The position numbers were made by a program, and so were the translations under genes. Below are positions 1 through 64,000 of a stretch of DNA of 64,000 bases, piece after piece (positions within the stretch are counted from its first letter, which is position 1; every line of letters starts with the position of its first letter). Location of the stretch: the NCBI GenBank assembly GCA_943788985.1, contig CALSSJ010000030.1, forward strand, positions 1 to 64,000, read 5' to 3'. The notes under the pieces were generated by a model. The model was not told where the DNA came from. It saw only the letters and a list, made by a program, of their open reading frames with translations, and made no database searches. This DNA comes from an uncultured Lentisphaerales bacterium. Lineage in GTDB: Bacteria > Verrucomicrobiota > Lentisphaeria > JABSQK01 > UBA12247.

Positions 1-360
1 GGCGTCCAGTTCATCTTCGCCCCGGTACTTCCGCTGCGCGTTAAGCGCCATCTTCAGAAAGTAGGTGCAGCTCACGCCTGGAATCTCGACCGGATACTGA
101 AAGGCCAGAAACAACCCTTCGCAGGCTCTCTTTTCGGGCTCCAGGTCCAGCAGATCAGAGTCATTAAAAATCACCTCGCCCTGGGTGACTTCGTAGGCAT
201 CATGGCCAGCCAGCACTTGGGCCAGCGTGCTCTTGCCGGACCCATTCGGGCCCATAATTGCGTGGGTTTCGCCACGATTAACTTTCAGGCTAATGCCCTT
301 CAGAATTTCGGTGCCATCAACGGATGCGTGTAGATCGCGAATCTCAAGAAAAGTAGACAT
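1..360 (-). CDS. sufC: Fe-S cluster assembly ABC ATPase SufC (runs off window edge)
   Basis: Manual translation from ATG at 360: [53 protein letters not shown]...[15 protein letters not shown]; directly downstream of sufB. Confidence 0.95.
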
Positions 361-404
361 AATATCTCAAACAGACTAAGAATAGGAATTAAAAAGAGGA
401 ACGG

Positions 405-1896
405 TCAGCCGACGCTGCCTTCAAGGCTCACACCGAGCAGCTTCTGGGCTTTCGACGGCAAAACTCCATCGGCAACTCACGGAAGACTTCCTTACAAAAG
501 CCGTTCACGATCATACCGATTGCGTCTCTTCCAGCGGAATACCGCGCTGCTGACAGTAAAAAAGCTGATCTTCGCCGATCTTAGAAGTAGAGGGCTTCAT
601 GTTCGACCTGCCCCGGTGGTATTCCCCACCTCGATGTAGGGAAAAGTGTGCGCGCCACATTTGTCACCCAGCAGCAACGAATCGCACTGCGAGTAGTTTC
701 GCGCGTTCTCGGCCCCCTTGGCAATGCGCACCAAGCCCCGATAAGTATTCTGGCCGACCCCGGCAGAGATTCCCTTCGAGATGATCGTGCTCTTGGTGTT
801 CTTGCCCAAATGCACCATTTTTGGTACCAGTATCCGCTTGCTGGTAGTTGTTTGTCAGCGCCACGGAATAGAATTCCCCGACACTATTGTCGCCCTTGAG
901 AATACAGCTTGGGTACTTCCAGGTGATCGCGGAGCCGGTTTCTACCTGGGTCCAGGAGATCTTGCTGTTGTCACCATCTGCGCGTCCGCGCTTGGTCACA
1001 AAGTTGAAGATTCCGCCCTTCCCGTCCTTATCGCCCGAGGTACCAATTCTGGACCGTAGAATACTTGATCGTCGCGTCCTTATGAGCGAACAGCTCGACA
1101 ACCGCTGCATGCAGCTGGTTCTCATCACGCTGCGGTGCCGTGCAGCCTTCGAGATAGCTCACATGCGCGCCCTCGTCCGCAATCAGACAGCGTGCGTTCA
1201 AACTGACCGGTGCCAGCGGCGTTAATCCGGAAGTATGTCGACAGCTCCATCGGGCAATGCACGCCCTTGGGCACATAGCAGAACGAGCCCTCGCTAAACA
1301 CTGCAGAATTCAGCGCCGCGTAGAAATTATCCCCGATCGGCACCACCGAGCCCAAATACTGCTCGATCAGCTCCGGGTAGTCTTTCACAGCCTCGGAGAA
1401 CGAGCAAAAGATAACGCCCATCTCGAGCAGCTTATCCTTGAACGTCGTCGCGACCGACACGCTATCAAAAACCGCATCCACAGCAACGTTGCTCAGGCGC
1501 TTCTGCTCACCGAGCGAAATGCCCAGCTTCTCGTAGGTCGCCAGCAACTCGGGATCTACTTCATCCAAGCTCGCCAGCTCCTTCTTCTGCTTCGGCGCAG
1601 CGTAGTAAATAATCTCATTAAAGTCGATTTTCGGGTAGCCCACCTTTGGCCAGGTTGGCTCCGTCATCGTCAGCCACTTGGCGTAGGCTTTCAGCCGAAA
1701 ATCCAATAAAAAATTGCGGCTCGTTCTTTTTTGCCGAGAGGAGCCGAATGACGTCCTCATTCAGGCCAGGAGGAATGGTCTCCGTCTCGATATCCGTCAC
1801 GAATCCATATTTATACCCACCATCCGTAAAGGCCTTGACGGTCTCCCGTGTTTCGGGCGCCATACGTTCTGCCACTGCAGCCGAAGGCTCGCTCAT
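405..1896 (-). CDS. sufB: Fe-S cluster assembly protein SufB, split by several frameshifts (likely sequence errors)
   Basis: Consecutive frame fragments: [97 protein letters not shown], ending EGSVG-TGA at 405. Confidence 0.93.
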
Positions 1897-1995
1897 TTCC
1901 TGGTCCTCACATAATTCGATGTCGACACGGCGCGGCGGCCGCAAATCAAAGGTGCGATAGGAAAAGTACGACCAAGATGATCCCCTTTCAATCCG

Positions 1996-2020
1996 ATACC
2001 CGACAAAAAGAGTCCTATTT
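1996..2020. promoter_or_regulatory. Putative IscR/Rrf2-type operator upstream of sufB
   Basis: ATACCCGACAAAAAGAGTCCTATTT resembles the IscR type-1 consensus ATASYYGACTRwwwYAGTCRRSTAT; ~100 bp upstream of the sufB start. Confidence 0.4.
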
Positions 2021-2104
2021 TGGAATCGCATCCCGCAAAAACCTGATTGCAAGCTGCGATAACCTCGATATTGTACCCGGCTTCAGAGCCGAGGGGCCTT
2101 CTGC

Positions 2105-2184
2105 ACACCGGTAGCTCAGTTGGGTAGAGCAGCGGACTCTTAATCCGCTTGTCCAGGGTTCGAAATCCCTGCGCCGGTGTACCA
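2105..2184 (+). tRNA. tRNA-Lys (anticodon CTT)
   Basis: Acceptor ACACCGG/CCGGTGT, D arm GCTC/GAGC, anticodon arm GCGGA-CTCTTAA-TCCGC, T arm CAGGG-TTCGAAAT-CCCTG, 3' ACCA; has a few extra bases. Confidence 0.9.
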
Positions 2185-2794
2185 CTTCTCCCGCCTGAAA
2201 ACATCCAGTCTGGCGCGACCTACTTGTCGCCGCCACGGCGGCCCACCACTACAAGTCGTGATGCGCGCCACCGACGCGATCTGCGGACTAGGTCATTGAC
2301 GAGCGGGCTGAGCGCCGCAAGCACGCCCGCTAGGCAACTCCACCCATAGCCTAGCCCCCCCAGCCTGGTGGCAACGCCCCAGGTCAGGATGACCTACCGA
2401 GTTGAACGCTGAGCGCCGAAGGCACAACCGGAGGGGAACGTGTTCCTCACCAGACTGCGCCACGTCACTCACCTGATGAAGAGCGCCCAACTGCGCTCCC
2501 TGCGTTGCTCTGATCATCCAGGCGGAACGAGACCGCGAGCGGTCACCCTCTATGCTGGCCACCTGTGGGACAAACCACCGGCAGCAAACGCCGTTGCCGC
2601 GCGCACTTGCGGTGCGCCAGAATAAATCCGCATCTGGCAGTTTAGGCCAGCGGGCCGCCAGCGCTCCCAGTCCAGCCGAAGCGCTAAAGCTGGGCAGCGT
2701 CCGGAAATACGTGCATAGTGTTGCTCCGAGCCCCAAGCGCAGGTAAATCTGCAATTCCATTGGACGTCGGGGAGAAAGCGCGTAACGATTAGGC

Positions 2795-3379
2795 ATGCAT
2801 TCCCCACCCGCCATCCCAACTCTTGTTCAACAGGCACAAGCCGGTAGCGACCAGGCGTTCGCGGAGCTGGCTCAGCAGTTCGACGTCCGCCTGTGGCGGA
2901 GCGCCTTGGTGATGTGCCGAGACGAGGTATCGGCCCGTGATCTCGTGCAAGAAACCTGGCTGGAGGCATGGAAGTGCCTGCAGCGGTTCGACGGCCGATG
3001 CCAGTTTTCGACCTGGCTGCATGGCATCCTGCGTCATCGCTATCTCAAGCTTGTGCGTCGGACTGCTCGTAAGCCACTTGTCCTCATACCCAGTCCCGTC
3101 GACGACGAGCCGGATCCTGGTCAAGCGCTGCCGGGAGCCGCCCTAGAACGCCGCGAGATGCACACGGCCCTCCGCGAGCTGTTGGCAGTCCTGCCTGATG
3201 AGCAGCGCCAGGTGCTCGAGTTGCGCTTTTGGGCCAATGCCGCACTTGCCGATATAGCGACGGCACTCGACTGTCCCGAAGGCACCGTCAAGTCGCGCTT
3301 GCACCACGGTCTCAAAAAGCTGAGAAATAATCCGGACTGTTTGAACCTTCTCGGCTCGGACGGGGAATCAGGAGCGTGA
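2795..3379 (+). CDS. ECF RNA polymerase sigma-70 factor
   Basis: ARDLVQETWLEAW...FSTWLHGI (region 2) and IATALDCPEGTVKSRLHHG (region 4). Confidence 0.92.
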   Translation: MHSPPAIPTLVQQAQAGSDQAFAELAQQFDVRLWRSALVMCRDEVSARDLVQETWLEAWKCLQRFDGRCQFSTWLHGILRHRYLKLVRRTARKPLVLIPSPVDDEPDPGQALPGAALERREMHTALRELLAVLPDEQRQVLELRFWANAALADIATALDCPEGTVKSRLHHGLKKLRNNPDCLNLLGSDGESGA

Positions 3380-3900
3380 TGATGAATCCCCACTGTCAGA
3401 AATTTGAGAAACTTGTCGACCTGGAGGCCGCAGGCTGGCTCTTGCCCGAAGAAGACGCGCTCCTCGCGGATCACCTGCAGTCCTGCGCCAGCTGTCGCCA
3501 ACAAGCTGACGCAGCAGACCAGATCGCGCAGCTGCTGGCAAACTCCGCTGTGACTGCCGCTCCCGTGATTGATCTCGCAGCCTTTCCCGCACCGGCCAAG
3601 CACAACCTGTGGAAATGGCTCCTAGTCTCCGCCGCCGCGGCCTGCCTGGTCCTCGCTTTGCGAATTCCGCAAGCCGTGTCTACGTCTGCCCCCGTCGGGC
3701 TGCCTGTCACCGTGGTGTCGACGGCGCTCCAGCAGGAGAAACTGGCTGCGCTCTCCGCAGCGTTGCCCAGTCTCGCGACCTATCGCCAGGCCGCTTCACT
3801 TTCTGACCACGATCTAGATCGTCTACTCGCAGCCCATAACCGATGCATCGACCTCTATGCGCCACCAACAACCATGCTGACTCACCGAATCACTCGATAA
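3376..3900 (+). CDS. Zinc-finger (HxxxCxxC) anti-sigma factor, single transmembrane helix
   Basis: DHLQSCASCR motif followed by hydrophobic WKWLLVSAAAACLVLAL; overlaps sigma factor stop (GTGA). Confidence 0.8.
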   Translation: MMMNPHCQKFEKLVDLEAAGWLLPEEDALLADHLQSCASCRQQADAADQIAQLLANSAVTAAPVIDLAAFPAPAKHNLWKWLLVSAAAACLVLALRIPQAVSTSAPVGLPVTVVSTALQQEKLAALSAALPSLATYRQAASLSDHDLDRLLAAHNRCIDLYAPPTTMLTHRITR

Positions 3901-3911
3901 GGACTTCCGCT

Positions 3912-5533
3912 ATGAAACCATCCCGCCTCTCCTTCCCACTTGCCCTACTCATTTTACTCCTGGCAATCAGCGCCGCCTTCGCAGTGGACACCCAAGTCAC
4001 CATCAAATGCCGTATTCTGGGCGTGAGCAGTGGCAGCCCGACGTCGATTAGCGCTCCGAGAGTCGTCGTGTTGGCGGGCCAGCAGGCGACCATCGCAGTC
4101 AGACAGGAGCATGTGCTGGCACTCGCAGACTCCGAACTATCCGATCACACACAGACTCTGACCGACGGCCTCCTTCTCGAGGTCTGCCCCGTCGTGGTCG
4201 GTGGCCGGGTGCTACTCAAGGGGACCGTCACCTTTACCCCGAGCATAGCGCCCGCGTCTTTCCACAAAACTGAGCTGGAAGCCTCGGCCACGCTGCATCG
4301 GCAAGAGACTGCCTTCGTGCTGTCGATGATTCCTGGTGAGTCTAAAACACTCCCCATGGGCGAGCACACGACTGTCATCTTGCGGGCCACTCTGGCGTCC
4401 ATTGCCAATGCCGCCACCATATACTGGCAGGCCTTTGCCTCGCTACCGCCAGCGCCCGAAGGCGGAGACTCCGACGCCTTGACTGCCTGGCTCGCGAAGT
4501 CCGACACCGCCCTGTCTCAGCTGCACACCGCCGCCGCCTTGCCGCATTGCGACTGGGAACTCGACTACGATCTCGGATTAAACCTGACCTTGCCGCACCT
4601 CAGCAAGATGCACAGCCTTATCAAGGCGGCTGTCGCCCGTGCAGAAGCCAACATGGCCGACCATCCTGAACGCGCGCATGCCGACCTCCAAGCCCGCGAT
4701 GCGCGCTGCTGGCCATCTCGGCGTCGACCCATTGCTCATTGTCCAACTGGTGCGCATTGCCATAGAACGTCAAGCTGGCGAAAGTGCTGGCGCAACACCC
4801 TGGCCGGCATGCCGGCGGCTTCTCTGAAAGTCATGGCAAGGGCTGCTGGCAGCGCAACCTAACCCGCCCTCCCTGACAAGGGGTGTTGGAGGCAGAGAGC
4901 CACGCCAGCCTGGGCCACCTGCGTAGCCTGCTCGCTGAAGCCGACGCGGATGCCGCCGAGACAGTGCGAAAGGCGACAGGCTTGGATATCGCTGCCGGCC
5001 CGGATCTGGAGAGAATGCTCGATGTAGCCGAAGCCGACTATCGCGAATTGGTCCGTCTTGCCAAGCTGCCGTCATCCGAAAGGATGCCCGCCTTGACCAC
5101 TTTCGAGCAGCAACTTCAGACCACATCAAAGGACCACGCCTTATCGAAACAGCTGATTCCTGCCATCGTAAAAGCTGCCGGGAAAAACTGTCTAGGGCCC
5201 GTTGCGGACTCCGCAGCTCTGCAAAAGAAGCTCGACGCATTGCACCGCCAACGCACTGCTATGATAGAGAAGTTGGACGCCATCATCATCCCCCGCCTTT
5301 CCCCTCAAAGACGCGGAGCTTGCCGACGTCATCAAGTTCCTTTCGCGGGCGCGCCAAAGAAACTCGACCCCGCGCAGAAAGGCGTGAACATTATTTGGCA
5401 GCAGGCGAATACTATTCCAGCCACGGTCAACATCGAGCTGGAGAATATCCCGCTTAGCGAAGCGATCCGCTACATCGCCCAGATAGCAGGCGTCTCGTTT
5501 GCCTTGGAAACACACGCCGTCGTTCTGCGCTAA
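3912..5533 (+). CDS. Exported hypothetical protein with secretin-like N-terminal segment and C-terminal STN-like domain; frameshifted
   Basis: Signal peptide MKPSRLSFPLALLILLLAISAAFA; APRVVVLAGQQATIAV; helical NAATIYWQA...CDWELDY...LPHL; C-terminal IELENIPLSEAIRYIAQIAGVSF; joined from ORFs 3843-4862, 4639-4827 and 4883-5533. Confidence 0.55.
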
Positions 5534-5569
5534 GCCATTCATTCTGAGGCCGAAGGCCGCTAGCTGTCC

Positions 5570-5746
5570 TGCGCCGACCACGTAGCGGTAGCCAGCTTTC
5601 AAGAGTTGATCAACTTCCTGCAACGCATCTTTGCAACTGCAACCAGAGCGAAACCCATGGCTCCAGTCGGCAAACGTGACTTCGAACACTGGTTCAAAAA
5701 CCAGCTTGAACGCGGCCTGAGCGATACGGTCGCGGACGCAAGGAGC
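5570..5746 (-). pseudogene. Group II intron reverse transcriptase/maturase fragment
   Basis: APCVRDRIAQAAFKLVFEPVFEVTFADWSHGFRSGCSCKDALQEVDQLLKAGYRYVVGA matches the RT2-RT3 pattern IPxVRDRxxQ...EPxFE...SYGFRPxRS...YVVDAD. Confidence 0.85.
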
Positions 5747-6106
5747 TGAAGACAAGAAAAGAAACAGGTGATTTAGATACCGCATTTGCCACTCCTTTTT
5801 TGGGGGGGAGTCACTATGATAGTCCGACCACAGCGCTGTTGCAAAGTAGGGGCAAACCACTCGGATGTGTGAATGACTGCAGCGAGTGTGCAAGGGGCCA
5901 TAGGGGCCCTGGTGTCTGTTTTGGGAATCGCGATTTATGACTCGCGAGTAGGATGACGCATCGACTTTGTGAGAACTCTGCAGCGGTGCCGTCCAGAAAG
6001 GAAGCCGTCAGTGTGTCAACGAGTCAAGTGGTCTACTCGCTGGTCGGAAGTCACTAGTCCAAAGCAAAAACGAAAGGCGGCAAACCTGCCTTGCCCTACC
6101 GGTAGT

Positions 6107-6530
6107 CTACTTCTCGACCGGGAGGACGATACCGCGCATGATGATGTTCTGGCAAAAGGAGAAGATCACGAAAGCCGGGACGGCTGCGATCAAGAGTGAG
6201 GCGAAAATGATACCCTCCCCGCTGCGCTGCTGAAGCTGATAAAGCCAGGGCATCATGAAGTTGCCCTAGGCATCGGTAAAGGTGTTCAGCGTGATCACCG
6301 CCGGGATGGGCTTCGACAGGCTCATGGTGATCTGCCAGAAGATGCGAAACTCGCCGACACCATCGATGCTGGCACTCTCGTAAGGCTCCTGAGGCAGGCT
6401 GTCAAAGAAGCCTTTCAGTAGGAAGATCGAATAGCCGTTGCCAAGCCCAGGCAAGATGAGCGCCCAAAAGGTGTTGAGCATGTTGAACTCGCGGAGCATC
6501 AGAAAGACGGGAATCTGGGTGACCATGGGC
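6107..6530 (-). pseudogene. Carbohydrate ABC transporter permease, C-terminal remnant
   Basis: IFLLKGFFDSLPQEPYESASIDG (EAA loop); in-frame TAG at 6266-6268, then WLYQLQQ...FCQNIIMRGIVLPVEK-stop; no N-terminal half. Confidence 0.8.
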
Positions 6531-7044
6531 GCGCTCGGCCGGCCCATCTGTCGGCACCGCAAACAGACCGATGCAGCAGGGATAGTTTTGCCAGAAACCG
6601 TTTCCCTGGCCAGATATGTGTACTCTTCCCACACTGTGGGCATTGAGCCGTACCATCGATCATCCAGCCGCTCCGCGAATCGCTTCGCTCACCTTTTCCC
6701 GACGCATGCTCCTGTGCGTAAGGTTATTAGTACCGAAAGTTGACCGATTGTCACTTGTAGATTCTGGAGGACTCAGTAGACATACGGTCGATAAAGGCGT
6801 AGAGGTTTACGCCAGACAGCTTCGTCATATTGGTCCCGTAGCTTCACACCAGCAAGGTTTGTCACGTGATAGGCGCTAGAGGCAAAAGAGCAATCTAAAA
6901 GGCTGTTGCGATGGAAACGAAAAACCAAAAGAACTTAGACGACTTCCTGCATGCTCAAGACGATGTGGGGTAAGAGTCGTCGCCGATCTCGCAACACATG
7001 AAGCGAACTAATGAGCGCACGAAGGCAACAAACAAGAGGCCACC

Positions 7045-8305
7045 ATGACTGACACCCCACACATCGACCGGCGCAGCTTTCTGCAGGCGACTACCGCTGG
7101 CCTGGCGCTTGCTGGCATCAGCCATACCGCCGTTGCCGCCCCCACAGAGCCAGCCGAGACTGAATTGGACCACGACATCACCACAACTGTAGACATTTTG
7201 GTGGTCGGTGGTGGCACAGCTGGGACCATTGCCGCGATCCAGGCGGGGCCGGGCAGGAGCCAAGACCTTGCTCACTGAGCGCGGCGCCCAACTTGGCGGT
7301 ATGACCACCACCGGCGGCGTCTCCTACCCCGGACTTTTCGATGCCTGGGGCAAGCAAGTCATTGCCGGAATCGGCTGGGAATTGGTCAAAGAAAGCGTTG
7401 AACTCGACGGTGGCGCGCTGCCCGACTTTGCCAGAGTGCCCAAGGCCCATTGGCAAAACCAGGTAAGGGTCAACCAGTTTCTCTATGCGATCCTCGCTGA
7501 GGAAAAATGTACCCAGGCGGGGGTCGAGATTGCCTACTATGAGTTCCCGCAGGCGATCGTCGCCACGGCGGATGCCTGGCAGGTGGACTGTGTAGGCTTT
7601 GGCACCCGCCGGCGGGTGCTTTGCAAGCAGATCATCGACTGCACCGGCGGCGCCGAAGTGGTGGGGATGCTGGGGCTGGAACGGATGCGCGAAGAGGAGA
7701 CTCAGCCGGGCTCTATGCTCTTCAAACTGGGCGGGCACAACGAGCCGGGTCGCGCCGGCCTCCAGGCCCTCTATGTGCATGGGGCCGACTCCTCTAACTC
7801 CCGCACCGTGACCACCGCCAGCCTCACTGGGCGCAAGGCAGTGCTTGCCAAGGTTCGCAAGGACGAGAAGCGCCTGCTACACCTGCAACCAGAACCGGGC
7901 TTTCGGGAGAGCTTCCGCATCGTCGGCGAGACCATGATCACAGTTCAGGACTATACCTCAGGGCGTAAGTTTCCCGATGCGGTTGCCAATGCCTTTTACC
8001 CAGTAGATCTGCACACTAAGAGCGGCGTTCGGCCCAAGCCTCTGAAGCGGGGGACCGTGCCCACCATCCCGCTGGGCGCGCTCATCCCCAAGGGCAGTCG
8101 CAACATCCTGGTTGCGGGCCGCAGCCTTTCCAGTGATCGTCTGGCCAACTCAGGGCTACGCGTCCAGGCCCCCTGCATGGCCATGGGCCAGGCCGCCGCC
8201 GCAACCGCTGCCCTCGCTGTTCAGCAAGGACTCAGCCCGCTCGAAGTTCCCCTCACCGACATCCGCGCACTCCTCCGCGAGCATGGCGCCATCGTGCCGG
8301 GGTGA
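7045..8305 (+). CDS. Tat-exported FAD-dependent oxidoreductase (frameshift near 7250)
   Basis: IDRRSFL twin-arginine signal, DILVVGGGTAG Rossmann motif, LGGMTTTGGV, IIDCTG, IPLGALIP, MGQAAATAAALA. Confidence 0.88.
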
Positions 8306-8324
8306 GTGAACGGGTCCGTGAGAG

Positions 8325-9253
8325 GTGAAGCGTCCTGCCGTCACTCTTCTTGCTGCACTGACCTTTACCGTGCTGGCGGTCACGGGGGGTGGTGGCGTTT
8401 GTGCGCCCGTTCTCGATCAAGGTCGTGGGCCTGCACGCGTTGACCGGCTTTGCCTTCATGGCCTTGGTCGCGGCGCACGCAGCCAACAACATCCGCCCGC
8501 TCAAGGGCCACCTGCGGTTGAAGCTCGCGTGGGCCTGCCTCGGGCTGGTCACGATTACCAGCGTGGTCATCTGGCTGCAGCCGCGGGCCGGTCAAGTCCT
8601 TGCTACGGCTAAGCGCCAATACGGGGCCCGCACTCGACCGCTTCGAGGTCAAGGACGACGGTATCGTCTACCATTACAGTCCGGCCCCGAACTACCGCAT
8701 GATCCTGACCATCCGCGCCGGTGCCAACTACGTCCCAGAAAACCCGCCGCATCTGGCGATCTGGCTGGAGAACCAGGGTGCGTACCACATCAAAACCTTG
8801 CATGCCCCGGCTCCGGAGCATGCAGACCGCCTCCCGTTCTGGCGCTTCAAACGCGAGGGCTGGGAAGAGGCCAAGGCTGAGGCCGCAGCCGCCAAACCAG
8901 CAGACGAAGTCGATGCAATTTCCGGTGCCACCCCCAATGGTTCCTTCGACCCTGCCGACTACATCCTCCCCGCGGACCCGGACAATCCCATGCCCTACAG
9001 ACTGCTGATCGAGATCGATCAACCGGGCGACGCCAACGCCTTCTTTGGCGATCAGCCCTCCTTGGTCTACACCGTCGAGATCGACAACCTTGTGCCCACC
9101 ACCTTCCAAGTCCTCGAGATCAGCGGGTATCCCAAACGGGACGAGCAGCCCGGCAAGGAAGCCTGGGAGCTGTACTACGTCGACGATCAGTTCACCACTG
9201 CCTGGGAGCTGATCGACAGCGCCCTGTTGACGATCGATCGTCGTGCCCCATAG
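8325..9253 (+). CDS. Membrane DUF4405-like domain fused to DUF2271-like domain with FMN-attachment motif; two frameshifts
   Basis: N-terminal TM helices with His (GLHALTG...VAAHAANN); PHLAIWLE...HIKTL...LPFW and VDAISGAT; joined from ORFs at 8325, 8389 and 8600. Confidence 0.65.
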
Positions 9254-9623
9254 CGACCGCAGAGCCGGCCGCATTCGTAGTGATGAAAACGGCTTCTGGT
9301 GCCCCCCCGGATGAATTGTCCCGACCAGTACGCCCTGGCGGGGGCCAAAGGGGGGGGCGCCATCAGCCCGTGGATAAACTCTGAATTTGCTGCGAGCCGC
9401 TCTTTTGCCCGCGCGTGTTGAGCTCTTAGCTGCCAAAATGAGGACTCTGTTATTCCCTGCACAAGCGGTTGCTGAGCCATGGGGTTGTGATATGCTCTGC
9501 TTCGTCTGAAGGCATTCATTGGGCAACAAATTCTTCGTCTGCAGAGTGCAGACGCACGCAGTGCTCGGGCCTGTTTACATTCCTAATTCGCATCTACCCA
9601 CAGCCAAAATAAAGGCGGAACTT

Positions 9624-10442
9624 ATGGCTCTTAGTGTCAACGGCACAACGATTTCCGACGAAAGTATTGAAGCAATGTTTAAGCAACTGGCGCAGCAGCG
9701 CGGCGCACAGGGAGCGGCCGCGGCGCCCGAACGACAGCTGCGTGACTGGGCCCGTAACTCGATGATTGACCAGACACTTCTGCAGCAGGAGGCCGCGCTC
9801 GACCTGGAGCCTGTCACGACGGACGAGATCCACGAGTTCTACCGCCATTCAGAGGACAACCTGCGCGCTCTGCCATTGACGGACGCCAAGAAGGAGATCG
9901 CCTCGCGCATTCGGGCAAAACGCATCATCGACAAGGCGACCGAGAGCATTGGCGAGGTGACCGCCTCGGAAACGCGTGGGTTCTTCGATGCCAATCCAGG
10001 CCACTTCGAGATGCCGGAACGCATCCACGCCGCGCATATCGTGAAGCATGCAAAGACACCTGAAGAGCAGACCGTAGCACGTGACGCGATCGAGGCGCTC
10101 GCTGCCGAAATCGAGGCTGGGGCACCCTTCGAGGATGTCGCGGGAAAGCAGTCGGACTGCAGCGACAAGCAGGGAGATCTGGGGACCTTTCCGCGAGGTC
10201 AAATGGTCGAGGAGTTCGAGGAAGTGGCCTTCGCGCTTGAACCCGGCGGGATTAGCGGCCCCGTGGAGACGCCGTTCGGATGTCACCTCATCAAGGTGTA
10301 CGAGAGATTCGAGGCCAGCTCCGAGCCATTCGCGAAAGTGGCCGAATCGATCCGCGCGTATCTCGGCCAGCAGCGCCGCCAAACGGCGATCACCGATCGA
10401 ATCAAAGCGCTACGCGATGCTGCCACAATTATTGAGAGGTAG
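9624..10442 (+). CDS. Parvulin-type peptidyl-prolyl cis-trans isomerase
   Basis: ERIHAAHIV, FEDVAGKQSDC, GDLGTFPRGQMVEEFEEVAF, ISGPVETPFGCHLI. Confidence 0.9.
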   Translation: MALSVNGTTISDESIEAMFKQLAQQRGAQGAAAAPERQLRDWARNSMIDQTLLQQEAALDLEPVTTDEIHEFYRHSEDNLRALPLTDAKKEIASRIRAKRIIDKATESIGEVTASETRGFFDANPGHFEMPERIHAAHIVKHAKTPEEQTVARDAIEALAAEIEAGAPFEDVAGKQSDCSDKQGDLGTFPRGQMVEEFEEVAFALEPGGISGPVETPFGCHLIKVYERFEASSEPFAKVAESIRAYLGQQRRQTAITDRIKALRDAATIIER

Positions 10443-10531
10443 GGTGGTTGAGTCCGGGCCGTTTGACTTTGGTCAGCTGTCACTCACTGGATCGCGGCAG
10501 CCTGGGGCGCTGCCGAGGCGGTCACGAGGGG

Positions 10532-11347
10532 TTATTCGCCAGCATCCCACATAGTGTCGTTGAAATCCGGTCCAACCCAGTAGAAGGTGCCATCGGGCTT
10601 GGTAGCAGTCGCCTCAAAGTCGAGCGCTTCGCCATGTCCGTCGGCAAAGGTAAAGTTGGCTCGGCGGCCTCGGTAGTGGGGTGCATTGCGGGTTTCCTGC
10701 CCGCCGATCGTGAAGCGGTTTCTGAAGGCTGGAGGATAGTCCAATGCCGGAGTCCAGCGTCCGAGCATGTTTCCTTGGTTTTGCTCCGTCATCGCAATCG
10801 CCCGGCTGGGGTTGCGTGATTGGCCAGCGGGACGGGACTCGTCTCGGCCAGAGATGCCCAGCGCCTGGTTACGAGGCCCAAAGGTGGTGCTGTAGAAGGA
10901 AAGGCTGTATGCCCGCTGTATAGCCTTGATGCTTCCGTAGCTCAGCGCTTCGGAGTTTTCGTACGACGCGCATTGGTACACAGAATGCGGGCCGTGGATA
11001 TCGTAGTTCAAGGCCGCCGCCTTCATGTCATTATCGGAGGAAGCATTGTCGCGATCCAGGGATGGGCGACCGTCGTAGCCACTAAGCAGGTCGTCCCATG
11101 AAATCCCACCATAGGGGGCTGACCAGTTGTTGGTGCCGTTGATTGGGTAGTAGTCATCGCTGTCGCCGGTGTACATGAAGATGGCGTAGGTCAGCTGTTT
11201 CTGGTTGTTCATGCAGTCGAGCGCTGTGCCGCTGTCTCGCGCCCGGCTTAACGCTGGCAGCAACAGCGATGCGAGGATCGCGATGATGGCAATGACTACC
11301 AGCAATTCGATCAGGGTAAAAGGCCGCACGAGCCGTGGTGCCTGCAT
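10532..11347 (-). CDS. Prepilin-type N-terminal cleavage/methylation protein with H-X9-DG motif (DUF1559-like)
   Basis: [28 protein letters not shown]...CMNNQKQL; C-terminal [15 protein letters not shown]. Confidence 0.92.
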
Positions 11348-12503
11348 CTGCCCATGCAGGGAAGTTGCAGGCAGGAGAAGTGGCTGCCCGGAACGGGTTC
11401 CGGGGATGTCCCAACGGCGGGGCGCATTCCCGCGCAAAAACTGGCGACTTCTGATCATCGATGACTCTTTGATAACGCGGCTTGAGGCCTTAGAGGGATA
11501 ACTTGGCTGAGCTTCAATGGATTGCAAGATGCAAACCTCGGACATGTGCTCTGTATGCCCCCGGGGAATACCCCAAAACTCCCAGAACACGAGAGGCAGC
11601 GCAGGCGGTCAGCCCGGCTAATCTTCAGGGCGGCTCGCCGTCAAATGACGCCGGCTGGGATCGCCTTTGTCCGTGACCTTGTAGTCCCACAGACCATTCA
11701 GGTGGATGCTGGCCATTCTGCCAGCATGCCGGAGGCGCCCACCTTTTCTTCGACACTCTCGCACTGCTAGGGGGAGCAAACCTCGGGCTCGATTCCAACG
11801 ACTGATCGGCGCGGCTTGACCGGAGATAACTGGGGTAGGATCCGCGCTCATGGACGGCCTGTCTCTCCGGCGCTCACGGTTCCCGACGCAGATCGCACGC
11901 CAGCGGCGGTTCATCAGGACTTGCTCACGCAACTCCTCGCTAAAGGTCTCGGGCACTTCTGATTGCGGCCAAAAAGGTTCCGCAGCCTCGGCTTTGATGC
12001 AGCGCTTTGGCGAGTTCGCGGTTCCCGCGCTGAGGGCCCAGAATACGCAGGAAGTCCACTCAAAGCGGCACTGAGGGGGGAGCCTAGCCACCTGGGATCG
12101 TTCGAGCCGCTCAACAGCTCTACGGTAAACAATCTGAACTCTTCCTCGCGCCACTCTCCGGGAGCTGGGGCCTTGAGCTCGGCGGGCAACTTTGTGAACG
12201 ACGCTGATTTTGTCGCATCAGCACGGGAGTACGATCGCCTGGTCAGCCACGTGTCGAGAATGACTACCGTTTCCTCAGACTCCTCAATCGATCAGCCACT
12301 TGCTAAGTGGCCCCCTGTGTGACTACTTTAGTAGCCGAAATTGTAGCCCCCAGGCTTTACCGGCTACATCAGGTACTTCAGCGAGATCAAATACTGACAG
12401 CGCGTTCTCAGCCTGTCGCTACTTCTTGCTGCGACATCCGGCGACGACGAACAGCAAAGGCAGTGCAAAGACAACCACCCGACACCCGCAATGAGGAATA
12501 AAT

Positions 12504-14633
12504 CTAGCCAACGAAAACCTCCGTCACAGAATCGGTACCGCTGATTGGAAGCCCGCCCTCTCTTCTGATCCGCGCGATGGCGGGATCATCCAGCAGGCCA
12601 ATGCGCCCGGCATCAATCCGTTCGATTCCCAGGCGCAACTGCGGAGCTCGATCATCCCAGCTGAAATCCAAACGCTTGATATCGCGAAAACATGGATCGG
12701 CAATCACCGCGTTTTCATCGCTGTTCTGCGCCCGGCGCTCAGCTAGAAAGGTGCCCAATCCCACGGGGTCGGCGCTGAAATATAGGTTGCCGTCTACTGC
12801 GCCCGGCGCGAAGCCGCTGCTGTCCAAAAGAAGAGGCCCTGCAATCGCCGTCGTCCAATACACGATGTTGCCGCGGATCGAGTTGATCCCTTCGCTAGGG
12901 CCGTGCACGCCAGTATAGACACCAAGAACACAGTTCACCAGCAAATTGTTGTCGAAGGCATTTCGCCCCTTGTGGGTGAACCCGCGCGGATTATCGGCGC
13001 TGCCGATGAGAATGTTCTTCTCCCAGAGCGAATCAAACTGATCATCGTCTGTCCGCATTAGGAAATTCTTGCTGTGGCTGTAGGCCAGGTTCGCCCGAAT
13101 TATGTTACCGGGGCCGGTGGCGGACAGGTAGATGGTGTTGCCATCACTCAGCCGTTTCATGCAGTCATGGATTTCGTTGTACTCGACCACGTTATTGCGA
13201 CAGTGCATGTAGGGCTCGTAGTCATCCCAGGCGCCCTGCCCTCCTTCCAAATGGGCAGTGGCATCGTAGTCGATCAGGCCGTGATACTCGCGGATATCCC
13301 GCGGCCGCATTTCCGGATCCCAAAAGCGGCGCCGCACCCCGGATAGGACGATTCCCATGTAGCCCAGCTCGTAGATGTGATTATGGGCAATCTGGTTGTC
13401 CCCGCTCTGCCAGAGATAGATCCCCATCGAGTGATCGTAGAAGACCCCAGTGTCGAAAATCGTATTGCTGATGACTCGGTTGCCTTTGTGAACGTCTTTA
13501 TGGCCGGGGCCATATCCGGCCATGACCACGCCCATGCCGCCGACGTGCGCGATCGTGTTCCCTTTAATTTCAATATCCTGGCAGTAAAGATCAAGCCGCA
13601 CGCCGTGCCCAGCGCTGTGGTCTAGGCGGCAATTTGAGAGCGAGCAATGACGCGCACCGCGGAACCGCACCAGCCCGCCTTCCTTATCCCACATTGCCCA
13701 GTCATGCTGCAGGCCTTTGTCCTCGGGAGTAAGCAGCTCGCGATCACAATGCGAAAAGCGCAGGCCACGAATGTGCACATTCTCCACCGGCTCATCCGCA
13801 CTGCCACCCAGATCATTCCAGCCCTCCACGCGAATGATCTCATGAAGAGTCGGTGCCACGATTTCCGAGCTTGGCTCAGTCCCTTCTGGACGATAATAAA
13901 GGGTCCCGGTCGCACTCTCAAGCGCCCACTCCCCCGGTTCAGTCAAGAAGTCCAGATGATTTTCAAGCACGAAACGCCCGCGCAGTTCGTAGGTCCCCTG
14001 CGCCTTCACGGTCGCGATACGGTTGTCAAAATCGATCTGATCCACGGCCAGGTAGTTGACCAGCCACGGGCGCTGCGGGGCCATGTAAATTTCCAGGTCC
14101 GCAAGATTGTCCCAGGCTCTGAAACTCCCCTCTGGAAAATGCAGCTGCGTCCGCGCCGCGTAGGTCGTGCAAAAATCGGTGGGAAATTTCCCTTGCGGCT
14201 CGGAGGTCGTCTGGTAGCCAGCGGCCAGCTCCTGGTGTGAGCGCGCCCGCGGGAGCAGGCGCTCTCCTGCATAGAGCGCCCGAAACGCACTGTCTCCCTG
14301 TGCCCAAGGCAGCACGGCCTTCCAGATTGCTCCGTCCGCCAGCTCAGTTTGCTCCCAGCCTTCGATCCGCCGGCCAGCGCTCAGCAGTACGTCTTCCTCT
14401 TGCCAGGCCGTAATCGTGAGCCGCATCGCCGGATCGGGCTTGGCTTCGTGGTCAATCACGACCGTCTTGTCAAAGCTGTAGCTGCCCGCTCGAAAGCAGA
14501 TCGTCGCATCGCCCCCGCTCGCACGGGCTTGCACCAGCGCCTGCTCTAGGCTTGCCAGCGGCGCTTCCAGCGTGCCCGGTGCGTCATCGCTGCCATTGGG
14601 GGCGACTATGAATGTCGTGAAATTTGGGTTCAT
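12504..14633 (-). CDS. Right-handed parallel beta-helix protein (probable carbohydrate-active enzyme)
   Basis: VAPNGSDDAPGTLEAPLASLEQA N-terminus, LLSAGRRI, LDFLTEPGEW, repeated beta-helix coils (NTIAHVG, NHIYELGY, YNEIHDC). Confidence 0.8.
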   Translation of the reverse strand: MNPNFTTFIVAPNGSDDAPGTLEAPLASLEQALVQARASGGDATICFRAGSYSFDKTVVIDHEAKPDPAMRLTITAWQEEDVLLSAGRRIEGWEQTELADGAIWKAVLPWAQGDSAFRALYAGERLLPRARSHQELAAGYQTTSEPQGKFPTDFCTTYAARTQLHFPEGSFRAWDNLADLEIYMAPQRPWLVNYLAVDQIDFDNRIATVKAQGTYELRGRFVLENHLDFLTEPGEWALESATGTLYYRPEGTEPSSEIVAPTLHEIIRVEGWNDLGGSADEPVENVHIRGLRFSHCDRELLTPEDKGLQHDWAMWDKEGGLVRFRGARHCSLSNCRLDHSAGHGVRLDLYCQDIEIKGNTIAHVGGMGVVMAGYGPGHKDVHKGNRVISNTIFDTGVFYDHSMGIYLWQSGDNQIAHNHIYELGYMGIVLSGVRRRFWDPEMRPRDIREYHGLIDYDATAHLEGGQGAWDDYEPYMHCRNNVVEYNEIHDCMKRLSDGNTIYLSATGPGNIIRANLAYSHSKNFLMRTDDDQFDSLWEKNILIGSADNPRGFTHKGRNAFDNNLLVNCVLGVYTGVHGPSEGINSIRGNIVYWTTAIAGPLLLDSSGFAPGAVDGNLYFSADPVGLGTFLAERRAQNSDENAVIADPCFRDIKRLDFSWDDRAPQLRLGIERIDAGRIGLLDDPAIARIRREGGLPISGTDSVTEVFVG

Positions 14634-14757
14634 GGCAGGTCTTTCCCGGGACTCAAGCGTTGGTTTGAAGCAGGATATCAATAGGGCCCGATTCTGGAAC
14701 CGCCACACCGGCCACTGGGAGCGCCGGATAAATCCGACGCTACAAGTCGCGGTTCCG

Positions 14758-15501
14758 CTATTCCTTGTGGCCCAGATCCGAGTAAAACCACCAAGCGGTG
14801 ACTTGTTCAATGTGGGTCATGATGTCATTGGCCAGCAATAGCTCGAAGTCGCCGGGATGGATCGAGATCCGTAGCGGTGCCGTGGCGGTCACGGCCCGGA
14901 CGTTCCGGCCATTCCAAATACGAACGGCGACTTTGCGGTGAAAAGCGTCCGCTTCATAGCCGACTATCGGTGTCCGGTGGCGGACGCCGGTCTCGGAATC
15001 ATAGACCTCGCGAAGGGTCTCGTAATAGCGAAACGGCAGGTCCGCCAGCTGTCGCGTAGAGATGCGCCCCATGGCCCAGGCCGGTGGCACGTAGAGCTGC
15101 GGCGCTGGGAAAAAGTGGCCCTCGAACCAATCGAAGCTGCGCTGAATGAAGGCCGGTATGTCACCGCGGGCCAGGGCTAGGTGTTCGGCGACTTTGCGGG
15201 AGAACAGCAGGCTGTGCAGCCGGTGCTTCAGCCCGCGAATCCGCGTACATTCGTGAACCCAGCCATGGCCTGCGAGCTGAATGTCCGCGCCTTCGTTCAC
15301 GGTATGCAGTCGCGCGAGTTGCGCGGCAGACCATTTACGCCCAGGCACGACCAGCAGGGTGATGGCAGTGACCTCGGCTTCGCGCAGTCGAGCGATGATC
15401 GCCAGGACCTTATCCACGGTCTCTGGCATGACATCGTGAATCGAAAGCAACGCGGGAATCGCAGAATCTACTTGGTGCTGGAACGTCGTCTTCTCAGCCA
15501 T
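14758..15501 (-). CDS. Polysaccharide deacetylase-like protein (DUF2334-like)
   Basis: LLSIHDVMP, LLVVPG, AGHGWVH, YVPPAW, RISIHPGD. Confidence 0.78.
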   Translation of the reverse strand: MAEKTTFQHQVDSAIPALLSIHDVMPETVDKVLAIIARLREAEVTAITLLVVPGRKWSAAQLARLHTVNEGADIQLAGHGWVHECTRIRGLKHRLHSLLFSRKVAEHLALARGDIPAFIQRSFDWFEGHFFPAPQLYVPPAWAMGRISTRQLADLPFRYYETLREVYDSETGVRHRTPIVGYEADAFHRKVAVRIWNGRNVRAVTATAPLRISIHPGDFELLLANDIMTHIEQVTAWWFYSDLGHKE

Positions 15502-16643
15502 TTTACAGCGCTCAGTGGGAGTTGGTAGATCGGGGTGCGGCGACGCGGTTCCAGCGAATTGATTAGGTCTAGCCAAGCTCGGACTGCGCGATCGTTTAGG
15601 GCGCAGGCGGCGCTCTTGGCACCTTCGCTGATGCGCTGCAGTTCATCAGGCGCAAGCTTGCTGGCGCGCCGGATGGTCTCAGCCAACGCTTCGTATTGGC
15701 CCATGACTTGAATCCATGGCGCCAAATCTGGAAAGTCCAGAATTCCGCAGCGCGGGGAGACAATGACGATGCGCTGCCTGGCCATGCCTTCAAGGGCGAT
15801 GGTGCCGAAGGATTCAACGGTGGATGGCAGAATCAGGATATCATGGTCATCAATCGCCTGGCGCACGCTCTCGCGTGAGCACCAGCCAAGAGAGGTGAGA
15901 TTCGGGAGCGCGGCTGCCTTTTCCTCGACCAAGCCCCGCAGTGGACCATCTCCGACCACGGTGAATTGCAGGTCCGGCAGCGCCTCGGCGGCTTCGAGAA
16001 ACAGGTGCACATTTTTCTCTGGCGCGAGGCGGGCGGCGAAAACCACACGCCGGATCTCGCGGATCGGCGTCGTCGGGGTACTCGCGAAAGTTGGCCCCAG
16101 CGGGGTCCCGACCAGAGCGGTACGTTTTGCGCCGGTCTGATGGGCCAGCCGGATCATCTCACTGCTGTAGCCTACGACGACATCAGCCGCGCGAAATAGC
16201 CCCCAGTGAACGCGGGCCAGAACCGTCCGACAGACGACCCGTGACGCGCGCTTCCAATACATCTCAGCCAGGCTATCGAAATTGGTATGAAACCCGACAC
16301 AAAGCGGAATCCCCAGTCTTCGGGCCAGGCGGACACCGAGGAATCCGTACGGCCCGGGGGTCGCCACGATGATGCAGGTAGGCGCCAGTGCAATGACCCG
16401 GCGCGAGATGGCGCGCCAAGCAGGCAAATAGAGCCGTTGGGTGGCGTCGCCGGGCATTGGCACAGAGCGAAAGGCTGGTGCATCCGCGGCCCGATGTGGC
16501 GGGCAGACGATCTCACACAAGCCCGCGTGCGCCTGCAGGTGCGCGCGCAGATCGGCATAGTACACGCCTACGCCATTGCGCTCGCTCATAGCGTCTGAGA
16601 GGATCACAATCCGTGCATCGGAAGAAGCTGAGGGTTTCGTCAT
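15468..16643 (-). CDS. Glycosyltransferase family 4
   Basis: ERNGVG, IVATPGPYG, GFHTNF, ARLAPEKN, VVGDGPLR, LPSTVESFGTIALEGMA. Confidence 0.92.
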   Translation of the reverse strand: MTKPSASSDARIVILSDAMSERNGVGVYYADLRAHLQAHAGLCEIVCPPHRAADAPAFRSVPMPGDATQRLYLPAWRAISRRVIALAPTCIIVATPGPYGFLGVRLARRLGIPLCVGFHTNFDSLAEMYWKRASRVVCRTVLARVHWGLFRAADVVVGYSSEMIRLAHQTGAKRTALVGTPLGPTFASTPTTPIREIRRVVFAARLAPEKNVHLFLEAAEALPDLQFTVVGDGPLRGLVEEKAAALPNLTSLGWCSRESVRQAIDDHDILILPSTVESFGTIALEGMARQRIVIVSPRCGILDFPDLAPWIQVMGQYEALAETIRRASKLAPDELQRISEGAKSAACALNDRAVRAWLDLINSLEPRRRTPIYQLPLSAVKWLRRRRSSTK

Positions 16644-17794
16644 CCCGGCTTCTCCCGAGAAAACCCGAACCGCTCGTAGGCCCAGTCGAACTGCTTGACA
16701 ATGGCTTCATGTTCCAAGCCAAAGTCCTCCAGCGTATAGCGATGCCCGCTGGTATAGGCGCGGTTTGCTGCTGCCTGCTCAGCCACATGCGCCTTGAAAT
16801 CTTCGGAGACCGGCAGTTCAAGTGCCTCATAGATGCGGATGATGGTCTGCTCCAGATCCTTGGTCAGTTCCCTCATCTCGACAGTCTCCTGATTGCAGCC
16901 GCAGGCAGGCAGGTTCTCACCGATGCAGTGATAATAATGCGCTAGAATTTCCTCAAAGTGGTCACAAAAATAGGGGCCGCTACAGTCGTTGTCGAAGAAT
17001 GCATGCCCCCCGGACATTGAACTGAGCAACGAGGGCAGAACAGAGGCAGGGCTGCGAACGCAGGCTGCGAAGCGTGCATCGGGAAACGTCTGACTCAGGC
17101 TGTCTACCCAAGAGGTAAACGATGGGTTCTTGTTCAGGTAGGTTTTGTCTGGGCCATGGACATACAAGTGGCGCTGAACTGACTCGTGATAGAAGCGTAG
17201 CAGATACTCGCGACGCGCCTCAGGCACTCTTTCGTCGAAGAACGCCAGATCCCAGAGTTCACGGCAGTTCGGGAACGCCAACACGAGGATGAAGCAGCCC
17301 CACGCGGGCACCAGCATGAAATAGTCCTCTTCGGGGGCGGAGAGAGAGACCGGGTGAATCTCGTTGAAATCCCCAGACAGCTTACGCTCGGTCCAGTGTA
17401 CCAGACGGGCAAGCGGCCGGCCAATCGCGCGATCGGCGCCCACGCAAGTCCCGATCAACTTGCGCTGTAGGATCGAGGGGGCCAGCCACAGTTCCCAGGC
17501 CGCCGCCGTGGTAAACTGTGCGTCTGCCGACAGCACGCGGTGCAGCATCGTGGTCCCGCTACGCGGCGCACCAATCACGAAAACAGGGCGCCTGATCTCC
17601 ACGAGGTGGTAGCCAGGAAACAGGCCTTCATCCAGCAGCAGGCACAGCCAGTTGACACACTGCACGAGCAGAAACACCGGCAGCAGCAGCAGCATCACCA
17701 GCGCACGACGCACAGTGAGGCTCCCGGGCGTCCCAGATGCACCAAAAAAAGTATTCGCAGTCAGGCGAAGAAACGTAGCGAGAAAAGCAATCAC
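16640..17794 (-). CDS. PAPS-dependent sulfotransferase with N-terminal membrane anchor
   Basis: PVFVIGAPRSGTTMLH (5'-PSB loop), LNKNP, FPDARF...RSP, YTLEDFGL. Confidence 0.88.
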   Translation of the reverse strand: MIAFLATFLRLTANTFFGASGTPGSLTVRRALVMLLLLPVFLLVQCVNWLCLLLDEGLFPGYHLVEIRRPVFVIGAPRSGTTMLHRVLSADAQFTTAAAWELWLAPSILQRKLIGTCVGADRAIGRPLARLVHWTERKLSGDFNEIHPVSLSAPEEDYFMLVPAWGCFILVLAFPNCRELWDLAFFDERVPEARREYLLRFYHESVQRHLYVHGPDKTYLNKNPSFTSWVDSLSQTFPDARFAACVRSPASVLPSLLSSMSGGHAFFDNDCSGPYFCDHFEEILAHYYHCIGENLPACGCNQETVEMRELTKDLEQTIIRIYEALELPVSEDFKAHVAEQAAANRAYTSGHRYTLEDFGLEHEAIVKQFDWAYERFGFSREKPG

Positions 17795-18016
17795 GGCACA
17801 GCGGATTGGGTGAGCAGTAGGCTAAACCCTACTCGCTCTGCTCATAGATTCCAGAATATCCAATATCCAACCAAGAACGCCCAATGTCCAAGGAAAAACT
17901 GCGGGGGTAATTTACCCACGAGGCCGCATCTCTGGCCACCTCGTTCTCGTCCACCCACGTTCACTTAAACTTGGGGTCTTGGTGGGGGAAAAATCGGCTT
18001 TATTCGCCCCCCCGCT

Positions 18017-18036
18017 ATTGCAAGTGCTTTTGCATT
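18017..18036. promoter_or_regulatory. Putative Fur/Zur-family operator (TGCAA-N6-TTGCA) upstream of the regulator
   Basis: ATTGCAAGTGCTTTTGCATT inverted repeat ~30 bp before the Fur-family start. Confidence 0.45.
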
Positions 18037-18064
18037 ATCAGCGCAGCGGAGGATTGGTACTGAC

Positions 18065-18451
18065 ATGCAGCGAAGAAACACCCAGCAACGCGAAGCGATT
18101 CGCACGATTTTTCAGGATTGCGACCGGCCTCTGTCGGTCGCTGAGGTGCTCTCGCGGGGTCAGGAAGACGTGCCGTCACTGAACCAAGCGACGGTGTACC
18201 GGACGTTGAACCTACTGGTCGATGAGGGCTGGCTGGTACGCATTCAGGATGCTGATGCGGGAACCATGTTTGAGCGAGCTGGTCTTGACCATCATCACCA
18301 CTTTTATTGTCGGAGTTGTGAGCACATGTACGATCTTCCAGGCTGCCCGCTCGAAGCGCACCATGGAGTCCCCGGAGGCTTCACGGTAGAGAGCCACGAA
18401 GTAGTTTTCCGCGGCGTCTGTGAAACCTGCAGCGACGGGGTGGAAGCATGA
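18065..18451 (+). CDS. Fur-family metal-responsive repressor (probably Zur)
   Basis: RNTQQR, ATVYRTLNLL, HHHHFYCRSC, GVCETC; heads a Zn ABC operon. Confidence 0.9.
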   Translation: MQRRNTQQREAIRTIFQDCDRPLSVAEVLSRGQEDVPSLNQATVYRTLNLLVDEGWLVRIQDADAGTMFERAGLDHHHHFYCRSCEHMYDLPGCPLEAHHGVPGGFTVESHEVVFRGVCETCSDGVEA

Positions 18452-19404
18452 AAGTTTGGATTGCACTGATTCTGCTGGCCGGTAGCGTTTTCGGAGGCGA
18501 GTTACGGCTTTTGTGCTCGACGTTTCCGATCTTTCAACTCACGCGCAACGTGGTGGGTGAGCGGGACTCAGTGTCCGTCAAGTTGCTGCTGCCAGCAGAG
18601 CTTGGTTGCCCGCATGACTATGTGATGACGCCCCGGGACATACGACGCCTGACCAAAGCCAATGCGCTGGTGCTGAACGGACTGGGAATGGAGGCGTTTC
18701 TCACCAGCACTGTGCAGCGCGTCAATCCCGAACTGATCATGATCGATAGCGGTGCGCAGGTCGCAAGTCTAACCGTGGAGACGCCACACGCATGTGCAAG
18801 CACCTCGTGCGACCACGACCACAGACCGCAGCACCATCATCACCGAGCGCACAAACACGACCGCGAGCCAACGGGCCCGGAGCTCAACCCTCACGCCTGG
18901 GTCAGCCCGATCCGCTATGCTACTGCAGCGGCCACCATCGCTGCCGAACTGGCAAAGCTGGATCCCGCCGGAGGGGCCACGTATGCCGCCAATGCAGCCG
19001 CCTACGCCAAGCGACTGGACATTCTGCAGGCCAAAATTACGACTCTGGCGAAATCAAACATGCAGCGGGAGGTGGTCGCGGATGCGCAGGCATTCGCCTA
19101 CCTGGGCGCGGATCTCGGCTTGTCGATCGTCGCAGAATTGCCACACGGCGGAGATTCGTCCTCAGCTGCGGACATGCGTGCGCTGCTGAAGACAACCGAG
19201 GCGCACAAGCCTGCCGCGATCCTAACCCAACCTAGCGGCTCCCGGCGGCTGCAGAAGCTACTCAAGCGCGACGCCAGTCTCCCCGTCTTGGAAGTGAATC
19301 TGATGTCGACTGGCCCGATAGATGCGCCGTTGACGCACTACGAGACCGTGATGCTTAAGAATCTGGATGCACTTGCACACCTCCTGCAGTCCCGTGAACC
19401 CTGA
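18448..19404 (+). CDS. znuA: Zn/Mn ABC transporter substrate-binding protein
   Basis: GCPHDY, LNGLGME, His-rich loop DHDHRPQHHHHRAHKHD, NPHAWVSP. Confidence 0.85.
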   Translation: MKVWIALILLAGSVFGGELRLLCSTFPIFQLTRNVVGERDSVSVKLLLPAELGCPHDYVMTPRDIRRLTKANALVLNGLGMEAFLTSTVQRVNPELIMIDSGAQVASLTVETPHACASTSCDHDHRPQHHHHRAHKHDREPTGPELNPHAWVSPIRYATAAATIAAELAKLDPAGGATYAANAAAYAKRLDILQAKITTLAKSNMQREVVADAQAFAYLGADLGLSIVAELPHGGDSSSAADMRALLKTTEAHKPAAILTQPSGSRRLQKLLKRDASLPVLEVNLMSTGPIDAPLTHYETVMLKNLDALAHLLQSREP

Positions 19405-20194
19405 CCCCCAATCGCTACCGGCTGCCGTAGAGTTCCGTGATGTGACGGTCGTGCGCGGTGGCGTGCACATCCTGGATGGAGTTACCGCAACTGTGCCACG
19501 CGGCGGCTGCACAGCGATTGTCGGCCCGAACGGTGCCGGGAAGTCGACCTTGCTGCTTACACTGCTGGGAGAACTGCCATATTCCGGCCGCATTCACCTC
19601 GATGTTGCGGAAGGCCGTCCACGGGTAGGCTATGTGCCACAGCGCCTGGAGTTCGACCGTGGCCTGCCGATGACCGTCGAGGAATTTATGAGCATGGGAT
19701 CGCAGCGGATCCCCCTCTGGTTCGGCTGCCGCAAGAAGAGCCGCGATCGCGCCCAGCAATTACTGGCCAGCGTGCGCGCGGACGGGCTGGCCCAGCGGCA
19801 ACTCGGGGCCCTTTCGGGTGGCGAAGTCCAACGCGTGCTGTTGGCGCTCGCCCTGCAACAGGACCCAGAGCTGCTCATTTTGGACGAACCAGCAGCCGGA
19901 GTCGATTTTCAAGGCGAGTTACTGTTCTGCGAATTGCTCGAGGGGCTTCGTCGCAACCGTGGCTTTACGCAGCTCATGGTTAGTCATGACCTTTCGACTG
20001 TCACGCACCACGCCAGCCACGTCATCTGCTTGAACCGCTGCGTCGCTGCCGAGGGCTCCCCGCAGGACGTGCTGACTCCGCAAAACTTGGCGGCCGTCTT
20101 CGGCGTACATATGGGTCTAGTGGACCGCAGTTCGATGCCAGACCAAGCTGCCTCCTGCTCAGCCACCTGCTGCGACCACGATCAAGATCACTGA
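19394..20194 (+). CDS. znuC: Zn/Mn ABC transporter ATP-binding protein
   Basis: GPNGAGKST, GYVPQ, LSGGEVQRV, LILDEP, VSHDL; Cys/His tail CSATCCDHDQDH. Confidence 0.88.
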   Translation: MNPDPQSLPAAVEFRDVTVVRGGVHILDGVTATVPRGGCTAIVGPNGAGKSTLLLTLLGELPYSGRIHLDVAEGRPRVGYVPQRLEFDRGLPMTVEEFMSMGSQRIPLWFGCRKKSRDRAQQLLASVRADGLAQRQLGALSGGEVQRVLLALALQQDPELLILDEPAAGVDFQGELLFCELLEGLRRNRGFTQLMVSHDLSTVTHHASHVICLNRCVAAEGSPQDVLTPQNLAAVFGVHMGLVDRSSMPDQAASCSATCCDHDQDH

Positions 20195-20197
20195 CCG

Positions 20198-21052
20198 ATG
20201 ACACTCATCGCCACACTATCGGAATTCATTGGCTGGCTGCTGCCGTTCGAGTGCATGCAGGATCGGTTTATGCAGCAGGCTATGCTGGGCCTGGTGCTGC
20301 TGGCGCCCATGGCCGCGGCAATGGGCGTGCAGGTGGTCAACTTTCGCATGGCGTTCTTTGCCGATGCAATCAGTCATTCCGCGTTCGCCGGAGTAGCCAT
20401 TGGCCTGCTGTTTTCCTTAGACCCGCAGTGGACCATGCCACTCTTTGCCATCTTGGTGGGGCTGGCAATCATGGCAGCGCAGCGCCGAAGTGCGCTGTCC
20501 TCGGACACGATTATCGGCGTCTCGTTTTCCGCGGTAATGGCCTTCGGGATCGCGGTCGTCTCCCGCGACAGCGGCATGCGACGCCAGATCGACCAGTTCG
20601 TATTTGGCGACATTCTGACCATCGACGACACAGGCCTGCTCTGCCTGATTGCGCTGTTTGCTGCGCTCCTAGCCTTTCAAGCCTTTAGCTACAACCGGCT
20701 GCTCTATGTCGGGCTGAACCCAGTGCTGGCCAAGGCCCACTGCGTGCACGTCGCCGTCTATCAGTACCTGTACGTGGGTCTGCTTTCGCTGGTCGTCATC
20801 TTTGCCGTATGGATCGTCGGGGTCCTGCTGGTCACCGCGCTCTTGGTCGTACCGGCTGCGGCCGCCCGCTGCATGGCGCGCACTGCTGGCGGCATGTTTT
20901 GGTGGGCCATCATCGTGAGCGTCAGCAGCGCAATCATCGGGCTGCTGATCTCCGCCCAGCCATGGGCAGATACCGCCACTGGGGCAACGGTGATTCTAGT
21001 TGCTTTTGGCTGGTTTACAGTGAGCGCCGCGGTCAGCGCTGTTCGGGCGTAG
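20198..21052 (+). CDS. znuB: Zn/Mn ABC transporter permease
   Basis: MAFFADAISHSAFAG, FVFGDIL, VGVLLVTALLVVPAAAA. Confidence 0.88.
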   Translation: MTLIATLSEFIGWLLPFECMQDRFMQQAMLGLVLLAPMAAAMGVQVVNFRMAFFADAISHSAFAGVAIGLLFSLDPQWTMPLFAILVGLAIMAAQRRSALSSDTIIGVSFSAVMAFGIAVVSRDSGMRRQIDQFVFGDILTIDDTGLLCLIALFAALLAFQAFSYNRLLYVGLNPVLAKAHCVHVAVYQYLYVGLLSLVVIFAVWIVGVLLVTALLVVPAAAARCMARTAGGMFWWAIIVSVSSAIIGLLISAQPWADTATGATVILVAFGWFTVSAAVSAVRA

Positions 21053-21090
21053 CCACCGGGTAGAGCAAGCCCCAGGCCAGTGACAGGCTC

Positions 21091-23163
21091 CTAGCGCAAG
21101 AGATTGAGCAGGTGGCTGTAGCTGTCTGTCCAGGCGACGGTGCGCGGAGGCATGGGCCGGTAATTGGGACTCTTGCGGGCGGTTTCGAGACAGGCTTGGT
21201 CGGACGTGATCAGGATCCAGTCTGCTGGAGAGGCGATGGGGCCTGCTTTGGTATCGGAGGAGATCCAAACTGCTTCGCGCTGGGCATCGATAGCGGCTTG
21301 AGCTAGCACGGGCTTAATGTCGAGGAGTCGGTTTGAGACGTGCACGGCGAGGATGCCATTGGGCTTGAGATGGCTCCAGTAGAGCTCCATGCATTCTCGC
21401 GTGAGTAGGTGCGTGGGCACGGATCCGGCGCTAAAGGCGTCGAGGACCATGACGTCGAAGTTTTGGCTGCCGGTGGCTGTCAGTTCGGCTTTGAGCAGGC
21501 TGCGGCCATCGCCGATCTGCACGGAGACCTCCGCCCCCCGGGCTTCGGCATCGTCGAGATAGCTGAAGTAGTCACCGCGGGCTATTTTATCGACGGCTGG
21601 GTCGATCTCGAAGAAGCGATAGCGGTCCCCAGTGCCGGCAAAGGCGGCCACTGTGCCGACTCCCATGCCGACGATGCCGACATGTGCCGGGCGGCGGCTG
21701 CCGTCCTCAGCCAGGCGTGGAACGTCTTGCAAGGCCAAACCAACACCCGCTGCGCGGGTGTAGTAAAGAGTGGGCTCGGCTCGCATGTCTTGATCTCGAA
21801 TTTGGCAGCCATGAACGGTGCGGCCGTGAAAGAGGTAGTACAGCCGCCCTGGGCGTACGGCCGAATCCTTGACGTGCAGGACGCCGTAGAAGTCGCGATG
21901 AGTTTCGACATCATCGGCCAGGTCATCGGCGATCTCCTGCCAGAGCAGGCTGCCGGTGATGACAAGCACCGTAACGAGGCCGATTGACGTCCATCGGGTG
22001 GCACTTCCGTCTCGCCACAGTGCCCACAGTACCACCACAATGCTGCAAAGAATGACAGCGTGCAGTTCCCAGTAACCAAGCAGCAGCCAAGGCGCGACGA
22101 TGCAAACGAGCAGGCCACCCACGACGCCGCCGACTGACATGAGGAGGTAGAATTGGGTCAGGTACCGAGTGCCCGGCTTGCTACGCGCCAGTTCGCCATG
22201 AAAGAGCAGGCAGCCAAAGAATAGCAGGGCCGAAAAGGCGCAGATTTGCATCAAGAGTGGTTGAGTCTTTAGGGTCATCATCACCCAGAGGGCGACGGCT
22301 ATGGCCAGCAGCAGCCCGGATACCGTCCAGGAGCGCCGGTAGGCGTTGTCATGACTGAAGGCAATGATGAAGGTGATCAGATACAACATCAGAGGCACCA
22401 CCCAGAGGAAGGGAATCACGGCGATGTCTTGGCATAGTTGATTGGTGACAGCCAGCAAAATCACGGAGCCGGCACCGGACAGGACCAGCCAGTAGACGAT
22501 CAGGCTCAAGCGTGGTCGCTCGCCGGCTGGGCGAGGGTGAGCGGTGGCTGCGGGTATGGGAGCAGGTGCGGGCTTTCTGATGGCAAGTGCGCACAGCCCT
22601 GCGGATACGGTGTAGCAGACGAATAGGCACGCCCACCAGATGCCCTGATTAGTCAGCGACAGCAGCGGCTCCAGCACAAATGGATAGGCCAGCAAGCCGA
22701 GCAGTGAGCCAATGTTGGACAGCGAATATAGCCGGTAGGTGGTGGCATCGTCTGCTCCGGCTTGCTTGCTGAACCAGGCCTGAAGCAATGGCGAATTTGC
22801 GGAGAGCAAGCAGAACGGAAGTCCGACCGTGGCTGTTAACGTCCACAGAATATGCCCGTACGGCGTGGCCCCGCCGGAGAGCGGGCGCCAGGAGTCGTCC
22901 GGTGGAAAAAACAGAAAGGTTGCTACCAGTGCTCCCGCAATCATGATCAAATGAACGATCGCCTGTCGCCGTGGCGACAGCCAGGTCGTAAGGACGTGTG
23001 CGTAGCAGTAGCCCACCAGCAACGCTGCCTGAAAAAACAGCATGCAGGTGGTCCACAGCGCCGCACTCCCCCCGTACCAGGGCAGGATGATCTTACTCAT
23101 CAAGGGTTGAACTAGGAACAGCAGAAAGGCACCTAGGGCAATGGCCACGCCGAATCGCTTCAT
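21091..23163 (-). CDS. Fused multi-TM / spermidine synthase-like SAM-dependent protein
   Basis: LLFLVQPL...LPWYGG...LYSLSNIGS membrane region; C-terminal GIVGMGVG, FEIDP, GDGR, LDAFS, HVSNR. Confidence 0.85.
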   Translation of the reverse strand: MKRFGVAIALGAFLLFLVQPLMSKIILPWYGGSAALWTTCMLFFQAALLVGYCYAHVLTTWLSPRRQAIVHLIMIAGALVATFLFFPPDDSWRPLSGGATPYGHILWTLTATVGLPFCLLSANSPLLQAWFSKQAGADDATTYRLYSLSNIGSLLGLLAYPFVLEPLLSLTNQGIWWACLFVCYTVSAGLCALAIRKPAPAPIPAATAHPRPAGERPRLSLIVYWLVLSGAGSVILLAVTNQLCQDIAVIPFLWVVPLMLYLITFIIAFSHDNAYRRSWTVSGLLLAIAVALWVMMTLKTQPLLMQICAFSALLFFGCLLFHGELARSKPGTRYLTQFYLLMSVGGVVGGLLVCIVAPWLLLGYWELHAVILCSIVVVLWALWRDGSATRWTSIGLVTVLVITGSLLWQEIADDLADDVETHRDFYGVLHVKDSAVRPGRLYYLFHGRTVHGCQIRDQDMRAEPTLYYTRAAGVGLALQDVPRLAEDGSRRPAHVGIVGMGVGTVAAFAGTGDRYRFFEIDPAVDKIARGDYFSYLDDAEARGAEVSVQIGDGRSLLKAELTATGSQNFDVMVLDAFSAGSVPTHLLTRECMELYWSHLKPNGILAVHVSNRLLDIKPVLAQAAIDAQREAVWISSDTKAGPIASPADWILITSDQACLETARKSPNYRPMPPRTVAWTDSYSHLLNLLR

Positions 23164-23195
23164 GAGCTACCTTTCATGTGGGCACAGGCCGCGAC

Positions 23196-24929
23196 CTACT
23201 GTTCTTTAAAGGGCGGGACAAAGATGCCGTGGCCACCTGGCTTGGCTTTGGCACCACCGACGCCGAAGGCTGCTGCCTGCTCGGATAGCAGCTTGGCATC
23301 GATGTGGTGGGGCTTCCGTAAGCCTTCTTTCTCCGGGAAAGATTCGATGTGCAACGACTGCGTCGGGAAGGCGAAGTCGACACCAAGTTCTTCAGCCAGC
23401 CGGAGAATCTCGAGGAAGATCTTCTGGCGCTCGACGAGTTCGTTAGCCCAGTCCGGCACTTTCAGGAAGCAATAGAGCAGGATGTTCAGGCTGCAGTCCC
23501 CGTAGCTGTTAAAAACGACGTGGTAGTAGTCCTTGCGGGTGTAGGGATTAGCCTTGATGATGTTCTTCACGCCTTCGGTGAAGGCTTCGACCTTTTCGGC
23601 CGGGGTATCGTAGGTCAGACCTAGCAAGGTTTTGATGCGCCGGTACTCGCGCCGGCCCATGTTGTCGACGTTGGCGTTTGCCAGGACGGAGTTGGGAACG
23701 GAGATCAGCGAGTTGTAGAAGGTCCGGACCCGGGTAGAGCGGAAGCCGATTTCCTCAACGGTCCCCTCGGTATCGCCGATGATCACCCAGTCGCCGATCT
23801 GGAAGGGGCGATCGATCAGGATCATGATCGAGCCAAAGAGATTGGCGCAGGTGTCTTTGGCAGCCAGGGCAAAGGCGAGGCCACCGAGTCCGAGACCCGC
23901 AAGCACTGACATGACTTGAATGCCGAGGTTCTGGGCCAGCAGCAAGATGCCCATGACCACGACGAAGACGCGAAGGGCCTTCTTCAACAGTGGCACCATC
24001 TGGTCATCCAGCATCGAATCTGTCTTGTCGGTGACGGTCTTGAGATAGTCTGTGAAGACGTCGACAAGACGATATGCTGCGGCGATGAAGGCGATGCCGG
24101 TGACGGTGGTGGCGAGGTAAGTCAGGGTGCGCTGCACGCCGCCATCGAACCCAAGCAAATGAATGGCGTAAAACCAGAACAGGGCCGCGGCGAATAAGCC
24201 AATAGGGCCCTCGATGCTTTCGATAATCCGATCATCCCACTGGGTCTTGGTCTTGGCGGTAATCCGGCCAAATGTGTGGGCGAGATGCTGAACGATGGTC
24301 TTGATGATAAAGCCGACCAGAATGGCCAGAAAGATGCCACCCCACTGCCAGGCAGGCAGGATCAGGTAGGTCCTGCGGGCCCAGGCTGGTAGCTGAGTCG
24401 GCGACCATGGACGCTTGTAACCGGCTCCCTGGCCGCTGCCTGCTAAGTAAGGGAACTTCTCAACTTTGCGAAAATACTCTTGAGCGCGCAGGGCGGTGTC
24501 CCGGGAAAACAGATACTTGCCACGGTTTCGTCCATCCTCGATTAGGACGATGTCGATCTCGGTGTTACGCAGACGCCAGCGAAGCAGGGGCGAGCCGTCT
24601 TCATTGGCAATCGGAATCTTCTCGGTGTCGACGACGATCACGCGGTCGATCACTTCCTTGAGGAAAATGGCTGCCTGTGAGTCCACCTCATCGATGAGGC
24701 CGAATTTGGTTTCTTCGAGCTGGAGGCACCGGGTGGCATCACTGAGGCGCTGCAGCTTGGCCTGATTCTTAGTTTTCAGTCCTTCGCGGTAATCGTTCAT
24801 GGCGGAGAGAAACGAAGCCATGGTGTCGCGCGGGTTGTCCAGCCGGATTGGTTTGAGTGGATTGACGGCGGGATTCAGCTCGGTGCCCAGTAGGCAAAAT
24901 GGTAGAAAAAGCAGTAACAGGTATTTCAT
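23196..24929 (-). CDS. mscS: MscS-family mechanosensitive channel with exported N-terminal domain
   Basis: Start MKYLLLLF; LAGLGLGGLAFALAAKDT, RPFQIGDW, GTVEEIGFRSTRVRT, FAFPTQ. Confidence 0.9.
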   Translation of the reverse strand: MKYLLLLFLPFCLLGTELNPAVNPLKPIRLDNPRDTMASFLSAMNDYREGLKTKNQAKLQRLSDATRCLQLEETKFGLIDEVDSQAAIFLKEVIDRVIVVDTEKIPIANEDGSPLLRWRLRNTEIDIVLIEDGRNRGKYLFSRDTALRAQEYFRKVEKFPYLAGSGQGAGYKRPWSPTQLPAWARRTYLILPAWQWGGIFLAILVGFIIKTIVQHLAHTFGRITAKTKTQWDDRIIESIEGPIGLFAAALFWFYAIHLLGFDGGVQRTLTYLATTVTGIAFIAAAYRLVDVFTDYLKTVTDKTDSMLDDQMVPLLKKALRVFVVVMGILLLAQNLGIQVMSVLAGLGLGGLAFALAAKDTCANLFGSIMILIDRPFQIGDWVIIGDTEGTVEEIGFRSTRVRTFYNSLISVPNSVLANANVDNMGRREYRRIKTLLGLTYDTPAEKVEAFTEGVKNIIKANPYTRKDYYHVVFNSYGDCSLNILLYCFLKVPDWANELVERQKIFLEILRLAEELGVDFAFPTQSLHIESFPEKEGLRKPHHIDAKLLSEQAAAFGVGGAKAKPGGHGIFVPPFKEQ

Positions 24930-24946
24930 GAATGTTCTTCGGTGGG

Positions 24947-26410
24947 CTATGGACGGGTGCGAGCGCTGGCTCTGACGGCGCTCAGCTGTTGGGACATGGA
25001 GGCGACGACTTCCGGATGCTCCGGCGCCATATTCTTTGCTTGGCCGATATCTTGTTGCAAGTCGTATAGCTGCTCCCAGTGGCTGAAGCCGCTTTCGTTT
25101 CCGGTAGTCGCGTAGTAGCGTGGGCCTTGGTGGGGGGGAAGGTAGGCCCATTTTTGATCGCGGACAATGGTCTTGGCATGCATCCCTTCGGTCACGAGTA
25201 GATCGCGCCCGGCGGAATCCTTGCCGGTGAGCGCGGGGAGGAGATTCAGGCTGTCGGGGGCAGCATCTTCTGGCAAGTTGACACCGGCCAGTGCCGCAAA
25301 GGTGGCGGTGAAGTCGACATGACTCACCAGTGCTTCCGAGACGCCAGGCGTTACTTCTGCTGGCCAAGACAGGAGAAATGGCACGCGGGTGCCGCCATCA
25401 TAGAGGCTGTATTTTCCGCCTCGCAGCGGTCCGGCTGGGCGGTGATCGCCGAGTAGCTCGGCGGCATCATCTTCGTAGCCGTCGTCAAGGACGGGGCCGT
25501 TGTCGCTGGAGAAAATGACAATGGTATTGTCTACCAGTCCGAGGCGCTCCAGGGTGTCCAGCATCTCGCCGACGCACCAGTCCATCTCAGCGATGACGTC
25601 GCCGCGTGGCCCCAGGCCAGTGGTACCAGCAAAGCGCGGTGCAGGCATCCGCGGGACATGCGGCTGATGGAAGGCGTAGTAGAGGAAAAACGGCTGGTTT
25701 GCATGTTCTTCGACAAAAGCCACGGCCCTCTGCGCGAAGGCATCTGCCATTTCCTCATCGACCCACTCGGCGTCCTTCCCGCCGCGCATGTAGCCGATGC
25801 GGCTGACTCCGTTGACTATACTCATGTCATGGCCATGGCTGTAGCGCATTTTGAGCAACTCTGGATTATCCCGTCCGGTGGGGACGCCCGGGAACGCCCC
25901 GTCTTGCTGGTAGGTAACCTCGATCGGATCAGCTGGATCGAGTCCCACGACATCTCGCCCGTCAAGATAGACGCAGGGCACGCGATCATTGGTCGCGGCC
26001 ATGATGTAGGAGGAATCAAAACCAATGTCGAGCGGCGTGCCCGGCAGGGGCTTATTCCAGTTTGGGTTGCCTGCGCCGATGCCGAGGTGCCACTTGCCGA
26101 CCACGCCGGTCGCATAGCCCCCCTCGCGGAGCAGGCTGGGCAGGGTGTCGGTACCGGGCTCAATCAGCTGCGGTGCATCACCGGGGAGGATTTTTGCCCG
26201 CGGGTTACGCCATGGATAGGAGCCGGTCAGCAGGCTGTAGCGTGACGGTGTACAGGTAGCAGCGGTGGCATATCCCTGGTTAAAACGCAAGCCCTGGGCT
26301 GCCAAGCGATCCACGTTTGGTGTCTCGATCGCAGTGCCTCCGTAGCAGCCCACATCGCCAAATCCGAGATCATCGGCGTACATGATGATTAAGTTGGGCT
26401 TCTTAGACAT
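24947..26410 (-). CDS. Sulfatase (formylglycine-dependent)
   Basis: KPNLIIMYADDLGFGD, CTPSRYSLLTG, GKWHLG, FSSDNG, RGGKYS. Confidence 0.95.
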   Translation of the reverse strand: MSKKPNLIIMYADDLGFGDVGCYGGTAIETPNVDRLAAQGLRFNQGYATAATCTPSRYSLLTGSYPWRNPRAKILPGDAPQLIEPGTDTLPSLLREGGYATGVVGKWHLGIGAGNPNWNKPLPGTPLDIGFDSSYIMAATNDRVPCVYLDGRDVVGLDPADPIEVTYQQDGAFPGVPTGRDNPELLKMRYSHGHDMSIVNGVSRIGYMRGGKDAEWVDEEMADAFAQRAVAFVEEHANQPFFLYYAFHQPHVPRMPAPRFAGTTGLGPRGDVIAEMDWCVGEMLDTLERLGLVDNTIVIFSSDNGPVLDDGYEDDAAELLGDHRPAGPLRGGKYSLYDGGTRVPFLLSWPAEVTPGVSEALVSHVDFTATFAALAGVNLPEDAAPDSLNLLPALTGKDSAGRDLLVTEGMHAKTIVRDQKWAYLPPHQGPRYYATTGNESGFSHWEQLYDLQQDIGQAKNMAPEHPEVVASMSQQLSAVRASARTRP

Positions 26411-26650
26411 GGGTGATCTCCGGACGGGTGCTTGCGTTCGTTTTGTCGGCAGCTGGGAAGCCAGTACCATGCAGTGATCGTTTTCGGTGTCAATAAACCC
26501 CAGGCTGGCCAGCGACTGATTGGCACTGGAGCTGGGGCGGCGTAATCAAGCACGAAGGTAAGGTGGTGCGTTCACTGGCGTAGGTCTGGGTACACTGTTA
26601 TAGTGCATTTTAGTTTTACTGCCACGTCTACACATGAGATTTGCAGTCGT

Positions 26651-28069
26651 ATGCGTTTTCGTTCTGCCCTGATTTTTCTGATAGCCTGGTGGGGATATGC
26701 CGGCACGCTAACGGTCGGAGATTTGACTCTTGACCCGGATGAGATCGGCTCGCTGCAGATTCGCCTAGTAGGCGGCAGCCAGATCAGCGCCTTACAGTTC
26801 GACATTGTCGTGCCCGATGAGCAGGCGCTGGGCTTTGGCGATGTGCAGCGCGGGGCAGCGCTCGGGCCCCACCGCATGGTCTACAATGGCGCGAATTATC
26901 GGACCGTGACCTACAGTCCGGCGTCCGATGTATTGAGCAATGGTGCCGTCATCGCGGTGGCAGTCACAGCATTGGAAGCCGGGGGCTCAGACCAGACAAT
27001 CACGCTGGCGAATGTCCTCGCCATCGGGCCCAATGGCGAGACGGTGGGGATGTCTCAGAACGCTGGGACGATTTGGCTGAGCGAGGTGGACAGTGACCAA
27101 GATGGGGTCCCGGATTGGATTGAATTTCGCCTGATCGAGGAAAGCTCTCTTTTTGAAACCTTGGCGGACATCGACGCCACCACGGATATAGACGGTGACG
27201 GCTGGCCTGCATTCGAAGAGGAACTGGCCGGTGTATCCGAGATTGGCGATGCGACACGCTTCCCCGGCTGGCAGATGACGATCAGTGGGATCACGTCGTT
27301 TAGCCGGGCAGACATACTTAAATTTGGCTATACGATGGACCCGGCTGATGCCCAAGTGCCAGCGCGTGGAGAGAGCCGCTTGGTGCTGCTTGGCGAGAAT
27401 GGAAGCCACTTGAGCTCGGATCTGCGGGCGTCAGCGCTCTCGCATACGTGGCTCGTGGAGAGTTCCGATCCCGCACCAGTGACGTTGAAATGGTCCGCTG
27501 CCGATGTGGCTGAATATCACGAACTTCAGATCCGGGAGCAGTTCGGCGTACACATTGCGGATACGCTCACCGGGACTGCTGTCGCACTTGCCGACAATAC
27601 CTCGTTCGTGATTCAGCCTGGGCAGACCATCCGGATCGATTTTTCTAGAAAAATTGACGAAGTGGCCTTGGTTCCCGGGTGGAATCTGATCTCGATTCCA
27701 CTTGAGCCGGAGATCACGGATCCGGATCAACTGATCAACCGGGCCAGCACGATTGCCTGGCAGTATGTGCTACCGAATCGTGCCTACCGTCAGCCGCTGT
27801 CATTTACCTCGCGGGCCGGCTACTGGATGCACACGGATATGGCGACGGCAATGGTCGTACTGGGCTCGTCCATGCTGGACCACACAGTCACTGTATCCGA
27901 TGGTTGGACGCTCGCTGGCTTTGCCGAAGCAATCGCTCTCCCGAACTCCACCCCGTGCTACAGATGGGACGGAAGCGAGCTCGTAGAAATGCAAATTCCA
28001 CGGACGGCTATTCCGCGAGAAGGCGTATGGATATTTAGTAACAAGGTGCAGGATATAGGCGGCCTATGA
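26651..28069 (+). CDS. Exported protein: cohesin-like domain, Ca-binding D-rich motifs, C-terminal PGWNLISxP module
   Basis: Signal peptide; IRLVGGSQISALQFDIVVP (cohesin-like); DSDQDGVPDWIE, DIDGDG; VPGWNLISIP. Confidence 0.65.
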   Translation: MRFRSALIFLIAWWGYAGTLTVGDLTLDPDEIGSLQIRLVGGSQISALQFDIVVPDEQALGFGDVQRGAALGPHRMVYNGANYRTVTYSPASDVLSNGAVIAVAVTALEAGGSDQTITLANVLAIGPNGETVGMSQNAGTIWLSEVDSDQDGVPDWIEFRLIEESSLFETLADIDATTDIDGDGWPAFEEELAGVSEIGDATRFPGWQMTISGITSFSRADILKFGYTMDPADAQVPARGESRLVLLGENGSHLSSDLRASALSHTWLVESSDPAPVTLKWSAADVAEYHELQIREQFGVHIADTLTGTAVALADNTSFVIQPGQTIRIDFSRKIDEVALVPGWNLISIPLEPEITDPDQLINRASTIAWQYVLPNRAYRQPLSFTSRAGYWMHTDMATAMVVLGSSMLDHTVTVSDGWTLAGFAEAIALPNSTPCYRWDGSELVEMQIPRTAIPREGVWIFSNKVQDIGGL

Positions 28070-31000
28070 GATTCTTGATTGTATGCGCACTGCTGGCGGC
28101 TTTGGCTGCATCAGCGCAGAACCGGCGTGGTGACTTCAATAACGACGGGCAAGCCCATGTCGATGACGTGGTGCGTCTTGCCAACCACCTGAACGACCGC
28201 CACCCGCTGCCGCTACCGCTGCGGCTCATTGGCGACCTGAATACGGACAATGTGGTGGATGATACGGACCTCCAGTTGCTCGCAGACGCGGTAGCTGGCA
28301 CCTATCAGCTGCTGCCGTATCTGCCACCGACACTAAACGGGCTCAGCGAAGTCACCGGGGACCAAGACGTGACTCTCTCCGGGACGACTATGGCCGGTGC
28401 CCAAGTGACGGTGTCGGATGGCACCCAGCGCTGGCAGGTCGGTGCCGACGCGGGTGGCGCGTTTTCGCTATCCGTCCCTGTGACGCCTGGCACGACAACC
28501 GTCTTCAGTGTGTTCGCCGAAGAAGGAGAGAATCAGACCACTGAGCGCTTCTTCTCGGTGCGTCATGATGATCAGCCGCCGCACGTTGTAATCCAAGGGC
28601 CAGGGCATCTGGAAGTCGTGGAGGAAGCACGCTATGTCGTTAGCGGGTACGCCTGGGATGCTTCGTCAGGCATTGAACGCGTGACAGTGAATGGACTGGA
28701 TGCAATTGTCCAGCAAAGCGCCCATGGGACAGTCACTTGGTCTGTAGTGATCCCGCTCGTCCAAGGTGTAAACCTGCTCACCGCCGTGGCTACCGATGGG
28801 GTCGGGATCGCGAACACCCAGACTCAGGCCGTGGTCTTTCAACGGCGCACTGGCCCACGGATTCAACCACTGTCACCGCGCGAGATCACTGGCGTCAGTG
28901 GTGTCCCATTGAGCGAGCCGCTGGTGGTACGCCTGTCCGATGCAGACGGTGGCGTGGTGAGAAAGTGGGTGTCCTTTGAGCTCATCAGCGGGTCGGGCGT
29001 TCTGTCAGCCTCGCCAACGATCGCTGCAGATGCGACCAGCCGTTTCGTCCAGGCGGAAGCAACTGCTGGTGTTGCCATGGCCTATTTTCAGCCGGGCCCT
29101 GGTGCCGGACGGGCCGCAAACATCGTCGAGGCCCGAAGCCAGTCCCTAGGCCGGGTGCGCTTTTTCGTCCATACTGTCGCAAACGGCGATGCCTCGATCA
29201 CGATCTTAGAAGGTGATACGCAGATGGGGCCGCTCGGCGCGCCTGCAGTGCGAACCATTCGTGCGTATGCCTCCAACCATGGCGACCCGATTGCTGGCCT
29301 GCCAGTTTCCTTCAAGACCACCAGTGAAGGGGCTTGGTTTGGAACGACCGAACCATTCATCACCGGTGAAGATGGGATCGTAGAGGTCACCGCATTGCTG
29401 GGAGCTCAGGGCGTAACAGTGGAAGTCTCTGCTGGCACGCATTCGACCGTCGGGCCGATTGACGTGGCCTTGACCGGTCTGCTGCAGGGCGCTGGGCAGA
29501 CGCAGCTGACGGCCACTGTGATCGACACCAATGATGAGCCTGTCACTGGTGTTGAACTGAGACTAACCCAGCCAGATGGCGTGGTTTCCGCGACGACCGA
29601 TGCGCTAGGCGAAGTGACGCTGGATGTAGCCCGTGGCGCCGGCATTCTCGAGGTTGTCGGCAGAGGCAACGTCTTTCGCAAGACCATTGAGATCACGGAT
29701 GGCATCGTAAATGCATTGGGGCCGATCCGGGTGTCTGCTGCTGCGACCGCGACTCAGACGGTCACTCCCGGCGTAGCTGCCTCCTTTGCGCTGGGAACCA
29801 GTGCAAGTCTTCATTTTTCAGCCACGGCGCTTGCGGCGTCCGCAACTCTGTCGGTCGAAGAATTGCCGGTCAATCGTCTTCCAGGCCTGGACGCGGTTGC
29901 TGCGAACTTCGCATTTTCGATTCATCCGGTCGAGGCAACGTTTGCGGAGTCCGCAACGCTCGAGATCGCCAATGCTTCTGGGTATGCACCCGGTCGTAGG
30001 ATTCCGCTGTTGCACTATTCGGCCGACTACCAGCGGTGGCAGATTGCCGATGTAATGGTGGCGTCTGAAGACGGACTCACCCTGAGCGCAGGTCGCGGTA
30101 TTGCGCAGGGCGGTGAGTATGTGTTGGCCGCATTTCCAGGTCAGGCGCGAGCCGTGGGCTGCACCGTATCTTGTGAGGCAAATGGCGGAACCGCGGGCGC
30201 GCTAGTGGCGGTCCCTGCAGTGCCGGAGCGGACTCTCTTTAATCGTGGCTCGGTCGCGACCGTGGTTCTGGACAGTGCCACGGATGACGGCGGCGCGATC
30301 GGGCTGGATTGCCGCGATGCGGCCGCATTGGCTCCCGTAGGAACGCTGGCAAGCGTAGTGCTGAATGGGCCGCAGAACGTGAATGTGCCGCTGGCCGTGG
30401 AGCATGACGCGGAGTTGCAGCTCGATCTCGTGCGATTCGGCGGAAAGCAGGGCGGAACGTACACGCTTACCGTCACGCGGGAAGCGCGTCGCGGATGCGA
30501 GCCAGCGTCAGTGGAATCAACGCAAGAGTTCGAGATCGTAAATTGCAGTTTCCGTCCGTTCAGTTGTGAGGGCGAAGCGGCCTTGATCGTTCTGTCGGAG
30601 GCGTATGCGGAGTCGGCAACGGTGGATTTGCCAGCAGGGGGAGCAGCGGTGGTCTCGTTCCGCTTCGATGTCTCCGAGATCGCGGAGCTTCCAGTGAGTA
30701 TCACCTGGCCGGAGCGTGCCCCGGAGGCCTTCCAATACAAGCCGTCCGCTGAGTCTTTGCGAGTGGAGGGCACCGTGTTTCAGGTGCTTAACGATGAGAG
30801 CACGGTGGAGGTTGCCGCAGCACGGACGATCAACACCACCGTAATCGAGGCAGAGGTCACAGAGCCCGGGCGCTACTTTGCCGTATTTGACGTGTATCTT
30901 GATGATAGCTGCCTCCGGCATGACTGCCCCGAACTGGTGGTGCCCGTAACCAGTGGCGTGGCCACGGTCCGCGGTACACACCTGTCCGGCCCTGGGATTG

Positions 31001-33237
31001 TTGGTTCACCGACGGTTCTCGTGGGAGAGGACAGTGAGTTTACGTTGTCTGTGACCCCAGCGCCTAGCGGAGACGAGGTGATCACCGTGCGCAGTTCCTC
31101 CCCTGTCATCCTGCTCAACGGGCAAAGCGAATTGGTGATCCCCGCTGGGGCACTCAGCGATTCGATCGAACCGATCACTGTGACTGCAACGGTGGCCAGC
31201 ACAGCACTTAGTGACGTCGTGCTGACAGTCTACCGCGATGATGTTGCCGTCTCAAGCATCAATCTGACCGCGGTAGAACTCAACCTCGCTGCCGGGCCGT
31301 TCGTAGCCTGCAAGGGGGCTGAGCTTACCATTCCACTGACATTCAAGCCACAGGTATCAGGTCTGCTTGCAACCGCGACCGTGTCAGGACCAGGCCTACA
31401 GTTCAAGGGCGGACTGAGTACACTGAGCATAGACGGCAGTGATGGGCGCGACGAGATTGTTTTGGACGCGACTGTGGCCAGCGCGGAAGAAGGGGATCAT
31501 ACGATTCGGTTGTTTTTGAACACTGTCGAGGGCGACATTGCGACCGTGACAGTGGTGGATCTGGAAGTCACCGTCCAATCTGATGTCCTCACCGGTGTGC
31601 TTTTCGAATTCCAGTATTCGCTATTGCCGGATCTGCCGGGAACGGTTTTTGAGCTGTTTGCTGGGAATCCGGGACTGGCGGAGTTTCCTTCAGGTGGGAG
31701 CGCGCTGGCCGTGTCTGACGGCAGCGGTACGCTGGCAATCGAATCGCTCGAGCCTGGCACTGTCGACATGGCGGTTTCGTTCGGTGGGACGACCTGCTTC
31801 GAGCACACCTTCACCATCTCGACCGTCGTCTTGAACCTGACCGCGGATCTGAACGGCGATTCCCAGCTCGATCAGGCAGATGAAGACCTCGAAGACACCA
31901 CCGTTTTGACCTTTTCCGAAGCGACGCCGCAGGCCGTACGGTTCGAGGTTGAGGCAGGGGCGGAGGCGTCTGTAGAACTGAGCTACACAGGCACGACTTT
32001 GTGGGAAATCGTCGAGACGCCGGAATTCCCGGTCGCGATCCCTCTCCCTAGGCAGTTTTTCGGCTCGGTCACCGAGGAGATCCAGTTGATTCCTGATCCG
32101 CCAGGAGCCGGCGAACTGATCCTGCGCGCGGTGGGCTCGACTTCGCTGTTTGATCTGATTACTTTCGATTTGCCTGTACAGCAGCTCGATTTGCGGATGG
32201 ACCTAGACCGCAATATGCTGGTAGATGTGGCTGATGAGATCCTCGCACAGTCGCCGATCACACTTTCTCTGGAGGCCGGATCGCAGCTGGAAATGCAAAC
32301 CATCGTGCGAGATGGCAGCAGCGATGCACTGCTGTCGGTGAGCCCCGAATCTACGGCCACATTTATCGTGCGTGACCTCCTCGACAATCAGTTGACCTTA
32401 CCATTCAGCCCCACAAGTGACGAAACAAGCGTTTATTTCATTGAATTCACAAGCAGCGGGCAGATCACGTTCATCCTGAGCGATCAGGATAGTAGCGTGC
32501 GATCAGACCAGGTGCAGGTCACGGTGGTCGCTTTGAACTTAACCGCGGATCTGAACGACGATTCCATACTTAATCAGGCAGATGAAGACGTCGAAGACAC
32601 CAACGTTTTGAACTTTTCCAAGGGGATGCCACAGACCGTGCGGATAGAGGTTTTGTCGGAAGCGACTGTGGAACTGACCGCCAGTGGCGCTACGATGTGG
32701 CAGATCGTTGATACCCTGGGAGTTCCAGTCGCAGTTCCTCTGCCCACGGAGTTCACTGGCCCGCTGAGCCAGGAGATTCAGGTGATTCCCGATCCAGCTG
32801 GGACAGGCGAACTGATCCTGCGCCAAGTGGGCTCGGCTGGAATATTTGACCGAGTGAACTTCGAGCTGCCTGAGCAGGTGCTCAGCTTACGGATGGACGT
32901 GGACCAAAGTTTGCACATCGATGTGGCGGATGATATCATAGCACAGTCGCCAGTCACACTTCCTCTGGAGCTCGGCCTGCAGGTGGAGATGTGGACGATC
33001 GTGCTGGATGTTCTCACTGGGGCACAGCTGGCCGTGAGCGCCGAATCCACTGCCACATTTATTCTGCGCGATGCTGCCGGCGATCCACTACAGTTGCCTT
33101 TGAGTATCACACCGAATACGACTGAATTTTATTCCATCGAATTCACAAGTGCCGGGCTGCTCACGTTCACCTTGAGCGATCAGGATGATTTTGGGATATC
33201 AGATCAGGTGCATATCACCGTGGAGAGTCAAGAATGA
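28066..33237 (+). CDS. 1723-aa exported multi-Ig protein with N-terminal dockerin
   Basis: Signal peptide, then GDFNNDGQAHVDDVVRLANHL...GDLNTDNVVDDTDLQLLADAV (dockerin duplicated F-hand); Ig-like and carboxypeptidase-regulatory-like segments; C-terminal 234-aa duplication. Confidence 0.75.
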   Translation: MRFLIVCALLAALAASAQNRRGDFNNDGQAHVDDVVRLANHLNDRHPLPLPLRLIGDLNTDNVVDDTDLQLLADAVAGTYQLLPYLPPTLNGLSEVTGDQDVTLSGTTMAGAQVTVSDGTQRWQVGADAGGAFSLSVPVTPGTTTVFSVFAEEGENQTTERFFSVRHDDQPPHVVIQGPGHLEVVEEARYVVSGYAWDASSGIERVTVNGLDAIVQQSAHGTVTWSVVIPLVQGVNLLTAVATDGVGIANTQTQAVVFQRRTGPRIQPLSPREITGVSGVPLSEPLVVRLSDADGGVVRKWVSFELISGSGVLSASPTIAADATSRFVQAEATAGVAMAYFQPGPGAGRAANIVEARSQSLGRVRFFVHTVANGDASITILEGDTQMGPLGAPAVRTIRAYASNHGDPIAGLPVSFKTTSEGAWFGTTEPFITGEDGIVEVTALLGAQGVTVEVSAGTHSTVGPIDVALTGLLQGAGQTQLTATVIDTNDEPVTGVELRLTQPDGVVSATTDALGEVTLDVARGAGILEVVGRGNVFRKTIEITDGIVNALGPIRVSAAATATQTVTPGVAASFALGTSASLHFSATALAASATLSVEELPVNRLPGLDAVAANFAFSIHPVEATFAESATLEIANASGYAPGRRIPLLHYSADYQRWQIADVMVASEDGLTLSAGRGIAQGGEYVLAAFPGQARAVGCTVSCEANGGTAGALVAVPAVPERTLFNRGSVATVVLDSATDDGGAIGLDCRDAAALAPVGTLASVVLNGPQNVNVPLAVEHDAELQLDLVRFGGKQGGTYTLTVTREARRGCEPASVESTQEFEIVNCSFRPFSCEGEAALIVLSEAYAESATVDLPAGGAAVVSFRFDVSEIAELPVSITWPERAPEAFQYKPSAESLRVEGTVFQVLNDESTVEVAAARTINTTVIEAEVTEPGRYFAVFDVYLDDSCLRHDCPELVVPVTSGVATVRGTHLSGPGIVGSPTVLVGEDSEFTLSVTPAPSGDEVITVRSSSPVILLNGQSELVIPAGALSDSIEPITVTATVASTALSDVVLTVYRDDVAVSSINLTAVELNLAAGPFVACKGAELTIPLTFKPQVSGLLATATVSGPGLQFKGGLSTLSIDGSDGRDEIVLDATVASAEEGDHTIRLFLNTVEGDIATVTVVDLEVTVQSDVLTGVLFEFQYSLLPDLPGTVFELFAGNPGLAEFPSGGSALAVSDGSGTLAIESLEPGTVDMAVSFGGTTCFEHTFTISTVVLNLTADLNGDSQLDQADEDLEDTTVLTFSEATPQAVRFEVEAGAEASVELSYTGTTLWEIVETPEFPVAIPLPRQFFGSVTEEIQLIPDPPGAGELILRAVGSTSLFDLITFDLPVQQLDLRMDLDRNMLVDVADEILAQSPITLSLEAGSQLEMQTIVRDGSSDALLSVSPESTATFIVRDLLDNQLTLPFSPTSDETSVYFIEFTSSGQITFILSDQDSSVRSDQVQVTVVALNLTADLNDDSILNQADEDVEDTNVLNFSKGMPQTVRIEVLSEATVELTASGATMWQIVDTLGVPVAVPLPTEFTGPLSQEIQVIPDPAGTGELILRQVGSAGIFDRVNFELPEQVLSLRMDVDQSLHIDVADDIIAQSPVTLPLELGLQVEMWTIVLDVLTGAQLAVSAESTATFILRDAAGDPLQLPLSITPNTTEFYSIEFTSAGLLTFTLSDQDDFGISDQVHITVESQE
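31831..33234 (+). repeat. Intragenic ~702-bp (234-aa) tandem duplication
   Basis: LNLTADLNGDSQLDQADEDLEDT (31831) versus LNLTADLNDDSILNQADEDVEDT (32533); downstream parts also align (GELILR-VGS, QSP-TL-LE, FIEFTS). Confidence 0.85.
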
Positions 33238-34475
33238 TGTGGAAAATGGTTACATTGCTAGTCGGCCTTTCTGCGCTGGCCCAGATTAATGAACAGTGCG
33301 TAATCACCGCTGGTGGTAAACCCGTCCACGTGACCGCAGACGGTTTCTACGACCTGCGAGCTGTTCCTGCGGGAGCGCCAGTGCGCCTATACGCCCGATG
33401 TACGGATGCTAGCGGCGTTGTGCGGTATGGTCGCACCGAATTCCTCCAACCCGAAGCTGGCCAGTTGCTGGAAAACCTAGCGTTTAGTTTCTCCGCGTCG
33501 CCATTTCCGCGAGCCTCAGCACTTATCGTGGCGGCAGACCGGACGGCTTACACAATCGGTAAGGACGATCCAGGGCAGCTTTCTGTCACAGCCACTCACG
33601 CCAGCGCGGCTGATCTCGACGTAGCTGACGGTGTGGGAGTGACCTACACCAGCAGCAATCCAGCGGTGGTAAGCGTAAGTGCTACCGGGCTGATTGAGGC
33701 GATAGCTGAAGGCACTGCCGTGATCGGGGTTGCTTATGATGGGTTGCGCGGGGCCATCACCGTCGCGGTGAATGAGTCCGGCAATCAGGCAACCACGGTG
33801 GAAGGTTTGGTGAGATTCGCAGACGGAAGTCCTGTTTTGGGGGCAGAGGTATCTGCCGGCGGCGAGAGCGGTACAACCGATGCCAGCGGGCAATTCAGTT
33901 TTCAACCACTGTTGCTGGAGTCGGGGCCCCTGAGGATTGCCGCCGTGAAGCGGACGGATGTCCAGTACTTCGCTACTTCCGCTGTCATCGATGCTGTTTT
34001 AGGCGGCATTACTGATGGCGGCCTGCTCGTGCTTTCTACACCTCGGCAGGTCGATACCGACGGCGATGGAATCTTGGACGACTACGAGCTGACTCTGTCT
34101 CTGCCTAAACCTCCGTTTCAGTTCGACCTTAACAATCCAGATACAGATGGCAACGGTATCTTGGACGGTGCCGAAGACGATGACGAAGATGGGCTACCCG
34201 ACTTCTACGAACTGCTTATTGGCACCTCCATGATCCAACGTGATTCGGACCACCCAGATAACAGCATCTCCGATGGCGATGAGGACTTTGACTCGGACGG
34301 CCTTACCAACCTGCAAGAGTTTGAGAACAACTCAAACCCCTATCTCCCAGACACCGATGGAGACGGCGTCACTGACCTGGACGAGGTTAACGCTGGCTTT
34401 GATCCTGCGGATGCCACTTCTCACCCCAAAAGAGTTGGATACGGTAGAGCCGTCTCATTTCGCCGCACCAACTAG
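33234..34475 (+). CDS. Exported Ig-like (Big_2-type) protein with thrombospondin type 3-like Ca-binding repeats
   Basis: YTSSNPAVVSVSATGLI; GTTDASGQFSF; DTDGDGILDDYE, DTDGNG, DFDSDGLTNLQE, DTDGDGVTDLDE. Confidence 0.75.
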   Translation: MMWKMVTLLVGLSALAQINEQCVITAGGKPVHVTADGFYDLRAVPAGAPVRLYARCTDASGVVRYGRTEFLQPEAGQLLENLAFSFSASPFPRASALIVAADRTAYTIGKDDPGQLSVTATHASAADLDVADGVGVTYTSSNPAVVSVSATGLIEAIAEGTAVIGVAYDGLRGAITVAVNESGNQATTVEGLVRFADGSPVLGAEVSAGGESGTTDASGQFSFQPLLLESGPLRIAAVKRTDVQYFATSAVIDAVLGGITDGGLLVLSTPRQVDTDGDGILDDYELTLSLPKPPFQFDLNNPDTDGNGILDGAEDDDEDGLPDFYELLIGTSMIQRDSDHPDNSISDGDEDFDSDGLTNLQEFENNSNPYLPDTDGDGVTDLDEVNAGFDPADATSHPKRVGYGRAVSFRRTN

Positions 34476-34531
34476 CGCCGGTCAGGACTCTGCCCGCATA
34501 ATTCACTTAAAAAATCGCTATCGAGCCAACT

Positions 34532-36017
34532 ATGATCACCGACCAGGACCACGAGCAGTTGTGTCGCCATGGGCTTAGCCCAGCACAAGTCGACCAGCAA
34601 CTCAGCCATTTCCAAAACGGCGTGGAGCCAATGAAGCTCGTCCGCGCCTGCACTGTGGACGATGGAATCATTCGACTGCTGGAAGATGATCAGAGGCGGC
34701 TGGACGTGGAATTCGAGGCGGTGGCTGCGACAGGCCGCGTCAGCAAGTTTGTGCCCGCCTCCGGGGCTGCCAGCCGCATGTTTCAGCAGCTGATAGATGT
34801 GTATACGAATGGTGACGACGCAGACGAAGATAGCAAGGAGACGGTCTTGGAATTCCAGGCTCGGCTTGCGGAGTTCGCCTTTGCCTCTGCTGTCGAAGCC
34901 TGTGGCGGCTCGCTTGAAGCCGATACCCACGCTTTATTGGAGCAGTTACTCACCGAGCAGGGTCTGAACTACGCGGAAACCCCCAAAGGGCTCATCCCGT
35001 TTCATCGCTATGCGGACTCCGCAAGGACGCCGTTTGGCGAGCACCTCGCGGAAGGGACCGCCTACGGTGCCGATGATGAAGGAACGGTCCGGATCCATTT
35101 TACGGTCTCTGCGGAACACGTGGAGCAGATTGAAGCGCACTTGGAGCAATGCCGCACACTGTTTCCTGACCATCGGTTCAGGATTGGACTTTCGGTTCAA
35201 CAGGCAAATACTGACACGGTCGCTGCAGATGCGCAAGGCGAGCCCTTTCGTACGGACGAAGGTCGGCTTCTCTTTCGGCCCCGGCGGGCACGGTGCCCTA
35301 CTGGCAAACCTAGACCAGTTTGACGGTGACATCGTGGTGGTCAAGAACATTGATAACGCTCTGCCGACATACCGTGCGGAGGAAGCGTTTCGTTGGAAGC
35401 GCATTCTTACGGCCTACTTGGCAGAGACTCAGGAGCAGGTCTATGACGCACTCCATACGCTCGAACGCGGTGCCGATGCTGACGAGATCGAAGCCATTAA
35501 GGCGCTTTGTCGCGAAACGCTGCACCTTGACATTTCTACTATCACCGGAGACCACACCAGACAGACTGAGGCGCTGGCGACACTTCTGAACCGCCCCATC
35601 CGTATCTGTGGCGTGGTGCGTAATCAGGGAGAGCCCGGCGGCGGACCATTCTGGGTCAGCCGGCATGGGACCGTGACCCGACAGATCGTGGAGCGGGCTG
35701 AGATTGACCTCGACGATGCGTCACAGGCTGCGATTGCCGACTCCGCAACGCACTTCAACCCGGTTGATCTGGTTTGCGGAGTCCGCAACTACCGTGGGCG
35801 CCTCTTTAACCTGACAGAGTTCCGCGATGACTCGGCTGTTTTTCTCGCCCAGAAGTCACATCAAGGCCGTGACTTGCAGGCGCTGGAATGGCCCGGTTTA
35901 TGGAACGGCAGCATGGCCAATTGGATCACCCTGTTTATTGAGACACCACTCGAAACTTTCAATCCGGTGAAAACCGTGATGGATCTGCTGAGGGACGCGC
36001 ACCAGCCACTTTCATAG
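34532..36017 (+). CDS. DUF4301 family protein (frameshift near 35280)
   Basis: KFVPASGAASRMF, PKGLIPFHRY, LLFRP/GGHGALLANL, KNIDN, NQGEPGGGPFW, THFNPVDLVCG, PGLWNGSMANW, FNPVKTV. Confidence 0.88.
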
Positions 36018-36060
36018 TGCGGCCGCGGCCATTAACCATACTTAGAATAGGAGGCCAGCA

Positions 36061-37176
36061 ATGGCTGACGGCGCGCTATCGCGGAAGGCTTACTTGTCGC
36101 GAAACGAAGGAAATTATGATGCCACGATCGAACTTTTCGGACAGAAGTTCGAAAAAGTAGATGACCTGCGTTATGGCACAAACCCACATCAAACTGCAGC
36201 GTTCTACCGGCCCTTGGATATGGCCACGCCAGTAGGCAGCCTCAAGATTCTCAAGACTGGTAAGAGCGGTCTGTCGCAGACCAATCTTGAGGATATCTCG
36301 TACGCGCTGAATATCTGTAAGTACTTTGACCGGCCGGCCTGCGCCTGCATGAAGCATGTGAACCCAAGCGGTGCCGCTGTGCAGGCAAGCCGCGAGCCCG
36401 TAAAGGCCGTGTATCTCAAAGCGCATAGTGCGGACCCGAGAGCGGCATTTGGCTGCGTGGCTGGCTTCAACTGCCAGGTCGATGCGGAAACCGCAGAGGC
36501 GATCATGTCCACGTTTGTCGAGTGTGTCGTAGCACCTGAAGTCACAGACGACGCCCTGGCAGTGTTCGCGGACTATGATCGTTTCAAGCGGAACAAGCAC
36601 ATTCGGATCGTCCAGTGCGGCAACTTGGCTGAGCTGCCGAAGTATGTCGGCGATGCAGGTGCCCCGACATTGAAGGTGCTGCATGATGGATCCTTGGTGA
36701 TCGCCGACCCGTTGCTGACGAATCTACGCAGCGTGGCCGATCTGGGCCCTGCGACGGCAAGTAGCAAGGCACTGGGCGAGGTCACGTCTACGGTTCAGCC
36801 AACCTCGCAACAACTGGATGATCTGCTCACGGCCTGGTACATCAACCTGAACGTGCGATCAAACGGCGTAGTGATCGTCAAGAATGGCGGCGCTCTGGCG
36901 GTTGGTACTGGCGAGCAGGACCGCGTTGGCGCGGTCGAACAGGCGATCTGGAAAGTAAAGGAGAAGTACGAGGGCTTGGATACGATCGCAGGATCGGTAA
37001 TGGCCAGCGACGGCTTCTTTCCATTCTATGATGCGGTAGAAATCGCAGCCGATGCGGGAGTGTCAGCTTTTCTGTCGCCCGTAGGGTCAATCAAGGACGC
37101 CGAGGTGATCAAGCGAGCAAATGAACTGGGCGTGGCCATCTGCCACGCACCTGAGCGCATTTTCTCGCATCACTGA
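36061..37176 (+). CDS. purH: AICAR transformylase (PurH C-terminal domain only)
   Basis: LRYGTNPHQTAAFY, MKHVNPSG, AAFGC, VRSNGVV, GEQDRV, MASDGFFPF; no N-terminal MGS-like IMP cyclohydrolase domain. Confidence 0.85.
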   Translation: MADGALSRKAYLSRNEGNYDATIELFGQKFEKVDDLRYGTNPHQTAAFYRPLDMATPVGSLKILKTGKSGLSQTNLEDISYALNICKYFDRPACACMKHVNPSGAAVQASREPVKAVYLKAHSADPRAAFGCVAGFNCQVDAETAEAIMSTFVECVVAPEVTDDALAVFADYDRFKRNKHIRIVQCGNLAELPKYVGDAGAPTLKVLHDGSLVIADPLLTNLRSVADLGPATASSKALGEVTSTVQPTSQQLDDLLTAWYINLNVRSNGVVIVKNGGALAVGTGEQDRVGAVEQAIWKVKEKYEGLDTIAGSVMASDGFFPFYDAVEIAADAGVSAFLSPVGSIKDAEVIKRANELGVAICHAPERIFSHH

Positions 37177-37372
37177 GAACGAGTTTGTAGCCTGCATAAC
37201 TCACGCCCTTCTACTACGAGAGCTTAATGCTGCACTCACCTTCAACCAGCTACGTTGCTCTCCGATTTCGGTGTATCTCGATACACTCTCATTCAGATCA
37301 CTGCCGTAACTGGCTGAAGGTGAGCACATTAGGCCTTCTCGCGACGAATCGCGGGAATGATGCAGGTTCTAG

Positions 37373-37855
37373 ATGCTGATCCAGCTGATTTTTGTTGGTA
37401 AGACCAAGCCGAAGGCCGCTGCAGCAGCGGTATCTGAGTATACGTCGCGGCTGGAACGTCTCACCCGAATTGGCACGCAGCAGATCCGGGACGAAAAGAT
37501 TGGCCAGGATGCCGACGCCGCGCGGGCTCGCGAAGGTGCGAGAGTACTGGCCGCTCTGCGCCCCGCGGATTGGGTGGTGCTGTGCGACGAGCGGGGCAAG
37601 GAAGTCACCACACCTATGCTGAAAGATGTGCTAGAGCGCGCCCGTAGCGGCCAATCTCCGTATTCAGGACGGCAGCGATTGGTCTTCGTCGTCGGCGGGG
37701 CGCTGGGCGTCGCTGCTGCGGTCAGTAAGCGCGCGGATTCCACAATTCGGCTCTCCGGCCTGGTGATGGCCGGGGGCGTCGCACGCGTGGTGCTAGTTGA
37801 AGCAATTTATCGGGCATTGACGCTTGTCCACGGGCACCCCTATCACAACGAGTAG
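37373..37855 (+). CDS. rlmH: 23S rRNA pseudouridine-1915 N3-methyltransferase
   Basis: IFVGK, EY--RL, CDERGK, FVVGGALG, EAIYRA...HPYHNE. Confidence 0.92.
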   Translation: MLIQLIFVGKTKPKAAAAAVSEYTSRLERLTRIGTQQIRDEKIGQDADAARAREGARVLAALRPADWVVLCDERGKEVTTPMLKDVLERARSGQSPYSGRQRLVFVVGGALGVAAAVSKRADSTIRLSGLVMAGGVARVVLVEAIYRALTLVHGHPYHNE

Positions 37856-38146
37856 TTCGGTCGAATTCGGACTACAAGCTATTTGTCATTTGGCATCACT
37901 TGCCTTCTTCGGGCATATATCTGAAGTGCTAAACAACTATGTTATTTGTTTTTTGACTCGCAACTTATGACTCGCGACGCGCCGGTGAAGATGACGCTTT
38001 GACTCGGCGACAACTCAACCGCGGCGTCAGCCGGAAAACCAGCAGTCAGCGCGTCAAACACTCCAAAAAAACGCGAATCGCAAGTCATGAGTCGCGACTA
38101 GCCCGACTCTAGCGCTCAGGATCCAAAGTCGCGGGTTTCTCTCGGG

Positions 38147-38480
38147 TCATTTTGGTGTAATGATCACCTTGCTCTGCGGCAAGGCGGTCGTGTCGATGTC
38201 GAAGTGGCGATAGATCTGCGCCTGTGATGCCTCAGGAAGCCCTGGCTTACGAATTCGATGAACCGTGCCGTGGACTGTCGGAACGATGACTGTCGCGTAG
38301 CTATGCGGCTGCAAGGCGCTGCGTAACGTCTGCCAGCCGCGGGTGTCTCCGCGCTGGCGTAAGGTGTGCAGGATGTGCGTCAGTACGTAGTAGGCGAGCA
38401 CAGTGATGAAAATGTGCCCGTCCACGCGATCTTCGATCTGATGGAAGTTCTGGTGCAGGCCTAACCCGAGTTTCGCACTT
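38147..38480 (-). mobile_element. IS1634-family transposase C-terminal remnant
   Basis: LGLHQNFHQIEDRVDGHIFITVLAY...W-TLR-AL...T...IRK...Q-QIY matches the IS1634 tail (LGLRPxFHQxExRxxxHxFxxVLAY); N-terminus missing. Confidence 0.8.
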
Positions 38481-38576
38481 TAGCCTACACTCAAGAGTGA
38501 AAATTGGACAAATCGACGTGAGTCGCCACACAAAACGACCGCGTTCAGCCCGGCTGTTACGTGCCGAACTCCGGAT

Positions 38577-39089
38577 TTGAGGGAATTGACTCAATGGCCT
38601 ACACCGTCTTCGACGGCGATCATCAAGAGCATGCTCCAATCTGCAGGATCACGGTCGCCCCTTGGACGAAGTGACGGTGAAGCCTATGCCCCGGGCTGGA
38701 AGCTGATCAATATGCCATTTGTTAGGAACTCCGCAGACCTAGATGCCCTTGCGGGGCCACGGTTGGAATTGAACCACGGGAGCTACCGCCAAGCTGCGGG
38801 CTGGGTGCCAGGGCGTGGCTATTGGCTGAATTGGGAACAGGCACCAAGCGCTGTGACCGTACAACGGGAGGCAACGACCGATTGGGACCACCAGTTCATG
38901 GACAAGGGCTGAAACCTGCCCGGGCCCGTGCTTGAGTGCGCATGTCCGGCTCATCCTGCGATCCTGGCGGTCTATCGCTGGGATGCAATGGCGCAGCAGT
39001 ACGAAGCGCTTGGTGAGGATGACCGCCTACAGCTAGGACACGCGTACTGGATTCACGCCACGCCTGACCTGAGGATCAGCCCCAAATAG
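38577..39089 (+). pseudogene. Truncated surface-protein C-terminal PGWNL module
   Basis: APGWKLINMP...PGRGYW...DKG[TGA at 38910]NLPGP...YRWD...GHAYW; TGA sits where Trp is expected; abuts the IS remnant. Confidence 0.65.
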
Positions 39090-39152
39090 GAAGCTTTAGA
39101 GTCGCAACCAGGCACCAGCTTGGACAGAGGAACGCAGAAAGGCAGGTGCGAC

Positions 39153-40160
39153 TTACTCGGCGGGCTGGGCAATCTCACCTTTGTTGGCCAGACGGTCGAG
39201 AAGAATGACCCCTACGAAACCAGCTACGATGAGAAACACTGCCAACGCGACCGAAGCATTGAAAGAGTCCGGCATCAGCAGGCCTTCGCGAAGAATCTTC
39301 TCCTTGCCCCGCACGACTCGGCTCTCAAGAACTTCGCGCCAAGGCCAGACCTTCTGTAGTGATCCGATCAGCACGCCTGTCAGGAAGCACATCGTGAGGC
39401 TGTAGTAGTGATTCATGATGTGGTTAAGAACCTTAGAGAAGCCAAGTAGCCCGACCAGCGCACCGCAGCCAAAGACGAACATGATTTGAATGTCGTTGTC
39501 GGCAAACGGGGTCTTATGGATTCCTTTGAGGGCGCCGGTGATAAACGCATACTTGCCAAGGATCAAAAGCAGGAAGGAGCCAGAGATTCCTGGAAGGATC
39601 ATGGCTGTGATTGCGATCACGCCACAGAGGAAAATGAACCAATAGGCTTCTGGTGTCTCAACGGGAATGAGATTCACGACGATGTGTGCGAATACCGCAC
39701 CGCCAAGAATCGTGGCTAGGTTTTTCGCGTTCCACAGCTTCTCAATGTGCCCGCCGATCACGATGATGGAGCCAGCGATCAGGCCTAGAAACAACGACCA
39801 GGTATGAATGGCATGCTCATGAAGAAGGTAGTGCACCAGCTTGGCCATCGAGATAACTGAGGTGCCTACGCCTGCGCCGAGGATGATGAGAAAACGAACA
39901 TGTACGACTGAGATTGCTCTAGCGATGCGGAAGCCAAGCAGATGCTGCACTGCTTCTTTACCGATGGAACTGATGGCTGCAAGCAGGTTGGCGTAAATGC
40001 CGGTGATGAATGCGATCGTGCCGCCGGAGACCCCTGGGATCAGGTCGGCTGCGCCCATGACCATCCCTTTCAGGAATAGGCTGATGCTTTCGCCAGGGGT
40101 GCGTGGCCCTGGCGAGTTGAAGACGGCATCCTTGATGGAGAGGTGCTCAGAGTCAGGCAT
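39153..40160 (-). CDS. DUF368 membrane protein
   Basis: MGAADLIPGVSGGTIAFITGIY, AMILPGISGSFLLLILGKY, GSLQKVWPW. Confidence 0.9.
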   Translation of the reverse strand: MPDSEHLSIKDAVFNSPGPRTPGESISLFLKGMVMGAADLIPGVSGGTIAFITGIYANLLAAISSIGKEAVQHLLGFRIARAISVVHVRFLIILGAGVGTSVISMAKLVHYLLHEHAIHTWSLFLGLIAGSIIVIGGHIEKLWNAKNLATILGGAVFAHIVVNLIPVETPEAYWFIFLCGVIAITAMILPGISGSFLLLILGKYAFITGALKGIHKTPFADNDIQIMFVFGCGALVGLLGFSKVLNHIMNHYYSLTMCFLTGVLIGSLQKVWPWREVLESRVVRGKEKILREGLLMPDSFNASVALAVFLIVAGFVGVILLDRLANKGEIAQPAE

Positions 40161-40183
40161 GGCAGGTCTTATCCCGAATACAT

Positions 40184-40215
40184 AAAGAAAAGGGCAACCG
40201 CCGCAGCGGTCGCCC
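40184..40215 (-). terminator. Intrinsic terminator after the large surface protein gene
   Basis: Minus strand GGGCGACCGC-TGCG-GCGGTTGCCC followed by TTTTCTTT. Confidence 0.65.
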
Positions 40216-40299
40216 GTTTGAGTGCCCGTGTGGAGCAGCTAAAAGTCAGTTAGGGACCAGCGGTGTGCCCTCGGAGGATCATTGTCTGAGGGATCGTCA

Positions 40300-43200
40300 T
40301 CAGCGCTGTGGGGAAGGCACAACGAGATACTCGTCGGAGAACTCGTGAAAGTAGTGCAGGTAGTAACCTGTGTAGAACTGTAGCGTGTAGTCGTGATGGA
40401 AGTAGTACGTGTAGTCCAAGTTATGGAGGTAGTAAAAATCTTCGTTCGCATACGGATGCGGCAGTGAATAGCCATGGATCGGGTAACTTGCGAGGTATTG
40501 CGAATGAATCGCGCTCTGGGAGTTCCATGGATAGCCAACGTAGACCCAATAGGCTTGACCAGCTTCAAACTCCAGAACTTCCTCGTAGTTGATGCCATTC
40601 CAGCCCCACTGCGCAGCGATGTACTGGTAGTTGGCAAAGGTCTGTCGAGCATCGGTGCTGGCGAATGGCGGTGGTGTGACCACGCCGGTCAGGTTCCACT
40701 CTGGGACCAGTGCGTACTGGTTGAATAGATTCAGGGGGAGGCCGATGATCTCGATATCGAGGGCGTCACCACCATTGAATACCCAGTAGCCCTGGGATGG
40801 TTCGAAGGTAGTGACGTCAGAGTAGGCGGTGCCACTCCAACCCCAGATCTCTGCAGCAGGAATTCCGTCTAGGATGGTGTCTGCGCGACGATCAACTGGG
40901 TCAACAGGCAACGAAATCAAGTTCCACCCGGGCTCGAGATGAAGGGTGAATTCTTCAAGGCCATAGCGAATCTCGAACATGCGCAGTGTGCCTTGCGCGA
41001 TTTCGATGGAGTTGGTGTCAGACATATTCCAGATGTTACCGACTAATTCGCCGTTGTCTGGGTCTACCTCGACAATATACAGGCCACTGTCCGGGATCAG
41101 ACTGGTGTCCCAAGTCAGGGTTGCCGCGGAGAGACTGAGGCGCGCATCGCCGGTAAGTATCCACAGCCCGTACGGGGCCTCTTGGCGAATGTCACGTGCC
41201 AGCGCAAAGTCGCTGGGGCCAAGAAAGGTGCGTGCGGTGGCCAGCATCGGCTGCGGGGGAATGGGCGTATAAACGCGGGAGATGCCCATGCCAAAACTGA
41301 CGAAATTGGTGCTGGAGCCAACTACGGAGATTGGCAGTTCCCAGCCGCTCACCACAATCGTAATGGTCGCGGGAGCAGAAGCCAAACCGCCGGCATCGCG
41401 AGCAATGTAGTCGAGGTGCAGAACACCTTCCCAGTCGTCTTCTGCGGTGTAGACGCCGTCTGTGATGGTGCCGTGTGCCGGAACACCTTGGATTTCATAG
41501 GTGACTTCGTCCCAGTCGGGATCGAGTGATTCGAACGGGAGCAGGGACGAACCGCCACGCCGTACGTGCAAGGTATTATCGGCCGCACTGGGCTCATGGT
41601 TCACATCTGTGACAGTGATCGACACCATCCCGTCATCTACGAACACGCCGTCAGTGACAAGATAGGCGAAGGTCACTTCACCAGAGAAGTCGTTGTGTGG
41701 ATCGAATACGAGTGAGCCATCATCTCCGACCACAAGTACGCCTGATTCGACCGGCTGAAGGAAGGCGCGGACAAAGCCGGCATGCTCAGCGAACTGCAAG
41801 GTCTGGTCAATCACCAAGACGCCACTCGAGAGGTAGTAGTTCGGAACAAAATAGGTGTGGTTGAGGAAATAGTTGATCGGATTCAAGCTGGTGTGAAAGG
41901 CGAAATAGGTCGCAGGATCGTAGCTATCGTGCACCAGGTAGGTGGGGAGGATGGGATTGAGGACGGGCGCGTCTGCCTGCAGTCCAAGGTAGCCATTGTA
42001 GGGGCGAACGCCTGCGATTGTGTCTGTGTTGTAGTAGTTGAGGCCATGCGAGGCGACGAGGCCAGAGAATGCGGGGAGAACCATGAGTGGGCCGCCGTCG
42101 GCATCAACGTCGTTTGCCAGCAGGCCGCCAGCAGGAGCAATCTGCAGAATTTGGTCTTGGTCGATGGTGTAGGCGTCATCCGCAGCTACGGGAGCGTGGA
42201 GGTAGTTGGTCTTGACATCGAAGATCGAGGCGCCGTGGCTGTAGACGCGGGCGATGGCTTGAAGCGGGTAGTCATCCATATCGATGACGCTCGTAATGCG
42301 GTAGCGCTCTGTGTCATTGACGTAGACCACTGCGTCGCCATGGCCGTCAAGCCCGGACTCGACAGAAACGCGAATGATGTCACGCGGGCTGTAGTCGCCG
42401 ACGTTGGGGCCAGCGGGAGCATAGGGACCGCCGTCGTAAAGGACGATGACTTTGCCCTGGTGATCGAGGAAGACACCGATCTTTACATCTTTCGGGGTGT
42501 GCCCGTGAATGATTTCACTGGCGAACCCCAAGATCTTGAGGGTATCATTGGCCTCGACCCAGCCTTCTACGTAGGCACCACCGCCAGGAACGAAATAGAG
42601 TCCATCGGCACCTGCGTCATGGCCCTGGACCCTGCCGCCGGACTTAGTCAGGCTGCCACCAGAGAGATGGACGTTGGTGGGATTCTCCCAAGAAATAGGA
42701 CGGCCGCCCGCATCTCCCCAGAGCGTAGGCGAGGTCGCAGTAGCTGCGGTGCAAATGGTGGAACAGATCCCGGATGCAACGGGCACGATACCGGCCGGGG
42801 TTGCCTTGGTGTGAAAGCGCCGTAGAGTCGCGCCTGTCGGATCAAGGATGGTAATCGTGAAGACTGATGCGCTTGTCCAACTCCCGGAGTAGTCGGCACC
42901 GAGGGAGTCAGCCCGATGAGTGAAGCCGTCCCAGTGAGAAAAGTTGAAGAGAGCGTCGACGAGGTCCTTGTCTGTGCGTCCGCCAGTTGGAGCGGCTGTG
43001 GCCTGGGAGAAGACGATGGAAATTTCATCGCCCGCGGAGTAGTCATCGTCGAGGTTGTCTGGATCATCCATGATGAAATCTATTATCTCGGGGACCGGGA
43101 CGCTGTGCTGGAGATGCTCCAGGCGCGGGTTGGCATTGGTGGTCTCGTCTCCGGCGCCCAGGGTCACGGATGCCTGGAACGGATAGTCCTCCTGAGAGAT

Positions 43201-43713
43201 TGTGCGCTCGGAAACATGGAAGAGAACGCCCTTGTAATAGTAGCCAATCTGCGCATACTCGAACTCGCCTGTTGAGCTGCGCACAGGAGCAATAGCTACC
43301 CTGAATACGTCCCCAGTGCGATAGGTGACCACTGGGCCGACTCGCGTGCCGGACTCAACAGCAGATGCCTTCCCCTTAATGTCCAAGATGATTGCGTAGT
43401 CCTGGTTCGGCAGCGCCGGATCATTGCCACCATTGGTGAAGCCGAATGCGCGAGTGTGGTCGATGCCATCGGCGATAGCTTCTACCCATGCCGCGCCGCC
43501 GTAGTACGTGTGGCGGGAAACGGCTCCCTTGCGAAAGCTGCCGCCGCCTTCGCCGTGCAGCTCATACAGGTTCTCAACGCGAATCGGGCCCGTCGGGTCC
43601 CAGTCGGGGGCCATGCCACCAGGAGCCAGCGGAAGATGTGCGAGTGCTGGGAGACAGAGGGCGAGTGTCAGCAATGTCACTAACAGCCTGAGAGCGTAGG
43701 TAGGTAACCGCAT
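40300..43713 (-). CDS. Large exported protein with cadherin-like/Big_9 repeats, PGWNLISLP module and Tyr/His-rich tail
   Basis: Signal peptide MRLPTYALRLLVTLLTLALCLPALA; APVAADDAYT...LLANDVDADG, VNHEPSAAD; LEPGWNLISLPVDP. Confidence 0.75.
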   Translation of the reverse strand: MRLPTYALRLLVTLLTLALCLPALAHLPLAPGGMAPDWDPTGPIRVENLYELHGEGGGSFRKGAVSRHTYYGGAAWVEAIADGIDHTRAFGFTNGGNDPALPNQDYAIILDIKGKASAVESGTRVGPVVTYRTGDVFRVAIAPVRSSTGEFEYAQIGYYYKGVLFHVSERTISQEDYPFQASVTLGAGDETTNANPRLEHLQHSVPVPEIIDFIMDDPDNLDDDYSAGDEISIVFSQATAAPTGGRTDKDLVDALFNFSHWDGFTHRADSLGADYSGSWTSASVFTITILDPTGATLRRFHTKATPAGIVPVASGICSTICTAATATSPTLWGDAGGRPISWENPTNVHLSGGSLTKSGGRVQGHDAGADGLYFVPGGGAYVEGWVEANDTLKILGFASEIIHGHTPKDVKIGVFLDHQGKVIVLYDGGPYAPAGPNVGDYSPRDIIRVSVESGLDGHGDAVVYVNDTERYRITSVIDMDDYPLQAIARVYSHGASIFDVKTNYLHAPVAADDAYTIDQDQILQIAPAGGLLANDVDADGGPLMVLPAFSGLVASHGLNYYNTDTIAGVRPYNGYLGLQADAPVLNPILPTYLVHDSYDPATYFAFHTSLNPINYFLNHTYFVPNYYLSSGVLVIDQTLQFAEHAGFVRAFLQPVESGVLVVGDDGSLVFDPHNDFSGEVTFAYLVTDGVFVDDGMVSITVTDVNHEPSAADNTLHVRRGGSSLLPFESLDPDWDEVTYEIQGVPAHGTITDGVYTAEDDWEGVLHLDYIARDAGGLASAPATITIVVSGWELPISVVGSSTNFVSFGMGISRVYTPIPPQPMLATARTFLGPSDFALARDIRQEAPYGLWILTGDARLSLSAATLTWDTSLIPDSGLYIVEVDPDNGELVGNIWNMSDTNSIEIAQGTLRMFEIRYGLEEFTLHLEPGWNLISLPVDPVDRRADTILDGIPAAEIWGWSGTAYSDVTTFEPSQGYWVFNGGDALDIEIIGLPLNLFNQYALVPEWNLTGVVTPPPFASTDARQTFANYQYIAAQWGWNGINYEEVLEFEAGQAYWVYVGYPWNSQSAIHSQYLASYPIHGYSLPHPYANEDFYYLHNLDYTYYFHHDYTLQFYTGYYLHYFHEFSDEYLVVPSPQR

Positions 43714-43790
43714 GTCTAGGATTCCTGTGAAAATATGATGGTCGACAACCAGAGTTCGAGCGTAACAATATCCACAGTCTAGCGGAAATT

Positions 43791-44321
43791 TCAAGGGCAC
43801 AATCGTTCTGATGCCTGATTATTTGCAGATTCAAATGCCGCAGGTGGAATGGCGATGACATCAGCGGCCGCGTCACGGCGAATCTGATCCAGGATGCCGT
43901 TGGTGAAGCGCCAGGACTCTTCGTCGCCGAAAAGGCGAGCGATTTCAACGGCCTCATTGATGCAAACCGCGGGCGGGACATCTGCGTAGAACATCTCGTA
44001 TAGCGCAAGTCGAATCGTGTTCAGATCCACGGTCAACATGCGGGCGGTATCCCAGTGTGGCGAGGCGCCAGCGATCATCTCGTCGACAAGGTGTTTCTGA
44101 ACGGTGACACCGGCGACCAAGGCATCCGCGCGACTCTTGATTTTGCGGAGTTCCCGAGCAGAGAGCTCGGGGGGGGCAAGTTCAGGGAGCTCGTGGAGCC
44201 ACTCGCATTCAAGCACGAGTTGGTCCGCGTCGTCGTTTGGGCCAATATCGAGTTTGTATAGCATCTGCAATGCGCGGATGCGGGCCAGATGCTGAATGGG
44301 GACTGGTTTGCCGCGCTTCAT
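43791..44321 (-). CDS. nusB: Transcription antitermination factor NusB
   Basis: ARIRALQMLY, W--ARM--VD--IRLALYE, INEAVEIA, FTNGILD; follows ribH. Confidence 0.93.
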   Translation of the reverse strand: MKRGKPVPIQHLARIRALQMLYKLDIGPNDDADQLVLECEWLHELPELAPPELSARELRKIKSRADALVAGVTVQKHLVDEMIAGASPHWDTARMLTVDLNTIRLALYEMFYADVPPAVCINEAVEIARLFGDEESWRFTNGILDQIRRDAAADVIAIPPAAFESANNQASERLCP

Positions 44322-44809
44322 GCCAAAACCGGGTCAATGGCCCGCATGACATTAGCCATTTCGACCGCGGTCGAAATGGCGGATGCGCCGCGATTGCCGA
44401 GCTTGGAGCCGCTGCGCTCTGTGGCTTGGTCTAATGACTCTGTGGCAACCACGCCATGCACGACCGGCACGCCGCTCTCTGCGGACAAAGAGCAGAGGGC
44501 GCTAGCCACGCTACTATTGATGTGCCCTGCGTGGCTCGTGCTACCCTGAATCACGGCGGCGAGCGCCACGACGGCGTCGAACTTGCCACTACGCACGAAG
44601 CGCCCCGCGACGGCAGGAATTTCGAAGCAGCCCGGCACCCAGGCAACCGTTACATTCTCCGCAATGCCGCCTGAGCGGCAGAAGGAATCCATAGCGCCTT
44701 CGAGGAGCCGGTCTACGAAAAAGTGATTAAATCGGCCGCAGACTATGCCTATGCGGAGGCCTTGGGCGGATAGCGTGCCCTCGATGATGGAGCCGGGAGT
44801 CTTATTCAT
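44318..44809 (-). CDS. ribH: 6,7-dimethyl-8-ribityllumazine synthase
   Basis: GIVCGRFN, VPGCFEIP, VIQGSTSH, QATERSG, NRGASA. Confidence 0.93.
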   Translation of the reverse strand: MNKTPGSIIEGTLSAQGLRIGIVCGRFNHFFVDRLLEGAMDSFCRSGGIAENVTVAWVPGCFEIPAVAGRFVRSGKFDAVVALAAVIQGSTSHAGHINSSVASALCSLSAESGVPVVHGVVATESLDQATERSGSKLGNRGASAISTAVEMANVMRAIDPVLA

Positions 44810-44835
44810 GATGTTTCTCTAGATCTAGTACGAAA

Positions 44836-46026
44836 TTATAGTATGTGTCCGAGCCGTTCCCGCTTGGTCTTGAGATAGAAGGCGCTAGGCGGCTTGGCTG
44901 GCGCAACGATCGGCAGGCGCTTAACGACTTCAATGCCGTAGTCCGTAATTCCCTGAACTTTCGCGGGATTATTGGTCATGAGATTCACCGCTGAGATCCC
45001 CAAAATCTGCAGGACTTGGGCCGCCACGGAATAATCTCGCATGTCGGGCGGGAATCCGAGGCGCTCATTGGCCTCCACGGTATCCAGTCCCTCGTCTTGC
45101 AGGCGGTAAGCCTGAATTTTCTGAACCAAGCCGATTCCTCTTCCTTCCTGCCGCAGGTAGACGAGTACGCCAGAACCGTTGCGGATGATCTCTCGCATTG
45201 CAATATCCAGTTGGTCGCCACAGTCGCAGCGGGAGGAATGGAGAATATCCCCGGTGAAGCATTCGCTGTGGATTCGCACCAAGGCTGGCTGGTTTTCGTC
45301 GATGTCGCCGAACGTAACCGCGATGTGTTCGCGGGAGTCGTATAATGTCGTGAAGCAATGCAGTTGAAAATCCTGATCCGAGTAGCTGGTCGGTAGATTC
45401 ACAGATCCACTTGGCTGGATGACTCGTTCGCGCTGTTGGCGGTAGCGCACTAGGTCGGAGACGTTGATGTGGGCGAGCCCATGAGTCTCGACAAACTTGG
45501 CCAGGTCCGGAGCGCGGGCCATTTCTCCGTTTTCTGCCAGGATCTCGCAGATGGCCGCGGCCGGCTCGCAGCCAGCCAAGGTCACAAGATCGAGCGCTGC
45601 TTCTGTATGCCCTGGTCGTTCGAGGACACCTCCTTCTTTTGCCAGCAGCGGGAAAATATGGCCCGGAATATCAAAGTCGCCTCTGCTTGCCTGCGCTTCG
45701 GCCAACTTGACCAAGGTCTGTGAGCGGTCCGCGGCTGAAATCCCGGTCGTGACACCTTCCCTGGCATCGACACTGACGGTAAATGCGGTCCCAAACCGGT
45801 CCACGGTTGTGGACATGGGCCAGAGGCCCAACTGCTCCACGCGTCCACGGGACAGCGGTGCGCAGATCAGGCCGCGCCCATGCACGGCCATAAAATTCAC
45901 GACTTCTGGAGTTGCGAACTCCGCAGCGACAATAAGGTCTCCCTCGTTCTCGCGCCTTGCATCATCACTGACGACGATAATTTCGCCTTTAGCGATCGCC
46001 TCGATTGCCTGTTGTACTGTGCTCAT
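44836..46026 (-). CDS. ribBA: Bifunctional DHBP synthase / GTP cyclohydrolase II
   Basis: DDARRENEGD, FTVSVD, GVTTGISA, RPGHTEA, RIHSECFTGD, RCDCG, QEGRGIG, MTNNP. Confidence 0.95.
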   Translation of the reverse strand: MSTVQQAIEAIAKGEIIVVSDDARRENEGDLIVAAEFATPEVVNFMAVHGRGLICAPLSRGRVEQLGLWPMSTTVDRFGTAFTVSVDAREGVTTGISAADRSQTLVKLAEAQASRGDFDIPGHIFPLLAKEGGVLERPGHTEAALDLVTLAGCEPAAAICEILAENGEMARAPDLAKFVETHGLAHINVSDLVRYRQQRERVIQPSGSVNLPTSYSDQDFQLHCFTTLYDSREHIAVTFGDIDENQPALVRIHSECFTGDILHSSRCDCGDQLDIAMREIIRNGSGVLVYLRQEGRGIGLVQKIQAYRLQDEGLDTVEANERLGFPPDMRDYSVAAQVLQILGISAVNLMTNNPAKVQGITDYGIEVVKRLPIVAPAKPPSAFYLKTKRERLGHIL

Positions 46027-46102
46027 GCTTATTCCGTCAACTCGTTGCATTCGTGGCACAGCAACACGGGCCGCATGCCTGTGTGCATGCGCCTGTCAGC
46101 GT

Positions 46103-46237
46103 GCTTTCTCTTATCCAGACTGTACTGTCGGCGATGGAATTTCACCATCTCCTGCCCCGTAGGGCTCGCGGGCTGTAACCGCCGGTCCGGAATTCCTGTC
46201 TCACGTAGCGTGAGCTAGGTCACCGTGCCCCGAAAGC
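46103..46237 (-). ncRNA. FMN riboswitch (RFN element)
   Basis: Minus strand GCTTTCGGGGCACGGTGA...AATTCCGGACCGGCGGT..AGCCCGCGAGC...GGTGAAATTCC..GCCGACAGTACAGTCTGGAT..GAGAAAGC; ~75 nt upstream of ribBA. Confidence 0.93.
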
Positions 46238-46353
46238 GTTATCTCAAGCACGAAATGTACGCCCTCACGGACCGAATGCTATCAGGCTGTGGGCAAAACT
46301 CGGGGACCGATTCCCCGACTAGATGGATTCGGCGATCCCTCGTATGTTGGAGG

Positions 46354-48594
46354 ATGCTAGAAGAGAACGTCCCACCCTCCGGCGATGAACAAGCACCCCA
46401 GCACTGGGTCTGTGCGTTGGTTCTGCTGTTTCTAGTCATTCTTGCCTACCGGCCGGCGCTGAGCTGCGATTTCATCTGGGATGACGATCAGTACGTGTAT
46501 GAGAATCCGGTGCTGACCAGCGACACAGGACTGCGTGACATCTGGCTGGATCCGCTAGCCACCCCGCAATACTACCCAATGGTTCATACCAGCTACTGGC
46601 TGGAACACAAACTTTGGGGCATGCGGCCGCTCGGATATCACAGTACAAACCTGCTGCTGCACGGCGCCGCTGCCATATTACTCTACCTACTGCTACTCCA
46701 GTTGAAGGTCCCGGGCGCGTGGTGGGCTGCGGCGTTATTTGCGATTCACCCAGTGAATGTCGAGTCCGTGGCGTGGATTACCGAGCGGAAGAATGTGTTG
46801 GCCGGTCTATTCGCCTTTGCTGCGTTGAATTTCGGTTGGTGGGCGACGGAAAGCCAGTCGAGGTGGCAATCCAGTTTCTGGAAATGGCTGTGCGCACTGC
46901 TCTTCTTTGTCCTTGCGCTGCTGTCCAAGACTGTCGCTTGTTCCATGCCCGCGGTACTGCTGCTACTGCTATGGTGGCGGCGGCGATTGCGCCCGGGAAC
47001 TGTGGCTCCTCTGATCCCGTTTTTCGCGTCCGGCCTGTTATTCGCGCTCCTGACCGTGCGGTTGGAACGGCATTTCGTGGGGGCGGACGGGCCCGAGTGG
47101 GATCTATCTTTGATCGATCGCTGCTTGATCGCCGGCCGCGCTTTGTGGTTCTACATCAGCAAGATTGCATGGCCTGAGCCACTCATGTTCATTTATCCGC
47201 GCTGGGAAATAAATAGCGCAGTGTGGTGGCAGTACCTGTTTCCGCTCGCGGCGCTGTTCGTTCTAATCGTGGGCGCCGCGCAGGCCTTGCGTGGCAAGCG
47301 TGGCCTGTTTGCCTGTAGTGCGATGTTCGCAGGAGTGCTGGTTCCGGCGCTGGGATTCTTTAATGTTTACCCGATGCTGTTCTCCTTCGTGGCCGATCAC
47401 TTTCAGTATCTCGCCACGCCCGTTGCCTGTGCTGGACTCTGCGCCGTAGTCTTTGGCAACGCCTCGCACGGGCGGCTACGACGCGGGGGCATGACTGCCG
47501 TGTTGGCCGTTTTTCTGGTCTTGAGCATATTGCAGTGTCGCATCTATCAGGATGAGGAGACCCTATGGCGAGCCACTGCTGCAGACAACCCAACTGCCTG
47601 GATCGCCCACAATAATCTCGGTCTCATCCAGCTGAATCGAGGCGAGACCACAGAAGCCATTGCCGCCTTTCACACAGCCCTGCGCTATCGTCCACATCAC
47701 AGCACTGCCTGGGGGAATCTTGGGCTGGCCTATTCCCAGCTTGGACAGAAATCATCGGCGGCCAGTGCGTTTCGCAAATCGGTCGAGCTTGAGCCGGAGG
47801 ATGCAGACGCGCTGAACCTGGCAGCAAACTTTTTTGCCGGTGAACGCCGCTATGACGAAGCGCTCCCGCTCTACCTGGCGGCCCTGGCCAGGAAGGACGA
47901 TCCCGGAATCGGGACCAACTGTGCAGCCATGCTGATCGAAGCCGGCCGTTGGCAAGATGCTGCGCCAAGGTTGCAGACTATTGTCCAAAGCTACCCTGAC
48001 TTTCCCGCTGCACGCTATCACCTGGCCTACGTCAGCGAAAAGCTGGAGCACCATGATCAAGCCCTAGTGCAGCTTCGCGCCCTAGCGAGCCTGGACCCGC
48101 GTCCGGAGAACCTAATCTGGCTGATGCGGAGCTTGATACGCGGCGAGCACTATCAGGAAGCAAGTCCGCTTGCCGAAGCTTTGCTAAATCGAGAACCGAG
48201 TCCGCAGGTCTTGGCGCTTGCAGCCCGCGTCGCGGCCGAAAATGGTGCTGCAGACATCGCAATTCAGCGCTGGGAACGGGCGCTGTCTGTGACGTCTCCC
48301 GCTGCCAGTACCTTGCAAGACTATGCGTGGTTTTTGGCGACCCGCCAAAGCAGCACGCGCGACCAGCGCAGCCGCGCACTGGCGAGTGCTCAATTGGCTC
48401 TGAAGCTTGCCAAACCAACCACACCGGCGCTTTTGGATTGCGTCGCCGCAGCTCACGCATCAGTGGCGGACTTCGCAGGTGCCGAGCTTTTTGCTGCGCG
48501 AGCAGTTGCTGCCCTGTCGCCAGTGGATGCCCGCCGTGAGTCGTTTCAGAGTAGGCTAGACTTGTATCGCGCGGGCCAGTCCTTCTATCGATAA
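46354..48594 (+). CDS. Multi-TM GT-C/TMTC-like protein with C-terminal TPR repeats
   Basis: FIWDDDQY, YYPM, GYH--NLLLH, HPVNVESVAWITERKN, VADHFQY, ETLW, then AHNNLG/AWGNLG TPRs. Confidence 0.85.
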   Translation: MLEENVPPSGDEQAPQHWVCALVLLFLVILAYRPALSCDFIWDDDQYVYENPVLTSDTGLRDIWLDPLATPQYYPMVHTSYWLEHKLWGMRPLGYHSTNLLLHGAAAILLYLLLLQLKVPGAWWAAALFAIHPVNVESVAWITERKNVLAGLFAFAALNFGWWATESQSRWQSSFWKWLCALLFFVLALLSKTVACSMPAVLLLLLWWRRRLRPGTVAPLIPFFASGLLFALLTVRLERHFVGADGPEWDLSLIDRCLIAGRALWFYISKIAWPEPLMFIYPRWEINSAVWWQYLFPLAALFVLIVGAAQALRGKRGLFACSAMFAGVLVPALGFFNVYPMLFSFVADHFQYLATPVACAGLCAVVFGNASHGRLRRGGMTAVLAVFLVLSILQCRIYQDEETLWRATAADNPTAWIAHNNLGLIQLNRGETTEAIAAFHTALRYRPHHSTAWGNLGLAYSQLGQKSSAASAFRKSVELEPEDADALNLAANFFAGERRYDEALPLYLAALARKDDPGIGTNCAAMLIEAGRWQDAAPRLQTIVQSYPDFPAARYHLAYVSEKLEHHDQALVQLRALASLDPRPENLIWLMRSLIRGEHYQEASPLAEALLNREPSPQVLALAARVAAENGAADIAIQRWERALSVTSPAASTLQDYAWFLATRQSSTRDQRSRALASAQLALKLAKPTTPALLDCVAAAHASVADFAGAELFAARAVAALSPVDARRESFQSRLDLYRAGQSFYR

Positions 48595-48671
48595 CGGAAT
48601 TTTGCGATAGACCAGTGCGGTGGAGCGCCGAACGTCCGCACATTATTCCGACCAACCTGTGACGCGCCACA

Positions 48672-49052
48672 CTAAAACAACCTTAAAGACGGGAGAGCAG
48701 CAGCGAATACCACCATTGCCATGATTAGCACGGGGTGAAGCGCAGCAAGCCACAGAACAGATTGCGCCCAATTATGGTGCCGGTTCGATCTGAGAGCATG
48801 GCAGAGCAAGAAGAGCTTACGGGTATGCCCGCCTGCTGTCACTCCCGCTTCCTCCGCCCGGATCAAGGCATCTGGCGCGTTCAGTAGTCGCGCGGCCTGC
48901 TCGTAAAAATCGGAGGGCGCTTGCATCCTGTTGAGCCAAGTATTGACGGTCGCGATGGACGAAACCCTATCTGGCGTGAGTGGAAGTGCGAAGCGACCAA
49001 CCAGGCTGATGCCTGCAGCGGTAGTCGATGCGAATGGATGACTCAGAATCAA
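48672..49052 (-). CDS. Hypothetical membrane protein
   Basis: ORF with C-terminal hydrophobic helix; no recognised family. Confidence 0.3.
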   Translation of the reverse strand: MILSHPFASTTAAGISLVGRFALPLTPDRVSSIATVNTWLNRMQAPSDFYEQAARLLNAPDALIRAEEAGVTAGGHTRKLFLLCHALRSNRHHNWAQSVLWLAALHPVLIMAMVVFAAALPSLRLF

Positions 49053-49213
49053 CTAGCGCAACGAGACCACCATCTCAGTGAGCGCGGGCATTGGCTCGCC
49101 AGCGAACACTCGCGCAAGCGCGCGGCTCGATTCTGCCACCCACAGTACCGCGACGGTCCAAGTGAGCAGTGTGCTACCCCACAAAAATAGCAGCGCATTG
49201 CGCAAGCGTACTT

Positions 49214-49309
49214 GCGCGGCGTTGCGAACTTCACAAACCGCGTCAATGGCACAGGCACCGCGCGGCGTTGCGAACTTCACAAACCGCGTCAATGGCACAG
49301 GCACCGCGC
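49214..49309. repeat. Perfect 46-bp tandem duplication
   Basis: GCGCGGCGTTGCGAACTTCACAAACCGCGTCAATGGCACAGGCACC at 49214-49259 and 49260-49305, plus GCGC. Confidence 0.9.
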
Positions 49310-49692
49310 AGTGGTTTCCCGCCTGCTACACCAGCCGCGCGAACAAGACGACACGCTTTCGAGCAATCTAGCGTGCGTTGCATCCTATTTCTGTCTCCAC
49401 AATGGCTGGTGCGCTGTGCTGGCAAGTCATCATGTCGCTCCAAGGCAACGATCAAGTCGGGCAAGGCACCCGGGAAATGGATTCGGGGGCCAATCAGCAA
49501 AGTCATCTGCGGATGGGTATTTTAAAGTTCATAGAGGCAGTTTGAACTAGGTGCGAGCCTACCTGATCTACGGGCTGCTCATCAGGCCAACGTGGTGAGA
49601 CTTGCGGCTCAGGCGTAAGTTTAGAGGCAAGTTTCTAGCGCCATGTCCAACTCCTAAGCCACACCCCAAGAACAAAAAGGCCCGCCCTCAAG

Positions 49693-50637
49693 ATGAACAA
49701 GGAACAGCATCAGGACATACGCATTGGCACCCTAGTCAACGGCGGTGCGAACTCCGCAAACTACATCGAACAGATCTTGCCCCACGGCTTTGAATCCTTC
49801 AGCATTACCTTTTGGCAGACCCTTGGCGACACCGACCTGTCGCAGCTCGCTGCCGAGGTGATGCCGGTCGTCACTGGCGGCAACGCCGTGGTCTCCAGCC
49901 TTGGCGTCTTTGGCAACCCGCTCGAAAATGACGAGCTGGCACAGAAAACCCGCGAGGGCTGGGAACTAGCGATCGACCACGCCCACGACTTCGGCTGCGA
50001 CATCGTTGCTGGTTTTGCCGGACGCCTGCGCGGCAAGCCGATTCACGAAAGCATGGATCGCTTTCGCGAGGTCTTTCAACCACTTACCGAGCGCGCGGGC
50101 GAAAAGGACGTCCGCATTGCCTTCGAAAACTGCGATATGGGCGGCACTTGGGAAAGCGGAGACTGGAACATCGCTCACAACCCCACAGCCTGGGAGATGA
50201 TGTTCGATGCTGTCCCCTTGCCCAACATCGGCCTCGAGTGGGAACCCTGTCACCAAATGGTCAGCCTCATGGACCCAATGCCACAGTTGGACGACTGGAT
50301 GTCACGCATTTTTCATGTGCATGGCAAGGACGCCACCGTCCATTGGGACCGAGTCCGCAAGTATGGCATCCACAGTTCCATGCATCAGGATATCGCGCTG
50401 GGCAACAAGAGCTCAGTCATTCAGCCCTTCGCCTACCATCGCACACCCGGCTTTGGCGACAGCGACTGGACCGCGATCATCACCAAACTGCGACAAGGCA
50501 GCTTTGTTGGCTGCATTGATATCGAAGGTTGGCACGACCCTGTCTACCGCGACGAGCTGGAAATGACCGGCCAGGTCCATGCCCTCAATTACTTAAAGAA
50601 CTGCCGAGGCGGCACCTTCGTCGCCAACCCGACCTAA
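49693..50637 (+). CDS. Sugar phosphate isomerase/epimerase (xylose isomerase-like TIM barrel)
   Basis: RIAFENC, GLEWEPCH, FHVHGKDA, PGFGDSDW, IDIEG. Confidence 0.88.
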   Translation: MNKEQHQDIRIGTLVNGGANSANYIEQILPHGFESFSITFWQTLGDTDLSQLAAEVMPVVTGGNAVVSSLGVFGNPLENDELAQKTREGWELAIDHAHDFGCDIVAGFAGRLRGKPIHESMDRFREVFQPLTERAGEKDVRIAFENCDMGGTWESGDWNIAHNPTAWEMMFDAVPLPNIGLEWEPCHQMVSLMDPMPQLDDWMSRIFHVHGKDATVHWDRVRKYGIHSSMHQDIALGNKSSVIQPFAYHRTPGFGDSDWTAIITKLRQGSFVGCIDIEGWHDPVYRDELEMTGQVHALNYLKNCRGGTFVANPT

Positions 50638-50771
50638 CCTGTCCGACGCAGGGGCTACAGTTCTCCCCAGATGCCCCCCGGGCGCCTGGGGATACGGACT
50701 CGCTTCAGGGTGCTTCGGTGCCGAGAGCAGCGCTGGGCTTATCCGCGGGCTGCTAAAAGATCTGGAGAAAG

Positions 50772-51461
50772 ATGAACGACAACTGCCTACATTCGATTCC
50801 GGGATTTAGTGATCCCTTCAGCTCTATCACGCACTTGCTAGGCGCTGGCGTGTATCTGCTGCTGTCTGTGCGCATGTTATGTCGCCGGCAGGGCCAAGTC
50901 TGGGCTTTTGCGATCTTCGCCTTTTCTTGTGTCTTTATGCTATCGATGAGTGGGGTGTATCACTTGCTCGGGAGCGGCACAGGCCGGGCAGTCCTCCAGC
51001 GCCTCGACCATGCTGCCATCTTCGTACTAATCGCGGGGACGATGACGCCGATCCATGCGGTGCTGTTCGATGGGTTTATGCGCTGGGGTTGGCTGCTGCT
51101 GGTGTGGTCAGTTGTGGTCACCACAATCACGCTCAAGACCATCTTCTTCACTGCCGTGCCGGAATGGCTAGGGCTCACCTTTTTTCTGGGACTGGGCTGG
51201 TTGGGAGCCATCACCGCAGGGCTCCTTTGGTATCGCCTGGGCATTACCTACGCCAAGCCCATTCTCTACGGTGGCGTGGCCTACTCGATCGGCGCCATGC
51301 TAGAGTTTCTCGGCCAGCCCGTCCTTATTCCGGGGGGCATCGGCCCTCACGAGCTATTTCACATTACTGTGCTCGTTGGCATCACCTGTCATTGGCGATT
51401 CGTGGCCAGCCTCGCTACCGATCAGCACTTGACAGTGCCGAATAACGCACTCAGTGTTTGA
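50772..51461 (+). CDS. Hemolysin III / PAQR family membrane protein
   Basis: SSITH, SGVYH, RLDHAAIFVLIAGT, HELFH. Confidence 0.9.
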   Translation: MNDNCLHSIPGFSDPFSSITHLLGAGVYLLLSVRMLCRRQGQVWAFAIFAFSCVFMLSMSGVYHLLGSGTGRAVLQRLDHAAIFVLIAGTMTPIHAVLFDGFMRWGWLLLVWSVVVTTITLKTIFFTAVPEWLGLTFFLGLGWLGAITAGLLWYRLGITYAKPILYGGVAYSIGAMLEFLGQPVLIPGGIGPHELFHITVLVGITCHWRFVASLATDQHLTVPNNALSV

Positions 51462-51884
51462 GCTCAACACCAGAGCGTTATTATGCGTAGTTCAGACTAC
51501 TTTGCCCCCATGGTGCGGCACGTACGTGACGCAATTTTCCCGATCGATGAGCAGGAAAATCTATCCAGGTAGGCCCTGAGGTGACTATTCTCAGGCTTTA
51601 GTCACCTCGTCAGCCGGCCAAAGAGTCAATCGGCCCCATAGCGCAGGGCTGACGAAGCGCATCGATTGGTGTAGTGATTCGCCCAAAAAAAAAACGGCAT
51701 AACTTCATGCTTCGAGGGCGGCAGGAGTGCAAAACTTGGGCAAATGCTTCTAGGCGGGAAGGACGAACCACGAAGCAGCATCCACGACATTAAGCAGCCC
51801 GATAAGTAAGGTGGATGAGGAGGCTGGCGAAACCGCAATTTTTCGCCTGCTTGCTGAAGAGTGAAAACGCGGGTTCCGGCAGAT

Positions 51885-52724
51885 TCAGGGATCCACGGAC
51901 TGCACCGACGGCACAGGCAAGGATTCTCCTCCCCATGCCTGCCGGCGCAGGGTTCGCGGGCAGACAGCATATCGCGCCTTAATCAATCGCGAGAAATGGG
52001 TAGCGCTCTGAAAGCCACAGCGGTAGCCTGCCTCTCCAATACTCAGCCCCGTCTGGCGCAGTAACCTCGCCCCCTCCCGCGTACGCTGCTGCCATAGATA
52101 CCGCATCGGCCGCGTCCCGAGGTGCTGCCGAAACAGCCGGTTGAGATGTTGGGGCGTCACGCCCGCCGCCTTGGCAAGCACGGTCAGATCCAAGGAAGAT
52201 GTCAGGCTCTCGTCGATCAAGCGCACAGCTTTCGCCAACGGTGTCGGAAGCCGCTGGTGGGCTTTGTGCCGATAACCGGCGGACTGCAGATACTCGAGGA
52301 TCGCACAACGGATCAGGCCAGCACGCACCGCCCTCGCCGTGGGCTCCCAGTCATGCGCTGCTGGCAGGCTCACCTCAAACAACTGCCCAAGCCTCGCCGA
52401 CACTGGGCAAACAAGTGGCAACTCTGACAGACAGCGCAGCTGCGCGACCGACAACTCCGGAACGTCAGCCTGTCGCCAGCCATGCAGCGTTTCCCCGGCC
52501 GTCGAAAAGGAAAAATGCTCGTTCCCGCCCGGCAGCAGCAGCGTCGCCTCACCGGCACCCACACGGCGAACCACACCATCCACGGTGATCACCGCCTCTC
52601 CCTGATCCACGTAGACCAGTTGCAGCGAAGTTTGAATGCGTGGCCCCAAGCTTGCCCCCGGCGCATAGCGAATGAACCCCGCCCCAAACCTGTCCCCAAA
52701 CTGCATTATGTTCATTTCAGACAA
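51885..52724 (-). CDS. AraC-family transcriptional regulator
   Basis: Cupin N-terminus; HLNRLFRQHLG, GEAGYRCGFQSATHFSR; divergent from the PhyH gene. Confidence 0.9.
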   Translation of the reverse strand: MSEMNIMQFGDRFGAGFIRYAPGASLGPRIQTSLQLVYVDQGEAVITVDGVVRRVGAGEATLLLPGGNEHFSFSTAGETLHGWRQADVPELSVAQLRCLSELPLVCPVSARLGQLFEVSLPAAHDWEPTARAVRAGLIRCAILEYLQSAGYRHKAHQRLPTPLAKAVRLIDESLTSSLDLTVLAKAAGVTPQHLNRLFRQHLGTRPMRYLWQQRTREGARLLRQTGLSIGEAGYRCGFQSATHFSRLIKARYAVCPRTLRRQAWGGESLPVPSVQSVDP

Positions 52725-52814
52725 GACTATGCCACTATCAATTCATTGAGAGCCTACAGATGGAGTGTATTATAGACATATTCTATCGAAGCTCAACAAG
52801 TATCTGGTACTCTC

Positions 52815-53792
52815 ATGCTCACTCCCGATTCCCCTGGCGTCTGTACGCTCGATAGTCTCGACGCTAACGCCTGCGACTTTTACAAAGACAACGGCTTTCT
52901 CGTCATCACCAATGCAGTCACCCCAGACGGCCTGGCAGAGCTAGCCGCCGAGACCGTCGCCGTCTGCCGAGGGGAATACGGTCAGGTTAGCCGCTCTCCG
53001 CAGGCAGTTGGCGGCCCGCTCACCGACGAGATGCTGGCTGAGATGCCAGCAGAAGAGCTCATCTCCCACTTTCTTTGTATCCACCACCCGCACAAAATCT
53101 CAGCAACCTTCGAACGCTATTTAGCCCATCCGGCCATCGTCGCCGCCTTGACCAAAGTCATAGGCCCCAACGTCAAGTGCATGCAGTCCATGCTGTTCGT
53201 TAAATCCTCCGGCAAGCCGGGCCAGGCTTGGCATCAGGACGAAGACTACATTCCCACCCGAGACCGCTCCCTCACCGGTGCCTGGATTGCGATCGACGAC
53301 GCCACCGTCGAGAACGGTTGCCTCTGGGTCATCCCCGGCTCGCAGCGCCGCGGTATCCTCTACCCGCAGTACCCCCACGATGACAGCGATTACGACTGCA
53401 ACGTCATGTCATACAACTTTCCATACGATGAATCCGTCGATGCCATCCCCGTCGAAGTCCCCGCAGGAAGCATCGTCTTCTTCAATGGCTATTTGCTGCA
53501 CAAATCGCTCCCCAATCGTGCCCCAGAAGGCACATTCCGCCGCGTCTTGGTAAACCACTACATGAGCGCCGAGAGCCTGCTCCCCTGGCAGTTCAGCCCC
53601 GGCGTCCCAATCGCAAAGCAAGACTATCGCGACATCGTGATGATCGCAGGCGAAGACCCGTACGCTTGGAAGGGCCTTGATGACAGTGCCCGCCCCAGCG
53701 TTCGCTCCGCCGGCTATGGCGGCTGCGGTGATGGCCGCAGCGACCTCGAAGCCCATCTGCAGAAGCCAGTATCCGAACGCCGCTCAGATTGA
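52815..53792 (+). CDS. Phytanoyl-CoA dioxygenase (PhyH) family Fe/2OG enzyme
   Basis: AWHQDED, AWIAIDDATVENGCLWVIPGS, LLHKSLPN. Confidence 0.9.
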   Translation: MLTPDSPGVCTLDSLDANACDFYKDNGFLVITNAVTPDGLAELAAETVAVCRGEYGQVSRSPQAVGGPLTDEMLAEMPAEELISHFLCIHHPHKISATFERYLAHPAIVAALTKVIGPNVKCMQSMLFVKSSGKPGQAWHQDEDYIPTRDRSLTGAWIAIDDATVENGCLWVIPGSQRRGILYPQYPHDDSDYDCNVMSYNFPYDESVDAIPVEVPAGSIVFFNGYLLHKSLPNRAPEGTFRRVLVNHYMSAESLLPWQFSPGVPIAKQDYRDIVMIAGEDPYAWKGLDDSARPSVRSAGYGGCGDGRSDLEAHLQKPVSERRSD

Positions 53793-54014
53793 AAGAGGAG
53801 CCAGGCCAGTGACGAGCCGAAAGCTCGTCTTATTCGCTGTGTTGATCGCGGAGATTTTTTCTGCCGTAAGCGCAGAGGAAAAGGCCATGAACTCAAAGGA
53901 CAATCCGCCAAAGCTACACGTGTAGATAGGCCGCAATGACTCTAACCTCAGCCAGCTGCCGGACTTCGCGCCCGCGGGGACAGAGTTAATTTCTGTTTTC
54001 GCCAGGGGGTAGAG

Positions 54015-54445
54015 ATGGCAAAAACTAGCAGAAACGCCCCATGCCCGTGCAGCAGTGGCAGGAAGTAAAAGAAGTACTGTCTCCGAATATCGGGGGTAGA
54101 CCATCGGCAACATCGCCCGGACAGGTCTATGCCGAGGTGGCGGAACTTGGCGCCTTGTCGAATAGCGTTCTCGACCTTATTCGCGACCATCACTTTGACG
54201 AGGCGGAAAGGGTGTGCCAACGCTTGGTGACTGAGTACCCAGATCAAGTTGACGGTCTGGACCGTCTTGCGATGACGTATGCGGCACAGGGCTGGAAGGG
54301 TAAGGCCGCCGAATACTACCGGAAGACAACCGCCTTGATGCGTTTATACGATGGCTTTGATGGCCCTGGCATTGCCAATGCGATGAGGGAAGCGGAGAGA
54401 CTCGACGCCGAACAATCAGATGCTGTCCATGACGGGCAGATCTGA
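54015..54445 (+). pseudogene. SEC-C motif plus TPR-like protein, disrupted
   Basis: MAKTSRNAPCPCSSGRK[TAA 54066]KKYC, then a frame change into a TPR-like helical region (EYPDQVDGLDRLAMTY...AAEYYRK). Confidence 0.7.
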
Positions 54446-54552
54446 GCGTTTGAAACGAGCCGGCGAATAAGGCGCTGAAAGGCCAACGGCCTTGCCTTTC
54501 TCGATGCTTATGGGTACGTTGTCAGCAATGAAGTTGCTCGGAGGAGAATGCC

Positions 54553-54744
54553 ATGGCTATAGTAACCGAAAAAGAGAGAGTTGTCGAGGCTATTCATCAG
54601 ATCCCAGAGGATGAAACGATTGAGGAGGCAATGGAGCGTCTTATGCTTCTGGCGAAGATTGACCGCGGAATTCGAGAGGCTGATGCCAGAGATACAATCC
54701 CCCATTCCGACATGAAGCGCCGGATGGGCCGGTGGCAAACATAA
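54553..54744 (+). CDS. Putative type II antitoxin (partner of RelE/ParE)
   Basis: 63 aa: EAIHQIPEDETIEEAMERL...IDRGIREAD...IPH--MK; overlaps a GTG start reading MANIRWT-stop. Confidence 0.6.
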   Translation: MAIVTEKERVVEAIHQIPEDETIEEAMERLMLLAKIDRGIREADARDTIPHSDMKRRMGRWQT

Positions 54745-54990
54745 GGTGGACTTAGCAGGACAGACCGGCTCAGCCCCCATCGCGCGCAGCGTGGTCCACC
54801 GAAGCAGAGGATCGAATTAATGCCTACGAGCGCGGTGAGATTCAGGCATCGACTGCGGGGGATGTTTACGCCCGGTTTGGAATCAGCCAATGATTCGCGT
54901 TCTGGCAGTTGCCTAGGCCGAATTTGCGGAGAAGTAGCCTGCTGCAATGAGCAACGAAAGGGTCTGGGCTACGAGTTCGCTGAAGAGGTA
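54732..54990 (+). pseudogene. RelE/ParE toxin remnants
   Basis: MANIRWT[TAG 54753]; second fragment EVACCNEQRKGLGYEFAEEV resembles the ParE N-terminal helix (xYYxEQRxGLGxEFxxEV). Confidence 0.5.
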
Positions 54991-55023
54991 AATATTGAAT
55001 AATCTCGCAATTATAAATATTCC

Positions 55024-55707
55024 ATGAAGTCTACTACTAATCGACTCGATCGTTTTATTAGCCAGAATAGTTCATTCCCTATGTCATATACACGCATATT
55101 AATTGCTCAAAAGCGGATAATTATAGATGGCCGTGTGGCATATTCAATTCAGCAGAGGGTGACGAAATTCAGTCATGTAGAGTTGGATGGATACTGCTTG
55201 AATAATAGGACCCCTGTTTATATCATGCTGAATAAACCAAAGGGGGTTGTCAGTGCTACTAAAGACGGTAAACACTCCACCGTGTTGGACCTAATTCAGC
55301 ACCCTCAGAAGAACGAACTTCACATTGCTGGCCGCCTGGACTTCAATACGACCGGACTGGTATTATTGACTAACGACGGGGCATGGTCACGCAAGATAAG
55401 TTTGCCTGAGAAAAAGATTGTAAAGACATACTATGTAACCTTGGCAAAGCCGTTAAGTCATGAGTATACTTATTTGTTTCAAAAGGGAATATATTTTGCC
55501 TATGAGAACATTACAACTCAGCCTGCACATTTAGAGATACTATCAGAGTATACCGCCAGACTTTCACTTGTTGAAGGAAAGTATCATCAAGTCAAACGGA
55601 TGTTCGGCTTTTTAAAAAACAATGTCTTGGCGCTTCATCGATCTTCTGTGGGAAATTTTTCTTTAGATGGTCTTGAGGTAGGGAAAAGCAGAATTATTAC
55701 AATATAA
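55024..55707 (+). CDS. rsuA: RsuA-family pseudouridine synthase, AT-rich
   Basis: RLDRFI, MLNKPKGVVSAT, AGRLDFNTTGLVLLTNDG, EGKYHQVKRMF, LHR. Confidence 0.9.
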   Translation: MKSTTNRLDRFISQNSSFPMSYTRILIAQKRIIIDGRVAYSIQQRVTKFSHVELDGYCLNNRTPVYIMLNKPKGVVSATKDGKHSTVLDLIQHPQKNELHIAGRLDFNTTGLVLLTNDGAWSRKISLPEKKIVKTYYVTLAKPLSHEYTYLFQKGIYFAYENITTQPAHLEILSEYTARLSLVEGKYHQVKRMFGFLKNNVLALHRSSVGNFSLDGLEVGKSRIITI

Positions 55708-55998
55708 TAATTGGTAGCAAGCAAGTGAAAGCGCGGTTTCCCACAGCACAAGCTATCTATCGTGCATCATGTGGCCAGGTTTCCCTCTCGGCCTGTTGGG
55801 CCTGCCCCAAAAAGGATCGCCTCGAGGCGATTTTTTCGTTTAATTCCCAAAGTGCGGCCTTGCCACGCTGTCATGGGAAGACCTCAATGCCTACGCCGAT
55901 GCCAGAACCTAAGTCATCGAGCGAATCCCCGGCTCTGCCTCTGAGGCGACTCCCAGAGCTGCCCGAGCGTCCTTTCCCAAAAACGTCGAACCGCGCGT

Positions 55999-56700
55999 TC
56001 AAGGCTCCTGAAAGTCTGAGGCATTCACCAATCTAACGAGATCTGGATTTGACGCGGCTATGCGCATGCCAATTGCGCCCGATGCGGCCTGCGACTCTAC
56101 TGACTGCAACTGCCACGATTCCGCATGACCATCTAGGAAGGTCAGGTTAAACTTCTGGCGATGGAAATCGCCAATCCAGTCCCCAGATCTATACGTCGAG
56201 AAGCCACCTTCCCTCACGAAGAATGAGTTCATATTGTAACCACGTGGGTCGGCCTCTTCGATGAAGATGAACAGTTGGTCGTGAGCCCTCGCGACAGCGC
56301 CTAGGCGTTTATGCGGGTCGAGCTCGCCGTTAAAACGACTATTGATCGAGTACGAGCGGAACTCATTGATGGTGTCTAGCGGGCAGTGGTAGGCCGCGCT
56401 TGATTGTACATAGGAATAGAGGAGTCCGTTTTCGTTGGCTGCCGCGCTATCGCCATTCCCCACCCACCGCGGACTGCGACCGGTATTGGACGAGACGAAC
56501 CACCCGTCGTTGTCATCTGTGTACATGGCGTAAGCCATTTGCAGATGATGCTGGTTGCCCAAACACGTGACGCGCAAAGCGTCTACTTTAGATCGCGACA
56601 GCGCGGGCAGCAGAATGGCCACCAGAATCGCGATTACGGCGATTACCACCAGCAATTCAATCAGGGTAAAAGAAAAGCTGCTGGGCTTTAGTCTATAAAC
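55999..56700 (-). CDS. Prepilin-type N-terminal cleavage/methylation protein with H-X9-DG motif; start unclear
   Basis: [29 protein letters not shown]...CLGNQ; FHRQKFNLTFLDGH; no in-frame ATG upstream. Confidence 0.85.
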   Translation of the reverse strand, partial: VYRLKPSSFSFTLIELLVVIAVIAILVAILLPALSRSKVDALRVTCLGNQHHLQMAYAMYTDDNDGWFVSSNTGRSPRWVGNGDSAAANENGLLYSYVQSSAAYHCPLDTINEFRSYSINSRFNGELDPHKRLGAVARAHDQLFIFIEEADPRGYNMNSFFVREGGFSTYRSGDWIGDFHRQKFNLTFLDGHAESWQLQSVESQAASGAIGMRIAASNPDLVRLVNASDFQEP

Positions 56701-56996
56701 AGGCGTAAGTCACCCAATTCAACGACGATAGCATAATCAACTCACTCTTAACCACCTAGTATCCCCCGACTTCGGTCAGCCGAGTCTGTACTTCCATGTG
56801 TTAGAAGCACTTACGCAAAGTTATCTCCCATTCTATTGGGCGTCAACAAACAATTCCTAATCGTCTGGCCCGTCAGCCGTTGCACGCTGACTGAAAGCTG
56901 CGCAAAAGCGCCCCCATTGATTCGCTGGATACGATAAGATCGACTCGAGTCTACTTTTTTGATCATGTCCCTCACTCGGAGCGCTGGCGGCCGGCG

Positions 56997-57760
56997 TTAT
57001 ACCACCGATGCCCAAAACCAAGCCCGAAAGCCTGACCTCACTCGCTCGAGACCCAGCTGCGTTTGGGCCAGCGAAACCGGGCGGCCAGCGCGGCCCACGG
57101 ATTGAAGCCGAAGCATGAAAGCAGCCCGAGAATTGTCTGGATTTCGCTTGAATAGCTCTCTGGCTACACGCACCGCGTCCTCGTGGCAGTTCATCCTCAC
57201 GTAGTGACCAGCCAGGCTATCGGGCATCTGATCGGATTCCGGTAAGTCCTCCAGCAACCATCTAAGAGAGGCGGCATCCCACTGCAGCCAGGCCGGATCC
57301 GAGGTAACTTCTGAGAAGATTTCTGAAAGCGCCTGCCCTCGACTCTCTTCTGCCTTCAAGATCAGCACGCCGGCGCAATTATCCGTGTTGGTGGTGGCAC
57401 ATTGCAGGTACTGCCCGGCAATCCGCGGCGGTGCTTGGGATAGCGCTCCAGCATGGCCTTGAGCTCAGTGAGTGCTGCTTCCAAGTCCAATGCTTCCTCG
57501 TACAGCAACACGCGCTGAAACCACAGACCTTGGTGCGCTTGAAACTGCGGCACCAAGCGAACCAGCCATTCGTTTGCGGAGTTCGCAACGTTGATCGCCG
57601 CGCCATACTGCGTGAGTTGGTCAGTCACAGCAAAGACAAACCACTGCACCGCGCCACTCTTGGGCCTGCCTCCAGCCATCACGTGAGCGGCCAGCCATAA
57701 ACAGATCCCTGGCTTCTCCCCAGGCAGAGGAGATATCGGGGGTGGAGTTGCGAATCTCAA
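56997..57760 (-). CDS. Hypothetical helical-repeat protein, probably frameshifted or fragmentary
   Basis: Two overlapping ORFs with TPR-like helices (LYEEALDLEAALTELKAMLERYP; EDAVRVARELFKRNPDN). Confidence 0.35.
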
Positions 57761-57830
57761 AGAGCGTAAGCGGGCTCTGAAGAATGCGGAACGGGACCCA
57801 ATAATTTGTCTTAGTTCAACTAAAAATAGT

Positions 57831-59426
57831 CTACGACAACTTTTTCAGGACTGACTCGTCTCCCTTCAGACGGCGGTAGTTGGCATGCATCGCATCGAAG
57901 CGCTTCAGCTGCTGCGGCAGACGCGTTTCGTAGAAGTCTTGGAAGTCCTTGGCGGCCAGGGGGCTCCAGCCAACCTCAGCGATCGCGCAGCCGCGTGGAT
58001 AGGTCATGTAGAGCATGTGCTCGAAATCTGGCATATACTCAGTCCAGACATTTCCCTGTACGCCCATAATGTGCGTGGCTTCGGCCGGCGTCAGCTCAGC
58101 TGGAACCGGATCATAGCTGTAGACCGTACATAACGGCAGGTGCCCGCCGATTGCAAGCGGCTCGCCCTCGGTCGCCTGGCGGTAGTCTAAATAGCAGTGG
58201 GTCGTCGGGCTCATCACCGCATCGTGCGCCGCTCTAACAGCGGCAATCCCGCCCTTCTCTCCCCGCCAACTCATGACCGCAGCATGCGGCGCGAGACCAC
58301 CTTCGAGAATCTCATCCCAGCCAATCAACGTCTTGCCCTTGCCATTCAAAAATTTCTCAATACGCCGAATCACGTAGCTCTGGAGCTCTTTCTCGTCCTG
58401 CAACTGCTCATCCTGAATCCGTTGCTGACAGTCCGGACAGGCCTTCCAGCGGCTCTTGCGGCATTCATCACCGCCGATATGCAGGTAGCTCCCCGGAAAT
58501 AGCTCACAGACCTCAGCGAGGACGTCCTCCAGAAATGAGAAGGTCGATTCCTTGCCAGCGCAGTAGGCATCCTCACTAATCCCCCATTCCACTCGCACCG
58601 GAATCTTCTCGCCGGTACAGCTCAGCTCGGGATACGCGTGAATGGCAGCCATCGAATGCCCCGGTAGCTCGATCTCGGGAACGATCGTGATGAAACGACG
58701 GCGGGCATACTCCACCACCTCCCGAATCTCTGCCTGGGAATAGCAGAAGGGCCCGTAGGCCTCGCCCTTAAATTTCCGGGGTTCGTCGCGAAAATGCCCG
58801 ACTAGTTCGTCTTGGCGGACCGACGCTTCGGTGGCCAGCTTGGGATATTTCTTGATCTCGATGCGCCAGCCTTGGTCTTCGGTCAGATGCCAGTGAAAGA
58901 CATTCATCTTGTGCAAGGCCAAGAGATCGATGAAGCGCTTGACCTCATCTGCAGACGCAAAATGGCGAGCAACGTCGAGCATCAGCCCACGCCAGGCAAA
59001 ACGCGGTTTATCCTCGATCGACACGCAAGGCACGCTCAGCTCACCCTCGTCTACGAGCAACTCGCCGTAGACTTCCGGTGGCAGCAACTGCAACAGGCTT
59101 TGGACGCCCCAGAACGCACCACGCCCCGTGCTTGCGGAGATCGCAACTTTCTGCTCCGAAATCTGCAGGGCGTACGCTTCCTCCCCAAGCGCAGCATCTG
59201 CGCGGATCACGATCGCATTCTCCGCGCTTTTCTGCCCGGCCGTGCTCTCATTCCCAACCACAACGGCAAACCGCGCGGCCAGAAAGTCCGCGGCCAGAGC
59301 GAAGTCTTTGTCGCCCTGGACCACAATCGAGGTGCTAGGCGTAATCGTAAAAGTTCCTTGCTGCACCGTCATGGTGACAGGCTGAGGGATCACGCTAGGG
59401 CCTGTTGGTCGATTGGGCATGGTCAT
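57831..59426 (-). CDS. Beta-N-acetylhexosaminidase (GH20)
   Basis: DKPRFAWRGLMLDVARHF, FHWHLTEDQGWR, PEIELPGH, HIGGDE, GVQGNVWTE. Confidence 0.95.
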   Translation of the reverse strand: MTMPNRPTGPSVIPQPVTMTVQQGTFTITPSTSIVVQGDKDFALAADFLAARFAVVVGNESTAGQKSAENAIVIRADAALGEEAYALQISEQKVAISASTGRGAFWGVQSLLQLLPPEVYGELLVDEGELSVPCVSIEDKPRFAWRGLMLDVARHFASADEVKRFIDLLALHKMNVFHWHLTEDQGWRIEIKKYPKLATEASVRQDELVGHFRDEPRKFKGEAYGPFCYSQAEIREVVEYARRRFITIVPEIELPGHSMAAIHAYPELSCTGEKIPVRVEWGISEDAYCAGKESTFSFLEDVLAEVCELFPGSYLHIGGDECRKSRWKACPDCQQRIQDEQLQDEKELQSYVIRRIEKFLNGKGKTLIGWDEILEGGLAPHAAVMSWRGEKGGIAAVRAAHDAVMSPTTHCYLDYRQATEGEPLAIGGHLPLCTVYSYDPVPAELTPAEATHIMGVQGNVWTEYMPDFEHMLYMTYPRGCAIAEVGWSPLAAKDFQDFYETRLPQQLKRFDAMHANYRRLKGDESVLKKLS

Positions 59427-59448
59427 GGTTCCTCTTGGGCTTAGTGAT

Positions 59449-61959
59449 TCAACGTTGGCGTCGCGGGTCGGTATCCACGGGCGCCGAGCGCTCGCTCTCG
59501 CCCCGCGAGTTCCAGGCGGTGACCGCGTACTGAAACACGCGCACGTCGCTCATATCGATGGCAGCTGCAGCTTCGAGCCCAGGCTCGGCATAGCTGGCGA
59601 CAATTCCCTTCGCTCGATCCGTAAACTCCGGTGCTTGACAGCGCGCGAGCGCGGTCCACTGCGCCCGCGGATGCTCCCGGCGATACACCACATAGCCAGC
59701 AGCTCCCGCGACCGGTCCCCAAGCCAAGCTGGCCTGACCTTCCTCAAGCGTAAGCTCAAGCCCACCAGGTGCCACGGTTCGGACACGTGCTGCGAGGCCC
59801 TGGCCCTGCGGTGCAACCGGCTTCCCGAATGACCACGAGCTGTCCCCGGTAAGCGTAAAGCCGACGCGTTTTTGCTTGGGATCGTGCTCCGCTGGCTCGC
59901 CATTGATGTGTAACGGCTCGAACAGCTTGGGCAGTTGCGCCCGCACCAGCAGCCGGGTACGCGCCTGGGCCACGCCATGACTACTGCGGGCCGTGAATTC
60001 GAGTTCTAGCTCCTGCGCATCGCGCGGGGCCTGGCCCCGCAGCTCACGCGTCAGCGGCTCGTACGTCAGCCAGTCCGGCAGGCCGGCTACGGTGACCTTG
60101 GGTGCCGGGATCCCGCTCACCGGCACGGTCAGCTGAAATGGAGTGTCCCAGACTACGGTGAGCATCGCTGGCAGGTGAACGGCCGGGCCGCCGGTCTCCA
60201 CGCTCGGAAGCAGTTCGGCCACGGCAACGCTGATGGTCATACCGGCCAAAGCGGCTGCTTGCCCGTGTGCCCGCAGGACTTTCCCCTGTCGGCGCGGCAC
60301 GTTCAGGCGCAACACGCCCTCGCCTGCCGTCTCAAGCGTGAATTGCGAAGTTCGCAACATCCCGGGACTGGTCAGAAGGATCTCAAACTCATCCGGGGTG
60401 CGATGCACCAGGATGCCCGCGGCGCGCCCACGCAGGCCCCAACTCGGCTGGGTCCCGCTGCCAAAGCAGGCCCAGTCATTCTCGAGCGTGATCGCGCGCT
60501 CGCTGAGCGTAGAGGTGGTGCCTACAGCCCCGTCATCGTGAGCCTGGAGGGTGATAGCCGAGGCGCTTCCCAACGTCGCGTGCACTGCGAAACGATTGGC
60601 CAAGATCGCCAGTGTGGACTCGCGTCCGCCTTGCCGAATCCAGCTTAGCTGATTACCGGTTCCGGCCAGAAAGCGAGCGTCGAATGCCACCGCGCCAGGC
60701 ACCAGCGGCCAGCTGGCGCCGTGCACTCGGCCTCCGGCAATGACGGCAAGCGGTGGCTCGGCCGCCGCTTGCCAGATGGCCGCAGCCTGGCCCGCGGTGT
60801 GCAGGATCACGGCGTGGTCCGCGAGGATTGCGGACTCCGCAATCCGCGGCAGCTGCAAAGCCCGTTCCAGGCAGCTGGCCGGAGCGCCGGTCAGCATGTT
60901 GTAGACCCCGGCGAAGGACCGCCCGTACCCGGGCGAGAGTTGCGGAGTTCGCAACGCCGCGGCTTGTTTGACGAGCTGACGCCATTGCGGAGATCGCAAC
61001 GGATCCCCCGGCAACCGGGCCGCAATCCGGACAATCGCCTCGAGTCGCTCGCAGCGCAGGGATTCCAGAACGGCCCAGCGCTTCACCGCCAAATAGGCTT
61101 GGTCAAGATCTTCGCGGGCCACCGTGCTCTCGCGCAGATGCGCCTGCCAGGCCTCCAGTTCTGCCTCGCTGGGAGCGCGCGGGACGCTAGGCGGAGCTGG
61201 ACACGCGCCGCGCTCAAACTCTGGCAGTGCGAATGCGCCCAGCTCACCGATGGCCAGCAGGCCACGGACGCGGCCTGTGCTGAATTCGGGTGCCTCAGGC
61301 ACCCGCGTGAGCGTGGCGGCAGTGGCGATATCGAGCGATCCCGCCGCGCCAGCAGCGGTGTGCTCAAGCTGGAGATACGGGCAGGCATGGTAGCTGCGCA
61401 GGATCAGCTCATGAACCCCGCCATTGGCAAACACGGTGGTCAGTGCGAACTCCGCAAACACGGAACCAGAGACCCGCGTCTCGAAGTCGCGGCGCATTGC
61501 GGTTTGCGAACTCCGCACCGCCAGCCGGGCCGTGAGCGGTCCGCGCTGAATGAGAAGGCTCGGGCTGTCTAAGTCCCAGCTCACGGTGTAGGTCGGCGCG
61601 GACGTCGGATACTTGGGCGACGAATTCGGGAATTGGGCGGTCAGAGCTCGGTGTGCGCAGAGCAGATGGACGCGCGCGAACCAAGAGCCATCGCCATTGC
61701 GTCGAGTGCCCGTGAGCTGAAGCGGAACGGGACTGCCAGCGGGGTCCAGCAGCACTAGGCGCTCGGGCGGTAGATCCCGGGGAAATTGCATGTGCAACGC
61801 GGCGGGGCCAGGCAAATACGGGACCAGCGCCTCGCTGACCTGAGCGGTAGCCCCCGGCTTTGGGTGAAGCAGGTAAGGGTTATCCCGCTGGCTGTGCGCG
61901 ACGGCGACACAGGCAAGCAGCGCGAAACAGAGTGTGCGTTTAGCTACGGTCGCGCCCAT
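59449..61959 (-). CDS. Exported hypothetical protein with C-terminal Ig-like and FN3-like domains
   Basis: Signal-like RTLCFALLACVAVAHS; VAGLPDWLTYEP--RELRG (putative Ig); LAWGPVAGAAGYVVYR...YAVTAWNSRGES (FN3). Confidence 0.6.
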   Translation of the reverse strand: MGATVAKRTLCFALLACVAVAHSQRDNPYLLHPKPGATAQVSEALVPYLPGPAALHMQFPRDLPPERLVLLDPAGSPVPLQLTGTRRNGDGSWFARVHLLCAHRALTAQFPNSSPKYPTSAPTYTVSWDLDSPSLLIQRGPLTARLAVRSSQTAMRRDFETRVSGSVFAEFALTTVFANGGVHELILRSYHACPYLQLEHTAAGAAGSLDIATAATLTRVPEAPEFSTGRVRGLLAIGELGAFALPEFERGACPAPPSVPRAPSEAELEAWQAHLRESTVAREDLDQAYLAVKRWAVLESLRCERLEAIVRIAARLPGDPLRSPQWRQLVKQAAALRTPQLSPGYGRSFAGVYNMLTGAPASCLERALQLPRIAESAILADHAVILHTAGQAAAIWQAAAEPPLAVIAGGRVHGASWPLVPGAVAFDARFLAGTGNQLSWIRQGGRESTLAILANRFAVHATLGSASAITLQAHDDGAVGTTSTLSERAITLENDWACFGSGTQPSWGLRGRAAGILVHRTPDEFEILLTSPGMLRTSQFTLETAGEGVLRLNVPRRQGKVLRAHGQAAALAGMTISVAVAELLPSVETGGPAVHLPAMLTVVWDTPFQLTVPVSGIPAPKVTVAGLPDWLTYEPLTRELRGQAPRDAQELELEFTARSSHGVAQARTRLLVRAQLPKLFEPLHINGEPAEHDPKQKRVGFTLTGDSSWSFGKPVAPQGQGLAARVRTVAPGGLELTLEEGQASLAWGPVAGAAGYVVYRREHPRAQWTALARCQAPEFTDRAKGIVASYAEPGLEAAAAIDMSDVRVFQYAVTAWNSRGESERSAPVDTDPRRQR

Positions 61960-62884
61960 ACCAGGCTGCCGCGGCGCGGAGGCCATCGACAAGTTCCATG
62001 CTAGGCTCGAAACCAAGCAGCTTGCGCGCCTGGCTGATGTCCGCCACGTAGTGGGTTACCTCGCCTACGCGCGCTCGCTCGAACGAGACGTCTGCTTTGA
62101 CACCGAGGACTTCTTCGAAGGTCTCCGCGACCATACGTAGCGGCGAGCCGCTACCGTAAGCTAGGTTGAAGGTCTGATTGCGGACTTCGCCGCTCAACAG
62201 CTTCTGGCAGCCCGCGAAGACGCCCCGCACACAGTCGTCGACGTAGGTAAAATCGAGCACTTTTTCCGGCCCAAAGATGGTAATCGGGCGGCCGGCGGCA
62301 ATCTCGCGATAGAACAGCGGAATCACGCGTTCCATGCGCTCGATATCATCATCGAAACGCCCATAGACGTTGCTGAAGCGAAAGACCAGATAGGGCAGCT
62401 CGTAGCAACGGGCGTAGGAGTAGATGAACGCTTCGCTGGAGATCTTGCTCGCGGAATAGGGGCTCTCAGTGGTGCTGAAGCTGGCGTCTCCTTCGCTGGT
62501 GACGTAGCGCTTGATGTCGCCGTAGACTTCGCGGGTGGAGCTGAAGACCAGCGGGATGGAATTGATGCGACAGTATTCGATGACGTTGAAGGTCATGTTG
62601 AAGTTATCGCGCGCTTTGCTCGGGAATTCGACCAACTCGTGAACCTTGGCATTGGCAGCCAGATGCACGACGAGATCGATGGGCCCATAGTCGACATCGC
62701 CGAGGCCGCCGTTGAAATCAGGAAAGGGGGCGGAGAGGTCTTGCAGCAAGAGGGGAAACTCGTTGCTCCAAGTGTTCGGGCGCTTGTCGATGCCAAACAC
62801 TTCGTAGCCATGTTCGAGGCAGGTGAGCCCGAGATTGGTCCCGATCTGCCCGGCGGCTCCCGTGATGAGAATTCGCTTCGCCAT
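61940..62884 (-). CDS. NAD-dependent epimerase/dehydratase
   Basis: ILITGAAGQIG, VHLAA, FSSTREVYG, SPYSASK, RFSNVYG, DFTYVDD. Confidence 0.93.
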   Translation of the reverse strand: MAKRILITGAAGQIGTNLGLTCLEHGYEVFGIDKRPNTWSNEFPLLLQDLSAPFPDFNGGLGDVDYGPIDLVVHLAANAKVHELVEFPSKARDNFNMTFNVIEYCRINSIPLVFSSTREVYGDIKRYVTSEGDASFSTTESPYSASKISSEAFIYSYARCYELPYLVFRFSNVYGRFDDDIERMERVIPLFYREIAAGRPITIFGPEKVLDFTYVDDCVRGVFAGCQKLLSGEVRNQTFNLAYGSGSPLRMVAETFEEVLGVKADVSFERARVGEVTHYVADISQARKLLGFEPSMELVDGLRAAAAWYGRDRS

Positions 62885-63114
62885 CAGATCACCAGCTCGG
62901 CGCTGCCAATGGTCAGACTCACGGCAAAAGCGGCCAGCATGCCTAGGGCGTTGTACGGGGATTGCGAACTCCGCGCGTAGGCGAAGTACATGCAGAAGGG
63001 GGGAACCAGCAGGGTCAGCAGGCCCTCACCGCGGCTTTCGCGGAACGCCTCAAGGACGTAAAGCACATAGAAGCCACTGGCGACGAGCAGAAACAAAATC
63101 TGAAGGATATGCAT
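62884..63114 (-). CDS. Small membrane protein
   Basis: MHILQILFLLVASGFYVLYVL-AFRES--G--LLVPPF; stop overlaps the epimerase start. Confidence 0.55.
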   Translation of the reverse strand: MHILQILFLLVASGFYVLYVLEAFRESRGEGLLTLLVPPFCMYFAYARSSQSPYNALGMLAAFAVSLTIGSAELVI

Positions 63115-63178
63115 GAGAAGGTTCCGGTTCGCGTTGGGTCGGTACCATAGCTGACAAGCGGTCATAGATCTACGAGGA

Positions 63179-63757
63179 TTACGGCAGGCCGTAATCGGCA
63201 ACCGTCACAAGCGCCTCGGAGCGATATTGGCTTGCCGGCGTCACCGCGCGGCGTTGCCAAGGAATTCGGCCAAAGAACCACAGCTTCCAGAAGGTTTGTG
63301 GGCAGTCAGGATAACGGCTGAGTGTTTGCTCAAAGGTCTCCAATATGCCCACCTCGACACCGGTCGCCTCGAGCAACACGTCATAGACGAGCTTGGAGCA
63401 ATACTGACGCGGGCTGTCGTAGGCAAAGCCGAGGTGATACCAGCCCCCCATCCGGGCCGCGCAGGCGTCCTCGAGCTTCGCTTGCTGCTCGCCAGTGAGA
63501 GCCGTTTCCGGGCGGCGAATGGCGTACATGCCATTCTCTGAGCGGGCGATAAACGCGTCCAGAGCCGAGTATGCGCAGCGTGGCACGCGGCTTTCTGCCA
63601 CGCGCAGGCCCCCGGCCGGATCGCTGACCAAAACCCCGACATGCGAGGTCCACGATTGCGTCGCCTTGGCCACGTGCCGGTAGAGCAGGTTATCAATTCT
63701 GGTGAAGACCACATCACCCGGTCGCAGCGAACTCCGCAAAGTATCCGTGATCATCAT
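63179..63757 (-). CDS. YiiX/YebB-like permuted papain-like (NlpC/P60) enzyme
   Basis: GDVVF, SWTSHVG, YHLGF...QYCSKLV, FWKLWFFGRIPW-R--VTP. Confidence 0.88.
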   Translation of the reverse strand: MMITDTLRSSLRPGDVVFTRIDNLLYRHVAKATQSWTSHVGVLVSDPAGGLRVAESRVPRCAYSALDAFIARSENGMYAIRRPETALTGEQQAKLEDACAARMGGWYHLGFAYDSPRQYCSKLVYDVLLEATGVEVGILETFEQTLSRYPDCPQTFWKLWFFGRIPWQRRAVTPASQYRSEALVTVADYGLP

Positions 63758-64000
63758 TCAATCTCCGAGGTAAGGAACGTTCAGCGCGGTCACCGTAGGT
63801 TCGAGCGATGTTTTGGCGAGGGGCCCTCTGCGGGGGAAGACGACTAGGCAGGGGTAAGGGCGGACCACTCTGCGAGAAGCTGTGGAATCTGCGGAGAGAA
63901 TCACTCCCGACCAAGTGTCGTTGCGCTCTCCGGCTGATCGAATGTAAATTGGTAGAGGACGAGGTCAAGGGACCGATCAGCCTTGCGGGCAACGCCGGGT

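Follow-up and report, generated by a model that had tools for sequence, protein, structure and literature searches.

Why does one short palindrome recur across a 64,000-nucleotide stretch of DNA from a marine bacterium (the window), mostly inside genes, and what keeps it there? An earlier note, made from the letters alone, had proposed a site that organises or segregates the chromosome. In the window we counted 14 exact copies of TGCGRANTYCGCA, where 100 dinucleotide shuffles gave a mean of 0.02 and a maximum of 1, and 30 sites with at most one mismatch against 1.04 expected. All 14 exact copies reported in the earlier note are present, as are its 14 single-mismatch copies and a 21-bp palindrome at 60825-60845; two further variants, at 36483 and 47319, had been overlooked. 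The sites are as follows, with genes taken from home-made calls.

3659..3671: exact TGCGAATTCCGCA, flanks T..A; gene 3376-3900 (+), phase 1, LRIPQ
5203..5215: exact TGCGGACTCCGCA; gene 4883-5533 (+), phase 2, ADSA
29901..29913: exact TGCGAACTTCGCA; gene 28066-33237 (+), phase 2, ANFA
29943..29955: exact TGCGGAGTCCGCA, full TTGCG..CGCAA; gene 28066-33237 (+), phase 2, AESA
35011..35023: exact TGCGGACTCCGCA; start of gene 35010-36017 (+), phase 1
35775..35787: exact TGCGGAGTCCGCA, full 15-mer; gene 35010-36017 (+) (DUF4301), phase 0, CGVRN
45913..45925: exact TGCGAACTCCGCA; ribBA 44836-46059 (-), phase 2, AEFA
49746..49758: exact TGCGAACTCCGCA; gene 49693-50637 (+), phase 2, ANSA
57575..57587: exact TGCGGAGTTCGCA, within the commonest 15-mer TTGCGGAGTTCGCAA; outside called genes
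60344..60356: exact TGCGAAGTTCGCA, full 15-mer; gene 59449-62016 (-), phase 1
60825..60845: exact copy widened to the 21-bp palindrome GGATTGCGGACTCCGCAATCC; gene 59449-62016 (-), phase 2, AESA
60941..60953: exact TGCGGAGTTCGCA, commonest 15-mer; gene 59449-62016 (-), phase 1
61444..61456: exact TGCGAACTCCGCA; gene 59449-62016 (-), phase 2, AEFA
61505..61517: exact TGCGAACTCCGCA; gene 59449-62016 (-), phase 1
29832..29844: intact arms, centre GCGTC
36483..36495: intact arms, centre GAAAC
39687..39699: intact arms, centre AATAC
47319..47331: intact arms, centre ATGTT
59133..59145: intact arms, centre GAGAT
60986..60998: intact arms, centre GAGAT
20070..20082: single arm mismatch, TGCT...
30606..30618: single arm mismatch, ...CGGCA
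34867..34879: single mismatch, last letter
35735..35747: single arm mismatch, TGCC...
48465..48477: single mismatch, first letter
49223..49235: single arm mismatch, ...TCACA
49269..49281: single arm mismatch, ...TCACA
62179..62191: single mismatch, last letter
62963..62975: single mismatch, last letter
63726..63738: single mismatch, first letter

Both flanking letters that extend the word to TTGCG...CGCAA accompany 8 of the 14 exact copies, in keeping with the extension described for most of them, and 13 of the 14 lie within called genes on both strands, as had been claimed for nearly all. Among these 13, seven are read as T-GCG-RAS-TYC-GCA, phase 1 accounts for five and phase 0 for one, and the peptides named in the earlier note (LRIPQ, FAESA, CGVRN, AEFA and ANSA) are all encoded at sites.

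The window is an ordinary sample of a genome (G000; 4.58-Mb assembly, 48 contigs, 83.6% complete) in which 47 of the 48 contigs bear the word, with 898 copies of the 13-mer in all. TGCG-N5-CGCA occurs 1,749 times, about once per 2.6 kb, against 142-205 at the remaining spacings from N0 to N11, and TTGCG-N5-CGCAA 594 times against 4-14 at other spacings. The centre in this genome is RASTY, which gives a full 15-bp form of TTGCG-RASTY-CGCAA; GAGAT is a centre tolerated genome-wide (50+50 copies). The commonest 15-mer was observed 216 times where an order-3 Markov model expects 0.014, its single arm mismatches reach at most 8 copies each, and sub-words of the palindrome head the genome's list of over-represented 6- to 9-mers. 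Shuffling synonymous codons left 15.7 ± 3.6 copies where 728 were observed, so the enrichment persists under both kinds of null model, Markov and codon-preserving, that the earlier note had suggested. Called genes hold 727 of the 898 copies (81%, with 78% of the assembly coding) at an overall density of 0.40 sites per kb of coding sequence; intergenic DNA, all reading phases and both strands bear the word. Orientation follows neither GC skew (170/204 and 209/204) nor the sense of the gene (217 sense, 194 antisense). The word is a genome-wide, hyper-abundant quasi-palindrome in which exactly 5 bp separate the arms TTGCG and CGCAA.

The proteome has been reshaped by the word, with copies written even at the cost of protein changes. 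AEFA occurs 172 times in the proteome against 34.8 expected, while its reversal AFEA occurs only 20 times, and ANSA occurs 128 times against 29.3 expected. Of the AEFA peptides, 116 of 172 are encoded by the word, whose expected share is 0.33%. The site in RibBA (45913..45925) aligns without gaps to AAExxT in the proteins of other phyla and so arose by substitution rather than insertion; substitutions, some of which change amino acids, create the word where it stands.

The earlier note had described the copies as patchy. The interval from 5.2 to 29.9 kb is indeed without an exact copy, but what the genome displays is local over-dispersion rather than restriction to a region: in 10-kb bins genome-wide the variance-to-mean ratio of site counts is 2.27, and gaps below 400 bp and above 12.8 kb are both in excess, so that sites are clustered and not evenly spaced. 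Over quintiles of GC3, density climbs from 0.18 sites per kb to 0.58 while the supply of A-x-x-A remains constant. Site-poor stretches include a sulfatase/fucosidase cluster with a transposase, a contig with O-antigen and defence genes, and similar regions; flexible islands and low-GC3 genes have few copies of the word. The 24-kb site-free stretch of the window has ordinary GC3, and residence time or GC3 thus cannot account for all of the patchiness. On the contig of a Mu-like temperate phage we observed 14 sites in 28 kb, a host-like density, against 1 for the control; in a search of viral loci, 59 of 60 had single matches, as by chance.

Among 401 genomes of the phylum, 16 carry at least 70 TTGCG-N5-CGCAA sites (reversed control, 0-9), and all 16 belong to the class of G000 (PVC/Verrucomicrobiota), where they represent several families. 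The arms are kept across families that span 41% to 58% GC. The centre is near random in G025, a near-complete relative, reads AAWTT in 25 of 50 and AAAAT/ATTTT in 16 of 50 sites of G196, and is GASTC in 34 of 50 sites of G017; the arms are conserved, and the centres form lineage-specific dialects. Positions turn over between families. Across 173 gene pairs aligned between G025 and G000, 2 of 33 G025 sites share a column with any of 42 G000 sites, and site density in the conserved aligned parts is 0.21 per kb, where coding sequence as a whole has 0.40. On an RpoB tree of 29 genomes the presence of the word requires 6 changes, which, rooted on two rows of another class, correspond to a single gain with about five losses.

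In copy number and strength of enrichment the word matches HIP1/USS-type words and not known organiser sites. Our preferred reading, which we hold tentatively, is that it is an iterated word of this type with a putative symmetric reader, probably kept by a transmission bias in uptake or recombination. HIP1 (GCGATCGC) and the alternate iterated palindromes of cyanobacteria are likewise palindromic, hyper-abundant in genes and spacers, and clade-specific with variant forms, and neither they nor the word here act as a motif at the peptide or RNA level. What HIP1 does is debated: it is argued to have a role in nucleoid structure (PMC5861425), reported to boost transformation in a way that depends on methylation (bioRxiv 10.1101/2024.09.10.611283), or proposed to be an uptake sequence (PMC13756078). 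The word differs from HIP1 in being a 15-bp bipartite sequence (5+5+5) rather than an 8-bp block, in its phylum, in that we found no cognate methyltransferase for it, and in that its positions are unconserved between families, where HIP1 sites are reported as conserved (PMC5861425). With the uptake sequences of Pasteurellaceae (USS) and Neisseriaceae (DUS) it shares a density of about 0.4-1 copy per kb on both strands and a sharp core of which one-off variants are few. Like the word here, DUS and USS come in lineage dialects and are scarce in DNA that was acquired recently. Uptake sequences also lie within coding regions, in phases that are tolerated, and they distort the proteome (PMC2817400), as does the word here. 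Those sequences are, however, asymmetric and of family level, whereas the word is a bipartite palindrome and apparently old at class level, and their uptake bias is experimental where the word is known from sequence.

Several other explanations must be weighed against this reading. The word might be suspected to be a side effect of codon usage, of the amino acids that the proteins contain or of a shared peptide motif, as 491 of the 727 genic copies (68%) share a single phase that encodes A-[EDNK]-[FS]-A. We give this almost no credence: N4 and N6 spacings show no excess, both remaining phases and intergenic DNA bear the word, and the peptide excess itself consists of word-encoded copies. The spacing control and the synonymous shuffle refute it, and they bear out the earlier view that a shared peptide motif does not suffice. 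A regional centromere, macrodomain or nucleoid-occlusion site, analogous to parS, matS, NBS or SBS, is very improbable. The sites read by ParB, MatP, Noc and SlmA are likewise dimer-read palindromes of 12-16 bp that may be intragenic, the word is of similar length, and its copies in the window appear clustered. Those sites, however, number in the tens and are confined to one chromosomal region, whereas the word, unrelated in sequence, has about 1,700 copies everywhere, evenly spread along G025 (18 of 20 spaced 20-kb samples, on both skew arms), with no orientation skew and with unconserved positions. ParB_N had no match in G000 and was present in just 2 of the 20 genomes that bear the word, none of 5 genomes yielded MatP, and G000 contains no parS-like site within one mismatch. 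The genome-wide uniform spread refutes a centromere role by the standard that the earlier note had set in advance. The other half of its inference, a dimeric protein, stands as plausible, since what families have in common is two 5-bp arms with a spacer of constant length (5 bp), and in G025 the letters of that spacer are near random.

Such a dimer could instead be a nucleoid-associated protein that shapes or compacts the chromosome at the roughly 1,700 sites, with density rather than position under selection, a real if minor possibility. It is a softened form of the earlier idea, and Xu et al. 2018 proposed the same function for HIP1. Arm centres 10 bp apart are typical of dimeric binders, the arms persist across the range of GC content, HIP1 offers a precedent (PMC5861425), and another organiser is conceivable as most of the class seemingly lacks ParB and parS. 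Word-less relatives also lack ParB, however, which leaves no link with the loss of ParABS, and no candidate protein was found. Both enrichment and protein rewriting far exceed those of known architecture motifs (Chi, KOPS, matS and NBS), and site positions are not conserved (2/33). A change of centre between families, followed by thousands of sites, is hard to reconcile with the view that each site is functional. We regard as unlikely a mark of self DNA, Chi-like or anti-defence, by which a host nuclease or defence system would spare or process word-bearing DNA and the chromosome, prophages and plasmids would all be selected or driven to carry the word. The density on the Mu-like phage contig, the scarcity in islands that likely arrived recently and RecC-like and RecB-like genes on contig C9 fit this idea. 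The phage is nonetheless the sole such case and, being temperate and transposable, shares the fate of the chromosome anyway; the viral loci otherwise match as by chance. Sites of the Chi type are short and lack symmetry, with a skew towards one replichore strand, whereas the word is palindromic and unskewed. A Chi-like contribution has also been suggested for HIP1 (bioRxiv 10.1101/2024.09.10.611283). That an orphan DNA methyltransferase recognises the word, as in a strictly HIP1-like system, and that methyl-directed repair or discrimination keeps it abundant, is quite unlikely. A palindrome would suit such an enzyme, the free-spacer bipartite form of G025 resembles type I specificities, and two methylases are reported to recognise HIP1 (PMC4390886 and PMC13756078). 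No methyltransferase family, however, is common to all word-bearing genomes: PF00145 occurs in 0 of 5 genomes of group f3 and is absent from G028, PF01555 is absent from G000, G025, G028, G311 and G308, and PF02086 is present in 1 of 5 genomes. The PF02384 genes belong to M-S-R type I operons of an ordinary kind whose S subunits are full-length (with the genes in broken frames in G000), and Vsr is absent from G000, f3 and f8. Methyltransferases usually read far fewer than 13-15 specified letters, and the only adenines in the arms here are placed at the outer ends, separated by 12-14 bp, unlike those of type I targets. Although type I restriction-modification targets likewise consist of two half-sites with a fixed spacer, restriction targets are usually avoided; the word is enriched, its spacer is specified in most lineages, and the type I systems are ordinary and unshared.

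A transmission bias has its own difficulties, in the asymmetry of USS and DUS and in the clustering of sites. HIP1-like dependence on methylation would predict a conserved methyltransferase, and that none tracks the word counts against it; the search likewise gave no candidate reader protein. In its favour, machinery compatible with transformation is present in the genomes: DprA in 36 of 36, G000 included, PilM in 35 of 36 and ComEC in 34 of 36, with no ComEC match in the 83.6% complete assembly of G000. All three are equally present in word-less relatives and do not track the word. Under the transmission-bias reading, a two-fold symmetric, probably dimeric, protein would read the word on duplex DNA, and fragments that bear it would more often be taken up, be spared or recombine in natural transformation or other homologous exchange. 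Near-matches would then be steadily converted to matches, a molecular drive as in USS and DUS and as proposed for HIP1. What maintains the word would be a process that acts on all resident DNA whatever its position, rather than the function of individual sites, and the word's putative reader may be old in the class and have been lost several times.

In the window, all 14 exact copies of TGCGRANTYCGCA that an earlier note had read by eye are present where it placed them, against 0.02 expected from shuffled sequence. Its 14 one-mismatch sites were recovered as well, and two further ones, at 36483 and 47319, bring the copies with at most one mismatch to 30, compared with 1.04 expected. The looser pattern TGCG-N5-CGCA, in which the 5-bp spacer is left free, has 23 sites in the window versus 3.5 expected; those at 3747, 13750 and 18753 carry centers unrelated to the word and may be chance matches. 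The 21-bp palindrome at 60825–60845 and the peptides that the note had named are also there, and 13 of the 14 exact copies fall inside called genes, with every phase and either strand represented. Six TGCG-N5-CGCA sites, the highest density of any gene in the window, lie in an 855-residue ORF at 59449–62016 on the minus strand that matches no Pfam family at E 0.001.

The word is a property of the whole source genome (G000; 4.58 Mb in 48 contigs, 58% GC, 83.6% complete), of which the window is C30:1-64000: the 13-mer has 898 copies and is carried by 47 of the 48 contigs. The logo of these copies reads TTGCG-R-A-S-T-Y-CGCAA; 94% of them have C or G as the center letter, and the flanking T is present in 65%, as is the flanking A. 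Its commonest form, TTGCGGAGTTCGCAA, which sets an asymmetric center (GAGTT) between palindromic arms, has 216 sites where an order-3 Markov model expects 0.014, and any single change in its arms leaves at most 8 occurrences. TGCG-N5-CGCA occurs 1,749 times genome-wide, compared with 142–205 for every other spacing from 0 to 11, and TTGCG-N5-CGCAA occurs 594 times, compared with 4–14 at other spacings; the arms and their fixed spacing are the essence of the word. Its sub-words also head the ranking of over-represented 6- to 9-mers in the whole genome.

Within 3,000 rough gene calls covering 78% of G000, we find 727 of the 898 copies, 491 of them in the self-complementary phase T-GCG-RAS-TYC-GCA. 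The enrichment withstands the codon-preserving check that the earlier note had called for, with 728 copies observed against 15.7 ± 3.6 when synonymous codons were shuffled within genes over 30 rounds; the N4 and N6 spacing controls match their own synonymous shuffles. The asymmetric forms show no orientation skew relative to GC skew (170/204 and 209/204) and no sense or antisense bias relative to transcription (217 vs 194). This balance makes Chi/KOPS-like and RNA-level readings unlikely, and an RNA hairpin function was rejected on the transcription counts.

The word overrides protein sequence. The tetrapeptide AEFA occurs 172 times in the proteome against 34.8 expected from composition (its reversal AFEA occurs 20 times), ANSA 128 times against 29.3 and AESA 173 times against 56.1. 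The word encodes 116 of the 172 AEFA, where codon usage predicts 0.33%. In RibBA, it encodes AAEFAT, which aligns without a gap to the AAExxT of seven other phyla, so that this site arose by substitution and not by insertion of a 15-bp unit; an in-frame insertion element of that length is thus ruled out at the one site checked.

Sites are unevenly spread along G000, with a mean of 3.85 per 10-kb bin, a variance-to-mean ratio of 2.27, and an excess of gaps both below 400 bp and above 12.8 kb. Site density follows local GC (Spearman 0.55 over the 10-kb bins) and rises from 0.18 to 0.58 sites per kb from the lowest to the highest GC3 quintile, while the supply of A-x-x-A peptides stays constant at about 4.4 per kb. 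The site-poor stretches are flexible-genome DNA, with the following gene content:

Gene content of site-poor stretches of G000
Contig C12, 1–60 kb: sulfatases, fucosidases, GH20 enzymes and a DDE transposase
Contig C35: O-antigen-type glycosyl- and methyltransferases, Y2 transposases, HsdR and AIPR
Contig C9: RecC-like and RecB-like genes and a DUF4011 helicase-nuclease

The first of these (G000:C12:1-60000; L183–L185) is a one-strand 60-kb cluster almost without the word that also encodes a rhamnosidase, SASA esterases and seven called endonuclease/exonuclease/phosphatase-domain genes, two of them short pieces. In the site-free 5.2–29.9 kb of the window GC3 is ordinary, which leaves part of the patchiness unexplained by flexible DNA. 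Tandem protein repeats account for some of the clusters, among them the sites at 201-bp intervals in L171, the 20-kb stretch with the highest density. There, L171:4969-6281 (G000:C2:109969-111281) encodes a tandem 67-residue repeat with the word in every unit (sites at 5464, 5665, 5866, 6067 and 6269, spaced 201–202 bp), with joints and variants in public contigs.

Two adjacent ORFs of 4,230 and 3,867 nt at G000:C30:78966-87025 have no sites in 8 kb; the second is rpoB (PF00562 match at 83402–85036), and we take the first to be rpoC. The lack of sites in these ORFs is consistent with a smaller number of sites in proteins under strong constraint. Among genes aligned with a relative, the most conserved third has 0.125 sites per kb and the rest 0.23–0.29, although the correlation of conservation with site density is a trend only (Spearman −0.11, p 0.15). 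Outside or at the edge of called genes lie 328 sites, 140 of them within 300 bp upstream of a start; among these 328 we saw no evident pattern pointing to an autoregulated reader gene.

The 15-mer with its RASTY center is frequent in some relatives only. When the center was left free in a scan of 401 genomes of the phylum, 16 genomes had at least 70 sites (0–9 for the reversed control), all of them in the same class; other classes stayed at control level, with a maximum of 25 sites. The center of the word is a lineage dialect. It is near random in the relative G025 (41% GC), where the arms are extended to TTTGCG/CGCAAA and 62 sites occur in 400 kb, compared with 2–7 at other spacings. Among 50 listed sites each, G196 has AAWTT in 25 and AAAAT/ATTTT in 16, and G017 has GASTC in 34; genomes of family f3 mostly have GGASTCC among the matches listed. 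The two large contigs of near-complete G025 (C1 and C2, 2.81 and 2.65 Mb; L191–L210) each have one GC-skew sign change near the middle, a pattern compatible with a pair of replicons, or with a single chromosome split at origin and terminus. The two of 20 spaced 20-kb samples of this genome that lack sites are those of lowest GC.

Site positions are not inherited between the families of G025 and G000. In 173 aligned gene pairs (mean protein identity 44.5%), the aligned columns contain 33 G025 and 42 G000 sites, and the 2 that coincide both sit in conserved L-R-x-x-Q peptides. In an RpoB phylogeny of 29 genomes (FastTree, local support only), the genomes with the word cluster, yet do not form a single clade: the label needs 6 changes, at least 4 of which are forced by well-supported branches. 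With the tree rooted on the two rows from another class, the changes can be read as a single gain at the base of the class, followed by about five losses. Named RpoB relatives, all of them Verrucomicrobiota with 56–65% identity and Victivallales among them, place the organism in the PVC/Verrucomicrobiota. At population level, the window is present in 20 public runs of marine or estuary origin, drawn from 10 studies. Comparison of four runs, as contigs and not reads, with L171 (22 sites) gave 38 variable places, two of which, adjacent, fall in one of the 22 sites (in a single low-depth contig, within the 201-bp tandem repeat); since about 0.5 in-site variants are expected in L171, this comparison is without power.

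Among viral contigs, the commonest 15-mer was found at 60 loci, 59 of them with a single copy, as chance would give; one contig is a real carrier. Its 28 kb hold 14 TGCG-N5-CGCA sites, mostly with GGASTCC centers, compared with 1 in the control, and encode a terminase, a portal and a head protein together with transposition proteins resembling MuA and MuB. This is a fragment from a temperate transposable phage that infects a related host. The contig (L169/L170, behind L132) also carries a DNA methyltransferase (phrog_56) and a PAPS-reductase-like gene, and two pairs of the word stand 18 bp apart inside the ORF at L169:15831-16382.

No reader protein was found among the ParB, MatP, methyltransferase/Vsr and competence families searched. 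A ParB-family reader, one of the kinds that the earlier note suggested looking for, does not fit: ParB_N (PF02195) has no match in G000 and occurs in two (G196 and G279) of the 20 genomes with the word, compared with seven of the 16 without it. Of 36 genomes of the class, 27 gave no match, near-complete ones in 2–5 contigs included, and the class may be without a canonical ParABS system. ParB_N hits in G196:C72 and G027:C36 share their contigs with a PF01555 methylase. G000 has no parS-like TGTTTCACGTGAAACA within one mismatch; it has three matS-like strings, and MatP (PF06303) was found in none of five genomes.

A system linked to methylation could also sustain the word, a reading that we consider very improbable: the family-level search, in which several genomes are incomplete, found no methyltransferase family common to all word-bearing genomes, and none of PF01555, PF02086, PF02384, C5 methylase and Vsr follows the presence of the word. 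The PF02384 genes belong to type I operons of ordinary M-S-R layout. Repair drive of the Dcm/Vsr type was rejected, with C5 methylase in none of five f3 genomes and Vsr not found in G000, f3 or f8. At G000:C36:36244-38483 (L172:6244-8483), PF02384 HsdM-like matches lie in six stretches in differing frames with one internal TGA, suggesting that a type I system has decayed here or that the assembly contains errors.

Of the competence genes, DprA is found in 36 of 36 genomes of the class, G000 included, PilM in 35 and ComEC in 34, with ComEC not found in the 83.6% complete G000. Relatives that lack the word carry these three just as often, and like HHH_3, for which we saw no pattern, they were rejected as phyletic correlates of the word. 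Beside the ordinary ComEC, some genomes encode a second, long ComEC-like paralogue of 930–1244 residues with DUF4131 and Competence domains and a C-terminal third without domain assignment:

Loci of the long ComEC-like paralogue
L178:3910-6744, minus strand
L179:93-2906, plus strand
L180:5351-8995, minus strand
L181:2694-5519, plus strand
L182:411-3203, plus strand

Among the 36 genomes, it occurs only in word-bearing G005, G013, G017, G196, G247 and G270 (families f3, f8 and part of f15). It was not found in f9, f14, f16, f18 and part of f15, and gave no tblastn hit in G000. It is therefore not the common factor, and was rejected as the reader.

To our knowledge, hyper-abundant "identity words" have been studied in only two or three bacterial groups, with the mechanism disputed even there. 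A literature search on the word and on Lentisphaerae palindromes found no report of it, save one unrelated primer, and a term search of Elhai (2015) returned no mention of non-cyanobacterial phyla. The regional site akin to parS, NBS or matS that the earlier note proposed does not agree with 1,749 sites spread over 47 of 48 contigs, or with sites in 18 of 20 segments and on both skew arms of G025. parS and NBS sites are few, and lie near the origin (parS) or are absent from the terminus (NBS), and the parS consensus has no half-site in common with the word; matS is confined to Ter in genomes that encode MatP. Like HIP1, the word is a palindrome that is hyper-abundant throughout the genome, both within and between genes, and exceeds what codon usage and Markov models predict. 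HIP1, however, has orphan methyltransferases for sub-sequences of its word, for which the family-level search found no counterpart common to the word-bearing genomes here. HIP1 sites are reported to be conserved between related genomes (Xu et al. 2018), unlike the sites compared between our two families. With USS/DUS the word shares high density, distortion of the proteome, lineage dialects and scarcity in foreign DNA, although those words are evenly spaced and asymmetric, whereas our sites are clustered and only the center of the commonest form is asymmetric.

Taken together, the features of the word place it with USS/DUS and HIP1, and not with parS, matS, NBS or SBS: the excess is of their size and the sequence as sharp, proteins are rewritten, position and strand do not matter, sites turn over while the core is conserved, lineages have dialects, flexible DNA has few copies, and a temperate phage carries them. 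Conserved arms one helical turn apart, with a spacer free in one family, point to a symmetric protein that would read the word in duplex DNA. The process most likely to sustain the word is, we tentatively propose, a transmission bias that acts during uptake or recombination. A nucleoid protein that binds it genome-wide is a rival that we regard as unlikely. A self-mark against nucleases, for which scarcity in foreign DNA might speak, seems to us improbable.

Building on the favored transmission bias, class-wide self-DNA recognition in Lentisphaeria-like PVC bacteria is possible, though we hold it doubtful as a whole: a putative dimeric receptor would bias uptake or recombination toward DNA bearing a bipartite 15-bp palindromic tag with conserved arms and lineage-specific centers. 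If true, uptake-sequence-like systems would for the first time extend beyond Proteobacteria and cyanobacteria, and this one, dating from the base of the class with about five losses, would be the oldest known; its dialects would be barriers between families. The word may be useful for assigning phage and plasmid contigs to hosts of the class, one Mu-like phage having been so picked out, and could be added to DNA constructs should these bacteria ever be transformed. The same arms at 41% to 58% GC, the family-specific centers and about five apparently independent losses amount to a natural experiment, in which dialects and losses are material for finding the reader by phyletic and co-variation analysis, and which could reveal whether words of this kind act as uptake tags, as nucleoid sites or as self-marks.
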